In this document: positions 1 through 52,660 of the stretch, piece after piece
How positions within the stretch are numbered: the stretch's first letter is position 1
Layout of the letters: the number at the start of each line of letters is the position of its first letter
Source of the DNA: an uncultured Gammaproteobacteria bacterium
Lineage (GTDB): Bacteria > Patescibacteriota > Patescibacteriia > Magasanikbacterales > UBA922
Length of the DNA: 52,660 nt
Reading direction: 5' to 3'
Assembly (NCBI GenBank): GCA_964473715.1
Contig: CAYYQC010000001.1
Coordinates: forward strand, 3,953-56,612
Program-made: the position numbers and the translations under genes
Notes under the pieces: generated by a model
Databases searched by the model: none
What the model was told of the DNA's origin: nothing
Seen by the model: only the letters and a program-made list of their open reading frames with translations

Positions 1-313
1 CACCTTTACCACCACCCAGTGGTAAACCAGCCACCGCACATTTCATGGTCATCCAAAATGACAGGGCCTTAACTTCATCTTCAGTCACATTCCAGTGGTA
101 GCGAATACCGCCTTTAAATGGGCCAAGCGCGTCATTATACTGACTGCGGTAGCCAGTGAAGACTTTAATTTCACCACTGTCCATTTTGACTGGAATTGAA
201 ACTGTCAGCAGCCGTTTTGGGGCGGAAAGCTGCGCTTTGTGCGCCGAATCGAGTTTCATCACTGCAGCGGCTTTTTCTAATTGGGTCAGAGCGTTTTCAA
301 ATGGATTATTCAT
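1..313 (-). CDS. gdhA: Glu/Leu/Phe/Val-family (glutamate) dehydrogenase, N-terminal 104 codons; the gene runs off the left window edge
   Basis: Absent from the ORF track because there is no stop inside the window. Hand translation of the minus strand from ATG at 313-311 gives MNNPFENALTQLEKAAAVMKLDS...GPFKGGIRYHWNVTEDEVKALSFWMTMKCAVAGLPLGGGKG, containing the GGIR and GGGKG catalytic-lysine motifs of GDH enzymes. Confidence 0.8.
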   Translation of the reverse strand, partial: MNNPFENALTQLEKAAAVMKLDSAHKAQLSAPKRLLTVSIPVKMDSGEIKVFTGYRSQYNDALGPFKGGIRYHWNVTEDEVKALSFWMTMKCAVAGLPLGGGKG

Positions 314-396
314 ATATTTTTTTATATAAGAATATTGTACTCTCGCCTCAGTAATAGTCAAGGAATACTTTACCTGGTAAAATAAACACAAATACT

Positions 397-627
397 ATGT
401 CAAAAATCTACAAATTCAAAGTCACCCCGCGCAGTCGCACGAATGAAATTTTAGAAACGCAACTTGATGGCGTCATTAAAGTAAAACTCTTAGCCCCACC
501 CGTGGACGGTGCCGCCAACGAAGCCCTGATTGAATTAATTTCTGAAGAATGGGATATTCCCAAAAGTAAAATAAAATTAAAAAGCGGCCACACGAGCCGC
601 TTAAAAACTTTGCTTATTGAAGATTAA
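397..627 (+). CDS. DUF167 / YggU-family small protein
   Basis: 76-aa ORF. The VKLLAPPVDGAANEALIELISEEW core matches the DUF167 pattern. Its 3' end overlaps trxA convergently by 4 nt. Confidence 0.65.
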   Translation: MSKIYKFKVTPRSRTNEILETQLDGVIKVKLLAPPVDGAANEALIELISEEWDIPKSKIKLKSGHTSRLKTLLIED

Positions 628-947
628 AGATGTTTTTCCACACCCGCTTTTAATTTTTCTTTAGGCATACCACCAACCAATGTTTCCACAGCTTGACCAT
701 TTTTGAAAAGAATAAAAGTAGGAATACTCATCACACGATAATTGCCAGGGATAGTAGCATTATCGTCAACATTCATTTTGGCTACTTTAATTTTACTTGC
801 ATCCCATTCACCGGCCAATTCATCAAGCAAAGGCCCCATAATTTGGCAAGGTCCACACCAAGGAGCCCAAAAATCTACGAGTACTGGCACAGTTGATTCC
901 AAAACTTCTTTTTGAAAATTGGCGTCGGTTACAATAATTTCTTCCAT
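624..947 (-). CDS. trxA: thioredoxin
   Basis: 107 aa with the WCGPC active site and typical length and fold pattern (VLVDFWAPWCGPCQ...MSIPTFILFKNG). Confidence 0.93.
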   Translation of the reverse strand: MEEIIVTDANFQKEVLESTVPVLVDFWAPWCGPCQIMGPLLDELAGEWDASKIKVAKMNVDDNATIPGNYRVMSIPTFILFKNGQAVETLVGGMPKEKLKAGVEKHL

Positions 948-958
948 ATAATTTCAAA

Positions 959-2983
959 TTAAAATACAATTTTTCTAACTTTAATTTCTTCGTGGAAAAT
1001 TTCCAATTTATCTCCAACCTCAATTTTTTCTTTAGTTGAAATTTGTACACCACATTCAGTCCCTTCAAACGCGTCTTTAACTTCTTGTTGACCAATCTTT
1101 ACCGCAACAACCGTACCAGTAGCAATCATGAGACCTTCGCGTTTAATACGAACAGTTTCATTTTTTTGTACCTTACCATTAGTAACCACACCACCCACAA
1201 TTGCCGAAGTTTTTTCTTTGCGGAAAATTGCAAGCACGTTCATAGTACCAAGTTCAGTGATAATATGTTCTTTTTCCAACATTTTTTCCAATTCCGCTTT
1301 TACCCAGTTAATCAAATCGTAAATTACCGTATAATTAGTAAAGGTCAAATTTTTATCACGAATCATTTGCTGCGCCATTGGTGTAGGACGCACGTTAAAT
1401 CCTACAATAACGGCATTGGCAGTTTCAGCTTTGGTAACATCATTTTCTGTAATATTACCAAGGCCTTTACCAATAATATGCACAGCCACTTCTTCATGAA
1501 TAATTTTGGCCAATGAAGCAATAATCGCTTCCAATGAACCAAGCACATCAGATTTAATCACCAAATTCAAAGTCTTTTTAGCATGTTCTTCATCCATGGT
1601 TTGACCCTCACTAATACTTGTACGCTCAGCACCAGTCTGTTCAGAACGTTTTTGTTTTACATCAATTTCTGTCGCTATATCAGCCTTACTTACATCTAAC
1701 ACGTCACCAACTTCTGGCGCAACTTTGAAACCAATAATTTGTACCGGGGTAGATGGCGTGGCTTCGGTAATAGTTTCACCACGATAATTTTTCATGGCGC
1801 GAACTTTTCCGTAAATTTCATTATTTACCACCAACTTGTCGCCATTGTGTAAAGTACCTGATTGAACCAAAACCGTAGCCACTGGACCCATGCCCTTATG
1901 CACGTTGGATTCAATAATGGTTCCAACGGCAGCTTGAGTTGGGTCAGCTTTAATTTTGTCTTCATTTACATCAGCCACCAAAAGCAAAACATCAAGCAAT
2001 TTATCAATGTTAACATTATTTTTCGCAGAAATTCCTACCACTGGCACATCTCCGCCCCACTCTTCAGGAATAATATTACGTTGCGCCAAATCATTTTTTA
2101 CGCGATCAAGATCAGCCGCTTCTTTATCAATTTTATTGATGGCCACAACAAATGGCAATTTGGCCGCGCGAATAATATTAATCGCTTCATCAGTTTGTGG
2201 TTTTACACTATCATCAGCCGCTACTACCAAAATCGCAATATCTGCTACTTTGGCACCACGACTACGCATCATAGAAAACGCTTCATGGCCCGGAGTATCA
2301 ATAAAAGAAATCGCGCGTTCAACTTTTGTTTTTGGATCTTTCCATACAGTTTGGTACGCACCAATATGCTGCGTAATACCACCAGCTTCTTTGGCCATGA
2401 TATTAGTGGAACGAATAGTATCGAGTAATTTTGTTTTACCGTGGTCAACGTGTCCCATCACGACTACCACTGGCGGACGAGTGGTACCAACACCACGAGA
2501 CAAAGCTTCTTCCAAATCTTGTACACGTGAAGCTTCTTTATCAATATCTTCTTGTTTAGCTGAACCGTCTTCGCGCATTACTCCAAAACCAAGTTCTTCA
2601 GCAATAATACTGGCAGTGTCAAAATCAATATTCTGATTTTGATTAGCCAAAATACCATTTTTCATCAGTTCCATGATTACCTGTGTAGTTGGTAAATTCA
2701 TGCGCTCAGCAAAATCACGAACCGTAATCAAGTTTGGCAAAATTACGCTTTGACCAGATTCTTTACGAAGCGCGCGTTCTTTTTTCTTAGCCTCTTCTTG
2801 TTCTTTGCGTTTTTTTTCTTCTAAATCACGGCGAATAAAACGCCATTTACGCGTAATTTGTTCAGCTACACGGTCATCGATTTTTACAGCTTTTAAACCA
2901 ACATCAAAACCATATACTGGCAAAATCTCCAATAAATCTTTGGTATTGATCTTAAGTTGACGGGCTAGTTCTGATACATTCAT
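959..2983 (-). CDS. infB: translation initiation factor IF-2
   Basis: 674 aa. GTPase motifs GHVDHGKT, DTPGH and NKID, a Lys/Glu-rich N-terminal region, and a C-terminal IF-2 domain pattern. Confidence 0.96.
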   Translation of the reverse strand: MNVSELARQLKINTKDLLEILPVYGFDVGLKAVKIDDRVAEQITRKWRFIRRDLEEKKRKEQEEAKKKERALRKESGQSVILPNLITVRDFAERMNLPTTQVIMELMKNGILANQNQNIDFDTASIIAEELGFGVMREDGSAKQEDIDKEASRVQDLEEALSRGVGTTRPPVVVVMGHVDHGKTKLLDTIRSTNIMAKEAGGITQHIGAYQTVWKDPKTKVERAISFIDTPGHEAFSMMRSRGAKVADIAILVVAADDSVKPQTDEAINIIRAAKLPFVVAINKIDKEAADLDRVKNDLAQRNIIPEEWGGDVPVVGISAKNNVNIDKLLDVLLLVADVNEDKIKADPTQAAVGTIIESNVHKGMGPVATVLVQSGTLHNGDKLVVNNEIYGKVRAMKNYRGETITEATPSTPVQIIGFKVAPEVGDVLDVSKADIATEIDVKQKRSEQTGAERTSISEGQTMDEEHAKKTLNLVIKSDVLGSLEAIIASLAKIIHEEVAVHIIGKGLGNITENDVTKAETANAVIVGFNVRPTPMAQQMIRDKNLTFTNYTVIYDLINWVKAELEKMLEKEHIITELGTMNVLAIFRKEKTSAIVGGVVTNGKVQKNETVRIKREGLMIATGTVVAVKIGQQEVKDAFEGTECGVQISTKEKIEVGDKLEIFHEEIKVRKIVF

Positions 2984-3040
2984 AGTGAGCGTCAGTATAC
3001 GGGATTAGAAGAGATTAGTCAATTATACTCTTTAAATAAG

Positions 3041-3064
3041 AAAAACCCCAAACCTGGGGCTTTT
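3041..3064 (-). terminator. intrinsic terminator downstream of ppa
   Basis: The minus strand reads GCCCCAGGTTTGGGGTTTTT: a CCCCA/TGGGG stem followed by a T-run, 17 nt after the ppa stop. Confidence 0.6.
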
Positions 3065-3080
3065 CCACTAAAAATGGTCT

Positions 3081-3611
3081 TTATTTAGCAAATTTAGCGC
3101 GGTACAATTCTTGAGAATGGACCACGGCAGCCTTGGCTTCAGCTGCGTCTTTGAAACCAGACACTGTCACCACTTTTTCTTGGATTGACTTGTATGTTTC
3201 AAAGAAATGCTTAATGACTTTCAAAGTATGTGCGTTAACGTCAGCCAAATCCTTGACATCTTTCCAGCGTGGGTCACTAACAGGAACTGCGATAATTTTA
3301 TCATCACCTTCTCCGCTATCTACCATATTCATAATTGCCACCGGACGAACGTTCACTAAAACTCCCATCGGCAAAGGTTCTGTAGTGAGAACAATCACAT
3401 CTAGTGCATCACCATCTTCCCACAAAGTCTGGGGAACAAAACCATAATCAAATGGATAAGTTTGGCCAGTATGCATGACACGATCTAGAGCAATCAAACC
3501 AGTTTCTTTGTCAATTTCGTATTTATTCAAAGAATTCCGAGGAATTTCAATAATAGTATTAATTTCGTCTGGAGCATTTTTGCCCGCAGTTACATCATGC
3601 CAAAGGTTCAT
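3081..3611 (-). CDS. ppa: inorganic pyrophosphatase (family I)
   Basis: 176 aa with YPFDYGFVPQT, DGDALDVIVL and DDKIIAV motifs typical of soluble family I PPases. Confidence 0.94.
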   Translation of the reverse strand: MNLWHDVTAGKNAPDEINTIIEIPRNSLNKYEIDKETGLIALDRVMHTGQTYPFDYGFVPQTLWEDGDALDVIVLTTEPLPMGVLVNVRPVAIMNMVDSGEGDDKIIAVPVSDPRWKDVKDLADVNAHTLKVIKHFFETYKSIQEKVVTVSGFKDAAEAKAAVVHSQELYRAKFAK

Positions 3612-3672
3612 AAACTTTATATAAAATAAGGTAATGTCCTAAAATTATCAGGTTTTGACGGAAAATGCAAGC

Positions 3673-4545
3673 TTATTTTTTTCGCCCCAAAATCACATAC
3701 CCTTGTGATTCTACAAATCGACCAAGCGTATACATTTCCACAAAAGAATAAAATTCTGCCGCAGCTAAAGAAAATGGCTTGGTTTTTTCTTTTACCCAAA
3801 AAAGAATTGAATTAAAAAACCGCAAAATTGGAAAACGAGGTTTAGCTTTTTGCAAAGCAGAATGCAGTTCATCAGGGTGAACTAAAAACTTGGCCCAAAC
3901 CGCCGAATACATATGATCAACGGTAAATCCTGCCCCAATTAATAATTCGCGTAAACCAGCTTTGGAAAATAAAGAAATATGAAATTCAGCGTGAGGATCA
4001 GTATTAAGTCCGCACTTCAGTAAATAATTGCGCAAATACGCGTGTTTACCTAATTGGGATTCACTAAACATCACCAACCGTCCACCGGGTTTTAACACGC
4101 GGTGCAATTCACGCAACCAAGCTGGCACATTTTCCACATGCCCCAACACATCGGAAGTATGAATAACATCGAAATAATTATCATCAAACGGAATATTTAT
4201 GCCATCATAAATCCTGGCACTAGCCTCAACCCCATATTCTTCAAACCGACTATTGGCAATATCCACTTCTAGTTGTACCACATCCAAACCCACTGCTTTG
4301 CCAATTTTAGGAAATAATTTTTTCATTTCAATCAAAGCGGCACCCGTGCCTGCCCCTACATCCAAAACCCGAGCTCGCTCTGGTAGACCTTTTTTCATGT
4401 ACTGATAAAGTGCAAACTTTTTTGGATAAAACAAAAGCTTGACCCAAGATTTTACTCCCGGCTCAATTACGGCTGGCCTAGCATCCCAGACCTCAGCCCC
4501 TTCACTATCGCGTATTCCCCACCCTTTGGTTTGGCTATTTTCCAT
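3673..4545 (-). CDS. class I SAM-dependent methyltransferase
   Basis: 290 aa. SAM motif I VLDVGAGTGA, followed by LKPGGRLVM (post-motif II/III pattern). Confidence 0.8.
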   Translation of the reverse strand: MENSQTKGWGIRDSEGAEVWDARPAVIEPGVKSWVKLLFYPKKFALYQYMKKGLPERARVLDVGAGTGAALIEMKKLFPKIGKAVGLDVVQLEVDIANSRFEEYGVEASARIYDGINIPFDDNYFDVIHTSDVLGHVENVPAWLRELHRVLKPGGRLVMFSESQLGKHAYLRNYLLKCGLNTDPHAEFHISLFSKAGLRELLIGAGFTVDHMYSAVWAKFLVHPDELHSALQKAKPRFPILRFFNSILFWVKEKTKPFSLAAAEFYSFVEMYTLGRFVESQGYVILGRKK

Positions 4546-4558
4546 GTGATTTGATTGA

Positions 4559-4587
4559 TTGACATTTTTTTACTTTTCTAGTATACT
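4559..4587 (+). promoter_or_regulatory. sigma70-type promoter (TTGACA-N17-TATACT) about 165 nt upstream of rny
   Basis: TTGACA at 4559-4564, a 17-nt spacer, then TATACT at 4582-4587, read directly from the sequence. Confidence 0.5.
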
Positions 4588-4710
4588 CTAATTGTAAATA
4601 TTTTAAATCATTGGCAGATTTTTCTGGTGACGGATAGCCAACGAATGATAGATTTTGGCTGAAATATGCGATTTTCTCTGATTGAACTTCAATCGCTTCC
4701 AATCTCCTTC

Positions 4711-4739
4711 TCCTCTTCAAAATAAAGAGGAAATTTTCT
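4711..4739 (+). promoter_or_regulatory. hairpin plus U-run inside the rny leader (possible attenuator or end of a small RNA)
   Basis: TCCTCTT (4711-4717) / AAGAGGA (4725-4731) 7-bp stem with loop CAAAATA, followed by AATTTTCTC. Confidence 0.35.
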
Positions 4740-4752
4740 CGTTGTCTAATCT

Positions 4753-6309
4753 TTGTCCCAGAAACTGCCCTATTCTGGTTTTATGTCTATTGTATTAATC
4801 CTCAGTCTCCTCTTGGGTGGAGCACTGGTTGGTGTGTTAATTGGCTACTTAGTACGCCAACAAATCGCCCAATCAAAAGCCAATTCAGCTGAAGTACGCG
4901 CTGAAAAAATCGTGGCCGAAGCTAAAAATCAAGAACAAGAACTCTTGCTTCAGGCCAAAGAAAAAGCCATCAAAATTATTGATGATGCTAAAAAAGAGGA
5001 AGATGAACGCCGTCAAGAACTCAAGCAAATTCAAACCCGTCTTGAACAACGGGAGACTTTGTATGATCAAAAATTGTTAGGTTTTGAAGAAAATAAAACC
5101 AAATTAGAACAAAAAGTGGAAGAAGTTAAATTGATCAAAGTAAAAGTAGAGGAGATCAAAGAAGCTGCTGGCAAAAAATTAGAGGCTATTTCTGGTTACA
5201 GTAAAGAGCAAGCCATGGAAGAAATCTTTAAAAAAGTGGAAACTGAAAGCCGCGGTGATTTATTCACTCGCATTAGTAAGCTTGAAAAAGATAATGGTGA
5301 ACAATTTGATAATGAAGCCAAACGCATTGTCATTGATGCCATGCAACGCTGTGCTTGCAATCATGCCAATGAAAACACTGGTACGATTGTTAACTTACCA
5401 AGTGATGAAATGAAGGGTCGGATTATTGGTAAAGATGGTCGCAATATCAAAACTATTGAAAAACTCACTGGTTGCGAAATTTTAATTGATGACACACCAG
5501 GCATGATTGTAGTCTCTGGTTTTTCACTCATCCGCCGTCGCGTTGCCCAATTGGCCATTGAAAAATTAATTAAAGATGGTCGCATTCAACCAGCTAAAAT
5601 TGAAGAATACGTGGAAATGGCTAAAAAAGAATTGGCTTTGGACATTAAAAAAGCTGGTGATGAAGCCGTGTATGAACTTGGTATTCCAGGCTTAGATCCA
5701 AAACTTATTTCGATTGTTGGTCGCCTTAAATACCGCACTTCATATGGTCAAAATGTTTTGAACCATTGTACCGAAGTTGGATTCTTGGCAGGCATGATTG
5801 CTGAAGAACTTGGTTTTGATCGCGCGGCGGCTCGAAAGGCTGGTTTCTTTCATGATATTGGTAAATCTATTGACCACGAAACTCAAGGGGCTCACACCGA
5901 ACTTGGGTATAAAATTCTCAAAAAATTTGGTCTTGATGAAGATACTGCCCAAGTAGCCATGACTCACCATGACACAAATCCTCCATTGTTACTCACCAAA
6001 ATTGTCATGGCCGCTGATGCTATCTCTGCTTCACGCATTGGTGCTCGTCGCGATACTCATGAAGAATATATTGCACGTTTGGAAGAATTGGAAAAAGTTG
6101 CTACCGATTTCCCTGGCGTAGATAAAGTATATGCCATTCAAGCTGGTCGTGAAGTGCGAGTATTTGTTCGTCCTGATCAAGTAGATGATTATGGCGCATA
6201 CAATTTAGCCAAAGATATTGCACGTAAAATTGAACAAGAACTTACCTATCCTGGTGAAATTAAAGTTAATGTCATTCGCGAAAATCGGGTGATTGAATAC
6301 GCCAAATAA
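4753..6309 (+). CDS. rny: ribonuclease Y
   Basis: N-terminal TM helix (IVLILSLLLGGALVGVLIGYL), a Lys/Glu-rich coiled coil, a KH domain (GRIIGKDGRNIKTIEKLTG) and an HD domain (FFHDIGK). The track start at 4753 is TTG. The ATG at 4783 (MSIVLIL...) is an equally plausible start, and neither has a clear SD. Confidence 0.92.
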   Translation: MSQKLPYSGFMSIVLILSLLLGGALVGVLIGYLVRQQIAQSKANSAEVRAEKIVAEAKNQEQELLLQAKEKAIKIIDDAKKEEDERRQELKQIQTRLEQRETLYDQKLLGFEENKTKLEQKVEEVKLIKVKVEEIKEAAGKKLEAISGYSKEQAMEEIFKKVETESRGDLFTRISKLEKDNGEQFDNEAKRIVIDAMQRCACNHANENTGTIVNLPSDEMKGRIIGKDGRNIKTIEKLTGCEILIDDTPGMIVVSGFSLIRRRVAQLAIEKLIKDGRIQPAKIEEYVEMAKKELALDIKKAGDEAVYELGIPGLDPKLISIVGRLKYRTSYGQNVLNHCTEVGFLAGMIAEELGFDRAAARKAGFFHDIGKSIDHETQGAHTELGYKILKKFGLDEDTAQVAMTHHDTNPPLLLTKIVMAADAISASRIGARRDTHEEYIARLEELEKVATDFPGVDKVYAIQAGREVRVFVRPDQVDDYGAYNLAKDIARKIEQELTYPGEIKVNVIRENRVIEYAK

Positions 6310-6317
6310 AGGCTCTA

Positions 6318-6346
6318 TTGACACAAAATTCGATTAGTTGTATAAT
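6318..6346 (+). promoter_or_regulatory. consensus sigma70 promoter of hup (TTGACA-N17-TATAAT)
   Basis: TTGACA at 6318-6323, a 17-nt spacer, then TATAAT at 6341-6346. Confidence 0.65.
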
Positions 6347-6379
6347 CGAGTTGAACTTACTTACGTATCTCAAAGTGTT

Positions 6380-6664
6380 ATGAATAAAGCCTTGCTCGCC
6401 GAACAAATTGCCAACAAAGTGGGAGTTTCTAAAAAAGAATCAGAAGCCATGCTTGAAGCATTTGTAGAAATTGTAATTACTGAACTTAAAGCCAATAATG
6501 AAGTGACAATTTCTGGTTTTGGTGCCTTCAGTGCCAAAACTCGGGCTGGTCGCGTGGGTGTAAATCCACAAAAGCCAACTGAAAAGATTCAAATTCCACC
6601 AGTGACTGTGCCAAAGTTTAAAGCAGGCAAAAGCTTAAAAGACGCACTAAAAAATAAAGCTTAA
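6380..6664 (+). CDS. hup: HU-family DNA-binding protein
   Basis: MNKALLAEQIANKVGVSKKESEAMLEAF...GFGAFSAKTRAGRVGVNPQKPTEKIQIPPVTVPKFKAGKSLKDAL is a canonical HU/IHF fold sequence. The start was moved from the track TTG (6338) to the ATG at 6380, which lies downstream of the promoter. Confidence 0.92.
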   Translation: MNKALLAEQIANKVGVSKKESEAMLEAFVEIVITELKANNEVTISGFGAFSAKTRAGRVGVNPQKPTEKIQIPPVTVPKFKAGKSLKDALKNKA

Positions 6665-6680
6665 TCTCAAAATAATTTAA

Positions 6681-6713
6681 AAAATCCTCGATCTGGTCGG
6701 GGATTTTTTATTT
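6681..6713. terminator. bidirectional intrinsic terminator between hup (+) and the GC-rich ORF (-)
   Basis: AAAATCCTCGA / TCGGGGATTTT stem (one G-U pair), loop TCTGG, with A-run and T-run flanks on both sides. Confidence 0.65.
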
Positions 6714-6720
6714 GAAGATC

Positions 6721-6732
6721 TTTTACCACCAA
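6721..6732 (+). repeat. 12-nt direct repeat TTTTACCACCAA, left copy
   Basis: An exact copy of the 12-mer at 7476-7487. Together they bracket the GC-rich ORF plus tRNA(CAT). Confidence 0.5.
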
Positions 6733-6814
6733 AGATTGATGATCAAAGATGTTCCCTCCTGCTGCTGTGGCGAAGTGGAAACATCCAGCCTAGGCATGAA
6801 GCCCAGGACTGAAG

Positions 6815-7204
6815 TCACTTCGGAACGGCCGTACCGTCGGGTTTGACCCAGAAGCGGTACATGCCGTCGTTGCCCTTGAGTTCGTAACCATTTACGAACA
6901 CTGTGCTGCCAGCTGGCAGGTCAGTGTTGCGCAGGTTAAGTGCGAACTCTTGGTTGTGTGTCAGATACGCCTCGCCAGTGAGCTTATGGTTGCCTTCCTG
7001 CACAATCTTCACAGGCTGGCCGCCCCCAACAATGACCACCCACATGGCACCACGGTCGACCCGTGGCATGTAGATGGTGATCGACACCTTCGCTGTAGCC
7101 TTGATGAGCATGTCTGGACCTTGGGTCTGAAACCCGAGATCCGAAAAGCTCGTGAACAGGGCCAAAATGGCCCCGAAGAACAGGGAAATTTTCCAGTGAG
7201 CCAT
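6815..7204 (-). CDS. small secreted protein of unknown function, on a GC-rich island
   Basis: Start taken at ATG 7204, preceded by GGAG at about 8-nt spacing (the track M at 7237 is further upstream). Signal-peptide-like N-terminus MAHWKISLFFGAILALFTSFS. Codons are GC3-rich, unlike the neighbouring genes. No family recognised. Confidence 0.6.
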   Translation of the reverse strand: MAHWKISLFFGAILALFTSFSDLGFQTQGPDMLIKATAKVSITIYMPRVDRGAMWVVIVGGGQPVKIVQEGNHKLTGEAYLTHNQEFALNLRNTDLPAGSTVFVNGYELKGNDGMYRFWVKPDGTAVPK

Positions 7205-7311
7205 CTTAGATTCTCCGGAAACACGTGCAGACCGCACGACAGGGATGGTTGATAGTCCCTGTCCTTATACCTGGAATTTCCAGACATGGGGACAAGGCCA
7301 ATAAACAGAGC

Positions 7312-7340
7312 TTTATACATTGAGCCACCTCTTTTGTCAA
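7312..7340 (-). promoter_or_regulatory. sigma70-type promoter (TTGACA-N17-TATAAA) for the GC-rich ORF
   Basis: The minus strand has TTGACA (plus-strand 7335-7340), a 17-nt spacer, then TATAAA (plus-strand 7312-7317). This leaves a leader of roughly 100 nt. Confidence 0.45.
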
Positions 7341-7361
7341 TATTCAAACCTAAATTTTTAT

Positions 7362-7393
7362 AAAAAAATAGACTGAAAACCAGTCTATTTTTT
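7362..7393. terminator. bidirectional terminator hairpin 3' of the tRNA pair
   Basis: TAGACTG (7369-7375) / CAGTCTA (7381-7387), loop AAAAC, flanked by an A-run and a T-run. Confidence 0.7.
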
Positions 7394-7394
7394 G

Positions 7395-7468
7395 TGTCAG
7401 GAGGCAGAGTCGAACTGCCGACCTGAGGGTTATGAATCCTCCGCTCTTACCAACTGAGCTACCCTGAC
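7395..7468 (-). tRNA. tRNA with CAT anticodon (elongator Met or lysidine-modified Ile2; not initiator)
   Basis: Hand-folded cloverleaf: GTCAGGG acceptor paired with TCCTGAC, D arm GCTC/GAGC, anticodon loop TTCATAA, T arm GGCAG-TTCGACT-CTGCC, discriminator A. It has G1-C72 and lacks the three G-C pairs of initiators. There is an A31-C39 mismatch and no encoded CCA. Confidence 0.85.
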
Positions 7469-7475
7469 CTGGGAT

Positions 7476-7487
7476 TTTTACCACCAA
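7476..7487 (+). repeat. 12-nt direct repeat TTTTACCACCAA, right copy (in the spacer between the two tRNAs)
   Basis: An exact copy of 6721-6732. Confidence 0.5.
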
Positions 7488-7490
7488 TCG

Positions 7491-7562
7491 TAGCGCCAAG
7501 GGGAATTGAACCCCTGTTTGGTGGATGAGAACCACCTGTCCTAGCCACTAGACGATGGCGCC
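7491..7562 (-). tRNA. tRNA-Glu (CTC)
   Basis: Hand-folded 72-nt cloverleaf GGCGCCA-TC-GTCT-AGTGGCTA-GGAC-A-GGTGG-TTCTCAT-CCACC-AAAC-AGGGG-TTCAATT-CCCCT-TGGCGCT-A. The 4-nt variable loop and D arm are typical of tRNA-Glu. It has a G1-U72 pair and no encoded CCA. Confidence 0.87.
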
Positions 7563-7610
7563 ATAGTAATCGGGAAAAGTATAATAAAAATAGCTATAAA
7601 AGTCAACTAT

Positions 7611-9395
7611 TTAAGGAATTGGCCGGCTTGGTGGTACTTGATAATATTCCATTAAATATTTAGACATTTCACCAAAGATTTGTGCCGAAGTACTTTCAGC
7701 ATAAGGAAACTTAGTTGGTTTTTCGTATTTTACGATCATTACATATTTTGGATTTTCCGCAGGTGCAAAACCAATGAATGAATGGTTGTATGTTTGGGTG
7801 TATCCCCCACTGGTTGAGTTTGCAATTTCCGCGGTTCCAGATTTTCCTGCAACACGGTAACCAGGCACACGCGCGCGGCCAGCATAACCAGTATCCACGG
7901 CCATTACCAACATGTTTGCAATTTGACTGGCACCACGACGGGTTAATACTGTACCTTCGATTTTAGGTTTAGTAATTTCTGTATGACCATCAGCAAAATG
8001 TTTTTCTTTTACTATATATGGACGCATTAAATTTCCACCATTAGCAATCGCACTAAAAGCTGTAGCCATTTGCAGCGGAGTCACAGTCACACCCTGCCCA
8101 AAAGAAGCTGTACCTGTGTAACAATCTAATTTATTGCCTTTATTAATCATTAAAGAATCAATGGTTCCGCTCACTTCAGTATCCACGTCAATGCCAGTTT
8201 CCACACCAAATCCAAAACGCTTTACATATTTTACAAATTTATCCTTACCCAAATGATCAACCACGTACACCATCCCAGTATTGATGGATTTTACAATAAC
8301 AGTAGTCATATCCATGGCACCGTGAGTACGATTACCAGCATTTTGAATTGGACCCTGACACACTCCATCTCTACGACCAGTATCAGTATACGGTGTGGTT
8401 GGGGCAACCACATTTTCATTCAAAGCTGCAGCCATGCCAATTGGTTTAAAAATCGAACCGGGTTCATATGGTGTAAACACTGTTCGGTTATTAAAAACAT
8501 CAATTGATTTTACTTGACTATAATTATTTGGATCAAAATCTGGAAGTGAACACATTACTAATACGGCACCAGTAAATGGGTCCATAATGACCATGGCCGC
8601 GCTTTCTGCATTATATTCCAACATCCCTTGACGTAAACGCTCACAAGCCTTGTATTGCAAAGTACGATCAATCGTTAACACCAAATCAGTACCATCAGTG
8701 GCTGGCTGCAATGATTTAGGCTGAATTATACCATTACCGCCTTTTAGACCTTCGGCTACACCTCCCCTGCCTGCAAGTTCTGCTTGCCAATATCCTTCAA
8801 TGCCATATTTACCCCACGGTGCACCATCTTTATTTTTTCCTACAAATCCAATCACAGAAGCAGCTAGATTTTTCTCTGGATAATATCGTTGTGGCACGCG
8901 CGCAAAACCAATACCCGTCAATTTCAAACTTTTTAAATCTTCCATGGTTTTTTGATCCAATTTTTGCTCAATTGGCTCATATGGATCAGTACGTTTATTT
9001 AATTGTTTAATTAATTCTGCTTTGCGCTCTACGGAATAATTAAATTTTTCTGCAATTTTATTAGCGACGTTTAAAGACACTTCATCAGTTTTAAGCAAAC
9101 GCGTATCTGCAAACATAATATACACGTCCTGATTAATGGCCACTGGAAAAGCGGCACCAGTACGTGAATCTTGAATAAAAATTTCACCACGCTTTGGTGT
9201 GAGAGTACTACTAGTTTCATGCGCACTAGCAGCCAAAGCAATATAAAAATCATGCTGCCAAACCATGAGAAAAAATAAACGCATGACAATTATTCCAATA
9301 CCCGCAAAAAGAAACCAAGTAGCAACTTGGATTCGATTAAAATCTACAGGGCCAGAATTTGCAGCCCGGCGTTGGGGTCGTGAGGCATCGTACAC
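7611..9395 (-). CDS. class B penicillin-binding protein (PBP2/FtsI-type peptidoglycan D,D-transpeptidase)
   Basis: 594 aa. N-terminal TM anchor, then transpeptidase motifs SIFK (SxxK), SIN (SxN) and KSGT (K[ST]G). Confidence 0.9.
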   Translation of the reverse strand: MYDASRPQRRAANSGPVDFNRIQVATWFLFAGIGIIVMRLFFLMVWQHDFYIALAASAHETSSTLTPKRGEIFIQDSRTGAAFPVAINQDVYIMFADTRLLKTDEVSLNVANKIAEKFNYSVERKAELIKQLNKRTDPYEPIEQKLDQKTMEDLKSLKLTGIGFARVPQRYYPEKNLAASVIGFVGKNKDGAPWGKYGIEGYWQAELAGRGGVAEGLKGGNGIIQPKSLQPATDGTDLVLTIDRTLQYKACERLRQGMLEYNAESAAMVIMDPFTGAVLVMCSLPDFDPNNYSQVKSIDVFNNRTVFTPYEPGSIFKPIGMAAALNENVVAPTTPYTDTGRRDGVCQGPIQNAGNRTHGAMDMTTVIVKSINTGMVYVVDHLGKDKFVKYVKRFGFGVETGIDVDTEVSGTIDSLMINKGNKLDCYTGTASFGQGVTVTPLQMATAFSAIANGGNLMRPYIVKEKHFADGHTEITKPKIEGTVLTRRGASQIANMLVMAVDTGYAGRARVPGYRVAGKSGTAEIANSTSGGYTQTYNHSFIGFAPAENPKYVMIVKYEKPTKFPYAESTSAQIFGEMSKYLMEYYQVPPSRPIP

Positions 9396-9413
9396 AAAAA
9401 TAGTATTTGTCTT

Positions 9414-9422
9414 ATTATATCA
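9414..9422 (-). promoter_or_regulatory. extended -10 promoter element (TGATATAAT) for the PBP gene
   Basis: The minus strand reads TGATATAAT, about 19 nt upstream of the GTG start at 9395. There is no good -35 element. Confidence 0.4.
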
Positions 9423-9452
9423 CATGTAGCCTTACTTTTCCCCAACTAATTT

Positions 9453-9481
9453 TTGACAACTTTTATTGAACATTGTACTCT
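9453..9481 (+). promoter_or_regulatory. candidate promoter TTGACA-N17-TACTCT pointing into the GC-rich patch
   Basis: TTGACA at 9453-9458, a 17-nt spacer, then TACTCT at 9476-9481. Confidence 0.35.
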
Positions 9482-9491
9482 ATTTTCACAT

Positions 9492-9704
9492 TTACGCGTC
9501 CAAGGACGCATGGGGGAAAACATGGAAGTTGGTCTTCTGTTTCAGCACCGCGTCACGCTCCTGATTGTTGGCTCCAAGGCGATCAGCGCTGTCGCCCTCT
9601 TGATCGGCATGATCGGCTGACTCTACCGTCCGCGGGCTTGGAGATTTCTCCAGGCCTTGCGGGCGGCTCAAACAAATATATTTAAGAATGATTGACAAGG
9701 TCAT
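9492..9704 (-). CDS. candidate 70-aa acidic protein, ATGA-coupled to the upstream GT4 gene; mutually exclusive with the plus-strand sORF
   Basis: Its ATG (9704-9702) overlaps the TGA stop (9703-9701) of the GT4 gene. The codon pattern is G-rich at first positions (GCC GAT CAT GCC GAT CAA GAG GGC GAC). No family recognised. Confidence 0.3.
   Translation of the reverse strand: MTLSIILKYICLSRPQGLEKSPSPRTVESADHADQEGDSADRLGANNQERDAVLKQKTNFHVFPHASLDA
9510..9620 (+). CDS. candidate small hydrophobic peptide (36 aa from ATG 9510, or 32 aa from ATG 9522); mutually exclusive with the minus-strand ORF 9492-9704
   Basis: Hand translation: MGENMEVGLLFQHRVTLLIVGSKAISAVALLIGMIG, then stop TGA at 9618-9620. 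GGGGGA lies 5 nt before the second ATG. The ORF is below the track's size cut-off and is followed 5 nt later by a long GC-rich hairpin. Confidence 0.3.
   Translation: MGENMEVGLLFQHRVTLLIVGSKAISAVALLIGMIG
9626..9666. other. long GC-rich stem-loop (about 18 bp with one bulge)
   Basis: CCGTCCGCGGGCTTGGAG - ATTT - CTCCAGGCCTTGCGGGCGG pairs with one bulged T and a few G-U pairs. No U-run follows on either strand. Confidence 0.55.
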
Positions 9705-10903
9705 TTTTTTGTTTTATTCAAAAGTTCAGAGTACAAAGCCTCAAGTTTACCAACAATAAGCGGCCAAGCAAATTTATTTTCGGCCACAGCTCGCGCAGCC
9801 GCTCGCCATGCACCTTGGTCAACTTCAGGTTGAAAATATTCAAATAAAATTCTGCACAATTCTTGTGGATTGCCTGGAGCAAAAATTGTTCCAGCTTCAG
9901 CTGCCACAGTCCGTACACCAGGCAGATCACTAGCTACCACTGGCACACCGCTAGCATAGGCTTCAAGTAAAACCATGCCAAACGCTTCACCCACAGTAGT
10001 CGAAGGTAAAATTACTAAATCCGCGTTTTGATAAAAAACAGGTAAATCTTCATCACTCACTCGCCCAACAAATTTTACTAACTGCGCCACACCAAGACCT
10101 TGGGCTTTTAATTCATATTCAGCGCGAAGTTCTCCGTCTCCAACTAAAATAGCTTGAACTTGACTGCCCGCATTTTTGGCCAATAATATCGCTTCTAATA
10201 AAACCATTACTCCTTTAAAAAAATGTGCTTGGTCCATTCCACCAACAAAAAGTACTGTGGGCAAATTTGGATCTAATCCTTGGGCGGCAATAAAATTTGA
10301 ATCAATAGGTGCAGGACAAAAACGTTTGGTATCCACACCAAACGGGAGTTCTACCCACTTAAGTGGATTGCTCGCAAAAACTGCGGCCGCATCACTGGCG
10401 CGTGCATAATCAAAAGAACTGGCAATAATTTTATCAGCTACTTTTAAAATTTTTGGTAAATAATATTTAGAATATAATTTGAAAAATAATCCAATCCAAC
10501 CTGGCGCGCGTGTATCCATGTGATACGTAATGACCAATGGCTTAAGAGGATTTTTTACTTTCCAACGACGCACCAAATTAGCCGTACCAAAAAAAGGATA
10601 ATGTAAATGTACTAAATCAAATTGTTCTAATTCTTTATCTAAATTTGGTAAACGCGCGGCATTGCCATAAGTAATAGTTGGTTCTAAACGACGAACAAAA
10701 TCAAGATCTTTTTGGAGTGATGGGGCATGCGTTTTTTCCGGTTCTGCTTCGGCGGGTTTTATTTCTTGTTCTTCGTAATAATCAGGGGTAATAACTTCCA
10801 CACTGTGCCCGCGTTTGGCCAATTCCACGGCCGTTTCAAAAACCACCGTGCCCATACCACTATAATAGGGCGGAAAACGACAAACTATATGGGCGATTTT
10901 CAT
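9701..10903 (-). CDS. GT4-family glycosyltransferase
   Basis: 400 aa, GT-B pattern with the E-x7-E motif GEAFGMVLLEAYASGVPVV. Confidence 0.85.
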   Translation of the reverse strand: MKIAHIVCRFPPYYSGMGTVVFETAVELAKRGHSVEVITPDYYEEQEIKPAEAEPEKTHAPSLQKDLDFVRRLEPTITYGNAARLPNLDKELEQFDLVHLHYPFFGTANLVRRWKVKNPLKPLVITYHMDTRAPGWIGLFFKLYSKYYLPKILKVADKIIASSFDYARASDAAAVFASNPLKWVELPFGVDTKRFCPAPIDSNFIAAQGLDPNLPTVLFVGGMDQAHFFKGVMVLLEAILLAKNAGSQVQAILVGDGELRAEYELKAQGLGVAQLVKFVGRVSDEDLPVFYQNADLVILPSTTVGEAFGMVLLEAYASGVPVVASDLPGVRTVAAEAGTIFAPGNPQELCRILFEYFQPEVDQGAWRAAARAVAENKFAWPLIVGKLEALYSELLNKTKK

Positions 10904-11235
10904 AAGCGCTTATCCTTATTTTCCAAGGCATTCCGGCGCACCACCTTAGTAATATCGCGCTGTACAGATTCCAATTTTACCGAAAGGCGAAAAATTGTGA
11001 GAAGGAGAAATGCAAGCGCGCAATAAATAACCAGGTCAACGCCACGACCAATACCCAACAAATCAGCCGCGGTTTGAACACTATTTGGATACCACGCCAT
11101 CACCAGCATGGTTATCCAAATTAAAAGCCACCAGGCTGTGCCACGAATACTGAGTAATCCTTCTCGGCGACGCTGCCAAACCAAAAACGCACCAGAAACG
11201 GCAAATAAGGTAAAGATTATTTTAAAAAAAATCAT
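10900..11235 (-). CDS. DUF2304-family small membrane protein
   Basis: 111 aa with 3-4 TM helices. It sits immediately after a GT2 gene with a 4-nt overlap, which is the usual GT2-DUF2304 pairing. Confidence 0.65.
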   Translation of the reverse strand: MIFFKIIFTLFAVSGAFLVWQRRREGLLSIRGTAWWLLIWITMLVMAWYPNSVQTAADLLGIGRGVDLVIYCALAFLLLTIFRLSVKLESVQRDITKVVRRNALENKDKRL

Positions 11236-11888
11236 ACTATTTTATTCATAATTAGGTCGCGAATAATTTTAAATCCACCATCTAAATTCTGTCCAAATCT
11301 TTTATACGTAACAATAATTGGCATTTCTGCGTATTGTAAGTTATGTTTGGAAATTAATTGTGGAATTTCGGTAGCATGGGCCATGCGCGCTTGATTCAAG
11401 CGGAGTACATCCAGAGCTGTATGATTAAAAATTCGAAAACCATTATGTGCGTCTGTCAGTGGAGCGGCACCAGCCACTCGTTCAATGAGGCGCGCAATTG
11501 GTAAAATAATATTTTTTTTAAATTTCGGAATATTAGATTCCATTCCCAAAAAACGAGAACCTAAAATAATATCAACTTTAGACTTTTGCAACTGTTCAAT
11601 TCCCTTTTGTACATCTTCTGGATTAAATTGTCCGTCGGCATCAAAATGCACGACAATCTCCGCATTTTTTTGGCGGGCATATTCATGGCCAGTTTCCAAA
11701 GCCGCGCCTTGCCCACGATTAAGTTCATGCACCAAAACCGTGGCCCCAGTAGCCCGAGCTTCTGTTACCGTCCCGTCTGCAGAACCATCATCAACCACCA
11801 CCACTTCATCAACAAATGGCAAAAGACCACGGATAACACCTCCGATATTCTTTGCTTCATTATAGGCTGGAACAATGGCAATTTTCAT
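11232..11888 (-). CDS. GT2-family glycosyltransferase (polyprenol-phosphate sugar synthase-like)
   Basis: VPAYNEAKNI, VVVDDGSADGT and FDADGQ (DxD) motifs. Confidence 0.85.
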   Translation of the reverse strand: MKIAIVPAYNEAKNIGGVIRGLLPFVDEVVVVDDGSADGTVTEARATGATVLVHELNRGQGAALETGHEYARQKNAEIVVHFDADGQFNPEDVQKGIEQLQKSKVDIILGSRFLGMESNIPKFKKNIILPIARLIERVAGAAPLTDAHNGFRIFNHTALDVLRLNQARMAHATEIPQLISKHNLQYAEMPIIVTYKRFGQNLDGGFKIIRDLIMNKIV

Positions 11889-11897
11889 ACCCCCACC

Positions 11898-12920
11898 TTA
11901 CAACAAGGCTTCTTTATTGGCAACCGTGTAATCAATGGTTCGCTGTAAACCGTCTTGAAGCCTAACCAAAGGCAACCAACCCAGGTCTTCTTTGGCACGA
12001 TGTAATTCTGGTTTACCTTTGCGAGTCAAAAATACCAAAGGTGCTTCAAACACAATTCGTGAAGATGAATGTGTCATGCTAATAATTTTTTCGGCAACTT
12101 CAATCATTTTAATTGGCTCTTCTGAACCAATGTTTACAATGCGCAATTCTGGTGAAGTTTTCATTAAACGTACCAAACCATCAACCGTATCAGTCACAAA
12201 ACATAATGATTGTTCCATTTGTCCATCACCATAAATTACCAAGTCCTTACCTTCAATGGCATGTAAAATAAAATCAGGTACAAGCAAACCATCACGCAAT
12301 TTCATCCGCGGACCGTAGGTAGTAAAAATACGCGCAATCTTGGCATCAATTTTATATACTTGTGAGTATGTTTCCACGCAAGTTTCTGCAAAACGTTTAC
12401 CTTCATCATAACAGCCACGCGGTGAAAGATGATTTAATTTTCGTGCCTCATCATCTTCATTAAAAACATTGTGGTCATCTGTCGCATCTCCGTACACTAC
12501 CGAACTAGAACCAAACACATATTTAGCTTTATATTTCACTGCTAAATCAAGCGTAGAAAGCATGGCCCGAGAATTAGCCCACAAAGAATGAATTTTTAAA
12601 TTCTCAAAATTCTTAGGACTCGTTGGGCAAGCTAAATGATAAATTTCTTGAATACCTTGAAACTTTACACGAAATTTATCTAGTTCAGGAAACATGTCCA
12701 AATCTAGTGGCTGATTAACATCATATTTAATAAACTCAAAATCTGGATATTGCAATAAATGTTCAATATTCCGCAAATCAGAATTAGAAAAATCATCGAT
12801 ACAGATAACTTTGGCCTCACGTAATAAACGCTCACATAGATGCGAGCCAATAAAACCTGCTCCACCAGTGACTAAAACATTTTTTTTCTCAAAAATTGGC
12901 ACTTCAGTTGTTCCATTCAT
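11898..12920 (-). CDS. NAD-dependent SDR, UDP-glucuronate decarboxylase (UXS)-like
   Basis: VTGGAGFIGSHL Rossmann motif and YDEGKR (YxxxK). The start was moved to ATG 12920 (MNGTTEVPIF...), which removes the track's 80-nt overlap with the upstream protease gene. Confidence 0.78.
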   Translation of the reverse strand: MNGTTEVPIFEKKNVLVTGGAGFIGSHLCERLLREAKVICIDDFSNSDLRNIEHLLQYPDFEFIKYDVNQPLDLDMFPELDKFRVKFQGIQEIYHLACPTSPKNFENLKIHSLWANSRAMLSTLDLAVKYKAKYVFGSSSVVYGDATDDHNVFNEDDEARKLNHLSPRGCYDEGKRFAETCVETYSQVYKIDAKIARIFTTYGPRMKLRDGLLVPDFILHAIEGKDLVIYGDGQMEQSLCFVTDTVDGLVRLMKTSPELRIVNIGSEEPIKMIEVAEKIISMTHSSSRIVFEAPLVFLTRKGKPELHRAKEDLGWLPLVRLQDGLQRTIDYTVANKEALL

Positions 12921-12921
12921 A

Positions 12922-14979
12922 TTAGCGAGGTAAAAGGAAAAATGAGCCAGTAAAAGGTGCAGACCATTCACCCGCGTTTTTAGCGCGCGCAGTCCACGCA
13001 CGAATTGGACCAGCAGTATTGGCAGAATAGGTTAGTAAGTCTTGAGTACCGTTGGCATCAGCATCAACCACAATTACGCTTACTCCATTTTTCCGACCAT
13101 CTCCAAATGGAGAAAATGAACGCAACAACTCACCTTCACCATTATAAATACTAACCACATCAGACATTCCAGGACTGGCCCCCAGTACCACATCACCAGT
13201 TTCTTTATTAACTGCAATTGAAGGGTGTTTACCAAGATCAGACACTTCAAAAGTCATCGAAGGCAGTTCACCAGGAACTACTTCTTCAAAAATATTTACA
13301 ACTACTTTATTTTCCAAGTCATACACGACATATACTTTTCCACCAACCATGGCAATAGAAGCGCCTTTGTGCGCCGTGTATTGATTACTGACTTCTTCAA
13401 ACACCACTCCAGAATCATTGTACACAATAAAGGTGGTTTTATGTGGCACAGTAGGAGCCAGAGCCACGGTAATATTTCCGGTTTTATCTTTGCCTATAGC
13501 CACTTGCACAGGCACACTCAATGTTGAGTTCCATGTTTTTTGTAATTGCCATTTATTATTATAAATAGAAACCACGCGCACATTTTTTGCACCAACTTTT
13601 ACCGTCGCAATAATTTGATCAGCCCCAGTACCATGCGCAGCAGCACTTTCAATATTTTTTGCTTCAGGCCGTTCATATTGCCCACCAAGTTCAAATGAAT
13701 CATTGTACGCGTCACGCATTTGACCAACAGCACCAACGGCTACAAATGTTTTTACATGTACTGGCTTAACTGGAGTCGTATCAAGAACCGGTTTAGTAAC
13801 CGGAACAGTTGTAGTTGGAGTTACGGGAATAGCAATAGGAATATTTACGTCAGTAGAAGTTTGGAACATGGTTAGTGGTAATTCGCGACCTTGCGCATAA
13901 GCCACAGCACGATGCACTTGCAACAACCCTTTGCCATATAGATTTGCATAGGCTTCTTCATCCTGAGATGGTGTGTGATGAGTGGTTGTCAGAATGGCCT
14001 GATAAATTTCTTTTGCGCTCCATTCTGGTTTAGCACTTTTTACCAAAGCCGCGGCTCCAGATACAAATGGAGCAGCAAATGAAGTGCCTTGCCAATTATC
14101 TTTGTATGTTTCATTCAAAGCACTTTCTGGAGCAAATCGAATTAAGGAATTAATACTAACTCCAGGCGCAGTAATATCTACACATTTTGTACCAGTATTG
14201 GAAAAATAAGCTAAACGTCTGTCTTGTCCCACGGCGCTAACACCAAGCACATGAGGTTCAATTTCATTTGCATCACTGCAAGCAGGATATCGTGGTTGTA
14301 CGGAAGCATTGCCATTATAATTTCCCATGGCCGCTACCACGACCACACCATTTGCATACGCATAATCAATGGCTTCATCTACTTGAGAAGCGCGATCACC
14401 CGCCATACTAATATTAATCACATCAGCGCCATTATCTACTGCGTATCGAATCGCATCAGCCACTGGTAAAAAATTTCCAAATCCATCATTACCTAAAACT
14501 TTTAAATTCATTAGTTTTACATTCCAAGCCACGCCAGCTCCATCACGACCATTATTTCCTACTGCACCAATAATCCCAGCCACAAAAGTGCCGTGATTAT
14601 ATAATTCATCTTTTTTTTCAGCTGCACCTAAATTTGAAACATTTGGCTGCGGATTATTATTGTCATCTAAAAAATTCCAACCCCACACATCATCAATGTA
14701 TCCATTTTCATCATCATCTACTTGATTGCCCGGACTTTCTTTAACATTTTTCCAAACATTTCCTACTAAATCTGGATGAAAAGTGTCAAAACCATTATCA
14801 ATCACCGCCACCACCACCTCAGGCGAACCAACCGCAAAATCCCAGGCACGATAAACACCAGCCTGTTCATACCCAAATTGATAGACCCTAGGGTCGTTAC
14901 TGAGCAAAGCCCAAGAAACTTGAGGCAGAGCAATACCAAGGACAGTCAGGATAAAAATGAGGGAGAAAAAGCGTTTCAT
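12922..14979 (-). CDS. secreted S8 (subtilisin-like) serine peptidase with a C-terminal FG-GAP-like beta-propeller region
   Basis: Signal peptide MKRFFSLIFILTVLGIALPQVSWA. Catalytic triad contexts are VAVIDNG (Asp), HGTFVAGIIG (His) and GTSFAAPFVSGAAAL (Ser). The C-terminus contains DADANGTQD. ATG 14979 is preferred over the track's TTG at 14997. Confidence 0.87.
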   Translation of the reverse strand: MKRFFSLIFILTVLGIALPQVSWALLSNDPRVYQFGYEQAGVYRAWDFAVGSPEVVVAVIDNGFDTFHPDLVGNVWKNVKESPGNQVDDDENGYIDDVWGWNFLDDNNNPQPNVSNLGAAEKKDELYNHGTFVAGIIGAVGNNGRDGAGVAWNVKLMNLKVLGNDGFGNFLPVADAIRYAVDNGADVINISMAGDRASQVDEAIDYAYANGVVVVAAMGNYNGNASVQPRYPACSDANEIEPHVLGVSAVGQDRRLAYFSNTGTKCVDITAPGVSINSLIRFAPESALNETYKDNWQGTSFAAPFVSGAAALVKSAKPEWSAKEIYQAILTTTHHTPSQDEEAYANLYGKGLLQVHRAVAYAQGRELPLTMFQTSTDVNIPIAIPVTPTTTVPVTKPVLDTTPVKPVHVKTFVAVGAVGQMRDAYNDSFELGGQYERPEAKNIESAAAHGTGADQIIATVKVGAKNVRVVSIYNNKWQLQKTWNSTLSVPVQVAIGKDKTGNITVALAPTVPHKTTFIVYNDSGVVFEEVSNQYTAHKGASIAMVGGKVYVVYDLENKVVVNIFEEVVPGELPSMTFEVSDLGKHPSIAVNKETGDVVLGASPGMSDVVSIYNGEGELLRSFSPFGDGRKNGVSVIVVDADANGTQDLLTYSANTAGPIRAWTARAKNAGEWSAPFTGSFFLLPR

Positions 14980-15050
14980 CTTGATTTTTTCGCTCAAATA
15001 TGGTTAATTATGTGGGTATACTATACCATGTTTTACTTCTTGCCCGCAAT

Positions 15051-16442
15051 ATGAATTTTACCTATAGACTAAAGCAAATCATTCTTCTCGCCGGTGACCT
15101 CATTGTTACCACCCTCGCTCTCTTTCTCAGTTTGACTCTTCGTCAACTTTCTTTGCCTTCAGCCAATATCATTGCTACACATTTACCATTATTACTCATG
15201 CTCATTGTTGTATGGGGAATAAGTAATTACATCAATGGCTTATACGAGCTCGGCCGTTTAAACCAAGCAGACAGAGTACGTCGTTTATCTCAGGCCGCGA
15301 TCATGTCATTTTTTTTGAGTGTGATGGCTTTTTACGGATTTGGTAATACAGCAGTGACACCAAAAACTATTTTGCTTTTAAGTATTACCATTGGATACAC
15401 CTTATTTGGTTTATGGCGTTTGGCTTTTAGTCACATTCTTTCCTTGTCACGATTACAGACCAAAGTAATTATGGTGGGTTATGATGAAGAAACCAAAGTG
15501 CTCACAGAAATTATTGCAGCCAATCCAGGGAAAGGTTACGCTGTGGTAGCAATTTTTGACCCAAGCCATACTTTAAAAAGTCATCAAGTGCCACAAGGAA
15601 TTAGTATTCATACTAATCTCACTACTTTGCGCGCCGCGATTACAAATTATAAAGCGCAATTAGTTGTGCCTGCACCAAGTATTTCAAGTAGCCACGAAGT
15701 GATGAGTGAATTATATGAATTATTATTTTGGCCAGTACAAATTAGTGAATTTTCTAGTTTATACGAAGTAATTACTGGACGTGTTCCAGCTTCTAGTTAT
15801 TCAGATAGTTGGTTTATTACAAATTTAGTCAATCATGACAGTGCTTTGTACGAAAGTATACGTCGTTTAATTGATTTTGTAGCCGCGATTATTTTGGGGG
15901 TGATTGCTCTAATTTTCTTCCCCTTTATTGCAGCGGCAATTCGATATGAGTCCAAAGGTCCAATTATTTTTAAACAAGTGCGTGTAGGTTGGAGAAGTAA
16001 ACATTTTTTCTTGTATAAATTTCGCACCATGTACGCACTTGCTGCTGACGGTAGTGCGGAAAAAGGCGCGGCTCAATTTGCCGAAACCAATGATAGTCGA
16101 ATTACTAAAGTGGGAAATTTTTTACGTAAAACTCGTTTAGATGAATTGCCACAAGCTTGGAATTTATTTAAGGGTGATATTACCTTAATTGGTCCACGTC
16201 CTGAACGTCCAGAGATTGTGACAAAATTAGAAACCGCTTTACCGTATTATCATTTGCGCTTACTAGTAAAACCGGGCATGACTGGTTGGGCAGCTATCAA
16301 CCAACATTATGCTGGTACACTCGAAGAAGCAATTAAAAAACTGCAGTACGATTTATTTTATATTAAAAACCGGTCCTTACTTTTGGACATGGCGATTGTA
16401 CTAAAAACCGTAAACGTCATTCTCAGAATGATGGGAAGATAG
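15051..16442 (+). CDS. polyprenyl glycosylphosphotransferase (WbaP/EpsL-type priming sugar transferase)
   Basis: N-terminal TM helices, a central Rossmann-like segment, and a C-terminal bacterial sugar transferase domain with KFRTM, DELPQ and GPRPE motifs. Start taken at ATG 15051. Confidence 0.88.
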   Translation: MNFTYRLKQIILLAGDLIVTTLALFLSLTLRQLSLPSANIIATHLPLLLMLIVVWGISNYINGLYELGRLNQADRVRRLSQAAIMSFFLSVMAFYGFGNTAVTPKTILLLSITIGYTLFGLWRLAFSHILSLSRLQTKVIMVGYDEETKVLTEIIAANPGKGYAVVAIFDPSHTLKSHQVPQGISIHTNLTTLRAAITNYKAQLVVPAPSISSSHEVMSELYELLFWPVQISEFSSLYEVITGRVPASSYSDSWFITNLVNHDSALYESIRRLIDFVAAIILGVIALIFFPFIAAAIRYESKGPIIFKQVRVGWRSKHFFLYKFRTMYALAADGSAEKGAAQFAETNDSRITKVGNFLRKTRLDELPQAWNLFKGDITLIGPRPERPEIVTKLETALPYYHLRLLVKPGMTGWAAINQHYAGTLEEAIKKLQYDLFYIKNRSLLLDMAIVLKTVNVILRMMGR

Positions 16443-16444
16443 TT

Positions 16445-17755
16445 TTACAAACTCCAATAATGATAGCCGAGCGCTTCTACTTCAGCACGGCTAAACATGT
16501 GTTTGACATCAGCGATAAGAGCACCTGGGCGAGCTAATTCACCTAATAAAGTGGCCGCGCCTTTATTTTTAAATTCATCATGAGAAACAGCGAGTACCAA
16601 TACATCACTTCCAACCAAGGCCGTGTAATCACTTAAATCCACACCATATTCATGCTTTACCTCTGAAGGCAAACCAAATGGTTCATGAATGAGAGGGGTA
16701 ATATCAAATTGATTAAATTCTTTTACCAAATCAATCACACGAGAATTGCGTACATCTGGTACATTTTCTTTAAACGTAAAACCAAGAATCCCCACTTTGA
16801 GCTCATCGAGTGGTTTGGCCAAACGCGCGGCCTGTTTGATAATTTCACGCGCTACGTACCGACCCATGGCATCATTAATTCTACGACCAGATAAAATTAC
16901 TTCGGGGTGGTGGCCAAGGCCTTGTGCTTTATACGTCAAATAATACGGATCCACGCCAATACAATGTCCACCCACTAAACCTGGCTGAAATTTTAAAAAA
17001 TTCCATTTTGTTCCAGCGGCAGCCAGGACATCATAAACTGAAATATCCATTTTTCCAAAAATAAGCGCAAGTTCATTCATGAGCGCAATATTCAAATCAC
17101 GTTGTGTGTTTTCAATTACTTTAGCAGCTTCAGCTACTTTGATTGACGTTGCTCGAAAAGTACCAGCACTCGTAATTGATGCATAAACTTGGTCTACCAC
17201 ATCAAGTGCTTCTGGAGTTTGCGCAGACACCACTTTGATAATTCGATCAATAGTGTGTTCTTTATCACCTGGATTGACGCGCTCAGGAGAATATCCTACG
17301 GCAAAATCTGCTGGTGATTTGAGTCCAGAAACTTTTTCCAAAATTGGCAACGCCATTTCTTCGGTCACACCTGGATATACCGTAGACTCGTACACCACAA
17401 TACTTCCCTTTTGCAAATATTTACCAATCATTTCACTGGCTTTGCGTACCAAAATTAAATCAGGTTGATTATACTCATCCACTGGTGTTGGCACAGCCAC
17501 AATAATAAATTTCGCATCTACCAACCTGTCTGGATTATCAGTAAATTCCATGTCAGTAGACTTGAGGCCTTCAGTCCCCACTTCTCCAGTGCGATCAATG
17601 TTATTTTTTAATTCAGCAATTTTTTCTTTGTTAATGTCTAAGCCAATGACGCTAAATTTTTTCGCAAGTAAAACCGCGAGTGGCAAACCTACATAACCCA
17701 AACCTACCACGGCGATTTTAGTAGAACGGTCAGTTAATTCTTGTATTTGTATCAT
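16445..17755 (-). CDS. nucleotide-sugar 6-dehydrogenase (UDP-ManNAc/UDP-GlcNAc/GalNAc dehydrogenase type)
   Basis: VVGLGYVGLPLAV Rossmann motif and the catalytic Cys in GGHCIGVDPYYL. At 436 aa it resembles the WecC/TviB/Cap5O architecture. Confidence 0.85.
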   Translation of the reverse strand: MIQIQELTDRSTKIAVVGLGYVGLPLAVLLAKKFSVIGLDINKEKIAELKNNIDRTGEVGTEGLKSTDMEFTDNPDRLVDAKFIIVAVPTPVDEYNQPDLILVRKASEMIGKYLQKGSIVVYESTVYPGVTEEMALPILEKVSGLKSPADFAVGYSPERVNPGDKEHTIDRIIKVVSAQTPEALDVVDQVYASITSAGTFRATSIKVAEAAKVIENTQRDLNIALMNELALIFGKMDISVYDVLAAAGTKWNFLKFQPGLVGGHCIGVDPYYLTYKAQGLGHHPEVILSGRRINDAMGRYVAREIIKQAARLAKPLDELKVGILGFTFKENVPDVRNSRVIDLVKEFNQFDITPLIHEPFGLPSEVKHEYGVDLSDYTALVGSDVLVLAVSHDEFKNKGAATLLGELARPGALIADVKHMFSRAEVEALGYHYWSL

Positions 17756-18501
17756 ATTTTTTTAAAAACCATTAATACATGAGAACCTTTATCTTTGGTT
17801 GTTTCAGCAAAATACTTGTTATTCAGTCGTAAAAAAAATTTTCGGAAAATAGAATAGTTTAAATTTAATTTTTGATTACAGAGTAATTTTTGGATTATTT
17901 TATACCAAAAATTATTATCATCACACATATAATGAGTTTCCAAAACCTGGTAGTGTGGAAAATATTCAGTTAACATTGAAGCTACATAATGCCGATAGTG
18001 TTTGGAAATTACTGGCACATTTTGAGAAGGTACGGAAATAATCAAAGTGCCGCCCGGTGCCAACAGACGGTCAATATTTTGCAAAAATGCGGGCATTAGT
18101 TCATCGGAAATATGTTCAAGTGTTTCAACTACAGAAATCAAATTAAATGATTGTGTAAGGTCTTTAATATCAGCCGCTTTAAAAACAACTTTTCTACCAA
18201 AAGAAAACGCTTGAGCAAATTTAATCGGGCGTTCATCCAAATCTACACCCAAGGCCTGAATTTTATTATCAAAGTCACTGTCATTAGTCAGGTTGGTAAG
18301 CAAAAAACCATCTCCACAACCAATATCAAGCATGGTAGAGGTGGCATATTTTTTTACTAACTCAATAACCTTGCTCATATAGTTTAGATATGAGAGTCCA
18401 CCAGGCAAAGTTTTTACAAATTTTTGTTGTTGCAAATCAACAATAAAATGATATGGAAAAGCGTATTGCCCAGCTTGTAATTCAAATTTATGGTCGCTCA
18501 T
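17752..18501 (-). CDS. class I SAM-dependent methyltransferase
   Basis: MLDIGCGDGF motif I and LAPGGTLIISVP. It has a 4-nt overlap with the downstream dehydrogenase gene. Confidence 0.75.
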   Translation of the reverse strand: MSDHKFELQAGQYAFPYHFIVDLQQQKFVKTLPGGLSYLNYMSKVIELVKKYATSTMLDIGCGDGFLLTNLTNDSDFDNKIQALGVDLDERPIKFAQAFSFGRKVVFKAADIKDLTQSFNLISVVETLEHISDELMPAFLQNIDRLLAPGGTLIISVPSQNVPVISKHYRHYVASMLTEYFPHYQVLETHYMCDDNNFWYKIIQKLLCNQKLNLNYSIFRKFFLRLNNKYFAETTKDKGSHVLMVFKKI

Positions 18502-18502
18502 A

Positions 18503-19915
18503 CTATCCTTTGCGATTAGCGGGATAAAACGGTGATCCTACAGAAATAATGTCAAAACCTGCTTCAGTTAATTCTGCAAAGCGAGCTGCTAACAAACGGC
18601 GACCATCCATAATTAAATATGGCGGTTTTACACTTTGCATAATTTCTTCAGCCGAGCTTCTAAACATCGCCCAATCAGTGCCAAGCAAAAGTACTTGTGA
18701 ACTAGTTAGAGCTTCGGCAATTGAATTCACAATTTTTACGCGCGCATATTCTGGTTTTTTGGCAGGATTAAAATACCATTCACACATTCCACTGGCGGCT
18801 GGGTCAAAAATAGTAACTGATTCTGCGCCAGCAACCAAAGCTTTTTCAATAAATAAAATTGAACCAGAATTCCGAATATCATTAGTATCTTGTTTAAAAG
18901 CCGCACCGAGTACAGCCAGATTTTTTCCTTTCCAATCAAACCTCGCTTCAGTAACAGCGCGATCAAAAAATAATTCTAATTGATGATTATTTTCTGCTAA
19001 AATCTTACGCACTAATTCTGGATCATGTCCTGCGCCTTCAAATTGAAACGCCAGTGAAGCCGCGTCTTTAATAAAACAAGAACCACCCGAAAACAAGCTA
19101 TCATACAATCCCCATGAACCAATCCGTGGATCAGAAGAGATTACCGAACGAAGTGCTTCATAAGAAAGATTGGGAAATTTTTCCGCAGTCCGGCCAAGTA
19201 CCGCATATGTAGTTACAATCCGACTGAACAAAGTAAAATTAGCGAGCAATTTTCCAGCCGCAGCTTCGTAAGGATTTACTTCTAAATATTTTACATTTGC
19301 TGAATCATAAAAACGGCGATACACATTACGCATCACAGCAAAATCCTCTTCTGTTTCTGCGCCCACCACCACACGATCTGGACGCAAAGAATTTTCAATG
19401 GCTTTGCCTTCTACCAAAAATTCTGGATTTGAAACCACACCAAAATTTTTCACACCAGCCGCTGTTAGCCGTTTAGCAGTTTGATCAATTTGGTCAATTG
19501 GCACTGTACTTTTATTTACAATCACGACGCGTTTAGTTTGCTCACCATTATTTCTCTGTGCCAAATTTACACCCAAACTTTCTAAAGCTTGATAATAATA
19601 AGTAAGGTCAGTGCTGCCTAGTGCTCCTGTTTTTTCTGGAGTTGGTAAACACAAAAATACTGCATCAGCAGTGCTTACAAAAGCGGTCATGTCAGCCGCA
19701 TCATTAGTAAAACGAATTCGATCCCGATTACGTTCTAAAAGTTCTACCAAACCATCTTCATAAATCCAGGCCTCAATTGCGGCCCGATCCCCTGAATTCA
19801 AACTTTCTACTTTTTTTGAGTCAATTTCAAAAACCAAGGTCTCATGACCACTGTCAGCTGACACTGCAGCTGAACAGGCCCCTACAAAACCAGCACCAAT
19901 ATAGAGTAGATTCAT
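18503..19915 (-). CDS. UDP-glucose/GDP-mannose 6-dehydrogenase family protein
   Basis: IGAGFVGACSA Rossmann motif and the catalytic Cys in GGSCFIKD; 470 aa. Confidence 0.83.
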   Translation of the reverse strand: MNLLYIGAGFVGACSAAVSADSGHETLVFEIDSKKVESLNSGDRAAIEAWIYEDGLVELLERNRDRIRFTNDAADMTAFVSTADAVFLCLPTPEKTGALGSTDLTYYYQALESLGVNLAQRNNGEQTKRVVIVNKSTVPIDQIDQTAKRLTAAGVKNFGVVSNPEFLVEGKAIENSLRPDRVVVGAETEEDFAVMRNVYRRFYDSANVKYLEVNPYEAAAGKLLANFTLFSRIVTTYAVLGRTAEKFPNLSYEALRSVISSDPRIGSWGLYDSLFSGGSCFIKDAASLAFQFEGAGHDPELVRKILAENNHQLELFFDRAVTEARFDWKGKNLAVLGAAFKQDTNDIRNSGSILFIEKALVAGAESVTIFDPAASGMCEWYFNPAKKPEYARVKIVNSIAEALTSSQVLLLGTDWAMFRSSAEEIMQSVKPPYLIMDGRRLLAARFAELTEAGFDIISVGSPFYPANRKG

Positions 19916-20030
19916 AGTATATTTTGCTTAAAAATATACTATACCCCAAAGAAATAATCAAGTTTTTAAAAAGCAAGTTTTTGGCTATTTTTCTTGCTTT
20001 TTGGCTTATTTCAGACTAAACTATAGGGGT

Positions 20031-21284
20031 ATGTTTGAAACAATTAAAGTAAAAATTGTTCGCGCTCTTACCTGGATTGGCCAAAAAACCAAAACCGATA
20101 TCATGTATTTGGCTAAAGGCGGTTTTTGGCTCACCATTGGTCAAGGCATTTCCATGGCCTCGGCTTTGGCCATTTCCATTGCTTTTGCCCATTTTATCTC
20201 CAAAGAGGCATATGGCAATTATCGGTATATTTTATCAATCACGGCCATTTTAGCGCTTCCTACGCTGCCTGGAATGGGTACTGCCATTACCCGCGCCGTG
20301 GCCCGTGGTTTTGAAGGCACGATTTTCCCTGGGTTACAGGCCAAATTAAAATGGGGAATACTGGCCATTGGGGCGAGTTTAATTACGGCTGGATATTATT
20401 TTTGGCAGGGCGCACCCATGCTAGGTTGGGGATTTGTAGTAGCAGCTTTCTTATTACCTCTGGCCAATGGCTTTGATATTTACAATTCATTAGTCTTAGG
20501 AAGAAAAAAGTTTTCTGAATTTACTGTTTACAATAGTATTACCCAAGCTAGTTTAGCCGCCTGTATTATCGCCGCTTTGACCCTAACCGATAACATAGTT
20601 GCTCTCATCGCTACTTTTTATATTGCCAATACGCTATTAAATACTGGTTGCTTTTTTCATGCCATTACCAAAAATCCACCAAATAAAAATATTGATCCAG
20701 AGGCAATTCCATACGGAAAACATCTTACTTATTTGGATGTCATTGGAACAGTTTTAGGCCAAGCGGATAAAGTTCTTATCTTTCATTATTTAGGTGCAGC
20801 TGAGCTCGCAATTTACGCTTTTGCCATTACTCCACCAGAACAAGTCAAGGGTTTGTTAAAAAATATTCAAGTACTGGCCATGCCAAAATTTGCCGAACAA
20901 ACTCGAGAAAATATACGCAAAACTCTTTTTTCAAAAGCAGGACAGTTAATGCTAATTTCCTTAGGAATTGCTTTTTTATATATTATTACGGCTCCTTTTT
21001 TCTTCCAATTGCTGTTTCCTCAATACCTTGAAGCCGTTATTTATTCCCAAGTAATAGTACCGTCTATTGCCGCAGCCACCACCACCATGTTTTTATACAC
21101 TTATTTGGAAGCACAACAAGCTACTAAACAATTATATCAATACAATGTGGTCAATAATATTATGAGTATTGCCATTTTATTGCCTGCAGTTTATTTTGGC
21201 GGATTATGGGGGGCAATTTTAGCTAGAACTGGTATTCGCTTTGCACAAACCATATTAGCCACCTGGCTCGTTAGGAAAACCTAA
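20031..21284 (+). CDS. Wzx-like oligosaccharide flippase (MOP superfamily)
   Basis: About 12 predicted TM segments in a polysaccharide locus. Start taken at ATG 20031 (MFETIKVKIV...). Confidence 0.72.
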   Translation: MFETIKVKIVRALTWIGQKTKTDIMYLAKGGFWLTIGQGISMASALAISIAFAHFISKEAYGNYRYILSITAILALPTLPGMGTAITRAVARGFEGTIFPGLQAKLKWGILAIGASLITAGYYFWQGAPMLGWGFVVAAFLLPLANGFDIYNSLVLGRKKFSEFTVYNSITQASLAACIIAALTLTDNIVALIATFYIANTLLNTGCFFHAITKNPPNKNIDPEAIPYGKHLTYLDVIGTVLGQADKVLIFHYLGAAELAIYAFAITPPEQVKGLLKNIQVLAMPKFAEQTRENIRKTLFSKAGQLMLISLGIAFLYIITAPFFFQLLFPQYLEAVIYSQVIVPSIAAATTTMFLYTYLEAQQATKQLYQYNVVNNIMSIAILLPAVYFGGLWGAILARTGIRFAQTILATWLVRKT

Positions 21285-22023
21285 AGATTTTCTTCAGATA
21301 ATTAAGAAGAGGAATAATCCGTACGGCCAAACGAAAAGCCGTAGACTCGTAAATATAGGTGTATTCAGGCATGATTGGCCCACCAAAAGATAATTTGAAC
21401 TTTGCAATGGCCGCACTTTTGGGATTAGTATCATTTACCGAAGCCAGGTCTAGTGAAACATAATTATTTGCTTTCCCCCATTTACAAATTTCCCAAATCA
21501 CGCCGCGGGTAGCATTGCTGATTATTTTTTGCATTTCTTTATCTTCCACATTCAAACGTTTGGAAAAAATTGAACGCACTCGTAAATACGGCGCGCTAGC
21601 GGTTACATATAATCCAGAAATAAATTCACCTTTGTAATAAGCGCCAAAAACCTGGTAGATTTTCATGTCGGTTTTGGCAAAGGCCGCGCGTCCTTGAGAA
21701 TGTTCAAACGCCGTGTAAACTTGATACGAAGGCGTAAAATCAGGATCTGGGGCACGAAATACTAAGTCTGGATTACGTTCGGCACGATGAATTTCATTGC
21801 GCGTGGTATCACTAAATCTGCGAAAAATTTCTGTTTCAGGAATAGTTAAGTCAATTAAACTCGTAGGTTTAGATTTTACTCTAAAACCCGGCAGGTTTAA
21901 TTCATGATAAGACACGGCCGTAATTGAAGAGTAAGGTTTAGTAACCGCCAATTCTTTAATTTTCTCATCGTCAAAAACAATCGTAGCCGAAGTAAATCCA
22001 AATTTTTTCTTAATGGTTATCAT
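21271..22023 (-). CDS. FemAB-like / GNAT-fold acyl- or aminoacyl-transferase (tentative)
   Basis: 250 aa. The call rests on size and a pattern resembling FemAB-like acetyltransferase_6 proteins (EIFRRFSDTTRNEIHRAERN...KFKLSFGG). No catalytic motif was verified. Confidence 0.45.
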   Translation of the reverse strand: MITIKKKFGFTSATIVFDDEKIKELAVTKPYSSITAVSYHELNLPGFRVKSKPTSLIDLTIPETEIFRRFSDTTRNEIHRAERNPDLVFRAPDPDFTPSYQVYTAFEHSQGRAAFAKTDMKIYQVFGAYYKGEFISGLYVTASAPYLRVRSIFSKRLNVEDKEMQKIISNATRGVIWEICKWGKANNYVSLDLASVNDTNPKSAAIAKFKLSFGGPIMPEYTYIYESTAFRLAVRIIPLLNYLKKIFRFS

Positions 22024-22024
22024 A

Positions 22025-22978
22025 TTATTTACCCCAAAAAGCGCGCGCGTATAACCGAACCGCGAAGGCTATTAAGCTTTCATTAACTCGCGGTGGAATT
22101 TTTTTCAAAGTCAGGGGAATATTTTTTAAATCACCAACCGAGTCAACTCCTTCCACAGTTGAGACGGCATAAGTAAATCCTGTCTCTGCCAGAGCTTGCA
22201 CAGCTTTGGCATCATACCGACCATGTGGATACGAAAAACTAATTATTGATTCTTGTAATTCTTTTTCAATGAGTACTTTAGCATCAGTTGCTTCTTGTTT
22301 GAGTACTTCAGGTTCACATTCAGTTAATTTAGTATGTGACATACCATGTGACCCAATTTCAAAGCCCTGTTTACGCAGGCTTCGAACATCTTCCCAATTT
22401 AAAAAAATATTTAATTCATGCCAAGCCTTGGCCTTTGGTAAAGATTCTTTTAATTCAGAAATAACACGATGTCGTTCCTGATACGATAATTTTTTAAAAG
22501 CTGCAATTGCATCCTCAACCTGGGCCAGGCTATTTCCCTGCTCTAAAAGTAAATACCGATAATAACTAGTGAGGGCAAAATGGGTTTTATTTATATATCC
22601 AGCCGTAATAAAAAATGTGGCTGGAATTTTATATTTTTGCAAAATCGGTGCGGCATTCAAAAGATTATCTTTGAATCCATCATCAAAAAAAATAATAGTT
22701 GGTTTACGCGCACCAGCGGCAATTACTTTACTTACGTTTTGAAAATCAGTAAACGTATGACCGTTTTTCTGTAAAAATTGTATTTGCTCTTTAAACTCTG
22801 CGGTAGTAAACGTAAGGTCAGGATATATTTCTGTATTTAATTCTGCACTATTGGCAGAGTCAGAAATACTATGGTATCCAATTAAAAAAATTGAACGCGA
22901 TAAAAATAAACCGAGCAAACGATTTACGCCAGAGTAATACAAAACCGCGCTGATTAAATTTTTAAGATTTGGTTTCAT
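22025..22978 (-). CDS. polysaccharide deacetylase (NodB homology, CE4)
   Basis: FFDDGFKDN (TFDDG motif), GSHGMSH (His-His metal motif) and SFSYPHGRY. Confidence 0.85.
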   Translation of the reverse strand: MKPNLKNLISAVLYYSGVNRLLGLFLSRSIFLIGYHSISDSANSAELNTEIYPDLTFTTAEFKEQIQFLQKNGHTFTDFQNVSKVIAAGARKPTIIFFDDGFKDNLLNAAPILQKYKIPATFFITAGYINKTHFALTSYYRYLLLEQGNSLAQVEDAIAAFKKLSYQERHRVISELKESLPKAKAWHELNIFLNWEDVRSLRKQGFEIGSHGMSHTKLTECEPEVLKQEATDAKVLIEKELQESIISFSYPHGRYDAKAVQALAETGFTYAVSTVEGVDSVGDLKNIPLTLKKIPPRVNESLIAFAVRLYARAFWGK

Positions 22979-24159
22979 GTATGTGCTTTAATAAAAGCAA
23001 TAATTTGTTTGGCACGTCCTGACCAGGAAAATTCTTTGCCTGCAATACTGGCATTTTTAACCAATTCACTTTCTAAAGCTTTGTTATTCACCACTTCTTC
23101 AATCGCCCGTTGCCAAGCCTCTGGTTTTTTATAATCAACTAAGAGTGCGGTTTTACGATCAGTCAAAACTTCAGCAATTGGTTCAGTATTAGCCGCAATA
23201 ATTGGACGTTCAGAAATTAAATATTCAAAAACTTTGGTGGGTGAATTACCTGGTTTTGCCCCAGCCGCTGGAATTAATAAAATGTCAGATGCTAATAAAT
23301 ATTGCGCCACTTCAGATTTAGGAATCCAGGGCACTAATAGTACGCGATTTTCCACTCCATGTTGTTTAATCACTGTGTCCAAGGTAGGTGGCGCGTCATC
23401 ACGTTTACCAATGCCCACAAAAATCACATTTTTTGGCAGTAATGGCAGGGCCGCGATAATATCTTCAATTCCATATGAGTCACCGTTGCCCGTTTGATAT
23501 AAATTGCCGCTATATCCCAAAATAGTTGCGTCTTGCGGCAAATTCAAAGTCACGCGGAGTTCGGATTTACTTTGATTTACAAAAGGCGCAAACCGTTCTG
23601 GTTCAGCGGCTGCGCAAAAAATCGTGGTAATATTTTTTTGAAACTTACTATAAAAATTTTCCAAAGCACGCGCAATGGTAATAGCCCCAGTGGCATATTT
23701 AATACAAAATTCCGCGCACCATTGACTGTACTGTTTAGTAAGTACAAAATGACTTTCAAAAAAACAGGGTTTACGCAAAACAAAGCGCGCAAAAGCCCAA
23801 GTGAGCCAAAGCAAATGATCGCGCGCATACACTACCTCATATTCACGAACATGCCAAAGCAAATACCAACTAAGACGAATATTATCTAAAACCGTGCCTA
23901 AAATTCTAACTAGCAAAGAACGGCTAAGTCCCAAATTATATCCCCAGGGAGTAAGTTGGGTGAGATTAAATTTTGGATTCACGCCATTTGGTTTATACAC
24001 TAATTCATGAAGTGAATCAGTAGGAACTTTTTTAAAAATTGTAATCAAATGCGCAGTAATCCCTAATTCCCCAGCCAATGCTTCAAGGGTGTGAAGCGTA
24101 TTGTAAACATGAGCCTTTGGGCTCAATACATTTAGCCGTGAAATATACAGGAGTTTCAT
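22975..24159 (-). CDS. GT4-like glycosyltransferase
   Basis: 394-aa GT-B layout with C-terminal PTKVFEYLISERPII in place of the E-x7-E region. Confidence 0.75.
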   Translation of the reverse strand: MKLLYISRLNVLSPKAHVYNTLHTLEALAGELGITAHLITIFKKVPTDSLHELVYKPNGVNPKFNLTQLTPWGYNLGLSRSLLVRILGTVLDNIRLSWYLLWHVREYEVVYARDHLLWLTWAFARFVLRKPCFFESHFVLTKQYSQWCAEFCIKYATGAITIARALENFYSKFQKNITTIFCAAAEPERFAPFVNQSKSELRVTLNLPQDATILGYSGNLYQTGNGDSYGIEDIIAALPLLPKNVIFVGIGKRDDAPPTLDTVIKQHGVENRVLLVPWIPKSEVAQYLLASDILLIPAAGAKPGNSPTKVFEYLISERPIIAANTEPIAEVLTDRKTALLVDYKKPEAWQRAIEEVVNNKALESELVKNASIAGKEFSWSGRAKQIIAFIKAHT

Positions 24160-25073
24160 ATACTGAACATGCGATTTCGTTCAAAAAAGATGGGGAAAAA
24201 ATTTGAAAGGTAGGGCGCATTGCCAATCGCATGACGCTCCAATGAATCAAAAAGGTCCCCTATTACATAGGCAAAATTTTGTGCACCCTGTGAAATTTGA
24301 AAGGTTTCAAAATATAAATCTAAATGTTTTTTTTGCGCTTCAATGCCACCGGGGCAACGTCTAGCAAAAAAGATTGCGTCAAAACCAGGCACATTCAACG
24401 TACCATATCGGCTCCAATCAATCACGGCAATCCGATCATTTACCACCAAAACATTACCCGGATGAAAATCGCCATGTTGTGACCAGCTTATCAGCTCTGC
24501 CTCTTTTGCAAAAAAAGTATCAATGAATAAGTATACTCTTTCACGATATGAAGTCTCGGGAAATAAATTGGGAATTAATTTCTCGTACTCTTCAAGCTTA
24601 TTTTTATAATCTTGAGCAGTTATTGTAATTGTTTTCTTTCCTTTTACTATAGTGTGAAATTGAGTTAGCCACTTAAATGCTTGGGCAATATAAGCATCAT
24701 CAATTGTTTGTACAGCACTATTTCCTACAAAACTTTCTACGCTCAATTGACCACTTAACAATGTTTTTGAGCCATATATGCGAGGTACAGAAGCACTAAT
24801 CAACGTACCAGCCAAATCTGATTCTACAGTTTTTAAATAATCTGCTTCTTGCACTGCAGACAAGGTTGAATTTAATTCTGTAAACTTTGCCACGGCAATC
24901 GGCGCGGGTTCATGTTTTTTAAATACAAAAAATAAGACCTTGCCGCCTTTGTACGAAATACTGGCGCGCATTTTGACAATTGAAATCTCCTGTGAAATCA
25001 GGGTAATTCCTGCTTCCGTTAAAATTTCAACAATTACCTGCTTAATCGTTTCAGTCATATTTTTTTCTAGCAA
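24156..25073 (-). CDS. aminoglycoside-phosphotransferase/choline-kinase-fold kinase
   Basis: HGDFHPGNVLV catalytic loop followed by IDWSRYG (the Brenner and DxD-like motifs of the APH fold). An alternative start is ATG 25058. Confidence 0.75.
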   Translation of the reverse strand: MLEKNMTETIKQVIVEILTEAGITLISQEISIVKMRASISYKGGKVLFFVFKKHEPAPIAVAKFTELNSTLSAVQEADYLKTVESDLAGTLISASVPRIYGSKTLLSGQLSVESFVGNSAVQTIDDAYIAQAFKWLTQFHTIVKGKKTITITAQDYKNKLEEYEKLIPNLFPETSYRERVYLFIDTFFAKEAELISWSQHGDFHPGNVLVVNDRIAVIDWSRYGTLNVPGFDAIFFARRCPGGIEAQKKHLDLYFETFQISQGAQNFAYVIGDLFDSLERHAIGNAPYLSNFFPIFFERNRMFSI

Positions 25074-26097
25074 AAATTAGAAAGCTAAAGAAGAACCAAC
25101 GCCACAAACGAGCCACTCCCGGAATAGAAATTACCTGGCGTAGAATTCGGCGCTGCAAGGTTGGTGCTGCCAAAAAATCTCGCGCCAACCACGTTAAAGC
25201 CCGCAAATCATGGTATGGCACAACATATTTAGGTAAGTTATATCCTGGCAAAGGCAAGAAAAATTCAATATCCACTAGACCAGCACTCTTAAAATGTTTT
25301 TCATACCCAGCCCTAGTGTAGGTGTACATTTGATAGGCTTTGCCGGTTTTGCGTTTAGTATACCAATCAGCCATTTTGCGCGGCATAAGACTGGTATACT
25401 GAAGGCCGCTATGGTCAATGCCGCCAAAAAACAATGGGGCACCCACCCGATTTTCAATGCCAACATATACATAGCCACCTGGCTTTAAAACACGCTTTAC
25501 TTCTTTTAAAAAATGAAGTTGAGCATCAGTCGGATTGGCAAATTTATCCGTTACACCTAGCCATTCAAATAATCCATTGCCACTTACCATGTCAAAAGTA
25601 TTATCAGGAAACGGCAAAGCCAAAGCATCACCTACTGCTACCCAAATATTTTCTTTGCCTTCTTTTTTGATTCTTTCATGCACAAAACGCGCGCGGAGCC
25701 ACGATTTATCTAGGGTATACACTTCTCCCGCTAATTCAGACAAGACAAACGCCATATTTCCCATGCCTGCGCCAATATCAAGAACGCGCCAGTCTTTTAA
25801 AACAGAGACGCATGTAACCCAGTCAGCGCGAGTTTTTTCATAAGTAAAATTAAAAAACTCAGCATTACCTTTATAAAAAGCTTCTTTAAAATCCGGATAA
25901 TTTTTACTTTTAATGGCTTCCAACCACCCTACCATTTCTGATTCTTCTACTTCACCCCAATATCGTTCTTCTGTAAAAAGCCACACTCCTTCTTTTTCTA
26001 TTACCTGTTTTTTACAAGTAGAGCAAAAAAGAGTCTGGTCTTTTTTTTCCAGCTTACTTTTACAAGCAAAGCAATGTAGAATTGGAAACGCATCCAT
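25051..26097 (-). CDS. SAM-dependent methyltransferase with an N-terminal zinc ribbon
   Basis: CFACKSKL...CSTCKK (a CxxC pair), then motif I VLDIGAGMGN and LKPGGYVYV. Confidence 0.8.
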   Translation of the reverse strand: MDAFPILHCFACKSKLEKKDQTLFCSTCKKQVIEKEGVWLFTEERYWGEVEESEMVGWLEAIKSKNYPDFKEAFYKGNAEFFNFTYEKTRADWVTCVSVLKDWRVLDIGAGMGNMAFVLSELAGEVYTLDKSWLRARFVHERIKKEGKENIWVAVGDALALPFPDNTFDMVSGNGLFEWLGVTDKFANPTDAQLHFLKEVKRVLKPGGYVYVGIENRVGAPLFFGGIDHSGLQYTSLMPRKMADWYTKRKTGKAYQMYTYTRAGYEKHFKSAGLVDIEFFLPLPGYNLPKYVVPYHDLRALTWLARDFLAAPTLQRRILRQVISIPGVARLWRWFFFSFLIFARKKYD

Positions 26098-26107
26098 AAA
26101 AAGATGA

Positions 26108-27106
26108 TCAAATATGCTTTAAAAACTGCTGTGTATGCTTCATGGGATTTTGATATTTTTCCAAATCTGCATCAACCATTAATTTTACCAATTCTTTAAA
26201 ACCAATTTTTGGCTTCCAACCCAATTCAGCCTGGGCAATGGAGGCATCACCAGACAAATGATGCACATCATTTGGCCGGTACAATTGTTTGTCCACTTGA
26301 ACGTACTTTTTATAATCTAATCCCAAATAACCAAACGCTTCAATGCAAAATTCACGAACAGTATGGCTTTCACCAGTAGCAATCACATAATCTTTTGCTT
26401 CTCGCTGCTGAAGCATAAGCCACATAGCTTCCACATAATCACCAGCAAAACCCCAATCGCGTTTGGCATCCAAATTACCTAGATATATCACATCACTGTA
26501 ACCGAGTTTAATACGAACCGCAGCATCACTGATTTTTTTAGTAACAAAATCCACTCCGCGGAGCGGAGACTCATGATTAAATAAAATACCTGAACAGGCA
26601 AACAAATTATAACCAGTCCTATAACTAGTAGTTACCCAGTGCGCGTACAATTTAGCGGCTGCATATGGGCTATTGGGACAAAACGGAGTTGCTTCACTTT
26701 GTGGCGCAGGCGAGTTACCAAACATTTCTGATGTTGATGCTTGGTAGAACTTAATCTTAGGATTGATCATGCGAACCGCGTCTAAAATTCTAGTAACACC
26801 AAGACCAGTAATCTCTCCAGTGGCCACAGCAGATTCAAATGAAACACCCACAAAACTCTGCGCAGCCAAGTTATAGATTTCATCAGGTTGAGTTTTATCA
26901 ATTACAGACCAAATAGAAGCATGGTCAATGAGATCAATTGGGACCAAAGTGATATCTTTTTTTACATCAAGATATTCCAAACGCCAGAAATTTCGCGTAC
27001 TCGTGCGGCGGTATCCACCAAAAACTTTATACCCTTTTTGCAATAAAAACTGCGCCAAATAAGCGCCATCTTGGCCAGTAACTCCAATAATAAGAGCTCG
27101 TTTCAT
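26108..27106 (-). CDS. gmd: GDP-mannose 4,6-dehydratase
   Basis: GVTGQDGAYLAQFLLQKGY, STSEMFG and YAAAKLY motifs; 332 aa. Confidence 0.92.
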   Translation of the reverse strand: MKRALIIGVTGQDGAYLAQFLLQKGYKVFGGYRRTSTRNFWRLEYLDVKKDITLVPIDLIDHASIWSVIDKTQPDEIYNLAAQSFVGVSFESAVATGEITGLGVTRILDAVRMINPKIKFYQASTSEMFGNSPAPQSEATPFCPNSPYAAAKLYAHWVTTSYRTGYNLFACSGILFNHESPLRGVDFVTKKISDAAVRIKLGYSDVIYLGNLDAKRDWGFAGDYVEAMWLMLQQREAKDYVIATGESHTVREFCIEAFGYLGLDYKKYVQVDKQLYRPNDVHHLSGDASIAQAELGWKPKIGFKELVKLMVDADLEKYQNPMKHTQQFLKHI

Positions 27107-27109
27107 AGA

Positions 27110-27748
27110 TTAATCTTTAGTGACTTCTAGAATTAATGAAAGCCCATGCCAGCCCAAACAGCGTTGAATTTTTGCAACTATTTCCGGAGACATTTTAGTG
27201 AAACGCATAATTCTTCCTAGTCCTGGAAAACAACGAAAATCTTCAGTAATTTTTACTTGAGAAAAACCAGCGTCAAAAGCAGCCATATGCAAACTCTTTG
27301 CCGTAAAGGGATGTAGGTGCGTATAATCATCATAAAATGCGCGCGACAACATGTAAGGACAATTTGGCGTTAAAATTATTGCTTTTCCACCTGGTTTTAA
27401 AATTCTTTTAATCTGCTGCAAAAAATTCAACGCGTCAGGCAAATGCTCAATGACATGCTTAGCATAAATTCCTTCATAATAATTTTCCGCCAATTCCATC
27501 AAGCCCTGCTGTGCATTAATTTTTCTCACTCGAAATCCGCGCTTTTTAGCAATTTCCAAAGAATCATCATCAATATCCACGCCTTCAATAATCTCAGGAT
27601 TTAAGGCAATAAAATTTCCCGTAGCGCAGCCAATATCAAGAATCGAACCCTTTGCGTTCGGAAACCAGCGGTTAAAATACAAACGATCAAACCAGAGCTC
27701 TGTTTCTCCAGTTTTGGCACGATACTCGATTTCAGAAAAATAACTCAT
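27110..27748 (-). CDS. class I SAM-dependent methyltransferase
   Basis: ILDIGCATGNF motif I and LKPGGKAIILTP. Confidence 0.8.
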   Translation of the reverse strand: MSYFSEIEYRAKTGETELWFDRLYFNRWFPNAKGSILDIGCATGNFIALNPEIIEGVDIDDDSLEIAKKRGFRVRKINAQQGLMELAENYYEGIYAKHVIEHLPDALNFLQQIKRILKPGGKAIILTPNCPYMLSRAFYDDYTHLHPFTAKSLHMAAFDAGFSQVKITEDFRCFPGLGRIMRFTKMSPEIVAKIQRCLGWHGLSLILEVTKD

Positions 27749-27750
27749 AA

Positions 27751-28866
27751 CTAAGATTTTTTGTCCTTAAGATAGTTTTGAATTTCAAGGCAAATAAATT
27801 CAATCTCACTATCTTTCAAATTAGGACTGCTGGGTAAACTAATACCATGACGCGCAATAGACATAGCCACTGGAAACTCCTGCCCCACAGACAAATGCGC
27901 ATATGGTTTTTGCGCATGCATTGGGGTAAAGAATGGGCGGGTTTCAATCCCTTTTTCTGCCAAATGCAAAGCTAAATTCTTGGACTCTTCTGACAAAAGT
28001 ATGCTCACAAACCAGCACGCTGAGCGCGATACATTTGAGTCAAAAGCCGGAAAAGTCACGGGTGCTGAACTGAGCAATGAACGATACAAAGCCTCATGCT
28101 CACGCCGAATTTTTAAAAATTCTTCGATACGCTCAAACTGCGCACATCCCACTGCCGCCTGCAAGTTTGTTAGACGGTAATTATACCCTGCCATTTCATA
28201 CTCGTAAACACCAGGGGTAGGCATACCATGGTTTTTCAAAACCCGCATAGCCTCGTGCCATTCTGGATTATTGGTCAGGCACATACCACCTTCGCCAGTG
28301 GTAATAATTTTATTTCCGTAAAAAGAAAAGCAGCTAATGTCACCAAAACTTCCCACTCGCCTACCTTTATACTCAGCACCGTGAGACTCAGCCGCATCTT
28401 CAATCAAATATATGCCTTTTTCTTTACACCATGATTCAATCACCTCATAGTCGCAAGGAAGTCCATAAATATCCACGGCAATAATGGCTTTGGTTTTTGA
28501 AGTATACGCAGCCTCAAGTTTGCTACAATCCAAATTCCAATCATTTTGATTTGAATCAATAAATACCGGTGTTGCGCCCACATGCAACACAGTTGCAGCT
28601 GTGGCCGCAAAAGTAAAAGTAGGCACAATCACTTCATCGCCTGGACCAATCTTTAAAGCACGTAAAGCTAATTCCAGAGCCACTGTGCCATTTGAACAAC
28701 TGAGCGCAAATTCACGCTGAAAATAATCTCGACCATATTTTTCAAATTGATCAAGATATTTTCCTGAGGAAGAAATACGATTCTCATTTATAATTGCGTC
28801 AACAACATATTCAGCCTCACGACCAGTTAATGTGGGTTCAGCCACTGGAATTCGCCATTTATTCAT
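27751..28866 (-). CDS. DegT/DnrJ/EryC1/StrS-family PLP sugar aminotransferase (GDP-perosamine synthase-like)
   Basis: 371 aa. The PLP-lysine context SFYGNKIITTGEGGM is present. It lies two genes from gmd. Confidence 0.88.
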   Translation of the reverse strand: MNKWRIPVAEPTLTGREAEYVVDAIINENRISSSGKYLDQFEKYGRDYFQREFALSCSNGTVALELALRALKIGPGDEVIVPTFTFAATAATVLHVGATPVFIDSNQNDWNLDCSKLEAAYTSKTKAIIAVDIYGLPCDYEVIESWCKEKGIYLIEDAAESHGAEYKGRRVGSFGDISCFSFYGNKIITTGEGGMCLTNNPEWHEAMRVLKNHGMPTPGVYEYEMAGYNYRLTNLQAAVGCAQFERIEEFLKIRREHEALYRSLLSSAPVTFPAFDSNVSRSACWFVSILLSEESKNLALHLAEKGIETRPFFTPMHAQKPYAHLSVGQEFPVAMSIARHGISLPSSPNLKDSEIEFICLEIQNYLKDKKS

Positions 28867-28869
28867 AGG

Positions 28870-30141
28870 TTAAGCAATAATTTCTTGGAACAAATCGTAA
28901 AGCTGACGCGCGGTCTTATTAATGTCAAAGAGATTACGACTTTTATTAATATTTTGCTGTCTAATTTCCTGCAAGCGCTCCGCTGGCAATTCCATAATTT
29001 TTTCCACTGCTTGCGCGAGTGCGGCCCGATCACCGGTTGGCACCAAAAAACCATTTACTTGATCTTCAATGGCTTCACTAATGCCGCCTGTGTTGTAGGC
29101 CGCCACAGGCAAACCAACGGCCATAGCCTCTTTCATCGCCATACCCATGCATTCACGCGGAGTAATTGATGGGAAACAAAAAGCATCAGCGCCAGAGTAC
29201 AAACGTGCCAATGCATCTTCAGTCAAACCTTGAAAAATGAACAGTGAATCTGAAGGAAAACCTAATTCAATGGCGGTTTGGCGTAATGTGTCCACTGGCC
29301 CCATACCACACAGCACTACTGCCAAATTTTTCATTTTTTCTGGAGGCAATTGTAGGATCGATTCAAACAACTGGTCATGGCCTTTGCGCATTTTCAATGC
29401 ACCTACAGCCATGACAATAAATTTATCTTTTGGTAAATTAAATTCTTCGCGAGACAATGAGCGTTCAGTGGCGCTATTAAAAATTGAAAAATTAATTCCA
29501 CTGTAAACCACAGCAATTTTGGCATTTTCAGCGGCATACAAACGTGGTCCGCGCGCACAGTAATCGCTGGCGGCTACCACACAATCAACACCATTTACCA
29601 ATGTTTTCCAAAGCCTGTGATATCGCTCAGAAATATTATTATTTTCCGCATCTGCCTTAAATTGAATTTCAGCATAGTTTTCCATTACTACTGGAATATT
29701 TTGTTTTTTGGCAACCATTAACGCCGAGAGGCTCTGCAAACTTCCGGTTTCAGTCACCATTATATCTGGCCGATTTTTTTGGCACACCGTGTTCAAATGC
29801 ACTCCACGAGCCGCAGAGTACATGGCTAGGTCTAATAATTTCCAATCACGACTGAGCGCAATCTGCTTGTACAAAATCTTAGTAAAAAGGGCGGGGTTAA
29901 TAAAAAATTGACGAAATAAAAATACGGTTTTATCCAATACATTTGGGGCTGAAGCAAAATCCGCTACGTAGGTAGCGTTGGCACCCAAGTCCTGTTCTTT
30001 GGTGTGACGATGATGAAGATGTATAGTTACTTCAGCGCCCAAAGCACGCCATTCTACCGCGTGAAGCAAGCAGCGCTTAATAATACCACCATATGGTGGC
30101 GGCAAGCTTTCACCATTATCTCCGGTAACAATAATTTTCAT
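28870..30141 (-). CDS. GT4-family glycosyltransferase
   Basis: RECMGMAMKEAMAVGLPV E-x7-E region; 423 aa. Confidence 0.83.
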   Translation of the reverse strand: MKIIVTGDNGESLPPPYGGIIKRCLLHAVEWRALGAEVTIHLHHRHTKEQDLGANATYVADFASAPNVLDKTVFLFRQFFINPALFTKILYKQIALSRDWKLLDLAMYSAARGVHLNTVCQKNRPDIMVTETGSLQSLSALMVAKKQNIPVVMENYAEIQFKADAENNNISERYHRLWKTLVNGVDCVVAASDYCARGPRLYAAENAKIAVVYSGINFSIFNSATERSLSREEFNLPKDKFIVMAVGALKMRKGHDQLFESILQLPPEKMKNLAVVLCGMGPVDTLRQTAIELGFPSDSLFIFQGLTEDALARLYSGADAFCFPSITPRECMGMAMKEAMAVGLPVAAYNTGGISEAIEDQVNGFLVPTGDRAALAQAVEKIMELPAERLQEIRQQNINKSRNLFDINKTARQLYDLFQEIIA

Positions 30142-30146
30142 AATAA

Positions 30147-31823
30147 TTAATTTAAAAGATTCTTATTTCCTTTTACGCAATCAAAAATGTACCCTTTAAT
30201 CAATCCTGACTGAACTTCTGAAACCTGATCACAACTCTGTAAATAGTCCCAATAATTAGAGCTTTTGTCAATCTCAGGGAAATCCACCACTAAATAATAT
30301 CCGGAATATTCTTTCATTTTGTTAACCGTACTTTCGGCAAAAATAGGGTGCGTATAAAAGCGTTTAAAATATTGGCCAGAGCGGCCTAATTCATATCCAG
30401 CGATGTCATTGTAAGTAATGACTTCATTAATTGATGGATTGGAGGTAAGTTGTGTAGTAAGTTTACGGGCAACTTTGTCTGGCGAACCGTACAACACTCC
30501 TGTGGCTGCCTCAACGTTCATGACAAAACAGTATACAGTTATGAGACTGATAAGTGCGACTTTTATTAAATCTGAAACGCGACGCTTACATAAAAAAACA
30601 ACTGCAATCAAGCTAAGCAACCAAACCGCACCAATAAAAAGCGCTGATAAATAAAAACCAATTGGGCCAGAACCACTAGAAAATGGAATCAAAAAATCAA
30701 AGTGAAATGATTTTACAGCAGCTACATAGGCTTCTTTAGGAACCAATGGTAATATCCTTGTTGGAATCATGAGTATTAAAGTAGTAACCAAAGCCACGCC
30801 TGCGCCTGTCATGATTGAAGCCCGTGAACGTTTTAGATCAAAAAGCCATTCACCAATCACATCTGCACCAATAATCACCATTGGCAAAGTCAAAATCATT
30901 AAATACCGATCCAAAGTGCGATTACTAAAATCAAATAAAACTAAATAAAAAATAATTCCTGACAAAGCATAGATAGACCAAAACGCGTATTTTCTTAAAT
31001 TTTTAAAAGCTGCCCAAATTACCAACAATAGTATTGGTGATAAAAGCATGGTGGCTTTGGCCGAAAGAAAAACTACTTGTGCGTAATTACGCGCGCCTAA
31101 ATTTAAAAAAGAAAATGACTTAGCGTAATTTACTATTCGACCAAGTTCCAAACCAGGATATAACCAAGCTAAAAATCCTGCAATTATTAATCCACCACCA
31201 ACCACTGCCGCGAGTAAAAGACTAATTTTCTTTATTTGCGTAACTTTAAAGCGAATAACACCTTTATTAAAAGCTTCGTAAAGCAAACTTGGACCAATTA
31301 AAATAAAACTAATTTTAGATAAAAAGCCTCCAGCCAAAGCCCCAATCACAGCAGCACCATTTTTTACATTTGCCTGTCCCAAATATTTCCGCCAGCAAAA
31401 AACAGTTAATAAAACAAAAAATGGTAAAATCGCGCCATCAATATCAATTTGAATGGAGGCCATCACGGCATATGGAATAATAGCGTATAAAAATGTGGCC
31501 ACAAGAGCAGCTTTTTTTCCAAATTCATTACTAACCACTTTGTACAAAAGCCACAAAATAGCCAAAGAGAAAATAAATGGCACAATGCGCAAATGCAAAT
31601 ACCCAAATACTTGGCCAAAATAATGATAGGTTACTTCAGCCAATGGTGGGTGCGGAATTTGACCCATTTGATTAAAATATGGATCAACAATTTGCGCCCA
31701 TTTATATTCATCCTGGTGATACATGTTTCCCAAAAGTGGCAACCGAAAAACACAAAATAGAGCCACAATAAAAATCACCGCCCCATATTTTTGCCAAAAA
31801 TTTTCCACTGGCCACCATTTCAT
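30147..31823 (-). CDS. GT-C fold membrane glycosyltransferase (ArnT/PMT, GT39/GT83-like)
   Basis: 558 aa with more than 10 TM helices, a first-loop acidic motif YHQDEYKW, and a soluble C-terminal domain. Confidence 0.7.
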   Translation of the reverse strand: MKWWPVENFWQKYGAVIFIVALFCVFRLPLLGNMYHQDEYKWAQIVDPYFNQMGQIPHPPLAEVTYHYFGQVFGYLHLRIVPFIFSLAILWLLYKVVSNEFGKKAALVATFLYAIIPYAVMASIQIDIDGAILPFFVLLTVFCWRKYLGQANVKNGAAVIGALAGGFLSKISFILIGPSLLYEAFNKGVIRFKVTQIKKISLLLAAVVGGGLIIAGFLAWLYPGLELGRIVNYAKSFSFLNLGARNYAQVVFLSAKATMLLSPILLLVIWAAFKNLRKYAFWSIYALSGIIFYLVLFDFSNRTLDRYLMILTLPMVIIGADVIGEWLFDLKRSRASIMTGAGVALVTTLILMIPTRILPLVPKEAYVAAVKSFHFDFLIPFSSGSGPIGFYLSALFIGAVWLLSLIAVVFLCKRRVSDLIKVALISLITVYCFVMNVEAATGVLYGSPDKVARKLTTQLTSNPSINEVITYNDIAGYELGRSGQYFKRFYTHPIFAESTVNKMKEYSGYYLVVDFPEIDKSSNYWDYLQSCDQVSEVQSGLIKGYIFDCVKGNKNLLN

Positions 31824-31824
31824 A

Positions 31825-32502
31825 TTATTTTTTGGTTGCCACTACCAACATTTGCCCAGCCAAAGGACGCCATGGTAAACGCAAATACAATCGAATCACC
31901 CAAGCAGGCACTGGCAAAGAAGTGGCAGACATGGAATATGGAGTAAAACGTGGCTCACAGTGCGTAATTTCAAAACCATTGGCGCGCAAAAGTTGCGCCA
32001 AACTGGTGTCAGTAAAAATTTGCACATGCGTATAATCATCAAAATACCGTTTATACGCAAATCTAAAATTAGGTTGCACAATAATTAATTGTCCACCATT
32101 TTTTAAAACACGTTTAATTTCTTGAAGTGAAGTTAAAAATTCTTCACGCGTTAAATGTTCAAATAAATTACTAGAGAGTACCGCATCAAATTCCCCTACC
32201 CCAGCAAAACTAAGGTTAGTAACCAAACCTTTGTGTGCTACTACACCAGGCTCAGCATATTCGGCCACAACCTCAGACTGATCTTGTGCCACACGTTTAT
32301 CGGCTTTGACAGCATTAATGAAAGTGCAATATCCTGCACCCACTTCCAAAACTGCGGTTTTGTTATGTAAAAATCTTTGTAAATATCTAACAATTTCCTG
32401 CCACACAACAACACGCCGCGGATCTGGCGGTAAACGCACTTCAAAATACTGACTGTATTCAGATTTTAACTCTGTGTTTTTTTTGTTTTCCACACGAACC
32501 AT
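31825..32502 (-). CDS. class I SAM-dependent methyltransferase
   Basis: VLEVGAGYCTF motif I and LKNGGQLIIVQP. Confidence 0.8.
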   Translation of the reverse strand: MVRVENKKNTELKSEYSQYFEVRLPPDPRRVVVWQEIVRYLQRFLHNKTAVLEVGAGYCTFINAVKADKRVAQDQSEVVAEYAEPGVVAHKGLVTNLSFAGVGEFDAVLSSNLFEHLTREEFLTSLQEIKRVLKNGGQLIIVQPNFRFAYKRYFDDYTHVQIFTDTSLAQLLRANGFEITHCEPRFTPYSMSATSLPVPAWVIRLYLRLPWRPLAGQMLVVATKK

Positions 32503-33191
32503 TCTTGAATAATAAAGCGAATCATTCGAAAACCGAGTTTAGCAGCCTTATCAAGTTTACCAGTAATTTTTGATTCCCCAATTCGCTCACCATAATGCAC
32601 GGGAATTTCTACCATAGGAATTCCAGCTGACAAAACACGAATCATAAATTCTGGAGAAAAATGTGACCCAGCCACAGTAAATTTGTCTTGAATTTTCAAA
32701 AGTGCGTCACGGTGAATGAGTTTAAAAGTACAACCAACATCAGTTAAGGTAGTTCCGCGGAATAAACAACCAAGTAATTTGGCTACCACTATATTTCCCA
32801 TGCGGAGTAACCAACCCATGTTAGCACCGGCGCCCACCAATGACCGTGCCGTTCGCGTACCAATTACCACAGGAAAATCTAAAGAATAGATTAGTAATTT
32901 TTCCAAATCGCGCGCAGAAAAAGTACCATCTGGCTCCACAGTTACTATCAAATCGCCAGTCGCCTCGCGCATACCACGCTGCAAAGCCGCGCCATATCCT
33001 TGGCGAGTTTCAAATACATAAGTAGCTTTCGAGGCTTTAATTTCTGTACTACTCCCATCTTTGGAATTATTATCTACAGCCACAATTTCATCTACCAAGC
33101 CGGTGGCAAAAAATTCCTCAATCGCTTTACGAATATTTTTTTCTTCATTATAAACCGGAAAAACCACGCTCACTTTTTTTCCCTGATACAT
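32466..33191 (-). CDS. GT2 glycosyltransferase (Dpm1/GtrB/ArnC-like polyprenol-phosphate sugar synthase)
   Basis: FPVYNEEKNI, VAVDNNSKDGS and VEPDGT (DxD-equivalent) motifs; 241 aa. Confidence 0.83.
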   Translation of the reverse strand: MYQGKKVSVVFPVYNEEKNIRKAIEEFFATGLVDEIVAVDNNSKDGSSTEIKASKATYVFETRQGYGAALQRGMREATGDLIVTVEPDGTFSARDLEKLLIYSLDFPVVIGTRTARSLVGAGANMGWLLRMGNIVVAKLLGCLFRGTTLTDVGCTFKLIHRDALLKIQDKFTVAGSHFSPEFMIRVLSAGIPMVEIPVHYGERIGESKITGKLDKAAKLGFRMIRFIIQEWFVWKTKKTQS

Positions 33192-33211
33192 ACCATTACC
33201 GCAATTTATGT

Positions 33212-34225
33212 TTAGAATAGCCGATCACGCCACGTGCGCGGTGTTTTATCATTAATAATTTCTAAATCTAAATGATAGGTAAATGGTTTAGTACCACGTT
33301 CTTTAATATAATCAATAACTGATTGTAATCCGCCACGCAAATCAGTACTAGTATGATAATTGAGCAAGCGACGGGCTTTGTCAGCACTACAACTAGCCAA
33401 TTTCACTTCACGCGGACGATCTGGAACGTAAATTGGGTCTAATTTGAAATTCAATAATTCTGCAATTGTTACCGCCAATTGATTAATGGTAATAAATTCT
33501 TCATCAGGACCAATGTTAATGGTTTCACCAATTACGTTATCTTGAAAACCAAGCTTAACCAAAGAATCTACATCATCTTTTACAAATGAAAAGCAGCGTT
33601 TTTGCTCACCATCGCCATAAATAATTGGTTGGCGACCTTGAAGCATCATATTAATCATGATTGCGGCTACATTGCGGAATGGATCATCGTATTTTTGACG
33701 TGGTCCAATAATATTATGTGGCACGGCAATCGCATACTCGATACCATGCGTTTCACACAAATTTTTTACGGTTAATTCAGCCGCATATTTTGCAATTCCA
33801 TATGGATCTTGCGGCATTGGCACCATGTCTTCGGTAAATGGCAACGTTGGCTGCGTACCATACCGCGCCATACTAGAACAAAACACAAAACGTTTCACTT
33901 TATTTTCCGCAGCCGCACTTAATACTGATAAAGTAATACCGTACGTATTACTGGTAATTAAATAAGGAGAAAAAACACTGAGCCCTTCATGAGCAGTAGC
34001 AGCACAGTGATACACAATATCCACACCTTTCATAAGACGTGCCATGGCGGCACGATCAGCACAATCAGATTGATAAAATTCAGTGCCTGCAGGAACATTA
34101 TCTTGATAACCACCAATAAAGCTATCACAACCAATTACCCGATGTCCGGCCGCAATTAAATTTTCAGCTAAATGGCTTCCTAAAAAGCCAGCTACTCCAG
34201 TAATAAAAATAGTTTTTCGTTCCAT
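33212..34225 (-). CDS. NAD-dependent nucleotide-sugar epimerase/dehydratase (SDR)
   Basis: [12 protein letters not shown] Rossmann motif and YGIAKYAAE (YxxxK). Confidence 0.85.
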
Positions 34226-34280
34226 ATCATTTTAAAATCTGCCCCTATTGTACGGTATTTTTTAAATAAAAGCAACCTTC

Positions 34281-35330
34281 TTAAGCTTGTAAATTTTGGC
34301 TAATTTGAGCCATTAATTTACTTAGACTTTGATCTTTTTCCACCCAATTCCGCAGTTCATTTCGAATTCTCCCCCTCTCCTCATCCCCAAGCGCAACTAG
34401 AGTGAGGACCTGCGCAGTCAATGCATGCGAATCATTTTCCTTAAAAATTACCTGCTTGTAAATATCGTCTGGTAACCACTGTTTAAATGAAGTATTTACC
34501 ATAATTGGCAAACAACCACTGGCCATTGCCTCCACAATGGTTTTGTCCAAAGACCCAGAATTAGTGGCATTTATATACAAATCATGAGACTGAAAATATT
34601 TCTTAGTTTCCTCATGAGCACAATCGCCTACAAATTGGACCAGATGATTAGTCAATAAATCTGCAAACTGTTCTTTTAATTCATTAAAATAAACCTGATC
34701 ATCAGATGTAATTGGGCTACCAACCACCGTGCAAACAAATGACACATCTTTCAATTCTCGTAAACCTGTAAAAATAATATGAAGGTTTTTTACACGCGAA
34801 ATTCTGCCTAAAATTAAAATTTTCAATGGTCCGCTCAAATTAGTGCGCTGCGAGATTTGAAAAAAATCCGTATCAATTCCTGCCGCGCATATACTAGTTT
34901 TTTTATATTGCGCAGTAAAAGAATTTGGTGAAGTACATAATACTTTATTTGCCAAGCAAACAGCCGCACGAGTCAAAATATTTCCCTTAGCATGATTGCG
35001 CCATAATATAATTTTCTTTCCCCATGCGCGCCACAATATTCCTGCCAAAATCATATACTCCTCATTCATGTGCACAAGCACCGCGCCATAATTGCATTTT
35101 TCTCGCCAAATTAAAGTAAAAAAATTCTTAAGATATGTAAATTTGCTCACACCTTTTTCTTTACCCAAAGAAAAAACTTGTACATTATTTGGCAGAGAAT
35201 ACGTGCCGACCTCCAAACAAATTACCGTGACTTTTTCAAACTGACTCGATAAACCCTTAATCCATTCATGAAAAAAACCCAACACCGGATTATGCGTATC
35301 AACACTTTGGGTAATAATTAAAATGCGCAT
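34281..35330 (-). CDS. GT4-like glycosyltransferase
   Basis: 349-aa GT-B layout with C-terminal GSLDKTIVEAMASGCLPIM. Confidence 0.72.
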   Translation of the reverse strand: MRILIITQSVDTHNPVLGFFHEWIKGLSSQFEKVTVICLEVGTYSLPNNVQVFSLGKEKGVSKFTYLKNFFTLIWREKCNYGAVLVHMNEEYMILAGILWRAWGKKIILWRNHAKGNILTRAAVCLANKVLCTSPNSFTAQYKKTSICAAGIDTDFFQISQRTNLSGPLKILILGRISRVKNLHIIFTGLRELKDVSFVCTVVGSPITSDDQVYFNELKEQFADLLTNHLVQFVGDCAHEETKKYFQSHDLYINATNSGSLDKTIVEAMASGCLPIMVNTSFKQWLPDDIYKQVIFKENDSHALTAQVLTLVALGDEERGRIRNELRNWVEKDQSLSKLMAQISQNLQA

Positions 35331-35331
35331 A

Positions 35332-36318
35332 TTACAAGGTGCGTTTACTTTGATTTTCTAAAGCTCTTTCCCAATCACTTGGACGCGAAACTGGAATCAC
35401 GGTAACCAAAGGCCCGTTTAATTCATAGCCAGCCACACCTACATCATTCATAATTACAGGACAACCGAGAGCCACGGCTTCCATTGGTACTAAACCATAT
35501 CCTTCAGACAAACTTGGAAACAATAGACAATCTGCAGTTTTTAATACTACAAAAGGTTCTTTGGTCCATGGCCAAAAAGTAATTTCATCTTCCAAGTGTA
35601 ATTTTTTTGCCAAAGATTCCAAATGTTTTTTCTCTTCACCTTCGCCCACAATTAATAAATGCCAATCTTTTTGTGGCAAAGCGGCTAGACGTTTTATTAA
35701 CCAGGCAATATTTTTTACTGTATGCAATCGTCCGAGTACTAAAAAAATTCTTTTATCCGAATATTTTTTACGTAATTCCAAATCAGGCTGAATATTTTCT
35801 GGAATTTCCAAAACCACAGGTCTTACCACAATTTTATCTTCAGAAATCCCTAGGCGTAATACGCTTTGTTTAATTCGCTCGCCTACCACCCGAACAGAAT
35901 CAGCTCTTGGCAAAACAAAGCGCGCCAACCAATAATAAATCCAATTTTTCAAACCACTATGACGATAATATTCGGTACTAAAAAAATCACCGAGCAATTG
36001 AATCTCAAGTATAGTTTCTTTCTTTTTACTGAGCAGACCCACTAAACCCAACAAAAAAGGGTCTTGAGTGGTAATGAGGTCGTAAGAATTTTTCTTTTGC
36101 AAATCTTTCGATATTCGCATTAATCTAAAAAACTGTTGCCACTTACTTCCGCCAGTACCAAAAACCCGCACTGATTCAGAAAGTGAAACTTCCTTATTTT
36201 GAGTAGCCGGAATAATAATATCCAGCTCTGATTGCATGCCAAATTCAACCATCCGCGCAGCCACACGTGAGCCTGGGTCCAGAATATGATTGTCCAAACT
36301 CAGCATTAACGTACGCAT
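35332..36318 (-). CDS. GT4-family glycosyltransferase
   Basis: SEGYGLVPMEAVALGCPVI E-x7-E motif. Confidence 0.8.
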   Translation of the reverse strand: MRTLMLSLDNHILDPGSRVAARMVEFGMQSELDIIIPATQNKEVSLSESVRVFGTGGSKWQQFFRLMRISKDLQKKNSYDLITTQDPFLLGLVGLLSKKKETILEIQLLGDFFSTEYYRHSGLKNWIYYWLARFVLPRADSVRVVGERIKQSVLRLGISEDKIVVRPVVLEIPENIQPDLELRKKYSDKRIFLVLGRLHTVKNIAWLIKRLAALPQKDWHLLIVGEGEEKKHLESLAKKLHLEDEITFWPWTKEPFVVLKTADCLLFPSLSEGYGLVPMEAVALGCPVIMNDVGVAGYELNGPLVTVIPVSRPSDWERALENQSKRTL

Positions 36319-37472
36319 ATATCGTGCAATAATTTTCTGGTCACTTTTACCATTACACCAAAATCAAATTTGGTAAAAAATTCTTTACCTGCCTCTGTAT
36401 CTTGTGCTACAGATATTTTTTTTCCACCAACAATCTCTCGCAATTTTAATTCAATTTCTTGTTCATTATTGTACTCAAATAAATCTCCAGTTTTGCCAGG
36501 AATAATAATCTCTGGATTTCCACCCACATTACTAGCCAGAACATTACACCCCGCGTACAATGACTCTACCAACACATGAGACAACCCTTCGTATGCACTA
36601 TTTAAAATAAATATTTCCGAGTTATGCATGTATGTATGCACTTCAGAATTAGGAATAAAACCTAAAAATTCTACCTTGCTACTCATACCCAAAGTCTTGG
36701 CAAAACCTTCATAATTACTACGCTCAGGTCCATCACCAAAAATTTTCAATTTTACCTTAGGAAAATCAACACTAATTTTTCTAAGTACACTAATCAACGC
36801 TTTAATTCCTTTCCACGGCACCAAACGCGGGCCAGTTAAAATCCAAAATTCATTTGAGTCTTTAAAACCCACGACTTTTGATTCGCCTATCATTCCCTGC
36901 CCAATTTTTTCCAGATCAATGGCATTATAAATAACTTTTACTTTGTCAGCCAAAACATCCCACCCAATCACAATTTTTTTCAAATATTCGCTTGGGACAA
37001 TTACCATATCCGCGGAACGAGCCACAAATTTCTGCACAATTTGCAAACGCCGCACTGCGCCATGATATTTTTTAGTTTGAAATTCATCAATTAATTCAGT
37101 CACTCCAAATCTCTGAAATCCTTGTTCCCAAGCATAATCCCCCACTACTTTGACCACAAATTTTTTACCGAGCAAACGTGCAGCAAACAAAGCAGGCAAA
37201 CCAGCATTTACTGGCCCCATGGCAAAAACCAAATCAGCTTTGCGCGCATGACGTAACAATAAACCAAAGTATTCAAAATATCTGAGTAATTTATTTTTTT
37301 GCGTGACTGCCACTACAGTTGCGCCAGTAACATCTTTCCTCGAATCAGGAGTTAGTGAAACTACAGTTGCTTCATCCCCCATTTCCACCAGCGCGTTACT
37401 AAATCCAGCCGCGTAAATCGCTGGCCCCCCACCCACTGGTGGAAAAATATCTGCGGCAAAAAGAATCTTCAT
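36306..37472 (-). CDS. GT4-family glycosyltransferase
   Basis: YEGLSHVLVESLYAGCNVL motif. The start was moved to ATG 37472 (MKILFAADIFPP...), which forms an ATGA overlap with the upstream stop. Confidence 0.83.
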   Translation of the reverse strand: MKILFAADIFPPVGGGPAIYAAGFSNALVEMGDEATVVSLTPDSRKDVTGATVVAVTQKNKLLRYFEYFGLLLRHARKADLVFAMGPVNAGLPALFAARLLGKKFVVKVVGDYAWEQGFQRFGVTELIDEFQTKKYHGAVRRLQIVQKFVARSADMVIVPSEYLKKIVIGWDVLADKVKVIYNAIDLEKIGQGMIGESKVVGFKDSNEFWILTGPRLVPWKGIKALISVLRKISVDFPKVKLKIFGDGPERSNYEGFAKTLGMSSKVEFLGFIPNSEVHTYMHNSEIFILNSAYEGLSHVLVESLYAGCNVLASNVGGNPEIIIPGKTGDLFEYNNEQEIELKLREIVGGKKISVAQDTEAGKEFFTKFDFGVMVKVTRKLLHDICVR

Positions 37473-38584
37473 ACTTTTTTTTGAAAAAGTTCCCCCATGC
37501 GTACACTCACTTTTTTCCAATTAAATTCGGCCAAAACTAAATCATGTGCATTTTGAATCACTGCTTTTTTAAGTGCTTCATCTGCTTGCACACGTTTCAC
37601 AGCTTCAGCAATTGATTCAGGATTATGTGGCTCGCACAAATATCCTGTTTTTCCTTCATGCAAAAAATCAGGAATTCCACCCACTGGTGTACCAATTACC
37701 GGCACATTCACAGCCATAGCTTCTAAAAAAGCATTTCCTAAACCTTCAGATAAACTTGGTCTGCAAAAAATATCTGCTTCACGCAAATATTCTGGTAATT
37801 CTTTATAATCCACAGTTCCCAAAAAATGCACTTGTTTAGATTTACCAATATTGTCAGCCAAATTTTTAAGTTCAGTTTCCAAAGGCCCGCTTCCAGCTAA
37901 AACCAACTGAGTATTGGCAGGTAAAAATTTCAAAGCTGAAATTAAATCAGCAATCCCATTTTTCGGTACTAACCGCGACACAGACATAATCATCACATCT
38001 TCAGCGCGCAATCCCAATTGCGTTCGCAACCAGCCATGTGTTTTAGTAAACGTGTAATCAAAGAAAAATTCTGGTACACCATTTGGAATCACGGAAATAT
38101 TTTTTCCCCCCAACTGTTTGGCCCAATCAGCTAAGTAATTACTAATAGTTTGAATCGCGTTAGCGCGCGTAAAAATTTGTTTAAACCAGGGCCAGCACCA
38201 CCATACCCGCGCGTATATATGCGCAAAAGAATCTCCTTCTTGCAAAGTCAAGAGATATGGCACGGCAGGATTTTTCTTTTTAAAAAATAAAGCCGCAAAC
38301 CCAGCATAACTAGCCATAATAGACCAAATTGCTTTTGGTTTATAAGTAGCGGCCACTTTTGGGCCACTAAAAATCAGGCGAATTTTATCCCACGCATTTC
38401 CTATCCCAATCCGATGAATCAGGACATTTCCTTGCTCCTCAATTTCTGGAAGATCTGCGCGCAAGCGAGCAGTAATGACAATAAAATTAGTTTCAGGGAG
38501 ACGACTAGTAATTTCCCGCACTGCGACTTCAGCTCCACCAACCAAGGGAAAATAGGCAGTGGAAAAAATCAGAATCGGCTCCAT
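37469..38584 (-). CDS. GT4-family glycosyltransferase
   Basis: SEGLGNAFLEAMAVNVPVI motif; 371 aa. Confidence 0.84.
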   Translation of the reverse strand: MEPILIFSTAYFPLVGGAEVAVREITSRLPETNFIVITARLRADLPEIEEQGNVLIHRIGIGNAWDKIRLIFSGPKVAATYKPKAIWSIMASYAGFAALFFKKKNPAVPYLLTLQEGDSFAHIYARVWWCWPWFKQIFTRANAIQTISNYLADWAKQLGGKNISVIPNGVPEFFFDYTFTKTHGWLRTQLGLRAEDVMIMSVSRLVPKNGIADLISALKFLPANTQLVLAGSGPLETELKNLADNIGKSKQVHFLGTVDYKELPEYLREADIFCRPSLSEGLGNAFLEAMAVNVPVIGTPVGGIPDFLHEGKTGYLCEPHNPESIAEAVKRVQADEALKKAVIQNAHDLVLAEFNWKKVSVRMGELFQKKV

Positions 38585-38645
38585 AGTGGTCTATTTTTTG
38601 CTTATTCTTGAAGTTTTTTGATATTTCTAGTATGCTCTTTCCTAT

Positions 38646-39788
38646 ATGAAAAGTCAACCGTCCCACCCCGACATTTTATACATTATTACCCAAGGAAATT
38701 GGGGTGGTGCGCAGCGCTATGTTCATGATTTAGCCCAAGAAATGGCCGCCAATTTTCAGGTAATGGTGGGAGCTGGTAAAACCCAGGGCACCCAAGAACT
38801 TCTAAACAAAGTTGAGACAGCCGGACTCCACACTTACCATTTCCGCCATTTAGTACGCCACATCTCACCTTGGCATGACATAGCCGCGATTTGGGAATTA
38901 AAAACTGCCTTCCAAACTCTAAAACCTCGCCTCGTCCACTTAAACAGCTCTAAGGCGGGAATTATTGGTACTTTGGCAGCCTTACTCATTTCTGCCAAAG
39001 AACGTCCCACCATCGTGTACACGGCTCATGGCTGGGTTTTCAATGAACCTCTACCCTGGATTACTAAGCAAATATATTTTTATTTAGAAAAATGGACTGC
39101 GCAGGGCAAAGATGCAATCATTGTTACTTCACCAGAAGAAGCACTTGTGGCCACTGAACAATTAAAAATCCCCTCTCACAAAGTTTCTTATATTCCTCTG
39201 GGCTTAGATGCGCCACAATTTTTTAATCCTGAGCAAGCTCGCGCACAGGTTCTAAAAAAAGTTCAGGCAAATTCTGAATCAATTTCTGAAAGCGTGCCGT
39301 GGCATGCAACCATTGCTAATAGTTACCGCACCAAAGGTTTAGATATTTTACTATCTGCAATTAGCCAAAGTAAAAACCCGGCTGAATATTTTATCATTGG
39401 TCACGGCCCAGAACAAACCAAATTAATTAACCAAGCTAAAAAATACAATTTAAAACAAGTACATTTTCTAGGCGCTATTCCCAATGCCGCAGAATTACTC
39501 CAAGCCTTTGATGGATTTATTTTACCTTCACGCAAAGAAGGCTTACCTTATGCCCTACTTGAAGCACTTTCTGCAGGTATTCCAATCATTGCCACGCGAG
39601 TAGGCGGCATCCCTAGCTTAGCAAAAAAATATTCTAACATCACCATAATTGACCCAGAAAATTCCCATGAATTAACCGCAGCCTTACAAAATTTTTCACA
39701 CAATCAAACCAAAGCCCAACACATTTCTTCAGCACAAGACATGGCCACAGAAACTACTTCTCTATACAAAAAAATCTCTCTTAAATAA
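38646..39788 (+). CDS. GT4-family glycosyltransferase
   Basis: KEGLPYALLEALSAGIPII motif. It is transcribed divergently from the 17-gene minus-strand operon. Confidence 0.84.
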   Translation: MKSQPSHPDILYIITQGNWGGAQRYVHDLAQEMAANFQVMVGAGKTQGTQELLNKVETAGLHTYHFRHLVRHISPWHDIAAIWELKTAFQTLKPRLVHLNSSKAGIIGTLAALLISAKERPTIVYTAHGWVFNEPLPWITKQIYFYLEKWTAQGKDAIIVTSPEEALVATEQLKIPSHKVSYIPLGLDAPQFFNPEQARAQVLKKVQANSESISESVPWHATIANSYRTKGLDILLSAISQSKNPAEYFIIGHGPEQTKLINQAKKYNLKQVHFLGAIPNAAELLQAFDGFILPSRKEGLPYALLEALSAGIPIIATRVGGIPSLAKKYSNITIIDPENSHELTAALQNFSHNQTKAQHISSAQDMATETTSLYKKISLK

Positions 39789-39801
39789 TTTTAAATAAAA
39801 A

Positions 39802-39832
39802 AACAGTCCGTTATAAGCGGGCTGTTTTTTAT
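39802..39832. terminator. bidirectional terminator between convergent genes
   Basis: AACAGTCCG / CGGGCTGTT stem (one G-U pair), loop TTATAAG, with an A-run on the left and a T-run on the right. Confidence 0.7.
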
Positions 39833-39842
39833 TATTTGTAAA

Positions 39843-41909
39843 TTACTGTTTTGTACTGCTCGTAATGGCCGGTAAACCAGCTGCTTCACGTAACCGCGCA
39901 GAGCTTGGGTCATTAAATATCAAACCTGCTCTTTCGCCGCGTAAAAATACTTCTTTAGCACCAGCAACATCCCCTTCTTCCAAATATACACCAGCTAAAC
40001 GCCACCAACCATCTGGAGTTTTTGGACTATGCGCCAAAGTGGTTTCCAAAGCTTCTTTGGCACCTTTATAATCCCGCTCATATAAACGAGATATTGAAAG
40101 CACGTAATATAATTGTTGGCGTTTTGGAGACTTAGTAATCGCATCTTCCATCAGCGCTTTACTTTCTTCAATATAGGCCGGGTTACCAGTTATTTGCGCA
40201 CCTACCAAAGCCAACTGTGCTTCCTGAATATGATAGCGCACATCTAGTGGATGTAATTCACGATTCTTTTTAATTTCTTCGTAAGCAAACGTAAATAATT
40301 TCAAAGTATTTTCCCGGCCATAAATAGAAACCATACCCTGTACCTGACCTTCTGTCATGCGAGCAAAATCCATTCGGTTATCATCAATATGAGGAGTACC
40401 CATTTTATCCATGTCTTTATACTGTGTAATTAGCGAATCAATTAATTTAGCGTCACGATACTGAGTAATCGTGGATAATGATTGCAAAATTTTCCAGGTC
40501 GCACTATTTGCTTTGGCAGGCTTAGTATCAGTGGCATAAATAATTAATAGCATGCACACCATAATTACTGGCATGGCCCAGCCTGGCAAATTTTTAGCAC
40601 GACTTACTTCACCTTTTTCTAGCACCATGGCTGGTGCCGCAATCATAGCCAGCACAAAGTAGAAGTATAGATAAGAAGTAAGATTTTCAAACACAAAAAT
40701 ATTTTGCACCAAGTGCCCAACCAAGAATGACAGAAAGAAAATCATCGTGGACTGTGGTATTTTTCCTGCACGCCAATTTTTCACTGCCAAAGTTGCGGCT
40801 GCACCAAATATTCCAATATAGATAAGCAAACCAAAGGCTCCCTGCACAGTCAAAGTATTGAGCAAAATATTATGCGCATTATCAAACCAAGTTTCAGCCC
40901 AACCACCAATTTCCAAAAATTCTGGACGGTAATTTTGGTTGAATACATAGGCATAATTATTTGGCCCCCAACCAAAGAATGGTTTTTGCTTCCAGCCTTC
41001 AATCGCAATTTCCCAAGCCATCAAACGTGTACTTACAGTTCCACCACTAATACTTACAGTAGCCAACCGACCAATCACTGGAATACTATCCACAAAAGCC
41101 GTATGTCTAAAAGAAAACAAAACTGCAATCAGCACTATGCCACCAAGCATTACTCCGCCCAATGTTTTGCGGATTGGTAGCGAAACTTTTTTACTAAAAG
41201 TAACCAAAAGCAAAGCCATGCCAACAGCTGCCAATAAACCCAAGAAAGGTCCACGACTATCACTTAAGAAAATTCCCACCACACCAAACAAAGCGGCAAT
41301 ACCTCCAAACCATTGTTGCCATTTTTCTTTTGGAGTGGAAGAAAAAACTAGCCAAGCCCCCAGTGCGGCCATAAAAAATCCAAGCGCACCCAAATAAATT
41401 GGATTACCTAGGGTTCCGCCAACACGTACACTACCGTGATTATACAAAAAATCTGTATTAAACTTTTGTATGACACCAATCAGCATGATAAATATCCCAG
41501 TACCAGCAAACCACATGGAAAGGTTCCGCCACTCTTCACGCGTTTTAATTACCGCACTCAAGATAATAAAGAATAAGATGTAGTGCGCAAAAGTAAATAA
41601 ACCAAGCATGCGTTCATGTCCGTCCCACATACTGCGGTATGGATCTGCACCAACATAAGTAGAAATCACCCAAGAAACAAAAAATAAACCAATGGCTCCA
41701 CTTACCCAGTTCAAGCGTGGTTTATATTTTTGCCAATCCATGGCCAATAATCCAGCATAACACCCAGTCATGAGCAAAACCGTAGTTCTAAACCAAATGG
41801 CTTTTGGAAATACAAAAGGGAAAATTTGTGACTCTGGTCTAATAATCAAAGCTGAAAAAAAAGCCACTACAGTTAGCCAAAATATACTCTTTTCTAAAAA
41901 CCGATTCAT
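39843..41909 (-). CDS. Wzy_C (O-antigen ligase/polymerase-like) membrane protein with a C-terminal TPR domain
   Basis: 688 aa, polytopic. Wzy_C signature SDSRGPFLGLL...FDNAHNILLNTLTVQGAFGL. The C-terminal 200 or so residues have TPR-like repeats (YKGAKEALETTLAHSPKTPDGWWRLAGVYLEEGDVAGAKE). Confidence 0.8.
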   Translation of the reverse strand: MNRFLEKSIFWLTVVAFFSALIIRPESQIFPFVFPKAIWFRTTVLLMTGCYAGLLAMDWQKYKPRLNWVSGAIGLFFVSWVISTYVGADPYRSMWDGHERMLGLFTFAHYILFFIILSAVIKTREEWRNLSMWFAGTGIFIMLIGVIQKFNTDFLYNHGSVRVGGTLGNPIYLGALGFFMAALGAWLVFSSTPKEKWQQWFGGIAALFGVVGIFLSDSRGPFLGLLAAVGMALLLVTFSKKVSLPIRKTLGGVMLGGIVLIAVLFSFRHTAFVDSIPVIGRLATVSISGGTVSTRLMAWEIAIEGWKQKPFFGWGPNNYAYVFNQNYRPEFLEIGGWAETWFDNAHNILLNTLTVQGAFGLLIYIGIFGAAATLAVKNWRAGKIPQSTMIFFLSFLVGHLVQNIFVFENLTSYLYFYFVLAMIAAPAMVLEKGEVSRAKNLPGWAMPVIMVCMLLIIYATDTKPAKANSATWKILQSLSTITQYRDAKLIDSLITQYKDMDKMGTPHIDDNRMDFARMTEGQVQGMVSIYGRENTLKLFTFAYEEIKKNRELHPLDVRYHIQEAQLALVGAQITGNPAYIEESKALMEDAITKSPKRQQLYYVLSISRLYERDYKGAKEALETTLAHSPKTPDGWWRLAGVYLEEGDVAGAKEVFLRGERAGLIFNDPSSARLREAAGLPAITSSTKQ

Positions 41910-41964
41910 AAAATATTCACATTAATTACAGGCCCAGTATAGCCTATTCAATTAGGCTTGTAAA

Positions 41965-41997
41965 CAAAAACCCTCCCGATAAATCGGGAGGGTTTTG
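41965..41997 (-). terminator. intrinsic terminator of the large surface-protein gene
   Basis: The minus strand reads AAAACCCTCCCGATTTATCGGGAGGGTTTTTG: a 10-bp GC-rich stem plus a T-run. Confidence 0.78.
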
Positions 41998-42007
41998 TCT
42001 AACAAAG

Positions 42008-42039
42008 CTCAGTTAACCCGAAGGTTAAATCAAGCTGAG
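42008..42039 (-). other. second stem-loop immediately 3' of the surface-protein stop codon
   Basis: TTAACC (42013-42018) / GGTTAA (42023-42028) with a 4-nt loop, extended by a CTCAG/CTGAG outer helix. Confidence 0.4.
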
Positions 42040-42040
42040 A

Positions 42041-45000
42041 TTAGAGAGAGCGAGACAAGGTAGAACCTACAACATCATAAGAGTCTGATGCAGTAAATGG
42101 ACCAAGTTCACTTGTTGAGTTAACTGGAGTGTAGTAGTAAGCTAATACGCCAGTTGCCCAAGCAGAGTCAGTAAGGTTGTATCCAGTAGCACCATCAAGC
42201 ATTGGACTTACAGTCACAACACCTGTTGTTTTACCATTGAGTACACCTGTAGTGTCAGCAGTCACGATAAAGGTACGTGAACCACCGGCTGGGATTGTGA
42301 AGTTGTTCAATGCTGAACCGTTCTGGCCCATGGTACCAAGGGTAACAGAGATAGAACTTGTTGAAGCAGAGAAGTAACAACCTGCGGTGTTTTGGTTACC
42401 AACAACCAATGAACATGAGCTTGAAGTGGTCAAAAGTTGACCCTTGCTGCCCTGTGCATTAGATTCCCACAACTTGAATGTGTTGAGGGTACCACTTACG
42501 GTGTTGTTACCAGTCATACCACTGGCTGAGATCTTCACAGTTGTACTACCAAGGCGCAATTCGCGATCGCCAGGGTTGTAAACAGTATACTTGAAGATTG
42601 GGGCTTCAGAACCCAATTCCAAACTTGAACCAAGGCTCACAGGAGTGATCACTGGTGCAGTGTTGTGGAAAAGGTGAGCAGTTGAAGAAGCAATTGTGCC
42701 TCCAACTTGGCCGTCGCCAGCCAAACCATCAAGTTGAGAACCACTCAAAGTACCACCTGAACTGGAAACCAATTCAAGGTTAGTACTTGAAGTACTGCGG
42801 AGAGCCAAGTAACTGATATTGCCTGGAGTCATTACGTTTGACGCATTAACAGCAGACTTAACTACCAAGAACTTGTAAGTATTAGCAGGAACAGTGAGGC
42901 TAAGACCAGTAAACTGAACATAACCATTACCTGTACCACCAATATATTGACCAGTTCCAACAGAAGTGTTCATGTCAGCTGAGTCATAGAGGAAGAAAGT
43001 ACCATAATCACTACTTGTAGTGTTTGTAGAACCATCTTTACCAAAATGTACTGAGAAGGTGATCTTTTTCAAGGTCACAGCTTCGTTCTGAGCTTCCAAT
43101 TTCCACTTACCAACTTGAACTGGAGTTGCACTTGGAACCAAAATACTATTGGTTGTAGTGTTGTCATTAGCAGCACTGAGGATTACGTTAGCAGATCCTA
43201 CAGTGAAGTCTTGACCAACAACAGCAGAGTTGTCAGAGTCTGTATTCTGAGTATCAGCACCTACAAATGTGTAAGAAGCGATACTTGAAGACGCAACACC
43301 TGAAGCGTTAGAAAGAATCAAAGCTTTAAGTTTAATAACTTTAACTTCGTTCTTTTTAACAGTGATATTACTCAAGAAACTGTTTGATGAAGTAGCGGCA
43401 GTAGATACGGTTGAACCGTATTGTTCGTTACCAACCCACAATTCCAAGTTCTGGAGCATTGAAGGTGTATCGAATGTGCCGTTGCCAAGGAAACTAACAC
43501 TGAAGTTAGTAAGCTTAACATCTTCAGCAGAGCCAGCCTTAATGGTATATTGACCGATCACTTGGCTTGAGCCAGCAGCGAGGGTGTTGTTACCAAGAGT
43601 ACTGTCTTTAGCCAAAGTTACTTCAGTTGATTCAACAGCAACAGTGTTAGCAGCAGTCAAAGTGCTACCAGGGATGTTGTCTGTGAAGTCAAGAGTAGAC
43701 AAACGTTTTGCATACATGTTACCAACACTTACAGTGAAGGCTGAAACAGAGGTAGCAGATGTAGGAATACTACCGAGTACTTCCAATACTTTTGTTTCAC
43801 CAGACTTGAGGTTCAAGTATTGTGACAATGTGTATTGAGTTGAAGTACTGTTATACAAAGTGTAAGTACTGTCTGAAGCACTAGTAGTCAAAAGGATGTC
43901 GTTACCAACACGCAATTTAACTGAACCAGTCAATTCTTTTTTACCTACAGCGTATGTAGTAGTAGCAATCTTCAAACCGATCTTGCGAACTTCAAGATCT
44001 TCACCAACAGCTTTTACGTTAAAGCGGGCCAAGACAATATCATTGCCACCAGCTGAAACAGATGTTGAAGGAGAATCTGTAGTCTTAGATACAGTTACGG
44101 TACCGGACTTCATTTTGAAGTAACCAGCAGAAGATGAAACAGCTGAGAATGAAGTGGTTGAACCTTCACTAGTAGCACCAATGAAGTAACCTGTACTTGT
44201 ATCCTTAACCATTACATCGTAGTCATTCTGAACTTGAATACGGAACCAGTTGCCTGAACCATCGGCCACAGTGGCACGGAGGGTCAAAACACGGTTTGTA
44301 CTCTTAGGAACAGTGTATGGCTTGTCAAAGTTAACAGTTACGTAGCGATCAGACATCATTTCTGTGCGACCGAGAACTGTGTTATCTGGAGCGAGAACTT
44401 CAAAATTCTTGAGGTCTTCGTCCTTAGCAGTTCCTTGTACGTAGAAAGTAATTTTACTTACTTGGATATCACTATCACCATCGTATTGGATGAACTTGAA
44501 TTTGGAGATTTCTTGTGTCTGACCAATTTCAAGGTTACCAGCAGTACTACTGCCTGGTTCTGTACTCAAACCACCAGCTGAAACACTTCCGAGTTGTACA
44601 TCAGCGACAGAGCCGCCAGATACCAAACTCATGGTGTTACCAGAAACTGGGAATGAACCACTTACAGTACCGTCAGTTTGCACATCAGCCGCAGAAGCGA
44701 TTGAAGCACCAACTGTGCCTGAAGTAGCAGTTGTAGCTAAGTTAAAGGCTACAGTGAAAGAAGTTGTTTGGCCTTTAGCAACTACGATTGGGTAGGTACC
44801 AAAACCAATAGTAACTTTGTTGTCTGAGCTAAATGAGCTCATAACATCACCGTGGCGGTTGCCAGCTGAATCCCAAACACTTACGCCACTAATGTTAGCA
44901 TTAGTTACGAGACCAGTGCGGGTTACAGTTACACCTTTCAATTTAACATCACCGTTAGTAGCAGTAACAGTCACTTTAAGCATGTTGTTGTAAACAGTGC

Positions 45001-45808
45001 CTGCAGCGATTGTAGATGCAGCTGCTGTATCAGCAGCCAAACCAACAGTCAAAACACCGTTAGATGTAGGAGTTGTTGGAACACTACCACCACTCAATTG
45101 TGATGGGTTGTTTACGATAGTAGCAGCAGTAACTGATCCAGAACTCAAAGATACTGAGGAGAATACAGTTGCTGAAACAGTGCGTACATCGTTAACAGCC
45201 TGTGTTGGGAGAGCTCCGTCTACCATTTTGAGAGCATTGTCCCAAACGTAGTAAACAGTAGATTCACCAGCCTTCTTTACCAATTGACCATTGTGGAGGG
45301 TGTTGCCTACGAGAGGAGCACCAACCTGGTAGTTGGAATCAAAGACATCGTTAAGATGAGTAACGAGAGTTGGCCAGTTGGCTCCGTAAAGAGCAACAGC
45401 TTGTGCTTCGTTGTCAATCTTGTGCTTCATGTTGTTTGGACCTACAGCGTAAACTGAAGGAGAGAGGAAACTCTTTACCAAACGTGAACCTGGACGGAAG
45501 TTAACACCACCACCAGCGGCGTAAGCGTCAACACAAGACATGTCAATGGTAGTAATACCACTGAAATCCTTGTACCAGGATTTATATACGGCTTCTGTTG
45601 GGAAGTACATCCGTTTATTCTGACTGTTTACCAAGTAAACAGCAGCATTTCCGGCTACTTTGAACAAGTCTCCGGCTTCGAGCTCTGGACATGTAGCGGC
45701 AGCAGCACCGGCTGGAACAAAGGCTGAAAGGCCAACGCTCCAAGCAACAGTCATGCTAACCACTGACATGGTGAAGAGTTTCTTACCGAATTTCTTCAAA
45801 TTTTGCAT
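42041..45808 (-). CDS. large secreted Ser/Thr/Gly/Val-rich repeat protein, candidate S-layer or cell-surface protein
   Basis: 1255 aa. Signal peptide MQNLKKFGKKLFTMSVVSMTVAWSVGLSAFVPAGAAAA. Long series of beta-strand-like modules of the type G..V.L..F.[VI].A...D[VI].[VL]..[IL].F, and only four Cys. Codon choice differs from the neighbouring genes (many GGT/ACC/GTT/AAC), consistent with high expression. Confidence 0.8.
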   Translation of the reverse strand: MQNLKKFGKKLFTMSVVSMTVAWSVGLSAFVPAGAAAATCPELEAGDLFKVAGNAAVYLVNSQNKRMYFPTEAVYKSWYKDFSGITTIDMSCVDAYAAGGGVNFRPGSRLVKSFLSPSVYAVGPNNMKHKIDNEAQAVALYGANWPTLVTHLNDVFDSNYQVGAPLVGNTLHNGQLVKKAGESTVYYVWDNALKMVDGALPTQAVNDVRTVSATVFSSVSLSSGSVTAATIVNNPSQLSGGSVPTTPTSNGVLTVGLAADTAAASTIAAGTVYNNMLKVTVTATNGDVKLKGVTVTRTGLVTNANISGVSVWDSAGNRHGDVMSSFSSDNKVTIGFGTYPIVVAKGQTTSFTVAFNLATTATSGTVGASIASAADVQTDGTVSGSFPVSGNTMSLVSGGSVADVQLGSVSAGGLSTEPGSSTAGNLEIGQTQEISKFKFIQYDGDSDIQVSKITFYVQGTAKDEDLKNFEVLAPDNTVLGRTEMMSDRYVTVNFDKPYTVPKSTNRVLTLRATVADGSGNWFRIQVQNDYDVMVKDTSTGYFIGATSEGSTTSFSAVSSSAGYFKMKSGTVTVSKTTDSPSTSVSAGGNDIVLARFNVKAVGEDLEVRKIGLKIATTTYAVGKKELTGSVKLRVGNDILLTTSASDSTYTLYNSTSTQYTLSQYLNLKSGETKVLEVLGSIPTSATSVSAFTVSVGNMYAKRLSTLDFTDNIPGSTLTAANTVAVESTEVTLAKDSTLGNNTLAAGSSQVIGQYTIKAGSAEDVKLTNFSVSFLGNGTFDTPSMLQNLELWVGNEQYGSTVSTAATSSNSFLSNITVKKNEVKVIKLKALILSNASGVASSSIASYTFVGADTQNTDSDNSAVVGQDFTVGSANVILSAANDNTTTNSILVPSATPVQVGKWKLEAQNEAVTLKKITFSVHFGKDGSTNTTSSDYGTFFLYDSADMNTSVGTGQYIGGTGNGYVQFTGLSLTVPANTYKFLVVKSAVNASNVMTPGNISYLALRSTSSTNLELVSSSGGTLSGSQLDGLAGDGQVGGTIASSTAHLFHNTAPVITPVSLGSSLELGSEAPIFKYTVYNPGDRELRLGSTTVKISASGMTGNNTVSGTLNTFKLWESNAQGSKGQLLTTSSSCSLVVGNQNTAGCYFSASTSSISVTLGTMGQNGSALNNFTIPAGGSRTFIVTADTTGVLNGKTTGVVTVSPMLDGATGYNLTDSAWATGVLAYYYTPVNSTSELGPFTASDSYDVVGSTLSRSL

Positions 45809-45825
45809 AAATAATTTTTCGCCTA

Positions 45826-45864
45826 TTACGCGACGCCTCGTTCCATTGGAACCGGTCCGCGTAA
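45826..45864 (-). promoter_or_regulatory. composite hairpin in the 5' leader, ending 17 nt upstream of the surface-protein start codon
   Basis: The minus strand reads TTACGCGGACCGGTTCCAATGGAACGAGGCGTCGCGTAA: an outer 8-bp helix (TTACGCGG/TCGCGTAA with one G-U pair) and an inner GTTCC-AAT-GGAAC helix. Confidence 0.45.
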
Positions 45865-45970
45865 TAAGTTTTTTTATTAAAGCCGCATCACTCCACTTCC
45901 TTTACGGAAATGGATCAACCTTTCGGTGAGCGGAATGCTTTGGCCTCATTGGCATGTGGCCAGAAGCGAA

Positions 45971-46004
45971 CTCACTCTCCTCTTTATAATAAAGAAAGAG
46001 TGAG
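45971..46004 (-). terminator. 34-nt near-perfect inverted repeat downstream of the anti-sigma gene (possible operon terminator)
   Basis: The minus strand reads CTCACTCTTTCTTTATTATAAAGAGGAGAGTGAG: about 16 bp with one wobble pair and one bulge. An 8-bp hairpin GGCCATACAGTATACGGCC precedes it. Only a weak U-run follows. Confidence 0.45.
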
Positions 46005-46072
46005 GCCGTATACTGTATGGCCCGCACCAGACTAATTATAATCAGGTACGGATCAGACACTATACACTACAA

Positions 46073-47290
46073 TTACTTTTTCACGTCAACTTGAACCTGA
46101 TCAGTCTGCGCTTTGGTTTTTGTATCTACCAATGACTGTTGCGCAGAAGCTGCGTTTTGATTTAAATCTTTTAGATTTTTCAAAGCCTCTTCTAAATTAT
46201 TAGAATCAATATTTTTCTTAATCTCTACTGCAGAATTATTTACCACCAATGTTTTCGCATCAGCTTCTTTAATTAAGTCACTCGCAGTAGTTGTGGATGT
46301 AGATGACAAAGCTTTTTCCAAACTATCAGTTTTTTGATTAGTAGTTGGCAAAATTGTACTACGGGTAGTTGAAACAGAAAGATCAATAAGTTTAGTAGTA
46401 CTAGAAGAAAGCATTTGCATAGGCACCCCCAAAGTATTTTTTACATCATTTTTAATTGCTTCAGTAGATTGAACCAAGTCAACAACTTTTTCTGAAACAA
46501 TATTTTTGACATCATTTGGCTCGCCAGTTCGTACGACTGTTTCTACCGCTGAGATGCTTGTTTCATTAACTAATTTAATAGTTTCAATCACTTGCTTAGT
46601 TACTTCTACATTAGCCAGAGTAGAAGAAGCCACCGTTGAGTTTAATTCTTTAACCAAAACTGTTGTGTCTTTGGCCACACCTTTGGCAGTTTCTACAACT
46701 TCAACCGCATTTTCTTTTGTAGCAGAATCTTTAGCTTGAACATTTACATTTACAGAAACTTCTTTAACTGCATCTTGCACATCTTTTACAGCCACGCTCA
46801 AATCTTTTTCTGCTTTAGCCCGGTCATCAGGATCTGATTCTACTGCTAATTTTTGTGAGACAGTTTTTTTAATATCATCTACCCGGCTCTTGGCCAAGTT
46901 TAATTGTAATTGTACTTTTTCATTTTCCGTGGCACCAATACTTTTTACAGCCACTTCAGTTTTTTGAGCTACACGTTTAATGGCCCACAAACGGTCACCA
47001 GGCAGACTATTAAAGGAGGCACTCACACTAGCAATCCAACCACCAGTAGCCAACAAAGCCACAGTAAGAGCAGTTAAGGTAGGACGCAATAAACGAATAG
47101 TAGAGCTAGAACGTAAGTGATACCAAAGTGCGCGCGCAGTGTCCACCACCACAGGTTTTGCCACTGGCACAACAGTATTACTAATTTGTTGCACCATCCG
47201 AGCACGCTCTGAAACAACCCAAGCCTGGTCAGGATTAACCTGACTTTGAGAAAGCTTGATTGTTTTCAGTTGTTCCTTAAGGTGCTTCAT
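46073..47290 (-). CDS. membrane-anchored DUF5667-type protein, candidate anti-sigma factor
   Basis: 405 aa. Cytoplasmic N-terminus, one TM (LTALTVALLATGGWIASV), then SLPGDRLWAIKRVAQKTEVAV (the DUF5667-like P-G-D-x-L-x-x-x-K-R pattern) and a long low-complexity V/K/T/E-rich tail. It overlaps the upstream ECF sigma gene by 14 nt. Confidence 0.62.
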   Translation of the reverse strand: MKHLKEQLKTIKLSQSQVNPDQAWVVSERARMVQQISNTVVPVAKPVVVDTARALWYHLRSSSTIRLLRPTLTALTVALLATGGWIASVSASFNSLPGDRLWAIKRVAQKTEVAVKSIGATENEKVQLQLNLAKSRVDDIKKTVSQKLAVESDPDDRAKAEKDLSVAVKDVQDAVKEVSVNVNVQAKDSATKENAVEVVETAKGVAKDTTVLVKELNSTVASSTLANVEVTKQVIETIKLVNETSISAVETVVRTGEPNDVKNIVSEKVVDLVQSTEAIKNDVKNTLGVPMQMLSSSTTKLIDLSVSTTRSTILPTTNQKTDSLEKALSSTSTTTASDLIKEADAKTLVVNNSAVEIKKNIDSNNLEEALKNLKDLNQNAASAQQSLVDTKTKAQTDQVQVDVKK

Positions 47291-47846
47291 AATTACGCAT
47301 TGCTTTTTTTAAAATGTTGGTGGCTCTGTGTAATGTGACCCGAACATTTACTGGAGATTTTTTTATTATTTGTGCAATTTCTTTTATAGAAAGTTCTTCA
47401 ATATATCGTAGCAAGATAACTTCTTGATATTCTTGCTTCATTTGTCGTACTTGTTTTAGGAGCACTTTGGCACTTTCTGTAACCATGAGATTGGCCACCA
47501 TATTATCAACACCCGCAATCTCTTCCACATCTGGCGCAGCTTCTAGAGAAAACTCTGGTCGGTTGGCTTTGGCCCTGTACCAGTCTACCAAACTATTTCT
47601 AGCGATTTGATAAATGAGACCACTGAAACTTTTTATTTCTACATCTGTTTTTTCAGCCAAATACTGCCAGGTTTTCAGAAACACCTCACTGGTCAAGTCT
47701 TCAGACTCTTCTTTCCGATTTACCTTAAAAAATATGAACCGATAAATCCGACCCACGTACAAATCGTACAGACAAGCAAAAGCTTCAGGGTCGTGATTTT
47801 TAGTCACTTGGTAAACCAGTTTTTTTTCAGAGAGGCTGGTGGGCAT
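47277..47846 (-). CDS. ECF-type sigma-70 family RNA polymerase sigma factor
   Basis: Region 2 (IYRFIFFKVNRKEESEDLTSEVFLKTWQY) and region 4 HTH (ELSIKEIAQIIKKSPVNVRVTLHRATNILKK). Start ATG 47846 is preferred; the track start at 47891 would add 15 non-conserved residues. Confidence 0.86.
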   Translation of the reverse strand: MPTSLSEKKLVYQVTKNHDPEAFACLYDLYVGRIYRFIFFKVNRKEESEDLTSEVFLKTWQYLAEKTDVEIKSFSGLIYQIARNSLVDWYRAKANRPEFSLEAAPDVEEIAGVDNMVANLMVTESAKVLLKQVRQMKQEYQEVILLRYIEELSIKEIAQIIKKSPVNVRVTLHRATNILKKAMRNYEAP

Positions 47847-47853
47847 ACTAGAA

Positions 47854-47879
47854 GACGTCCTGAATAAAAAAGTGTTACA
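47854..47879 (-). promoter_or_regulatory. candidate ECF-type autoregulatory promoter TGTAAC-N16-CGTC
   Basis: The minus strand has TGTAAC (plus-strand 47874-47879), a 16-nt spacer, then CGTC (plus-strand 47854-47857), ending 7 nt before ATG 47846. This resembles the AAC-N16/17-CGT architecture of ECF promoters. Confidence 0.25.
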
Positions 47880-48118
47880 CCTGTGGAACACTTTTACATA
47901 TTTATGTTACCAACACTATACCTTATCTAAGCCAAAAAAACAACCTTCACGGCTCATAATCAAGTTATTTAGTGGTTTCAAGAAAAAGGATATAGTTACT
48001 CCATATGCGACCAGGTCCCATTTTTAGGACTTTGACAATAGTAATGAAGAGCCCAGATATGTATACACTAATATATACATTATAAATAAACCAATTTTCA
48101 GACTTTATTCCTTGCCCA

Positions 48119-48147
48119 TTGACAAAACCCTAAAAATTTGTTAATAT
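48119..48147 (+). promoter_or_regulatory. sigma70 promoter TTGACA-N17-TAATAT for the HTH gene
   Basis: TTGACA at 48119-48124, a 17-nt spacer, then TAATAT at 48142-48147. Confidence 0.55.
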
Positions 48148-48224
48148 ATGTCTATACAAAAATCAAAAAATTAATAACCGCCGCGTCTCAAAGGACGTTA
48201 CGCGGCACGATTTCGACAAATCGT

Positions 48225-48572
48225 ATGGAACAAAACCTCCAAAAAGAAATACAATCTATTGACCCAGCCAACTCTACACCAGCCAAAGAAGTAATTAGAG
48301 TATCAATCTCTGAAGCCGCTCGGCTCTTTGGGGTAAATCCTCAAACTATTCGCCGCGCTCTCAAAGACCAAGAAATCAATTATGTGGTCGTAGCTGGACG
48401 TTATAAGCTCAACTTTGAAAGTCTAGTTAAGTGGTCACAGCGCAAAACCACGGTTCGGAACAAATCCAACCAAAGTGGTATTGGACAATATGTGGATAAA
48501 TGGAAAATTAATAACACTTTATACTCCCCTAGCTCCAAACTTCTAAAGCCAGAGGAACCACCGCAAACATAA
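48225..48572 (+). CDS. helix-turn-helix (excisionase/MerR-like HTH_17) DNA-binding protein
   Basis: VSISEAARLFGVNPQTIRRALKDQEINYVVVAGRYKLNFESLVKW is a typical HTH_17 segment. The start was moved to ATG 48225, downstream of the promoter. A 7-bp hairpin ACGATTT-CGAC-AAATCGT abuts the start codon. Confidence 0.68.
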   Translation: MEQNLQKEIQSIDPANSTPAKEVIRVSISEAARLFGVNPQTIRRALKDQEINYVVVAGRYKLNFESLVKWSQRKTTVRNKSNQSGIGQYVDKWKINNTLYSPSSKLLKPEEPPQT

Positions 48573-48578
48573 ATTTAA

Positions 48579-48613
48579 AACTCTCCCCGACCAAATCGGG
48601 GAGAGTTTTTTGT
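48579..48613 (+). terminator. intrinsic terminator after the HTH gene
   Basis: ACTCTCCCCGA-CCAA-ATCGGGGAGAGT followed by TTTTTTG. Confidence 0.78.
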
Positions 48614-48638
48614 TAGCCTATGCTATACTTAAAAGGCT

Positions 48639-50468
48639 ATGAAATTTGTCTCTACACATCTTACTAAACATCATTTGTTACACGCTCCTCATCGCTGGTT
48701 TTTGGCTTTTTTGCTCTCACCTATTCACGCTCTAGAAGTACATTATCAACGCCGCTACCATCTTAAATTTTCTCATGCCCGCAAATTATTTATCTTTGAC
48801 ATGCTTCTTTTGATAAGCATTTTTGTCATTGGAGGAAGTGCAGCTTTTTGGTATACCTATGACCCTACTGTAACCAAAGACGTAGCCCTTGAAGTTTCTG
48901 CGGCCGCACTTGGGGACACCAATCGAGTAAAAAGTGGTGAACTCATTACTGTAAAAATCTCTTTTCAGAACAATAGTAATGTAGTACTAGAAGACCCAAT
49001 TATTAAAGTAAATATTCCCGCTGGTTTTCTTATTCGCAGCACTCCACCTAATTTTACCACTTCCACCCAATCAATTTCAGTTGAAAGCATGAAGCCACGT
49101 CAAGGCGGAGAGCTAATCTTTACAGGTCAATTTTTTGGTGAACCAGGCAAAAATTTTCCGGCCGTAGTAGAGCTTATTTATCGCCAAGAAAAAACCAATC
49201 GGTTTGAAGTTAAAACCGTGGGCATATTAGCTACCCCTGCGGATTCAGTTCTGGTAGTGAATGCTAATTTTCCTGCTACTATTTTTTCTTCAGGAAATTG
49301 GGAAGTGCCGGTCACTATTCAAAATACTGGCTCTGAATTAATCTCAGGAATTTCTATTCCTTTCCCGACTGTAAATGGTTTAAATTTTTCTTGGCTTGAA
49401 ACTGGGATTACCAAAAAACCTTTATTGATTTCTTTACTCAAACCAAATGAAACTACTACTGGTACCTTACGTTTTTCCAGTAAATTACCAAAAGATATTT
49501 CTGAAATTTCTGTTTCCTTAATTCCTCAAATTCAAATTAATAATCAGTATTTTAACCAAGCCGCATTTAATTCTAAAATTTCCGTACTCCACCCTGGTTT
49601 AAAAATTTCTTCTGAATGGAAACAATCAATTGTTCAGCCTGGCGAGAGTGTGCCATTACATATTAAAGTAGAAAATACTGGTAGTGTAGAACTTAATAAT
49701 CTTACCCTAGCCATTCCTTTACCAGCGAACTTAGTTAATGTACGTGAAACTGCCACAACCAATAAAGCCACACTTAAAGGATCAACCCTATATATTTCTG
49801 CCAAAGAATTTCCGGCTTTAAATTCTATTCCGCGTCAAGAAACTCGCGAACTACCATTAACTATTATAATTTCTAACCGTCCTAGCGGTAGTACTGAACT
49901 TAGTTTACCAATTAGTGCTTCAAGTAATATTGTTAATAATCCAGAAAAGTTTGAAACAAAATCTATTACTTCACCAATTAAACTAGGTACTTTTATTAGT
50001 TTAAATGCTGAGTCCCACTATTATTCTACTGAAGGTGACCAAATTGGTCGTGGACCATTGCCTCCAAAAGTTGGCAAAGAAACCAAATATTGGGCTTTAT
50101 TAATTCTGAACAATGGCACTGCTGAAGCTTCTAATGTGTCTGTTTCTGCTACTTTAGCCCCTGGAGTTACCTGGACTAGTAAATCTAGTGTGACACGTGG
50201 ACGCGAACCTGTTTACAATCCATCAACACGTACAATTACTTGGAATGTTTCATCTGTCCCTGCCAGTGAAACAGTTGGTATTGACTTTGAATTAAGTATT
50301 ACTCCTACTGAATCACAGCGGGGTTCCATCCCTGTTTTGCTTACAAATATTCGTGCTTCGGCTGTGGATAGTATTACTAATAAAAATCTCACTGCTTCAG
50401 CAGGATCTTTAAATGCTTCACTTGTTACAGACACAATTGGCAAAGCCAAAGGCGTGCGCGTGGAATAA
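48639..50468 (+). CDS. membrane-anchored protein with four CARDB/DUF11-like beta-sandwich repeats
   Basis: 609 aa. TM helix LLLISIFVIGGSAAFWY, then repeats with the pattern x-V-x-I-x-N-x-G-x-x-x-L-x-N-[VL]: ITVKISFQNNSNVVLEDPIIKVNIPAGF, VPVTIQNTGSELISGISIPFP, VPLHIKVENTGSVELNNLTLAIPLPANL and ALLILNNGTAEASNVSVSATLAPGV. Confidence 0.7.
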   Translation: MKFVSTHLTKHHLLHAPHRWFLAFLLSPIHALEVHYQRRYHLKFSHARKLFIFDMLLLISIFVIGGSAAFWYTYDPTVTKDVALEVSAAALGDTNRVKSGELITVKISFQNNSNVVLEDPIIKVNIPAGFLIRSTPPNFTTSTQSISVESMKPRQGGELIFTGQFFGEPGKNFPAVVELIYRQEKTNRFEVKTVGILATPADSVLVVNANFPATIFSSGNWEVPVTIQNTGSELISGISIPFPTVNGLNFSWLETGITKKPLLISLLKPNETTTGTLRFSSKLPKDISEISVSLIPQIQINNQYFNQAAFNSKISVLHPGLKISSEWKQSIVQPGESVPLHIKVENTGSVELNNLTLAIPLPANLVNVRETATTNKATLKGSTLYISAKEFPALNSIPRQETRELPLTIIISNRPSGSTELSLPISASSNIVNNPEKFETKSITSPIKLGTFISLNAESHYYSTEGDQIGRGPLPPKVGKETKYWALLILNNGTAEASNVSVSATLAPGVTWTSKSSVTRGREPVYNPSTRTITWNVSSVPASETVGIDFELSITPTESQRGSIPVLLTNIRASAVDSITNKNLTASAGSLNASLVTDTIGKAKGVRVE

Positions 50469-50494
50469 GTTTTCCTCTTCGGCGAGCATTATAA

Positions 50495-50524
50495 AAAATC
50501 TTCTATTAAAGAAGATTTTTTGCT
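50495..50524 (+). terminator. intrinsic terminator
   Basis: AAAATCTTC-TATTAAA-GAAGATTTT followed by TTTGC. Confidence 0.7.
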
Positions 50525-50536
50525 TTAAAATAAGGA

Positions 50537-50565
50537 TTGACTTTTTGCTTAATACCTGATATAGT
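50537..50565 (+). promoter_or_regulatory. sigma70 promoter TTGACT-N17-TATAGT, about 220 nt upstream of the GC-rich Cys-repeat gene
   Basis: TTGACT at 50537-50542, a 17-nt spacer, then TATAGT at 50560-50565. Confidence 0.5.
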
Positions 50566-50656
50566 GTTCTGTTTCTATATCTTGGGATTATTAGGTATAG
50601 TAAGCAATAGCTCTTTACAATTGAGGTGGTATTTTAGTTTACATCAAAGAAGGAGA

Positions 50657-50712
50657 CGAAACTGCTTCAGATTTTGGTTATATTTATGTAATTAAAATCT
50701 GGAGTAGTTTCG
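50657..50712 (+). ncRNA. 25-bp strand-specific RNA hairpin in the leader of the Cys-repeat gene
   Basis: CGAAACTGCTTCAGATTTTGGTTAT (50657-50681), loop ATTTAT, GTAATTAAAATCTGGAGTAGTTTCG (50688-50712). All five non-Watson-Crick positions are G-U pairs on the plus-strand RNA and would be A-C mismatches on the minus strand. Confidence 0.55.
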
Positions 50713-50784
50713 AAGTAATTACAATTCCGAGAAGTACATCTCTAGACCAATTACCGGACCACAGATGGTCCAAGGAGAATTCGC

Positions 50785-52660
50785 GTGAAGAATTTCATGA
50801 ACTGCGTCGTCGTTTTCGTGATCACCCTCTTCACCGTCCTCAGCTGTGCTGAGGACACCTCCACCCCGCCCTTCGGGAAGGCCTGCGTGGCCGACTCCCA
50901 ATGTGGAGCCTGGGCCGGGTACTGGGTCTCCTGTGTGCAAGGGGTGTGCCAATACCCCCTGACATCTGCGGACATTCAGGACATGACCGATGTTCAGGTG
51001 GAGCGGGAGTGCCAGACTGACAACGAATGCCAGGATGGCAACTTCTGCAACGGCAACGAGCTGTGCGACCAAGATGGTTACTGTCAGAACTCCAAGTTCA
51101 TTCAGTGCCCAGAAGTACTCTGTGATACGAAGGCAAACAAATGCCTGCCGTGTACAGATGCTCTCTGCGAAGACGGGTCGCCCTGCACGACGCAGTACTG
51201 TGACTTTGAACTTAAGGATTGTGTCTTCGCCATGGCCGAGAACCACTGTCTTATTGGCTCAGGCTGCTATGAAGCAGGTGAGTCCGATTACCAGGACGTG
51301 TGTAAGGTCTGCGACCCTGCCTCTCCTGAAGAGTGGAGTGAAAGCTCTGCTCCTGAGTGCAAGGTCTTCGAAGATGTGATCGACACTGACACCAGAACTG
51401 ACCTAGAGACCGTAGATTCCGACATCTCCGAAACGCCGGATGAGTTCACTCCTCCGGACACGGAGGAAGTCGAAGAACCCGACGCCGAGGAAACGGCTGA
51501 CTCTGAAGAACCTTTGGATGTGACCGAGCCTCCGCCTGATGAAGGCGAAGATATCGGTGAACCCGAAGACATCCCAGAGCCATCTGAAGACATCATTATC
51601 GAAGACGCCGGGGACAACCCGGATATCGAAGAACCCGACGTCACCGTCGACCTCTGCAAAGAGCTCAACTGCGACGACGACAACGGATGTACCAACGACT
51701 CATGTGACCCACTCTCGGGTTGCAAGTACGCCTTCAACTCCAAACCCTGTAACGCAGACGGAAACGACTGCACCCAAGGAGATTTCTGCTCGCAAGGTAC
51801 CTGCCAAGCAGGTCCAAACCTCTGCGAGTGCGAGAAGGACAGCGATTGTTCTTCTCACGAAGATGGCGACCTTTGCAACGGAACTTTGGTGTGCTCTGCG
51901 CACCACTGCATCCTTGCTCCGGAAACCAAAATCGTGTGTGAAACATCCGTCGCTGATCAATGTCACCAAGTGCTCTGCATTCCGTCGTCTGGCGATTGCG
52001 TTCTTGCGAACAGCTTGAACAACATTGTCTGCAACGACGCCTCGCTTTGCACCACGGACGACACTTGTTTCGCCGGTCTCTGCACTGGCAAGCAGGTGGA
52101 CTGCGACGACAACAACGGATGTACCAACGATTCATGTGACGCCCAGATCGGGTGTCACCACGAACTCAACTCTAACCCATGTACGGACAACGACGTCTGT
52201 ACGATCGGAGACATCTGCTCGCAAGGCGTTTGCCAAGCGGGCGAAACCCAAAAAGTCTGCACAGACGATGATTTGTGTACGGATAACTCCTGCGACGCAG
52301 AAACCGGGTGCAAGAGCACTCCGACGAACTGCGATGACAGCGACCCGTGCACTACTGACGCTTGCGATCCGGCAACGGGCTGCGAGCACACCGGCGTCAC
52401 GTGCGCCGAAACCGACGACAACGTCTGCACCACGGCCACCTGCGACCCCAATTCCGGGGAATGCATCAATCTCCCTCCACCAGAGGAAGAGGTCGTGTTC
52501 TGCGAAGACGACAACACCTGTACTTTCAATGACACCTGTCTCGGCAGTGTCTGCGAAGGTACTCCCATTCTCTGTTCGGATGACTTCGCGTGTACTTCTG
52601 ATTCATGTGACCCTGCCTTGGGTTGCATCTACACGCCGATCGATTCGGCGTGCAACGACA
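50785..52660 (+). CDS. cysteine-rich repeat lipoprotein with an acidic Pro/Glu/Asp linker; 3' end lies beyond the window
   Basis: Not in the ORF track because it is open at the window edge. GTG 50785 lies 7 nt after AAGGAG (50772-50777), an in-frame ATG is at 50797, and the upstream in-frame stop is TAG 50743-50745. Hand translation: (M)KNFMNCVVVFVITLFTVLSCAEDTSTPPFGKACVADSQCG..., a signal peptide plus lipobox-like VLSC. This is followed by C-x-D-x-N-x-C-T-x-D-x-C-D-x-x-x-G-C modules, and the frame stays open for 625 codons. The region is GC-rich (one 60-nt line counts 65%). Confidence 0.82.
   Translation, partial: MKNFMNCVVVFVITLFTVLSCAEDTSTPPFGKACVADSQCGAWAGYWVSCVQGVCQYPLTSADIQDMTDVQVERECQTDNECQDGNFCNGNELCDQDGYCQNSKFIQCPEVLCDTKANKCLPCTDALCEDGSPCTTQYCDFELKDCVFAMAENHCLIGSGCYEAGESDYQDVCKVCDPASPEEWSESSAPECKVFEDVIDTDTRTDLETVDSDISETPDEFTPPDTEEVEEPDAEETADSEEPLDVTEPPPDEGEDIGEPEDIPEPSEDIIIEDAGDNPDIEEPDVTVDLCKELNCDDDNGCTNDSCDPLSGCKYAFNSKPCNADGNDCTQGDFCSQGTCQAGPNLCECEKDSDCSSHEDGDLCNGTLVCSAHHCILAPETKIVCETSVADQCHQVLCIPSSGDCVLANSLNNIVCNDASLCTTDDTCFAGLCTGKQVDCDDNNGCTNDSCDAQIGCHHELNSNPCTDNDVCTIGDICSQGVCQAGETQKVCTDDDLCTDNSCDAETGCKSTPTNCDDSDPCTTDACDPATGCEHTGVTCAETDDNVCTTATCDPNSGECINLPPPEEEVVFCEDDNTCTFNDTCLGSVCEGTPILCSDDFACTSDSCDPALGCIYTPIDSACND
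51670..51813 (+). repeat. internal repeat A of the Cys-repeat gene (48 codons)
   Basis: CDDDNGCTNDSCDPLSGCKYAFNSKPCNADGNDCTQGDFCSQGTCQAG. The nucleotide string tgcgacgacgacaacggatgtaccaacgactcatgtgac recurs 432 nt downstream. Confidence 0.8.
52102..52242 (+). repeat. internal repeat B of the Cys-repeat gene (47 codons)
   Basis: CDDNNGCTNDSCDAQIGCHHELNSNPCTDNDVCTIGDICSQGVCQAG. It is in the same frame as repeat A, offset by 432 nt (144 codons). Confidence 0.8.

Follow-up and report, generated by a model that had tools for sequence, protein, structure and literature searches.

A glycan-assembly locus beside a large surface-protein gene in Candidatus Magasanikbacteria: a candidate system for surface-protein glycosylation

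In a genome of Candidatus Magasanikbacteria (CPR), a predicted 32-kb glycan-assembly locus directly adjoins the genes of a large conserved surface protein and a ligase-type enzyme, and we asked where its product goes: onto the surface protein, or elsewhere in the envelope. The window, to which all positions refer, is the whole stretch of 52,660 nucleotides that was analysed. A first-pass annotation, made from the letters of this DNA, had correctly guessed a CPR/Patescibacteria-type host and had likened the locus to S-layer glycosylation (slg) clusters; cryo-TEM images of CPR cells show an S-layer but no outer membrane (bioRxiv 10.1101/2020.05.14.094862). Tool results supply what is reported below on gene assignments and their conserved order, on the folds and membrane topology of the proteins, and on the conservation of catalytic residues. 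We consider O-glycosylation of the 1255-aa surface protein by the locus glycan to be the best reading, with a probability of roughly one half.

Gene content of the glycan locus

Pfam and NCBIfam matches in the window make up a complete gene set for a Wzx-dependent lipid-linked glycan. At the left end, a GT4 glycosyltransferase gene (9701..10903, minus strand; Pfam Glycos_transf_1 2.4e-29, Glyco_transf_4) is followed by genes for a small DUF2304 membrane protein (10900-11235; Pfam DUF2304 4e-23), which was missing from the first-pass gene list, and a 218-aa GT2 (11232-11888; Glycos_transf_2 1e-24). These two (10900..11888, minus) are likely a polyprenyl-phosphate-sugar synthase pair, the best NCBIfam match of the GT2 being PpgS at 177 bits, under the cutoff. 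Beyond them lies an SDR nucleotide-sugar dehydratase/decarboxylase-like enzyme (11898..13001, minus; Pfam Epimerase 2e-39, from residue 42) that NCBIfam places ambiguously among RmlB, ArnA and UXS, and whose translation probably begins some 40 codons after the listed GTG. The locus had been described as uninterrupted, with every ORF tied to glycan synthesis; neither description survives, because the next ORF (12922..14997, minus), previously unlisted, encodes a secreted subtilase of family S8 (691 aa; Pfam Peptidase_S8 1.2e-54), which has a Pro/Thr linker and, at its C-terminus, an FG-GAP-like region. This is no glycan gene, and no orthologue of it was found in related loci.

Synthesis would be primed by a polyprenyl-phosphate glycosylphosphotransferase of the WbaP/WcaJ class (15000..16442, plus; Pfam Bac_transf 5e-58, CoA_binding_3; NCBIfam TIGR03025, 339 bits, over the cutoff). 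To its right are two NDP-sugar 6-dehydrogenases, TviB-like (16445-17755) and UDP-Glc-DH-like (18503-19915), with a SAM methyltransferase (17752-18501) between them (16445..19915, minus; Pfam, NCBIfam), and then a Wzx-type flippase with several hydrophobic segments (20001..21284, plus; Pfam Polysacc_synt 3.5e-11). The 250-aa soluble protein that follows (21271..22023, minus) had been called FemAB/GNAT-like, a call without support: scans against Pfam and NCBIfam gave it no match, even with the threshold relaxed to E<=5. A minus-strand run (22025..30141) then encodes a CE4 deacetylase, a GT4, an APH-type kinase, a methyltransferase, GDP-mannose 4,6-dehydratase (gmd, 404 bits against TIGR01472), another methyltransferase, a DegT aminotransferase (LegC/PseC-like by NCBIfam) and a further GT4. 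It is followed by a GT-C (PMT_2) membrane glycosyltransferase (30147-31823), a methyltransferase (31825-32502) and a 241-aa GT2 resembling Dol-P-hexose synthases (32466-33191). These three genes (30147..33191, minus), whose order recurs in relative L002, are likely an extracytoplasmic single-sugar addition module. The remainder (33212..39788), comprising an SDR epimerase/dehydratase (33212-34225, minus), four GT4 genes (34281-38584, minus) and one GT4 gene on the plus strand (38646-39788), keeps its order in relative L042, which is 83% identical. A bidirectional terminator hairpin (39798..39830), with a 15-bp stem and an A run and a T run at its flanks, separates this last GT4 gene from the converging Wzy_C-TPR gene.

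For nearly all families, then, the first-pass inventory was sound. Pfam and NCBIfam recover the eight GT4-like genes (at 9701, 22975, 28870, 34281, 35332, 36306, 37469 and, on the plus strand, 38646), the single GT-C/PMT_2, Wzy_C+TPR, Bac_transf and Polysacc_synt genes, the six nucleotide-sugar enzymes (SDR 11898, 6-dehydrogenases 16445 and 18503, gmd 26108, DegT 27751, SDR 33212), and the four SAM methyltransferases, the kinase and the deacetylase. The two GT2 genes (11232, 32466) are likewise present, but look like polyprenyl-phosphate-sugar synthases and not like chain-extending transferases. The reported absence of Wzz, ABC exporter, TagF and lipid A genes held in profile scans of the whole window, and LCP genes were absent as well. 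Measured against a Wzx/Wzy-dependent pathway, the locus has both the priming transferase and the flippase and has no Wzz in the window, and its sole Wzy_C protein has more the traits of a conserved ligase, although it may still be a polymerase. As in an slg locus, the initiating phosphoglycosyltransferase, glycosyltransferases, nucleotide-sugar genes, an export component and a Wzy_C OTase candidate all lie together.

The surface protein and its envelope cassette

The candidate acceptor is a 1255-aa secreted protein (42041..45808, minus), for which we confirmed the signal peptide and the Ser/Thr richness claimed for it (Ser 12.7%, Thr 12.0%); the mature form is acidic (126 kDa, pI 5.3). In its AF2 model (pLDDT 85.8), a triple-repeat alpha/beta domain at the N-terminus is joined by a linker to about 8 beta-sandwich domains. 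The N-terminal domain is conserved, with three LVK..VY.V repeats, and the linker before the beta-sandwich array is disordered. The description as a repeat protein holds at this structural level only, since neither DNA tandem repeats nor BLAST-detectable internal repeats are present. The family to which the protein belongs is unannotated and constant in length (~1240-1300 aa), and Pfam has no match for it; for its N-terminal 204 aa none appears even at E<=5, nor does any PDB entry match in sequence.

The gene has the look of one for an abundantly made structural protein, since it is monocistronic, encodes an acidic mature protein, and has a strong terminator and a structured leader. The 264-nt leader/intergenic region upstream (45809..46072, minus) folds with an MFE of -107.2 kcal/mol (z -8.3) and contains a conserved basal stem and a AAAGGTCGAG box common to relatives. 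The strong terminator previously noted after the stop codon is an intrinsic one (41962..41998, minus), with a CCCTCCCGAT/ATCGGGAGGG stem followed by TTTTTGTTT (-37.4 kcal/mol, z -6.5). These features, together with the signal peptide and the multi-domain build, make the protein a candidate S-layer protein, and the best candidate for the major surface protein.

Upstream of the leader, a 405-aa single-pass anti-sigma-like protein (46073-47290), whose orthologues carry DUF5667, is encoded with an ECF sigma factor (47277-47891; together 46073..47891, minus). Divergent from these are genes for an HTH_17 regulator (48138-48572) and a 609-aa membrane-anchored DUF11/CLIPPER surface protein (48639-50468; together 48138..50468, plus), both kept in most related loci. 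The DUF11 protein, HTH_17, ECF sigma, anti-sigma-like protein and surface protein form a conserved five-gene cassette, and the functional unit reaches past the right-hand boundary first drawn for it, to about 50468.

We considered that the locus might instead make a polysaccharide associated with the wall, such as a secondary cell-wall polymer, or one anchored to lipid, such as an LTA-like lipoglycan, and not glycosylate the surface protein, which would bind the polymer through its N-terminal triple-repeat domain; the genes would then be neighbours because both build the envelope. The C. difficile slpA/PS-II and B. anthracis sap-eag/csaB regions are parallels. A triple-repeat domain, disordered linker and beta-sandwiches follow the order in which a wall anchor and lattice domains are usually arranged, and the N-terminal domain could be a glycan-binding anchor, but it matches no known wall-binding family such as SLH, CWB2, LysM or PG_binding. 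Moreover, the Ser+Thr content of the family is the same with an adjacent Wzy_C gene (0.224) as without one (0.234), so that Ser/Thr richness is no evidence for glycosylation, a point that also favours the wall polymer.

The Wzy_C-TPR protein and its linkage to the surface-protein gene

If the glycan is transferred to protein, the candidate O-oligosaccharyltransferase or ligase is the 688-aa Wzy_C-TPR protein (39843..41909, minus; Pfam Wzy_C 3e-20 plus TPR), which scores 72.9 bits against Wzy_C (PF04932; cutoff 31.7) and whose gene is preceded by its own promoter-like site (41964-41936). Its AF2 model (pLDDT 88.7, pTM 0.88) has a WaaL-like 12-TM core, consisting of 9 TM helices, a large extracytoplasmic loop (267-347) and 3 TM helices; a 13th TM helix then places the TPR domain on the extracytoplasmic side, where it is predicted to lie beside the catalytic loop. 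Lys and Arg make up 10/47 residues in the inside loops and 4/54 in the outside loops. The top Foldseek match in the PDB is WaaL (7tpg_B; E 7.7e-8, TM 0.67 over the 12-TM core), which phmmer also links to the Wzy_C region (E 4e-4). Residues R219, R295 and H346 are invariant among 48 homologues, and their spacing matches that of R215/R288/H338 in E. coli WaaL and R224/R298/H349 in PglL (PMC3643930), a correspondence based on spacing and not on residue-level structural superposition. Only Wzy_C and TPR were matched in Pfam at E<=1e-3, with PglL_A and PglL_B undetected; their absence does not exclude OTase activity, since PilO also is without them (PMC3643930).

Conservation of the arrangement was assessed in 25 close related loci with enough sequence downstream of the surface-protein gene. 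A Wzy_C gene lies within 1 kb downstream in 15 of them, and the adjacent proteins are roughly 680 aa long; relative L042 shows this arrangement too. In the reverse search, all four Wzy_C-TPR homologues (4/4) were encoded 0-2 genes downstream of a 1221-1503-aa protein without a Pfam match, with the ECF sigma/anti-sigma pair visible upstream in 3/4. The remaining 10 of the 25 loci have no adjacent Wzy_C or glycan genes; at the Wzy_C position, nine (one subclade) have a BipA GTPase gene and one has pyruvate kinase. A lack of linkage between glycan locus and surface-protein gene in relatives is an outcome that the first-pass annotation had named as counting against its proposal, and it is found in part, for a nine-locus subclade and one further locus that have the cassette alone. 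These loci also speak for the wall polymer.

Might the neighbourhood mean nothing at all, the locus being an ordinary capsule/EPS or serotype-type polysaccharide island beside a large adhesin-like protein, with no functional coupling? Such glycan-gene compositions are common in bacteria, and an adhesin is possible, as structural matches to the surface-protein model are all of a generic multi-Ig kind (TM about 0.1), among them integrins, complement proteins, PrgB and Sap, an S-layer protein. However, chance does not explain adjacency seen in both directions across orthologues that are only 37-43% (Wzy_C-TPR) and 40-52% (surface protein; ECF sigma 41-54%) identical, nor does a free island account for a constant-length family in a fixed five-gene cassette with its own sigma/anti-sigma pair. 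We therefore regard this explanation as very improbable.

The glycan genes beyond Wzy_C-TPR vary between genomes, and in one relative the glycan island includes genes for an ABC exporter of the Wzm/Wzt type, yet Wzy_C-TPR is retained. Since ABC export needs no Wzy polymerase, and since the protein is conserved while the glycan genes vary, Wzy_C-TPR fits a glycan-tolerant ligase rather than a repeat-unit-specific polymerase. Several relatives have two Wzy_C paralogues in tandem, between which the roles may be split; the role given here to the single copy in the window is one that we infer.

The same observations bear on the wall polymer, for which Wzy_C-TPR would either polymerise the chain or, like TacL, ligate it to a glycolipid. 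Besides polymerases, the Wzy_C family includes TacL itself, the lipoteichoic-acid ligase of pneumococci. Retention of Wzy_C-TPR beside variable glycans and an ABC-exporter island argues against the polymerase, but leaves the TacL-like role, and polymerases, ligases and OTases of this family are inseparable by sequence (PMC3643930). On the other hand, an anchor polymer recognised by a conserved domain is expected to be conserved, yet the glycan genes vary; furthermore, LCP ligase, Wzz and other wall-attachment genes are absent from both the window and 12 annotated related loci (8-10 kb flanks). We hold the wall polymer to be plausible but less likely than not, and likelier than an uncoupled island.

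For O-glycosylation of the surface protein, the outcome is mixed. The slg-like proposal has become more plausible through the adjacency of the surface-protein and Wzy_C-TPR genes, the outside TPR domain and the same layout in WsfB and PglL, but is weakened by the 10/25 unlinked loci and the uninformative Ser/Thr richness.

Proposed route and closest known systems

We infer each step of the following route, as we do the composition of the glycan, the role of the protein as acceptor and its S-layer status. The phosphoglycosyltransferase (15000-16442) would prime polyprenyl phosphate, and up to eight GT4 enzymes would extend a large glycan with uronic acids and amino-deoxy sugars in it, which would receive methyl, phosphate and de-N-acetyl modifications before Wzx flips the lipid-linked product over the membrane. 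Wzy_C-TPR, as a WaaL/PglL/WsfB-type ligase, would then attach the finished glycan en bloc, at Ser, Thr or Tyr, to the exported surface protein, which the extracytoplasmic TPR domain may hold during transfer. The two small GT2 enzymes would produce polyprenyl-phosphate monosaccharides, from which the GT-C would add sugars outside the membrane, branching the glycan or modifying the protein itself.

The single-sugar part of this route has counterparts in mycobacterial PpgS (Rv3631)/Rv3632/GT-C Rv3779 and in actinobacterial Ppm1/Pmt protein O-mannosylation; the shared features are a small GT2 paired with a DUF2304 membrane protein (which we take Rv3632 to be) and a second GT2 beside a GT-C (PMT_2). 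The logic is the same, a lipid-phosphate monosaccharide donor used outside the membrane, but all scores here are under the family cutoffs.

For the ligase, the best structural match is WaaL of Cupriavidus metallidurans (PDB 7TPG), at 16% identity and without the 13th TM helix or TPR domain. WaaL acts on lipid A-core, an acceptor that a CPR monoderm is not expected to have. Neisseria PglL, Acinetobacter PglL-ComP and Pseudomonas PilO share the Wzy_C domain and the Arg/Arg/His triad, and genes of PglL-type enzymes usually adjoin those of their targets (PMC3643930), as is the case by position here, with the surface protein as candidate target. Their targets, however, are pilins in diderms, and identity of the window protein to any characterised OTase is negligible.

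The layout of the locus resembles known S-layer glycosylation loci, by which analogy attachment of the sugars to the protein is a candidate function. The slg locus of Geobacillus stearothermophilus NRS 2004/3a (SgsE, WsaP, WsaB, WsaA, Wzm/Wzt) likewise has a Wzy_C O-OTase candidate and a methyltransferase. There a separate TPR protein, WsaA, adjoins WsaB (PMC2943079), whereas here the TPR is fused to the ligase; relative L005 likewise has a separate TPR protein, of 235 aa, encoded upstream of Wzy_C. Export there is by an ABC exporter, in contrast to Wzx in the window, with one relative using the Wzm/Wzt type, and the window has no rml genes. In Paenibacillus alvei CCM 2051T, also a monoderm, the slg locus (SpaA, WsfP, WsfB) shares the initiating phosphoglycosyltransferase, multiple glycosyltransferases and nucleotide-sugar genes, and its O-OTase candidate WsfB combines Wzy_C with a C-terminal TPR, as PglL does, and is transcribed monocistronically (PMC2943079); the Wzy_C-TPR gene of the window, with a promoter-like site and a terminator to itself, is comparable. 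SpaA is an SLH-type, Tyr-glycosylated protein, whereas the surface protein here belongs to an unannotated family with another N-terminal domain. The window locus is much larger, with 8 GT4 genes, 4 methyltransferases and a GT-C module, and its candidate target gene is the immediate neighbour of the ligase gene, within an ECF sigma/anti-sigma cassette.

Glycan genes and their exceptions

ORF listing together with Pfam and NCBIfam scans of the region from 9.7 to 41.9 kb largely bore out the glycan inventory of the first-pass annotation, which had read the locus as resembling S-layer glycosylation (slg) loci. We found eight GT4, two GT2 and one GT-C (PMT_2) transferase genes, a single Wzy_C protein with TPR repeats at its C-terminus, one Bac_transf priming phosphoglycosyltransferase (NCBIfam TIGR03025 score above cutoff) and one flippase (Pfam Polysacc_synt). 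The nucleotide-sugar genes encode two NDP-sugar 6-dehydrogenases (one TviB-like), gmd, a DegT aminotransferase and two more SDR enzymes, and the modifying enzymes are four SAM methyltransferases, an APH-type kinase and a CE4 deacetylase. The reported absence of Wzz, ABC exporter, TagF and lipid A genes holds across the whole window, where ORF and domain scans found no LCP gene either.

Two other claims about this region had to be given up. The locus had been called uninterrupted, but it is broken by a previously unlisted gene (12922-14997, minus strand) for a secreted S8 subtilase, which has a signal peptide, a linker rich in Pro and Thr, and an FG-GAP-like region at its C-terminus. Since none of the related loci mapped has an orthologue, this gene looks like a lineage-specific insertion; processing of the surface protein is a possible role. 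Similarly, the family of an ORF described as FemAB/GNAT-like (21271-22023; 250 aa) was undetectable by Pfam or NCBIfam, and Pfam at E ≤ 5 and a PDB sequence search yielded nothing usable.

The two GT2 genes, counted as ordinary transferases, are indeed present, but they resemble polyprenyl-phosphate-sugar synthases (PpgS and AglJ/Dol-P-hexose types in NCBIfam) instead of chain extenders. One putative lipid-phosphate-sugar synthase is paired with DUF2304 (10900-11888, minus strand) and the second (GT2b) adjoins the GT-C (30147-33191, minus strand); both probably feed extracytoplasmic single-sugar addition, not chain extension. There are thus two such putative synthases to one GT-C, and the order GT2, methyltransferase, GT-C recurs in one related locus (L002), where the GT-C belongs to the MptA_B family. 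We also note that GT4 ORFs 36306-37520 and 37469-38584 (minus strand) overlap by 52 nt, and that the same pair is one fused 751-aa gene (11189-13444) in L042, the closest relative (83% identical); the pair in the window reflects either a genuine gene split or a frameshift.

The surface protein and its conserved cassette

The candidate S-layer protein (42041-45808, minus strand; 1255 aa), here called the surface protein, has a signal peptide and contains 12.7% Ser and 12.0% Thr; its mature form is 126 kDa with a pI of 5.3. Its family has at least 196 members, strikingly constant in length (~1240-1300 aa); the named ones are all annotated as "hypothetical", and almost no member has a Pfam domain. 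It had been described as a repeat protein, but the 1255-aa protein is without sequence repeats. Pfam (E ≤ 5) and PDB sequence searches with the protein and its N-terminal domain gave nothing usable. The AlphaFold2 model, built from a 55-sequence alignment (mean pLDDT 85.8), consists of an N-terminal alpha/beta domain of ~200 aa with three LVK..VY.V repeats, a disordered linker and ~8 beta-sandwich domains, a predicted architecture that fits an S-layer protein with anchor and lattice domains. Foldseek returned only generic multi-Ig arrays for this model (TM ~0.1), with the S-layer protein Sap of B. anthracis at rank 39, so this search showed no specific S-layer homology. In groundwater CPR cells, cryo-TEM revealed an S-layer and no outer membrane (bioRxiv 10.1101/2020.05.14.094862).

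The guess that the organism belongs to the CPR proved correct: nearly all named homologues of both the surface protein and the Wzy_C protein belong to Candidatus Magasanikbacteria or to the Parcubacteria/Patescibacteria group. The locus is flanked by housekeeping genes (IF-2, RNase Y, HU, PBP2, tRNAs). Many cassette-bearing species-representative MAGs have record titles that name "uncultured Gammaproteobacteria", "Candidatus Udaeobacter" or else "Candidatus Saccharibacteria" (L009, L010, L012, L014, L017, L019-L021, L023, L027-L031, L036); these titles look like mislabels or bin contamination.

We gathered 38 related loci via surface-protein homologues, the closest relative (L042), and four via homologues of the Wzy_C-TPR protein, three of these with DNA (L039-L041), and mapped genes in the loci with DNA by phmmer against the window proteins. 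A five-gene cassette is conserved, with an HTH_17 (excisionase-like) regulator and a 609-aa membrane-anchored DUF11/CLIPPER protein on one strand (48138-50468, plus strand), and, on the opposite strand, an ECF sigma factor, a DUF5667 anti-sigma-like protein and the surface protein; most relatives transcribe the two groups divergently. Either an anchoring role or that of a second envelope-layer component is conceivable for the DUF11 protein. In NCBIfam, the sigma factor (47277-47891, minus strand) scores best against the BldN family, at 118 bits and below cutoff. Streptomyces BldN controls the chaplin and rodlin surface-sheath proteins, a case of surface-layer control by a sigma factor that may be loosely parallel. 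Near the DUF11 gene, a Cys- and Asp-rich open frame of at least 638 codons (50746-52659, plus strand) continues past the window end; it has Dicty_CTDC repeats (E 4e-17) and a GC content of 0.48, versus ~0.39 in the rest of the window, and a 1149-aa Dicty_CTDC protein occupies the equivalent place relative to the DUF11 gene in L005.

The surface-protein gene is monocistronic. The strong terminator attributed to it is present 3' of the stop codon, where direct reading and folding found it and a consensus terminator scanner overlooked it. The 264-nt region upstream (45809-46072, minus strand) has a folding energy of -107 kcal/mol (z -8.3). Nine relatives have a long hairpin right behind the anti-sigma stop codon (L001 9778-9843, L002 9873-9933, L003 9784-9841, L005 9764-9827, L007 9709-9783, L009 9633-9706, L010 9655-9712, L011 1537-1613, L013 9000-9054). 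Its basal stem is conserved in sequence in all nine (UACUGU(A/G)UGGC...GCCAUACAGUA), its inner stem is variable, and a AAAGGTCGAG box stands downstream. A-to-G changes in the basal stem preserve G.U pairs, which points to a structure at the RNA level. The hairpin matched no Rfam family at the gathering threshold, and was not found in a subclade with a BipA GTPase gene where Wzy_C would stand.

Linkage and role of the Wzy_C-TPR protein

The linkage between the surface protein and the glycan genes, for which a synteny comparison had been proposed, was found in part of the relatives. In 15 of 25 close informative loci, the surface-protein gene is followed by a Wzy_C gene at a distance of no more than 1 kb, and in most of these that gene is the orthologue (~680 aa, 37-43% identical) of the window's Wzy_C-TPR protein (688 aa; 39843-41909, minus strand), but the other ten lack it, nine being the single subclade with BipA there and one having pyruvate kinase. 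Six more distant loci likewise have no adjacent Wzy_C. In the reverse search, all four Wzy_C-TPR homologues were 0-2 genes downstream of a 1221-1503-aa protein without a Pfam match, with an ECF sigma/anti-sigma pair upstream in three. Because synteny holds from both the surface protein and Wzy_C-TPR, mere chance adjacency of glycan island and surface protein is quite improbable.

The ten unlinked close loci are easier to accommodate if Wzy_C-TPR works like TacL and makes or ligates a polymer linked to the wall or to lipid, one that might anchor the N-terminal domain of the surface protein. Also in favor of this main rival, ligases, oligosaccharyltransferases and polymerases are inseparable by sequence (PMC3643930), and Ser/Thr content, which we rejected as a marker of glycosylation for this reason, is equal in linked and unlinked loci. 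We regard the rival as possible, if on the unlikely side. Past Wzy_C-TPR, the glycan genes differ widely between genomes, although those of L042 are conserved relative to the window, the exceptions being its fused GT4 pair and an additional amino-oxidase gene directly behind Wzy_C-TPR. No annotated related locus has an LCP gene.

The AlphaFold2 model of Wzy_C-TPR is confident (pLDDT 88.7, pTM 0.88) and shows nine TM helices, an 80-residue loop and three TM helices, followed by a long 13th TM helix (445-479) and the TPR domain (488-676). Structurally, the protein qualifies as a member of the Wzy_C/WaaL superfamily. From the helix count and the positive-inside rule, the TPR domain is predicted to be extracellular and to share that side of the membrane with the catalytic loop. 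Among PDB folds, the WaaL ligase 7TPG matched best, and full-length phmmer also found it in the PDB (E 4e-4); the TM core alone had no phmmer match there. Residues R219, R295 and H346 do not vary among 48 homologues, and their spacing resembles that of the Arg/Arg/His residues essential in WaaL and PglL (PMC3643930). In the external domain, several polar residues are invariant too, a pattern that fits a conserved ligand despite the variable glycans. A promoter-like site of its own and a bidirectional terminator accompany the gene.

We judged a Wzy repeat-unit polymerase less likely, since Wzy_C-TPR is conserved like the core genes while glycan content varies, the conserved one of two Wzy_C paralogues is the window orthologue, and a relative with Wzm/Wzt-type export genes (JGI 3300072015) retains the gene. 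A classical WaaL role was rejected because a monoderm is not expected to have a lipid A-core acceptor. Several relatives have two tandem Wzy_C paralogues (~740 and ~676 aa) behind the surface-protein gene (L001 13879-18860; L013; L035; L039 7123-12028; L040 7653-12031; L041 5782-10037), of which only the shorter is a clear orthologue of the window protein; such a pair may be a polymerase and a ligase, or two ligases. In JGI 3300072015, ABC2_membrane and ABC_tran/Wzt_C export genes are part of the glycan island that follows the genes for the surface protein and Wzy_C-TPR, and a GIY-YIG gene is inserted between these last two.

Proposed model and known systems

In the best-supported model, to which we assign a probability of about 0.5, the locus serves protein O-glycosylation much as slg loci do. 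A lipid-linked glycan, thought to be large because of the many glycosyltransferases and probably not polymerised, would be assembled, flipped over the membrane by Wzx, and ligated by Wzy_C-TPR onto the neighbouring surface protein, while the GT2/GT-C side pathway would add single sugars outside the membrane. The original slg-like reading is thereby retained, but the unlinked loci and the uninformative Ser/Thr content weigh against it. More tentatively, and doubtful as a whole, the locus may be a lineage-specific Magasanikbacteria S-layer module, combining a new S-layer protein family, a dedicated WaaL-fold O-oligosaccharyltransferase with an external TPR arm, a DUF11 partner, control by ECF sigma/anti-sigma and a conserved structured mRNA leader, and a hypervariable glycan island that gives strains serotype-like glycosylated S-layers. 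If so, CPR would have their first defined envelope-glycoprotein system, and in these episymbionts the variation could serve, for example, host-cell or phage recognition.

Much of bacterial diversity belongs to the CPR/Patescibacteria, and their envelope is known almost only from cryo-EM, as an S-layer on a monoderm cell. To our knowledge, they have no assigned S-layer protein or envelope glycan pathway, and literature searches on S-layer proteins of Magasanikbacteria or CPR, and on their glycosylation, turned up no paper. The locus is a useful entry point to this envelope, with testable candidates for one CPR class, namely a conserved surface protein of 126 kDa, the ligase-type enzyme encoded beside it and a variable glycan island. 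If the O-glycosylation model is right, the mechanism is familiar and unsurprising, and what is new is the target-protein family and the conserved sigma/anti-sigma and leader-RNA control cassette, in an unstudied phylum.

Compared with known systems, Wzy_C-TPR differs in the absence of PglL_A/B motifs, and no known S-layer anchoring domain was detected in the surface protein. The likeness is to the slg loci of P. alvei and G. stearothermophilus and to PglL-type systems, with the same working principle: WsfB and PglL have a C-terminal TPR as well (PMC2943079), and the promoter-like site and terminator of the Wzy_C-TPR gene recall P. alvei wsfB, which is monocistronic.

What the first reader, a model, noticed from the sequence alone, without database searches (positions are those of the whole stretch)
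39843..45808. Wzy_C-TPR membrane protein directly adjacent to the Ser/Thr-rich surface protein: candidate O-oligosaccharyltransferase and substrate pair
The 688-aa protein carries the Wzy_C signature (SDSRGP..., AHNILLNTLTVQGAFGL) fused to an extracytoplasmic TPR domain. Wzy_C is shared by O-antigen ligases (WaaL), some polymerases, and protein O-oligosaccharyltransferases (PglL, PilO, WsaB of the Geobacillus S-layer system).

No lipid A-core acceptor pathway is visible in this window. The gene's immediate upstream neighbour on the same strand (it begins about 130 nt past the surface-protein terminator) is a protein extremely rich in Ser/Thr. A TPR module could plausibly recognise a protein substrate.
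Basis: inference. Interest (0 to 1): 0.7.

Follow-up and report, generated by a model that had tools for sequence, protein, structure and literature searches.

The report
Surface-protein glycan transferase candidate in CPR bacteria
In an uncultured ultra-small bacterium (Candidatus Magasanikbacteria), a membrane enzyme of the O-antigen-ligase family lies next to the gene for a large secreted surface protein and beside a big sugar-synthesis cluster. This layout recurs in most related genomes and resembles known S-layer glycosylation loci of Gram-positive bacteria, but no activity has been shown.

Summary
39843-41909(-) encodes a 688-aa protein with a Pfam Wzy_C domain, a 12-TM WaaL-like core, a 13th TM helix and an extracytoplasmic TPR-like domain. 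42041-45808(-) encodes a 1255-aa Sec-secreted protein (24.7% Ser+Thr against about 11% for its neighbours) made of an N-terminal alpha/beta domain, a disordered S/T/P-rich linker and about eight Ig-like domains.

The organism is a monoderm Patescibacterium, so an LPS ligase role is out. In 45-47 of 60 related genomes with enough upstream sequence, a homologous roughly 1250-aa protein lies just upstream on the same strand, while the downstream glycan genes vary. The WaaL/PglL Arg-Arg-His triad is conserved, and the C-terminal domain carries its own invariant polar signature. Relatives often insert a stand-alone TPR protein or a second Wzy_C paralog between the two genes, echoing WsaA/WsaB and WsfB of Firmicute S-layer glycosylation loci.

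Best reading (about 0.5): a WsfB-like O-oligosaccharyltransferase for the adjacent surface protein. Rivals are a ligase to a wall or lipid acceptor (about 0.22) and a Wzy polymerase (about 0.15; it is the only Wzy-like gene beside a Wzx flippase). It is a new member of a known kind, of moderate interest and biochemically untested.

The parts
39843..41909 (-). Wzy_C-TPR gene (688 aa): WaaL-like 12-TM core, a 13th TM helix and an extracytoplasmic TPR-like domain
   Evidence: ORF; Pfam Wzy_C E 3.2e-20 and TPR_19 E 8e-7; AF2 pLDDT 85.9; Foldseek best hit WaaL 7tpg; more than 400 full-length homologs in Patescibacteria
40815..41297 (-). Wzy_C catalytic region (residues 205-365) with R219, R295 and H346
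   Evidence: Invariant or nearly so in 22 and in 81 family members. They align to E. coli WaaL R215/R288/H338, which equal PglL R224/R298/H349 (PMC3643930)
39846..40589 (-). TM13 plus the C-terminal helical/TPR-like domain (residues 441-688), with family-specific invariant polar residues H507, D510, R512, D556, R558, R597, Q598
   Evidence: AF2 helices 445-676; invariance in 81 proteins and loss in 12 tandem paralogs; among the hits listed (the best 150) of a search of 1.84 billion representatives, the strong full-domain matches lie at the same position of same-length proteins or in apparent fragments
39798..39830 (.). Bidirectional terminator-like hairpin between the convergent GT4 gene (38646-39788, +) and the Wzy_C-TPR gene
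   Evidence: 15-bp stem flanked by A- and T-tracts
41936..41964 (-). Sigma-70-like promoter match (TTTACA-17-TATACT) 27 nt upstream of the Wzy_C-TPR ATG
   Evidence: Consensus scan, 10 of 12 positions. This is a pattern match only; the number of such matches in the region equals the shuffle expectation
41961..41996 (-). Intrinsic terminator of the surface-protein gene (13-bp GC-rich stem plus UUUUUGUUU), preceded by a second hairpin at 41998-42045
   Evidence: Fold dG -49.8 kcal/mol, z -6.4. Equivalent hairpins follow the homologous gene in 8 of 8 relatives checked
42041..45808 (-). Secreted surface protein (1255 aa): signal peptide, conserved N-terminal alpha/beta domain (about residues 40-235), disordered S/T/P-rich linker (about 236-250), about eight Ig-like beta-sandwich domains. 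Candidate glycosylation substrate
   Evidence: ORF; Ser+Thr 24.7%; no Pfam or NCBIfam hit; family of roughly 1250-aa hypothetical proteins whose named members come from Magasanikbacteria or related Patescibacteria; AF2 pLDDT 85.2; Foldseek finds only Ig-like arrays, including PrgB and the Sap S-layer; linker composition in 43 homologs
46073..47290 (-). 405-aa single-pass membrane protein, anti-sigma-factor-like, overlapping the ECF sigma gene
   Evidence: The KD scan at its default threshold flagged no TM segment; one hydrophobic stretch (about residues 68-92) is seen on reading the printed sequence; its homolog carries a weak DUF5667 hit; syntenic in 37 loci
47277..47891 (-). ECF-type sigma-70 factor heading the conserved block
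   Evidence: Pfam Sigma70_r2 and r4_2; syntenic in 40 loci
48138..50468 (+). Divergent pair: HTH protein (144 aa) and a DUF11-repeat membrane-anchored surface protein (609 aa, 20% Ser+Thr), conserved with the block
   Evidence: Pfam HTH_17 and DUF11; syntenic in 36 and 30 loci
15000..39788 (.). Glycan-assembly cluster that could supply the lipid-linked donor. Contents: phosphoglycosyl transferase (15000-16442, +), Wzx flippase (20001-21284, +), about 9 GT4 and 1 GT2 genes, sugar-nucleotide enzymes, methyltransferases, a deacetylase, and a PMT_2 GT-C enzyme (30147-31823, -)
   Evidence: Pfam scans; TM scan

Best explanation
The 688-aa protein is proposed to be a protein O-oligosaccharyltransferase of the Wzy_C (WaaL/PglL/WsaB) superfamily.

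Proposed pathway:
1. A glycan is built on undecaprenyl phosphate by the neighbouring cluster. The phosphoglycosyl transferase at 15000 starts it, and the GT4/GT2 enzymes extend it.
2. The Wzx flippase at 20001 flips it to the outer face of the membrane.
3. The WaaL-like core of the enzyme binds the Und-PP-glycan through R219 and R295. H346 activates an acceptor hydroxyl, so the glycan is transferred en bloc.
4. The acceptor is proposed to be Ser, Thr or Tyr of the adjacent 1255-aa secreted surface (S-layer-like) protein as it leaves the Sec channel. The most likely site is its disordered S/T/P-rich linker or exposed loops.
5. The extracytoplasmic TPR-like domain, tethered by a 13th TM helix, acts as the acceptor-recognition module.

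What is shown: the domain architecture, the fold, conservation of the catalytic triad, the organism and the conserved synteny. What is inferred: the donor, the acceptor, the direction of transfer and the role of the TPR domain.
For: 1. Superfamily membership: Pfam Wzy_C; AF2 plus Foldseek to WaaL 7tpg; R219/R295/H346 align with E. coli WaaL R215/R288/H338, which equal PglL R224/R298/H349 (PMC3643930).

2. No LPS acceptor: the lineage is Patescibacteria, described as monoderm (PMC11665869). No lipid A or core genes are in the window.

3. Conserved neighbourhood: in 45 of 60 loci with at least 5 kb upstream (47 counting L006 and L010), a 1120-1320-aa S/T-rich ORF lies within 4.6 kb upstream on the same strand. 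The genes downstream vary.

4. Ortholog-like conservation: 37-53% identity over the full length, with many invariant extracytoplasmic residues. This fits an enzyme with a constant acceptor and is unlike Wzy polymerases, which are serotype-specific.

5. The C-terminal domain has invariant polar residues in 81 main-family proteins. Tandem second copies keep the catalytic residues but lose that signature, which suggests a specificity module.

6. Published precedent: WsfB and PglL carry a C-terminal TPR motif. WsaB lacks one but is preceded by the TPR protein WsaA. S-layer genes are monocistronic and, in Geobacillus, lie next to the slg cluster; wsfB is monocistronic (PMC2943079). In this family, about 20 relatives have a stand-alone TPR protein of about 230 aa between the two genes. 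The surface gene ends in a strong terminator, and the enzyme gene is bracketed by terminators.

7. O-OTase genes are often adjacent to their substrates (PMC3643930; PMC12645811).

8. The candidate substrate is Sec-secreted and has a disordered S/T/P-rich linker in nearly all 43 homologs aligned; a few are acidic or poorer in S/T/P.
Against: - No biochemical or glycoproteomic evidence exists for this family.
- The PglL_A and Wzy_C_2 markers are absent even at E<=10. They are also absent from TfpO and TfpM O-OTases, so this is weak evidence against.
- It is the only Wzy-like membrane protein in a window that holds a Wzx flippase. A Wzx pathway would normally need a polymerase.
- A terminator separates the two genes, and in one derived clade they are about 320 kb apart.
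- The invariant C-terminal residues (His, Asp, Arg, Gln) look at least as much like a sugar- or phosphate-binding site as like a peptide groove. This is an inference.
- A PMT_2 GT-C enzyme plus a GT2 in the cluster could glycosylate Ser/Thr by another route.
Confidence: 0.5

Rival explanations
1. The protein is a glycan ligase to a non-protein acceptor. It would transfer the Und-PP-linked glycan to peptidoglycan or to a membrane glycolipid, making a secondary wall polymer. That polymer could be what the conserved N-terminal domain of the surface protein binds, which would also explain the conserved neighbourhood. The role is WaaL-like, but in a monoderm.
For: - Same fold and catalytic triad as WaaL, whose acceptor is a lipid-linked sugar.
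- The invariant C-terminal residues are charged or polar (H507, D510, R512, D556, R558, R597, Q598). This suits an invariant sugar or phosphate ligand such as peptidoglycan.
- The most conserved part of the surface protein is its N-terminal domain of about 195 aa, which could be a wall-polymer anchor.
- When synteny breaks, the enzyme stays with the glycan genes and not with the surface protein.
- No LCP-family ligase is present in the window.
Against: - In known monoderms, wall-polymer ligation is done by LCP enzymes (established knowledge). No Wzy_C-type wall ligase precedent was found in the papers read.
- TPR fused to Wzy_C is documented for protein O-OTases.
- A dedicated substrate-like neighbour is conserved in most genomes.
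Confidence: 0.22
2. The protein is a Wzy polymerase. It would polymerise Wzx-flipped repeat units of a surface polysaccharide, with the TPR-like domain acting as a built-in scaffold or chain-length module. Adjacency to the surface-protein gene would then be incidental to its position at the edge of the glycan cluster.
For: - Pfam Wzy_C also covers polymerases.
- The window has a Wzx flippase and an initiating phosphoglycosyl transferase but no other Wzy-like multi-TM protein.
- The gene travels with the glycan genes in the derived clade.
Against: - The protein is 37-53% identical across a whole candidate phylum, while the adjacent glycan genes differ: a GT4 set in some loci and GMD in others, and the window's Wzx and PGT have no match within 10 kb in any of the 80 loci. 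Polymerases normally co-vary with the repeat unit.
- No Wzz/PCP chain-length regulator is in the window.
- The residue pattern and spacing match the WaaL/PglL triad.
- With about 11 glycosyltransferases, the cluster could build a long glycan without any polymerisation.
Confidence: 0.15
3. The surface protein is O-glycosylated, but by the PMT_2-type GT-C enzyme (30147-31823) using a polyprenyl-phosphate monosaccharide made by the neighbouring GT2 (32466-33191), as with actinobacterial Pmt. The Wzy_C-TPR protein would serve another glycan.
For: PMT_2 E 2.3e-13 with 12 TM segments, and a GT2 two genes upstream. Pmt enzymes are known to target S/T/P-rich linkers of Sec substrates (established knowledge).
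Against: The PMT_2 gene has no tblastn match in any of the 80 related loci, so it belongs to the variable part and is not linked to the surface protein. This reading also leaves the conserved Wzy_C-TPR adjacency unexplained.
Confidence: 0.08

Closest known systems
WsfB of Paenibacillus alvei and WsaA/WsaB of Geobacillus stearothermophilus (S-layer protein O-oligosaccharyltransferases; PMC2943079)
   Same: - Monoderm host.
- Wzy_C domain, with a C-terminal TPR (WsfB) or a separate small TPR protein just upstream (WsaA). Both forms occur in this family.
- Encoded beside a glycan cluster that has a WbaP/WsaP-type initiating transferase.
- The S-layer structural gene is monocistronic and, in Geobacillus, lies close by. 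wsfB is monocistronic.
   Different: - Sequence relationship to WsfB/WsaB was not tested, because no sequences were on hand.
- Export here looks Wzx-dependent rather than by a Wzm/Wzt ABC transporter.
- The C-terminal domain has its own invariant signature, seen at full length only in this family among the listed hits of the representative search.
- The host is a CPR bacterium, and the surface protein shows no SLH or other known S-layer domain.
PglL / PglS / TfpO / TfpM O-oligosaccharyltransferases of Proteobacteria
   Same: Wzy_C core and the conserved Arg-Arg-His triad. Many are encoded next to their substrate. PglL is reported to have a C-terminal TPR motif. A Wzx-type flippase supplies the donor.
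   Different: No PglL_A (PF15864) or Wzy_C_2 (PF11846) match. The neighbouring candidate substrate is a 1255-aa multi-Ig-like protein, not a pilin. The host is a monoderm.
WaaL O-antigen ligase (Cupriavidus metallidurans structure 7tpg; E. coli WaaL)
   Same: Best sequence and fold match in the PDB. It shares the 12-TM core with a large outer loop, and its R215/R288/H338 equivalents are conserved.
   Different: There is no lipid A-core acceptor, since the host is a monoderm. The gene is not in a waa cluster. It has an extra TM helix and a 230-aa extracytoplasmic domain.
TfpW of Pseudomonas aeruginosa (pilin arabinosyl/oligosaccharyl transferase)
   Same: A polytopic glycosyltransferase with a periplasmic C-terminal TPR domain, encoded immediately downstream of its protein substrate.
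   Different: TfpW is an ArnT/Emb-like GT-C enzyme and not a member of the Wzy_C family.

Membership tests
Wzy_C / O-antigen-ligase-like superfamily (PF04932) | Pfam Wzy_C match above the gathering score | tested here: met
   72.9 bits against 31.7, residues 205-365
Wzy_C / O-antigen-ligase-like superfamily (PF04932) | WaaL-like polytopic fold with a large extracytoplasmic loop before the last TM helices | tested here: met
   AF2 pLDDT 85.9, loop at 267-347; Foldseek 7tpg_B E 8e-7, TM-score 0.66 normalised to the target
Wzy_C / O-antigen-ligase-like superfamily (PF04932) | Conserved Arg, Arg, His (E. coli WaaL R215, R288, H338) | tested here: met
   R219, R295 and H346 align to them. R295 and H346 are invariant in 81 relatives, and R219 is Arg in 80 of 81
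WaaL (LPS O-antigen ligase) | A lipid A-core acceptor is present: a diderm host and a waa/lpx gene context | tested here: not met
   No Lpx, Kdo or Waa families in the window. The host is Patescibacteria, described as monoderm. The whole genome was not available
PglL / PglS-type O-OTase | PglL_A (PF15864) and Wzy_C_2 (PF11846) domains flanking Wzy_C | tested here: not met
   No match even at E<=10. These domains are also absent from TfpO and TfpM O-OTases
Protein O-OTase (any class) | En-bloc transfer of an Und-PP-linked glycan to Ser/Thr/Tyr of a protein | not testable with these tools
   Needs heterologous glycosylation assays or glycoproteomics
Protein O-OTase (any class) | Gene next to a secreted candidate substrate | tested here: met
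   131 nt from the 1255-aa secreted protein. This is conserved in 45-47 of 60 informative loci. The feature is suggestive and does not define the class
S-layer O-OTase WsaB/WsfB type | Wzy_C plus a C-terminal TPR, or a separate adjacent TPR protein | tested here: met
   TPR_19 at 610-657. Stand-alone TPR proteins in relatives: L004:9307-9996, L005:9303-9995. Published description in PMC2943079
S-layer O-OTase WsaB/WsfB type | Embedded in or next to an slg-type glycan cluster with a WsaP-like initiating transferase | tested here: met
   Bac_transf at 15000-16442, E 5e-58, plus many GTs
S-layer O-OTase WsaB/WsfB type | Glycan export by a Wzm/Wzt ABC transporter | tested here: not met
   No ABC2_membrane or Wzt in the window; a Polysacc_synt (Wzx) protein is present instead
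S-layer O-OTase WsaB/WsfB type | Sequence orthology to WsaB/WsfB, and a substrate that is a proven S-layer protein | not tested
   No WsaB or WsfB sequences were available. The surface protein has no known S-layer domain, and Foldseek finds only generic Ig-like arrays
Wzy O-antigen/capsule polymerase | Co-varies with the repeat-unit gene set; low conservation between clusters of different content | tested here: not met
   37-53% identity over the full length across the lineage while the neighbouring glycan genes differ
Wzy O-antigen/capsule polymerase | Partner chain-length regulator (Wzz/PCP) in the cluster | tested here: not met
   No Wzz or GNVR family hit among the window ORFs. Only the window was checked
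Wzy O-antigen/capsule polymerase | Sole Wzy-like membrane protein in a cluster with a Wzx flippase | tested here: met
   The TM scan finds only the PGT, Wzx, PMT_2, DUF2304 and this protein as multi-pass proteins. This keeps the polymerase rival alive

The most novel reading that the evidence does not exclude
Magasanikbacteria, and perhaps other Patescibacteria, carry a conserved and dedicated surface-layer glycoprotein module. It would consist of an ECF sigma/anti-sigma pair, a major multi-Ig-like envelope protein of about 1250 aa, and a Wzy_C enzyme whose family-specific extracytoplasmic domain recognises that protein. This would be the first identified S-layer-type protein and protein O-glycosylation system in the Candidate Phyla Radiation. 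A still more novel variant is that the enzyme is a non-LCP, Wzy_C-type ligase that fixes a wall glycopolymer in a monoderm.
Probability: 0.4. Interest if true: 0.65.

Novelty: new member of a known kind. Interest (0 to 1): 0.48.

Why it matters
CPR/Patescibacteria make up a large share of bacterial diversity and live attached to other cells, yet the molecular make-up of their envelope is almost unknown. A conserved locus that links a major secreted surface protein to a glycan transferase and a variable glycan cluster gives concrete candidates for the S-layer seen on these cells and for how it is decorated. The variable glycan may bear on host attachment or phage evasion. The enzyme family could also be a source of O-oligosaccharyltransferases with new acceptor specificity for glyco-engineering. 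The held literature contains no description of this family: only two papers mention both 'O-antigen ligase' and 'Patescibacteria', and the one listed concerns a different protein superfamily.

Tried and rejected
- NCBIfam gave nothing useful for either protein. Rfam found only two tRNAs in the window.
- hhalign of the family profile against single-sequence E. coli WaaL gave a poor overall score (E 0.23), although the three catalytic motifs aligned. I rely on the Pfam and Foldseek matches for homology.
- I tested whether the stand-alone TPR proteins of about 230 aa in relatives are detached copies of the enzyme's C-terminal domain. BLASTP shows no similarity, so this was rejected.
- A search of 1.84 billion representatives with the C-terminal domain alone looked for the domain in other architectures. 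In the 150 best hits listed, the strong full-domain matches were same-architecture proteins or apparent fragments (a few fetched); weaker partial hits to longer multi-repeat proteins look like generic TPR similarity.
- Foldseek of the surface-protein model gave only generic Ig-like arrays and no specific S-layer family.
- A WaaL role was rejected because the host is a monoderm and there is no LPS context.
- An IctB-like transporter annotation, which one source gives to a homolog, was not pursued: it is an old misnomer for Wzy_C proteins (my own knowledge).
- No complex of the two proteins was modelled: the structure tool, as used here, takes one protein or alignment per job and returned no coordinates.

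Full report
**What is in the sequence**

The two ORFs are exactly as described: 39843-41909(-) encodes 688 aa and 42041-45808(-) encodes 1255 aa, separated by 131 nt.

The 688-aa protein matches Pfam Wzy_C at residues 205-365 (E 3.2e-20, 72.9 bits against a cut-off of 31.7). It also matches TPR_19 at 610-657 (E 8e-7), with weaker TPR families around it. An AlphaFold2 model built on 22 homologs (pLDDT 85.9, pTM 0.85) shows these elements:
- twelve transmembrane helices;
- a large loop at 267-347;
- a short basic linker and a thirteenth helix (445-479);
- an all-helical domain at 488-676.

The best match among solved structures is the WaaL O-antigen ligase 7tpg, by sequence (E 3.8e-4) and by fold (E 8e-7, TM-score 0.66 normalised to the target). 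The remaining hits are TPR proteins. WaaL has both termini in the cytoplasm, so the extra helix should place the TPR-like domain outside the cell. This is an inference from homology.

The three residues known to be essential in E. coli WaaL are R215, R288 and H338, equivalent to PglL R224, R298 and H349 (PMC3643930). They align with R219 (SDSRG), R295 (STRLMAWE) and H346 (DNAHN) of this protein.

**The neighbouring protein**

The 1255-aa protein has a typical Sec signal peptide (by inspection) and no C-terminal anchor. Ser+Thr is 24.7%, against roughly 6-15% for most other window proteins; three neighbours (the anti-sigma-like 405-aa protein, HTH144 and the DUF11 protein) reach 17-20%. The Ser and Thr are spread evenly, so 'extremely rich' is an overstatement. 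It has no Pfam or NCBIfam match.

Its homologs are 'hypothetical proteins' of about 1250 aa; those that carry a name come from Magasanikbacteria or related Patescibacteria. A model of residues 40-1239 (pLDDT 85.2) shows three parts:
- an alpha/beta N-terminal domain of about 195 residues;
- a disordered linker (pLDDT 31);
- about eight beta-sandwich domains.

Foldseek returns only arrays of Ig-like domains, such as PrgB, integrins and the B. anthracis Sap S-layer at rank 41. The linker (GGSVPTTPTSNG in this protein) varies in sequence and length but is rich in Ser, Thr, Pro or Gly in most of the 43 homologs aligned; a few are acidic or poorer in these residues. The N-terminal domain is the most conserved part of the protein.

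**Organism and surroundings**

Homologs of both proteins come from Candidatus Magasanikbacteria and other Patescibacteria, which are described as monoderm bacteria (PMC11665869). None of the window ORFs scanned belongs to an LPS pathway. An LPS ligase role can therefore be set aside.

Downstream of the enzyme gene lies a glycan cluster of about 25 kb. It contains:
- an initiating phosphoglycosyl transferase (15000-16442);
- a Wzx-type flippase (20001-21284);
- about nine GT4 genes and one GT2 gene;
- sugar-nucleotide enzymes, methyltransferases and a deacetylase;
- a PMT_2 GT-C enzyme (30147-31823).

A hydropathy scan finds no other Wzy-like membrane protein in the window.

Upstream of the surface-protein gene are an anti-sigma-like single-pass protein and an ECF sigma factor. 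Divergently transcribed from these are an HTH protein and a DUF11-repeat surface protein.

**Transcription signals**

Two strong hairpins follow the surface-protein stop codon. The second is a classic intrinsic terminator (dG -49.8 kcal/mol for the region, z -6.4). A promoter-like match lies just before the enzyme's start codon, and a bidirectional terminator-like hairpin at 39798-39830 closes the gene. The enzyme gene therefore looks monocistronic.

A similar GC-rich hairpin, in most cases followed by a U-tract, sits after the homologous surface-protein gene in all eight relatives checked. This matches what is reported for S-layer structural genes and for wsfB (PMC2943079).

**Comparative evidence**

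A scan of GTDB species representatives returned 80 loci that encode full-length relatives at 36-42% identity. The block [DUF11 protein, HTH] | [ECF sigma, anti-sigma, surface protein, Wzy_C-TPR] recurs widely.

Sixty loci have at least 5 kb upstream of the enzyme gene. In 45 of them (47 counting two borderline cases) an S/T-rich ORF of 1120-1320 aa lies within 4.6 kb upstream on the same strand. The intervening space takes three forms:
- In about 22 loci the two genes are directly adjacent.
- In about 20 loci a stand-alone TPR protein of about 230 aa lies between them.
- In about 12 loci a second, divergent Wzy_C(+TPR) paralog lies between them.

The genes after the enzyme vary. Some loci have a GT4 set and others have GDP-mannose dehydratase. 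The window's Wzx and initiating transferase have no match within 10 kb in any of the 80 loci.

Most of the loci without the upstream surface protein (nine of the fifteen, plus four loci too short to score) form one derived clade in a neighbour-joining tree. In one such genome the sigma/anti-sigma/surface-protein block is intact but is followed by BipA. The enzyme lies about 320 kb away, next to glycan genes and downstream of unrelated genes.

**Conservation pattern**

In 81 main-family proteins R162, N169, R295, E339, D343 and H346 are invariant, and R219 is Arg in 80 of 81. Polar residues of the C-terminal domain are equally conserved: H507, D510, D556, R558, R597 and Q598 are invariant, and R512 is Arg in 80 of 81.

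The twelve tandem second copies keep the catalytic residues but not the C-terminal signature. A search of 1.84 billion representative proteins with the C-terminal domain alone gave 563 hits at E<=0.001. Among the 150 best listed, the strong full-domain matches lie at the same position of same-length proteins or in apparent fragments. The C-terminal domain therefore behaves as a family-specific specificity module with a constant ligand.

**Interpretation**

The best-supported reading is an O-oligosaccharyltransferase for the neighbouring surface protein. It would work like WsfB of Paenibacillus alvei (Wzy_C with a C-terminal TPR) or the WsaA(TPR)/WsaB pair of Geobacillus stearothermophilus, whose S-layer gene also lies beside the glycosylation cluster (PMC2943079). 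Encoding an O-OTase next to its substrate is a documented pattern.

Several points count against this reading:
- The PglL-specific Pfam domains are absent, although they are also absent from TfpO and TfpM.
- The protein is the only Wzy-like gene beside a Wzx flippase.
- The two genes are separated by a terminator and can be unlinked.
- The invariant C-terminal residues could equally bind a sugar or a phosphate.

I therefore give about 0.5 to the O-OTase reading and 0.22 to a ligase acting on a wall or lipid acceptor (perhaps building the polymer that anchors the surface protein). I give 0.15 to a Wzy polymerase and 0.08 to the alternative that the PMT_2 enzyme is the real protein glycosyltransferase.

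**Novelty and score**

The architecture and the genomic logic are already known from Firmicute S-layer glycosylation and from proteobacterial O-OTases. This is a new member of a known kind, in a lineage where nothing of the sort has been described in the held literature.

The added value is threefold: the conserved module across Magasanikbacteria, a concrete candidate for the major envelope protein of these cells, and a recognisable specificity domain. Interest is moderate (0.48). The claim is testable with standard glyco-engineering assays.

Noticed in passing
window 50746-52660 (+), runs off the window end: An open reading frame of at least 638 aa encodes a Cys-rich protein with seven Dictyostelium-type CTDC repeats (PF00526, E 4e-17). 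The region has 48% G+C, against about 39% for the rest of the window. This is an unusual repeat family for a CPR bacterium.
   Followed up: partly
L004:9307-9996, L005:9303-9995 and about 20 other loci (between the surface-protein and Wzy_C-TPR genes): Stand-alone TPR proteins of about 230 aa are inserted between the two genes in many relatives but not in this window. They are not sequence-similar to the enzyme's own C-terminal domain. They recall WsaA, which lies upstream of WsaB.
   Followed up: partly
L005:7075-9273, L014:7114-9348, L023:6371-8650, L024:6948-9311, L025:7205-9238, L026:7717-9942, L035:6649-8883, L064:7798-9972, L077:7769-9982 and others: A tandem second Wzy_C(+TPR) paralog (about 680-790 aa) keeps the catalytic Arg/Arg/His but has lost the invariant C-terminal signature. 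This may be a second transferase with another acceptor or glycan.
   Followed up: partly
L050:8295-9898, L029:8398-9707, L075:8196-9020: The gap between the surface-protein and enzyme genes also holds AbiEii/AbiEi toxin-antitoxin genes or a Bro-N protein in some genomes. This spot seems to tolerate insertions of mobile or defence genes.
   Followed up: no
window 46073-50468 and the matching parts of L001-L079, L082: A conserved block lies upstream of the surface-protein gene: an ECF sigma factor, an anti-sigma-like single-pass protein (weak DUF5667 hit in a homolog) and, divergently transcribed, an HTH protein plus a DUF11-repeat surface protein. This suggests envelope-stress control of the surface-protein locus.
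   Followed up: partly
window 30147-33191 (-): A PMT_2-type GT-C enzyme (12 TM segments), a methyltransferase and a GT2 sit in the middle of the glycan cluster. This could be a polyprenyl-phosphate-sugar route that decorates a glycan or a protein outside the membrane. The PMT_2 gene has no match in any of the 80 related loci.
   Followed up: partly
window 9701-13001 (-): A second small glycosylation module sits between the PBP2 gene and an S8 subtilase gene (12922-14997). It consists of a GT4, the small membrane protein DUF2304, a GT2 and an epimerase.
   Followed up: no
record titles of L001, L004, L005, L011, L013, L022 and many others: Many MAG records that carry this clearly patescibacterial locus are titled 'uncultured Gammaproteobacteria bacterium'. 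These are probably mislabelled public records.
   Followed up: no
window 45770-45808 (-): The public protein cluster for the surface protein is 1242 aa (P0121). It apparently starts at the second Met (residue 14) rather than at the 1255-aa start listed here, so the true start codon is uncertain.
   Followed up: no

Follow-up and report, generated by a model that had tools for sequence, protein, structure and literature searches.

A GC-rich gene with an exchangeable cysteine-rich head at a fixed locus in Candidatus Magasanikbacteria

The gene, its product and its upstream region

The window (i.e., the whole 52,660-nt stretch of DNA that was analyzed) ends in a gene whose frame +1 is open for 625 codons, from a GTG at 50785-50787 to base 52660, the window end (Table 1). 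The frame was found as it had been predicted, together with an AAGGAG Shine-Dalgarno (SD) sequence at 50772-50777 and a 7-nt spacer (AATTCGC) between it and the GTG. By a rough estimate (0.96^625), the probability that an open run of this length arises by chance is about 1e-11, and the starts of the orthologs coincide with that of the window gene (M/V-K-N-F). As had also been predicted, the ORFs listed for this stretch are antisense or lie in another plus-strand frame, those at 50990 and 51539 both being offset by +1 relative to 50785; the mechanical list leaves out any ORF that is still open at the window end. Full-length orthologs consist of 834-842 aa and run ~217 aa further than the window protein. 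The window thus covers the first three quarters of the gene, with the 3′ end of this copy deduced from the orthologs. A look-up of the window's own DUF11 protein, made to extend the contig, returned no record. The window protein is very acidic and disulfide-rich, with 22% D+E and 3% K+R.

Table 1. Features of the locus, in window coordinates
Feature	Position	Strand	Basis or remarks
AT-rich hairpin with T-run (AAAAAATCTTCT-ATTAA-AGAAGATTTTTT)	50493..50521	+	Read from sequence
Sigma-70-type promoter: TTGACT, 17-nt spacer, TG-extended TATAGT	50537..50565	+	Promoter scan, 10/12 matches
Structured 5′ leader, ~210 nt from inferred transcription start	50573..50784	+	Conservation, folding
Leader hairpin	50575-50600	+	
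Leader invariant block TAGCTCTTTACAATTGAGGTGG	50608-50629	+	
Leader long hairpin	50658-50711	+	
Leader pre-SD hairpin, abutting AAGGAG (50772-50777)	50756-50771	+	
GTG start, signal peptide and lipobox TVLS-C21 (Cys codon 50845-50847)	50785..50847	+	Translation
Conserved mature N-terminus AEDTSTPPFGKAC	50848..50886	+	P28, P29, F30, G31, A33 and C34 invariant
Hypervariable Cys-rich head, aa 35-205	50887..51399	+	Allele comparison
Acidic, Pro-rich segment, aa 206-289, predicted disordered	51400..51651	+	Composition, conservation, pLDDT
Dicty_CTDC rod, aa 290-625, cut by window end	51652..52660	+	Pfam PF00526

Bacterial lipoproteins begin with a basic n-region and a hydrophobic h-region, followed within ~35 residues by a lipobox of the form [LVI][ASTVI..][GAS]-C. 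The N-terminus of the window protein (MKNFMNCVVVFVITLFTVLS-C21) fits this pattern, judged by the PROSITE PS51257 rule. The lipobox-like VLSC of the original prediction is borne out by the orthologs, in which Cys21 is invariant (6/6; the others read AISC, LSGC, SLSC, AAAC, and LSGC) and the residue at -1 is small (6/6). From these sequence features, the protein is most likely exported and lipid-anchored via Cys21. A Pfam scan of 36 window ORFs gave no match to an Lgt or LspA family.

The head contains 21 Cys in aa 35-205, in agreement with the Cys-rich head that had been predicted, and is made of two types of Cys module, which are repeated in giant proteins elsewhere. The segment that follows had been described as a ~90-aa linker made almost entirely of Asp, Glu, and Pro. 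It is indeed acidic, but 38 D/E and 13 P in 84 residues amount to only 61%, and the word linker is misleading: no other part of the protein is as well conserved, and this holds for synonymous sites too. Conservation at both amino-acid and synonymous sites is seen in an acidic core (~51427-51565), where synonymous third-position identity is 0.83-0.86 vs. 0.30-0.74 elsewhere in the gene and where the run SETPDEFTPPDTEE..PLDVTEPPPDEGEDIGEPED is near-invariant among orthologs. The acidic segment had a pLDDT of 33-40 (AF2) and an RNA fold z of -3.9, and its predicted hairpins keep their pairs despite changes on both sides.

The tandem C-x-D-x-N-x-C-T-x-D-x-C-x4-G-C modules of the prediction were confirmed and were found to form a rod that belongs to the Dicty_CTDC family. 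The window protein matched Pfam PF00526 in five stretches (62.4 bits, E = 3.2e-17; gathering cut-off, 27 bits), and four orthologs scored 77.7-86.3 bits. The rod consists of at least 10 modules of 24-26 aa with four Cys each (in aa 296-625, nine C[TS]x(1,2)DxC cores and 10 modules), and the module Cys are invariant in a 54-sequence alignment. It is interrupted by a 67-aa insert module (aa 349-415) and contains an internal 432-nt higher-order duplication with direct repeats at 51656-51751 and 52088-52183. In the AF2 model, the rod had a pLDDT of 85-96 and was predicted to form one beta-hairpin pair per module. By orthology, the C-terminal continuation would consist of TSP type-3 putative calcium repeats and a small Cys-containing tail; aa 667-743 of ortholog P0001 matched such repeats (COMP, 3fby, E = 5.7e-11; range for COMP, TSP-1, and TSP-2, 6e-11 to 1e-6), and the Pfam TSP_3 model gave no match at E <= 0.01. 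No families were returned by NCBIfam for the window protein at E <= 0.01, a collection that presumably includes the Myxococcus cysteine-rich repeat model (TIGR02232), or by PHROGs for P0001. To our knowledge, the Dicty_CTDC repeat has no established structure or function, and a literature search found nothing on it in CPR bacteria. It is among the families listed as having no known structure (PMC8078820). The AF2 model, with its beta-hairpin pair in each four-Cys module, is a starting point for this repeat.

Upstream of the gene, the hairpin at the head of Table 1 is, as read from its sequence, a probable terminator of the preceding DUF11 gene, and the gene studied here is therefore probably its own transcription unit. 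A consensus terminator scan overlooked this hairpin because its stem has few G-C pairs; an equivalent terminator hairpin, with changes on both sides, aligns with it in ortholog locus L001. All six loci share the same -35 box, and their -10 boxes read TA[TG]AGT. From the promoter to ~50715 in the leader, the sequence is near-invariant in the window, L001, L002, and L003, whose proteins are only 50-75% identical. The leader fold had an MFE of -63.6 kcal/mol (z = -5.4), and both the long and the pre-SD hairpins keep their pairs despite changes on both sides. The other two loci, L080 and L083, retain the promoter and, of the leader, only the initial ~60-75 nt (as far as GCTCTTTACAA) and a pre-SD hairpin. 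Compared with Rfam 15, the leader matched no family, its best sub-threshold hit being a miRNA-like hairpin (25 bits vs. a gathering score of 71), and a gathering scan of the whole window yielded only two tRNAs. A leader peptide was ruled out, since the only candidate mini-ORF carries a 2-nt deletion in L002 and L003. The gene would be transcribed alone, from a strong sigma-70-type promoter via the conserved structured leader. We know of almost nothing on gene regulation in the CPR/Patescibacteria, and both the leader and the conserved intragenic block are candidates for RNA-level control.

Orthologs and exchange of the Cys-rich head

The host is a member of Candidatus Magasanikbacteria (CPR), as its IF-2 is 80-87% identical to that of Candidatus Magasanikbacteria MAGs, and the low-GC host of the original prediction is correct. 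Magasanikbacteria are common in wastewater, and the locus is present in at least 20 sequencing runs. The remaining window content is ordinary and CPR-like, and includes envelope genes (the DUF11 protein, an ECF sigma factor, and a large polysaccharide cluster). Orthologs of the gene were found in five other assemblies (L001, L002, L003, L080, and L083). The neighbors are the same as in the window in all of them except L003, which is too short to show any, with the DUF11 surface-protein gene on one side and a two-component system on the other. The window stretch 50785-52660 is thus part of a genuine chromosomal gene at a fixed locus. Searches for further copies returned little. No ortholog was detected in 185,579 GTDB species representatives with two acidic-block peptide patterns, which would miss diverged orthologs such as P0124; a metagenome scan with an invariant 20-mer of the leader returned only the L001 contig; and none of the RNA sequencing runs searched contains the sequence.

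Comparison of alleles showed that the head is a swappable cassette. Between the window and L001, the heads are 46% identical and neighboring genes 92-97%; head dN is 0.50 with dS saturated, vs. a dS of 0.16-0.49 in the flanking parts of the gene. Contigs from wastewater runs X1, X2, and X4 match the window to 50810 or 50887 and then diverge, the X4 contig rejoining it at 51400. The reverse pattern was seen between P0001 and P0002, whose heads are 70% identical and repeat regions only 56%. Indels separate the head alleles, and 50% of their residues differ over 500 nt; all head cysteines are kept among orthologs. The dS of neighboring genes climbs toward the locus (0.07, 0.33, and 0.51, window vs. 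L001). Where measurable, pairwise dN/dS of the head was 0.15-0.27, i.e., there was no direct signal of positive selection, only old alleles that have been exchanged. In an exhaustive phmmer search of 1.84 billion cluster representatives, no more than three matches covered the full length of the head. A profile search with a five-sequence head alignment returned nothing, which carries no weight because that database contains true orthologs. The variable head adjoins the membrane anchor rather than forming the distal tip, which is unusual for an adhesin.

Strains would swap the head by homologous recombination, with old and very different alleles circulating on near-identical backgrounds. Such a pattern is typical of exposed surface proteins on which a phage, a host cell, or a binding partner exerts frequency-dependent selection. 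A life attached to other cells is generally assumed for CPR bacteria, few of whose contact proteins are known. From the N-terminus, the protein would have a lipid anchor, the variable Cys-rich head, the disordered acidic/proline segment, and the long rigid Dicty_CTDC rod, and we infer a role as a calcium-stiffened surface adhesin or receptor of an episymbiotic cell. As a rare, lineage-specific, allele-swapping lipoprotein, it is a candidate for a Magasanikbacteria protein involved in recognizing hosts or phages. A competing proposal, to which we give a minor share of our confidence, is that the protein is a structural or ion-binding component of the envelope, such as a calcium-binding acidic matrix or a cell-wall spacer, with a head that varies as a phage receptor or under weak constraint. 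Its extreme acidity, the TSP3 calcium repeats of the orthologs, the position of the variable domain near the membrane anchor, and the envelope genes nearby are all consistent with this proposal, as is a disordered acidic segment that the model suggests is long enough to span the wall. A weakly constrained head is at odds with the retention of all its cysteines and with dN/dS values that indicate constraint, and the closest solved fold to the rod is that of a parasite adhesin.

Returning to the exchange of heads, CPR genomes are rich in diversity-generating retroelements, and a dedicated system of this kind, or gene conversion from silent cassettes of the kind that varies pilins, could in principle vary the head in place of homologous recombination between strains. 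We consider this highly improbable. The variable region is bordered by blocks that are strongly conserved in nucleotides, which favors such a system, but Pfam scans of 36 window ORFs (those of at least 100 aa other than 32466-33191 and 37469-38584) hit no reverse-transcriptase family. Neither silent head cassettes nor any second head-like or GC-rich copy or template repeat was found in the 52.6-kb window, and the differences between alleles comprise indels and substitutions of every kind rather than adenine-specific changes.

Base composition and origin of the gene

The gene has a GC3 of 0.658, vs. 0.23-0.38 in each of the 38 other window genes, with much smaller gaps at GC1 and GC2. The jump in GC content that had been predicted is real but smaller than the 32 to 65% quoted: in 200-nt windows, the leader has 28-36% GC and the gene 52-62% (gene mean, 55.5%). 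Because the excess sits in GC3, the jump is an effect of codon usage, and amino-acid composition was rejected as its cause. Directly after the AT-rich leader, the first 40 codons already have a GC3 of 0.70-0.85. The gene forms a GC island in AT-rich flanks in all five other assemblies, with ortholog GC3 of 0.57-0.64 vs. 0.22-0.42 in neighbors (for L002, GC of 0.52-0.57 vs. 0.36-0.43).

This composition has persisted through saturating divergence. Relative to L083, the synonymous states are fully randomized and GC3s is still 0.57-0.67. Turnover between S and W states at synonymous sites equals that of the neighbors (0.23 vs. 0.24; 0.54 vs. 0.53) but takes place around 0.63 instead of 0.26, and neutral decay would require an ancestral GC3 of 0.99-1.06. 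Within a two-state model of six sequences, whose repeat alignments are possibly partly out of register, a GC3 of ~0.6 thus looks stationary and not like a fading signal of transfer. Most plausibly, the gene has a GC3 equilibrium of its own (~0.6 vs. ~0.27) that is held by selection on mRNA or translation. GC-biased gene conversion was rejected as the main cause, since neighbors with raised window-L001 divergence keep a low GC3, as in the DUF11 gene, where the highest dS (0.51) goes with the lowest GC3 (0.23).

We tentatively raise the possibility that the high GC3, the structured leader, and the ~140-nt block of synonymous conservation are a single mRNA-level adaptation in which composition itself is selected. 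If so, a GC-rich, structured, long-lived message would enable a ribosome-poor CPR cell to make much of a variable host-contact protein. We consider it unlikely that the high GC3 is no more than the usual translational selection on a gene expressed at very high levels, whose composition would then be unremarkable. The C bias is strongest in two-fold NNY codons (AAC 0.89, TTC 0.94, CAC 1.0, and TAC 0.88), and C takes a share of 0.67 at the NNY codons of the gene for a neighboring 1255-aa S/T-rich secreted protein, which shows that NNC is favored in some host genes; the strong promoter, the stabilizer-looking leader, and the switch in composition exactly at the start codon point the same way. At four-fold sites, however, C and G reach 0.15 and 0.02 in the 1255-aa gene vs. 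0.40 and 0.25 in the target, and AAG is used at 0.69 in the target vs. 0.15 in the background, the target also preferring GTC, CTC, and CCG, in a codon comparison that had no ribosomal-protein gene as reference. Host-style selection as seen in the 1255-aa gene therefore accounts for the target's bias at NNY codons and no further.

As to origin, 860 homologs were found, and the organism-named non-orthologs among them are from Myxococcota, Deltaproteobacteria, 'Pseudomonadota', and Candidatus Binatia MAGs, in keeping with the Myxococcota-type modules that had been predicted. One homolog that was checked is compositionally native in a contig of 59% GC. A single ancient transfer from a GC-rich, Myxococcota-like bacterium probably brought in the gene family, a direction of transfer we infer from distribution and composition rather than from a rooted tree, and the family would thereafter have been inherited at one fixed locus. 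A recent acquisition, still bearing the unameliorated composition of its donor, is very unlikely, even with a GC3 of 0.66 in a genome at ~0.27, homologs concentrated in GC-rich lineages, and no ortholog detected in GTDB representatives, close Magasanikbacteria relatives included. There are six orthologs, five of them at the same locus (L003 being too short for neighbors); neighbor dS reaches 1.0-1.4 between the window or L001 and L080, with amino-acid identity down to 64-69% in some gene pairs; the target is more diverged than its neighbors; and, from lineage to lineage, the S/W states of synonymous sites have been completely shuffled with GC3 still near 0.6, for which neutral decay would have had to start from a GC3 of at least 0.92-1.06. 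The GC excess is not a sign of recent arrival. Foreign-looking composition is usually taken as recent transfer, and this locus puts amelioration theory to a clean test in nature: as composition has persisted through saturating divergence, composition-based dating or calling of horizontal transfer would be wrong for this gene.

The original prediction had also named a chimeric assembly as an outcome that would refute it. An abrupt GC change at 50.75-50.8 kb and a gene reaching the contig end could point to a chimera from assembly or binning, in which DNA of Myxococcota type is fused to a CPR contig, but this is refuted as far as public data allow: the junction, leader, and flanking genes recur in assemblies from NCBI, Logan, and ENA, AT-rich genes also lie 3′ of the gene in L001, L002, and L083, and the junction is crossed by contigs of four separate wastewater runs, those of X3 being 100% identical to the window (50692-50842 included) and longer ones from X1, X2, and X4 spanning it.

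Comparison with known systems

Taken as a whole, we consider it likely that the locus holds an ancient acquisition from a Myxococcota-like bacterium, kept at a fixed position as a head-swapping surface lipoprotein with a maintained GC3. Several of its parts resemble known systems. Abundant surface and crystal proteins of Gram-positive bacteria have 5′ leaders that stabilize their mRNA, such as those of S-layer genes and the STAB-SD of cryIIIA. Like these, the leader described here is long, opens with a hairpin near its predicted 5′ end, and carries SD-like sequences (GAGGTGG and AAGGAGA) with no start codon behind them; it has no sequence kinship with them, and its long hairpin is absent in two of the six loci. 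By this analogy, we hypothesize that the leader may stabilize the mRNA.

The head resembles the variable segments of flagellin, pilin, and O-antigen-type loci, in that very old, divergent segment alleles occur on near-identical backgrounds, the phylogeny of the variable segment differs from that of the rest of the gene, and the divergence of neighboring genes rises toward the locus. Unlike those loci, it belongs to an unrelated protein family and its variable part is N-terminal, beside the anchor.

For the AF2 model of the rod, the best PDB match found by Foldseek was the Cys-rich region of the heavy chain of the Entamoeba Gal/GalNAc adhesin (E = 6e-5, probability 0.98). As modeled, the rod shares with the heavy subunit of the E. 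histolytica Gal/GalNAc lectin (9gjc and others) an elongated stalk of disulfide-stapled beta-hairpins. TM-scores are only ~0.1, as expected for flexible rods, identity is 14-18%, and the lectin subunit is a eukaryotic type I membrane protein; the predicted likeness is of local fold only and is not evidence of homology or lectin activity. The DxDxDGxxDxxDNC motif of P0001 recalls the T3 repeats of thrombospondin and COMP, in a part of the protein that is seen in orthologs and lies beyond base 52660 of the window gene.

The nearest known system is that of the PF00526 Dicty_CTDC proteins, including the large cysteine-rich repeat proteins of Myxococcota and Deltaproteobacteria MAGs, which have the same ~24-aa four-Cys module in long tandem arrays and are 38-44% identical over the repeat half. 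The 67-aa insert module (C-x-C..EDG-x-LCNGTL-x-C) is also present in P0004, P0007, and P0040. In contrast to Myxococcota-type Dicty_CTDC genes, the window gene sits in a CPR genome of 40% GC, and its orthologs encode 834-842 aa rather than the mostly 900-1100 aa of that type. Only the six orthologs were found to combine a lipobox with a variable head specific to the lineage and an ultra-conserved acidic block.

The locus and its reading frame

A 625-codon reading frame (frame +1) that begins at GTG 50785, 7 nt after AAGGAG, and meets no stop before the window ends was confirmed on the sequence. All ORFs on the mechanical list across this stretch, which leaves out ORFs running off the window end, were found to be antisense or in another forward frame, in agreement with the original prediction. 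The gene is real. Its GC content is 55.5% versus a window mean of ~40%, its GC3 is 0.658 versus 0.23-0.38 across the 38 remaining window genes, and its third-position C is 0.47 versus 0.14; the difference is mainly one of codon usage. The step in GC described earlier is present, but its size had been overstated at 32% to 65%, the actual values being ~30% and ~55-60%.

Features of the target gene, its product and the surrounding window
Feature	Position	Strand	Remarks
IF-2	959-2983	minus
tRNA-Met(CAT), tRNA-Glu(CTC)	7394-7562	minus	two tRNA genes
Glycan cluster	9701-41909		~30 kb; glycosyltransferases, sugar epimerases/dehydratases, methyltransferases, flippase, Wzy-like ligase with TPR repeats, PMT_2-family (dolichyl-phosphate-mannose-protein mannosyltransferase-type) glycosyltransferase
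1255-aa protein	42041-45808	minus	signal peptide; S/T/V/G/A-rich (S 12.7%, T 12.0%)
ECF sigma factor	47277-47891	minus	overlaps start of 405-aa protein (region 46073-47891)
HTH_17/excisionase-like gene, then 609-aa DUF11-repeat protein	48138-50468	plus	directly upstream of target
AT-rich hairpin and T-run	50493-50521		probable terminator of DUF11 gene
Promoter TTGACT-17-TGnTATAGT	50537-50565		target's expression unit
Long leader hairpin	50658-50711		pairs retained despite two-sided changes
SD-abutting hairpin	50756-50771		pairs retained despite two-sided changes
AAGGAG	50772-50777
Signal peptide	aa 1-21		lipobox end; Cys21 kept in 6/6 orthologs
Conserved N-terminus	aa 22-34		PPFGxAC
Head	aa 35-205		21 Cys
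Acidic/Pro segment	aa 206-289		disordered in AlphaFold model (pLDDT 33-40)
Rod	aa 290-625		~10 Dicty_CTDC modules and a 67-aa insert module

Protein searches returned three full-length relatives (P0001, P0002 and P0003, with 71, 51 and 50% identity), to which later searches added P0024 and P0124. Ortholog contigs (L001, L002, L003, L080 and L083) were drawn from NCBI, Logan and ENA assemblies, and four of the five repeat the window gene order, L003 being too short for neighbors. One strand encodes a large S/T-rich protein, a membrane protein of 405 aa and an ECF sigma factor; the opposite strand carries an HTH_17 gene, the gene for a DUF11 protein (609-616 aa) and the target. Contigs that extend further add a response regulator, a histidine kinase, a ~635-aa protein and a GT4 gene. 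In every ortholog contig the target forms a GC island of a single gene (GC3 0.57-0.64; neighbors 0.22-0.42). Contigs that continue past it (L001, L002, L083) have AT-rich genes on both sides, not the GC-rich downstream genes that would have spoken for another lineage. The AT-rich/GC-rich junction (50.6-50.9 kb), where the original prediction had allowed for an assembly artifact, is crossed by Logan contigs from four wastewater metagenomes, and pieces from run X3 are 100% identical to the window, 50692-50842 among them. Given this and the gene order repeated in four contigs, a chimeric junction was ruled out. At the window end (52606-52660), the contigs of three runs jump back by 55, with 23 letters between; the next module downstream is thus a near-copy of the window's last, and this tandem repeat may have caused the contig to end.

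The IF-2 is 80-87% identical to that of Candidatus Magasanikbacteria MAGs, and the organism was found in wastewater, sludge, sediment and freshwater metagenomes. Many GTDB representative MAGs with IF-2 64-87% identical (L004, L007, L012 and others) are titled 'uncultured Gammaproteobacteria bacterium', and these titles look like placeholder or wrong names. The rest of the window encodes a pyrophosphatase, RNase Y, PBP2, a subtilase and the polysaccharide/glycosyltransferase cluster, a large surface-glycan outlay for a small genome. Its tRNA-Glu(CTC) reads GAG only, so that a dedicated tRNA for a G-ending codon is kept in an AT-rich genome. The 405-aa protein has a hydrophobic stretch near residues 70-90 and no family match; judged from sequence, it and the ECF sigma factor are probably a sigma/anti-sigma pair, which is kept beside the target in all loci reaching that far (L001, L080, L083). 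The HTH_17/excisionase-like match fell under curated cut-offs, and of the neighbors compared, the DUF11 gene had diverged most in every locus pair (92% identity with L001, 64-73% for loci further apart). The 1255-aa protein, 97% identical in L001 and with no match in Pfam, NCBIfam or PHROG, resembles a highly expressed surface protein of the S-layer type.

An exchangeable head and conserved nucleotide blocks

The window and L001 are closely related: their neighbor proteins are 92-97% identical, with dS down to 0.07, versus only 75% identity for the target. Split into segments, the two target proteins share 46% of residues in the head and 86% in both the acidic part and the repeats. The head has a dN of 0.50 and a saturated dS, whereas dS in the flanking parts is 0.16-0.49, which argues that the head difference is an imported old allele and not the product of fast local mutation. 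P0001 and P0002 have heads that are 70% identical and repeat regions only 56% identical, pointing to separate histories for head and body. In three wastewater runs, contigs follow the window as far as 50810-50887, beyond which they diverge in frame; one of these, the 7.5-kb contig of run X4, rejoins the window sequence at 51400. The head is a swappable cassette. A divergence gradient surrounds this variable locus between the window and L001, with neighbor dS climbing stepwise toward it from 0.07 to 0.51 and nucleotide identity of 95% over 40827-47960 and 85% over 48059-50928. No silent head copies or template repeats were found within the window, and none of 36 window ORFs scanned against Pfam matched a reverse-transcriptase family.

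The ~150 nt after the promoter are almost invariant among the window, L001, L002 and L003, whose proteins are only 50-75% identical. Four hairpins are predicted in the leader (fold z = -5.4), which matched no Rfam family. L080 and L083 retain the promoter, the first 60-90 nt of the leader and a pre-SD hairpin, with conservation extending through GCTCTTTACAA in L080 and through a GAGGTGG block in L083; the long hairpin is absent from both. Within the gene, five of six orthologs have a near-invariant core in the acidic segment (weaker in P0124), and the synonymous third positions of this core are 83-86% identical between distant pairs versus 30-74% over the remainder of the gene. As RNA, the block gives a better fold than shuffled controls do (z = -3.9), and a few pairs of its predicted hairpins are retained through two-sided changes. 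Its conservation may reflect either a nucleotide-level function of its own or continued homogenization by recombination at the 3' boundary of the head cassette.

Maintenance of the GC-rich codon usage

Turnover of GC3 was followed as the strong/weak class of the third base in codons with a conserved amino acid. The retained fraction in target versus neighbors was 0.54 versus 0.53 (window-L001) and 0.23 versus 0.24 (window-L080), i.e., turnover is as fast in the target as in its neighbors, around GC3s of 0.63 versus 0.26. Against the most distant ortholog (L083), states are fully randomized (retained fraction -0.02 to 0.06); despite this, GC3s is still 0.57-0.67 in each lineage. Neutral amelioration, at decay rates calibrated on the neighbors, would require an ancestral GC3 of 0.92-1.06. 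The GC anomaly is thus maintained, within the bounds of six sequences, a two-state model and repeat alignments with possible register errors. The first 40 codons already have a GC3 of 0.70-0.85, and the leader just before is AT-rich (28-36% GC in 200-nt windows).

The 1255-aa gene shows translational selection of the host's kind: its NNY C-share is 0.67 versus 0.10-0.43 in the other genes except the target, with C at 0.15 and G at 0.02 in four-fold codons. The target has a similar NNY C-share (0.73), so part of its bias can be expression-linked; beyond NNY, it shows four-fold C of 0.40, G of 0.25 and AAG of 0.69, for which such selection would not account. Biased gene conversion is unlikely, since neighbors with raised window-L001 divergence keep a low GC3, the DUF11 gene having the highest dS among them (0.51) and a GC3 of only 0.23.

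Architecture and affinities of the product

The structural description in the original prediction was right, except that the linker, although acidic, is 61% D/E/P and not almost entirely so. The window protein is extremely acidic (D+E 22%, K+R 3%) and matches Pfam PF00526 with 62 bits (E = 3e-17); AlphaFold modeled each Dicty_CTDC module as a beta-hairpin pair (pLDDT 85-96). Orthologs continue past the window-end position with more modules, thrombospondin type-3 repeats (E = 6e-11 versus COMP) and a Cys-containing tail, so that ~217 residues of the target are absent from the window. An exhaustive phmmer search with aa 1-295 (head and acidic part) against 1.84 billion cluster representatives gave only three full-length matches, plus 90 sub-module matches to aa ~73-125 and ~120-192. 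These sub-modules recur as multiple copies (as many as 35 matched stretches) in larger Cys-rich proteins; the whole protein is thus an assembly of modules that belong to a single broad Cys-rich family. This particular architecture occurs only in a small Magasanikbacteria ortholog group.

Named-organism homologs outside that group belong to Myxococcota, 'Deltaproteobacteria' or similar MAGs, bearing out the Myxococcota-like affinity proposed for the modules; one that was checked lies on a 59% GC contig and is compositionally native there. A scan with two peptide patterns detected no ortholog among 185,579 GTDB species representatives, Magasanikbacteria at 80-87% IF-2 identity included. We infer one ancient transfer into an ancestor of this Magasanikbacteria clade. 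The product would serve an episymbiotic CPR cell as a surface adhesin or receptor that is lipid-anchored, stiffened by calcium and switched between alleles. Its exchangeable head, the nucleotide-level conservation of leader and acidic block, and a foreign-looking codon composition maintained over the long term set the locus above an ordinary 'HGT island'. Taken as a whole, the target is a member of an already known repeat family (Dicty_CTDC), with its host and its architecture both new. The best solved-structure match of the model was the Cys-rich stalk of the Entamoeba Gal/GalNAc adhesin (E = 6e-5), with low TM-scores, as rods would give.
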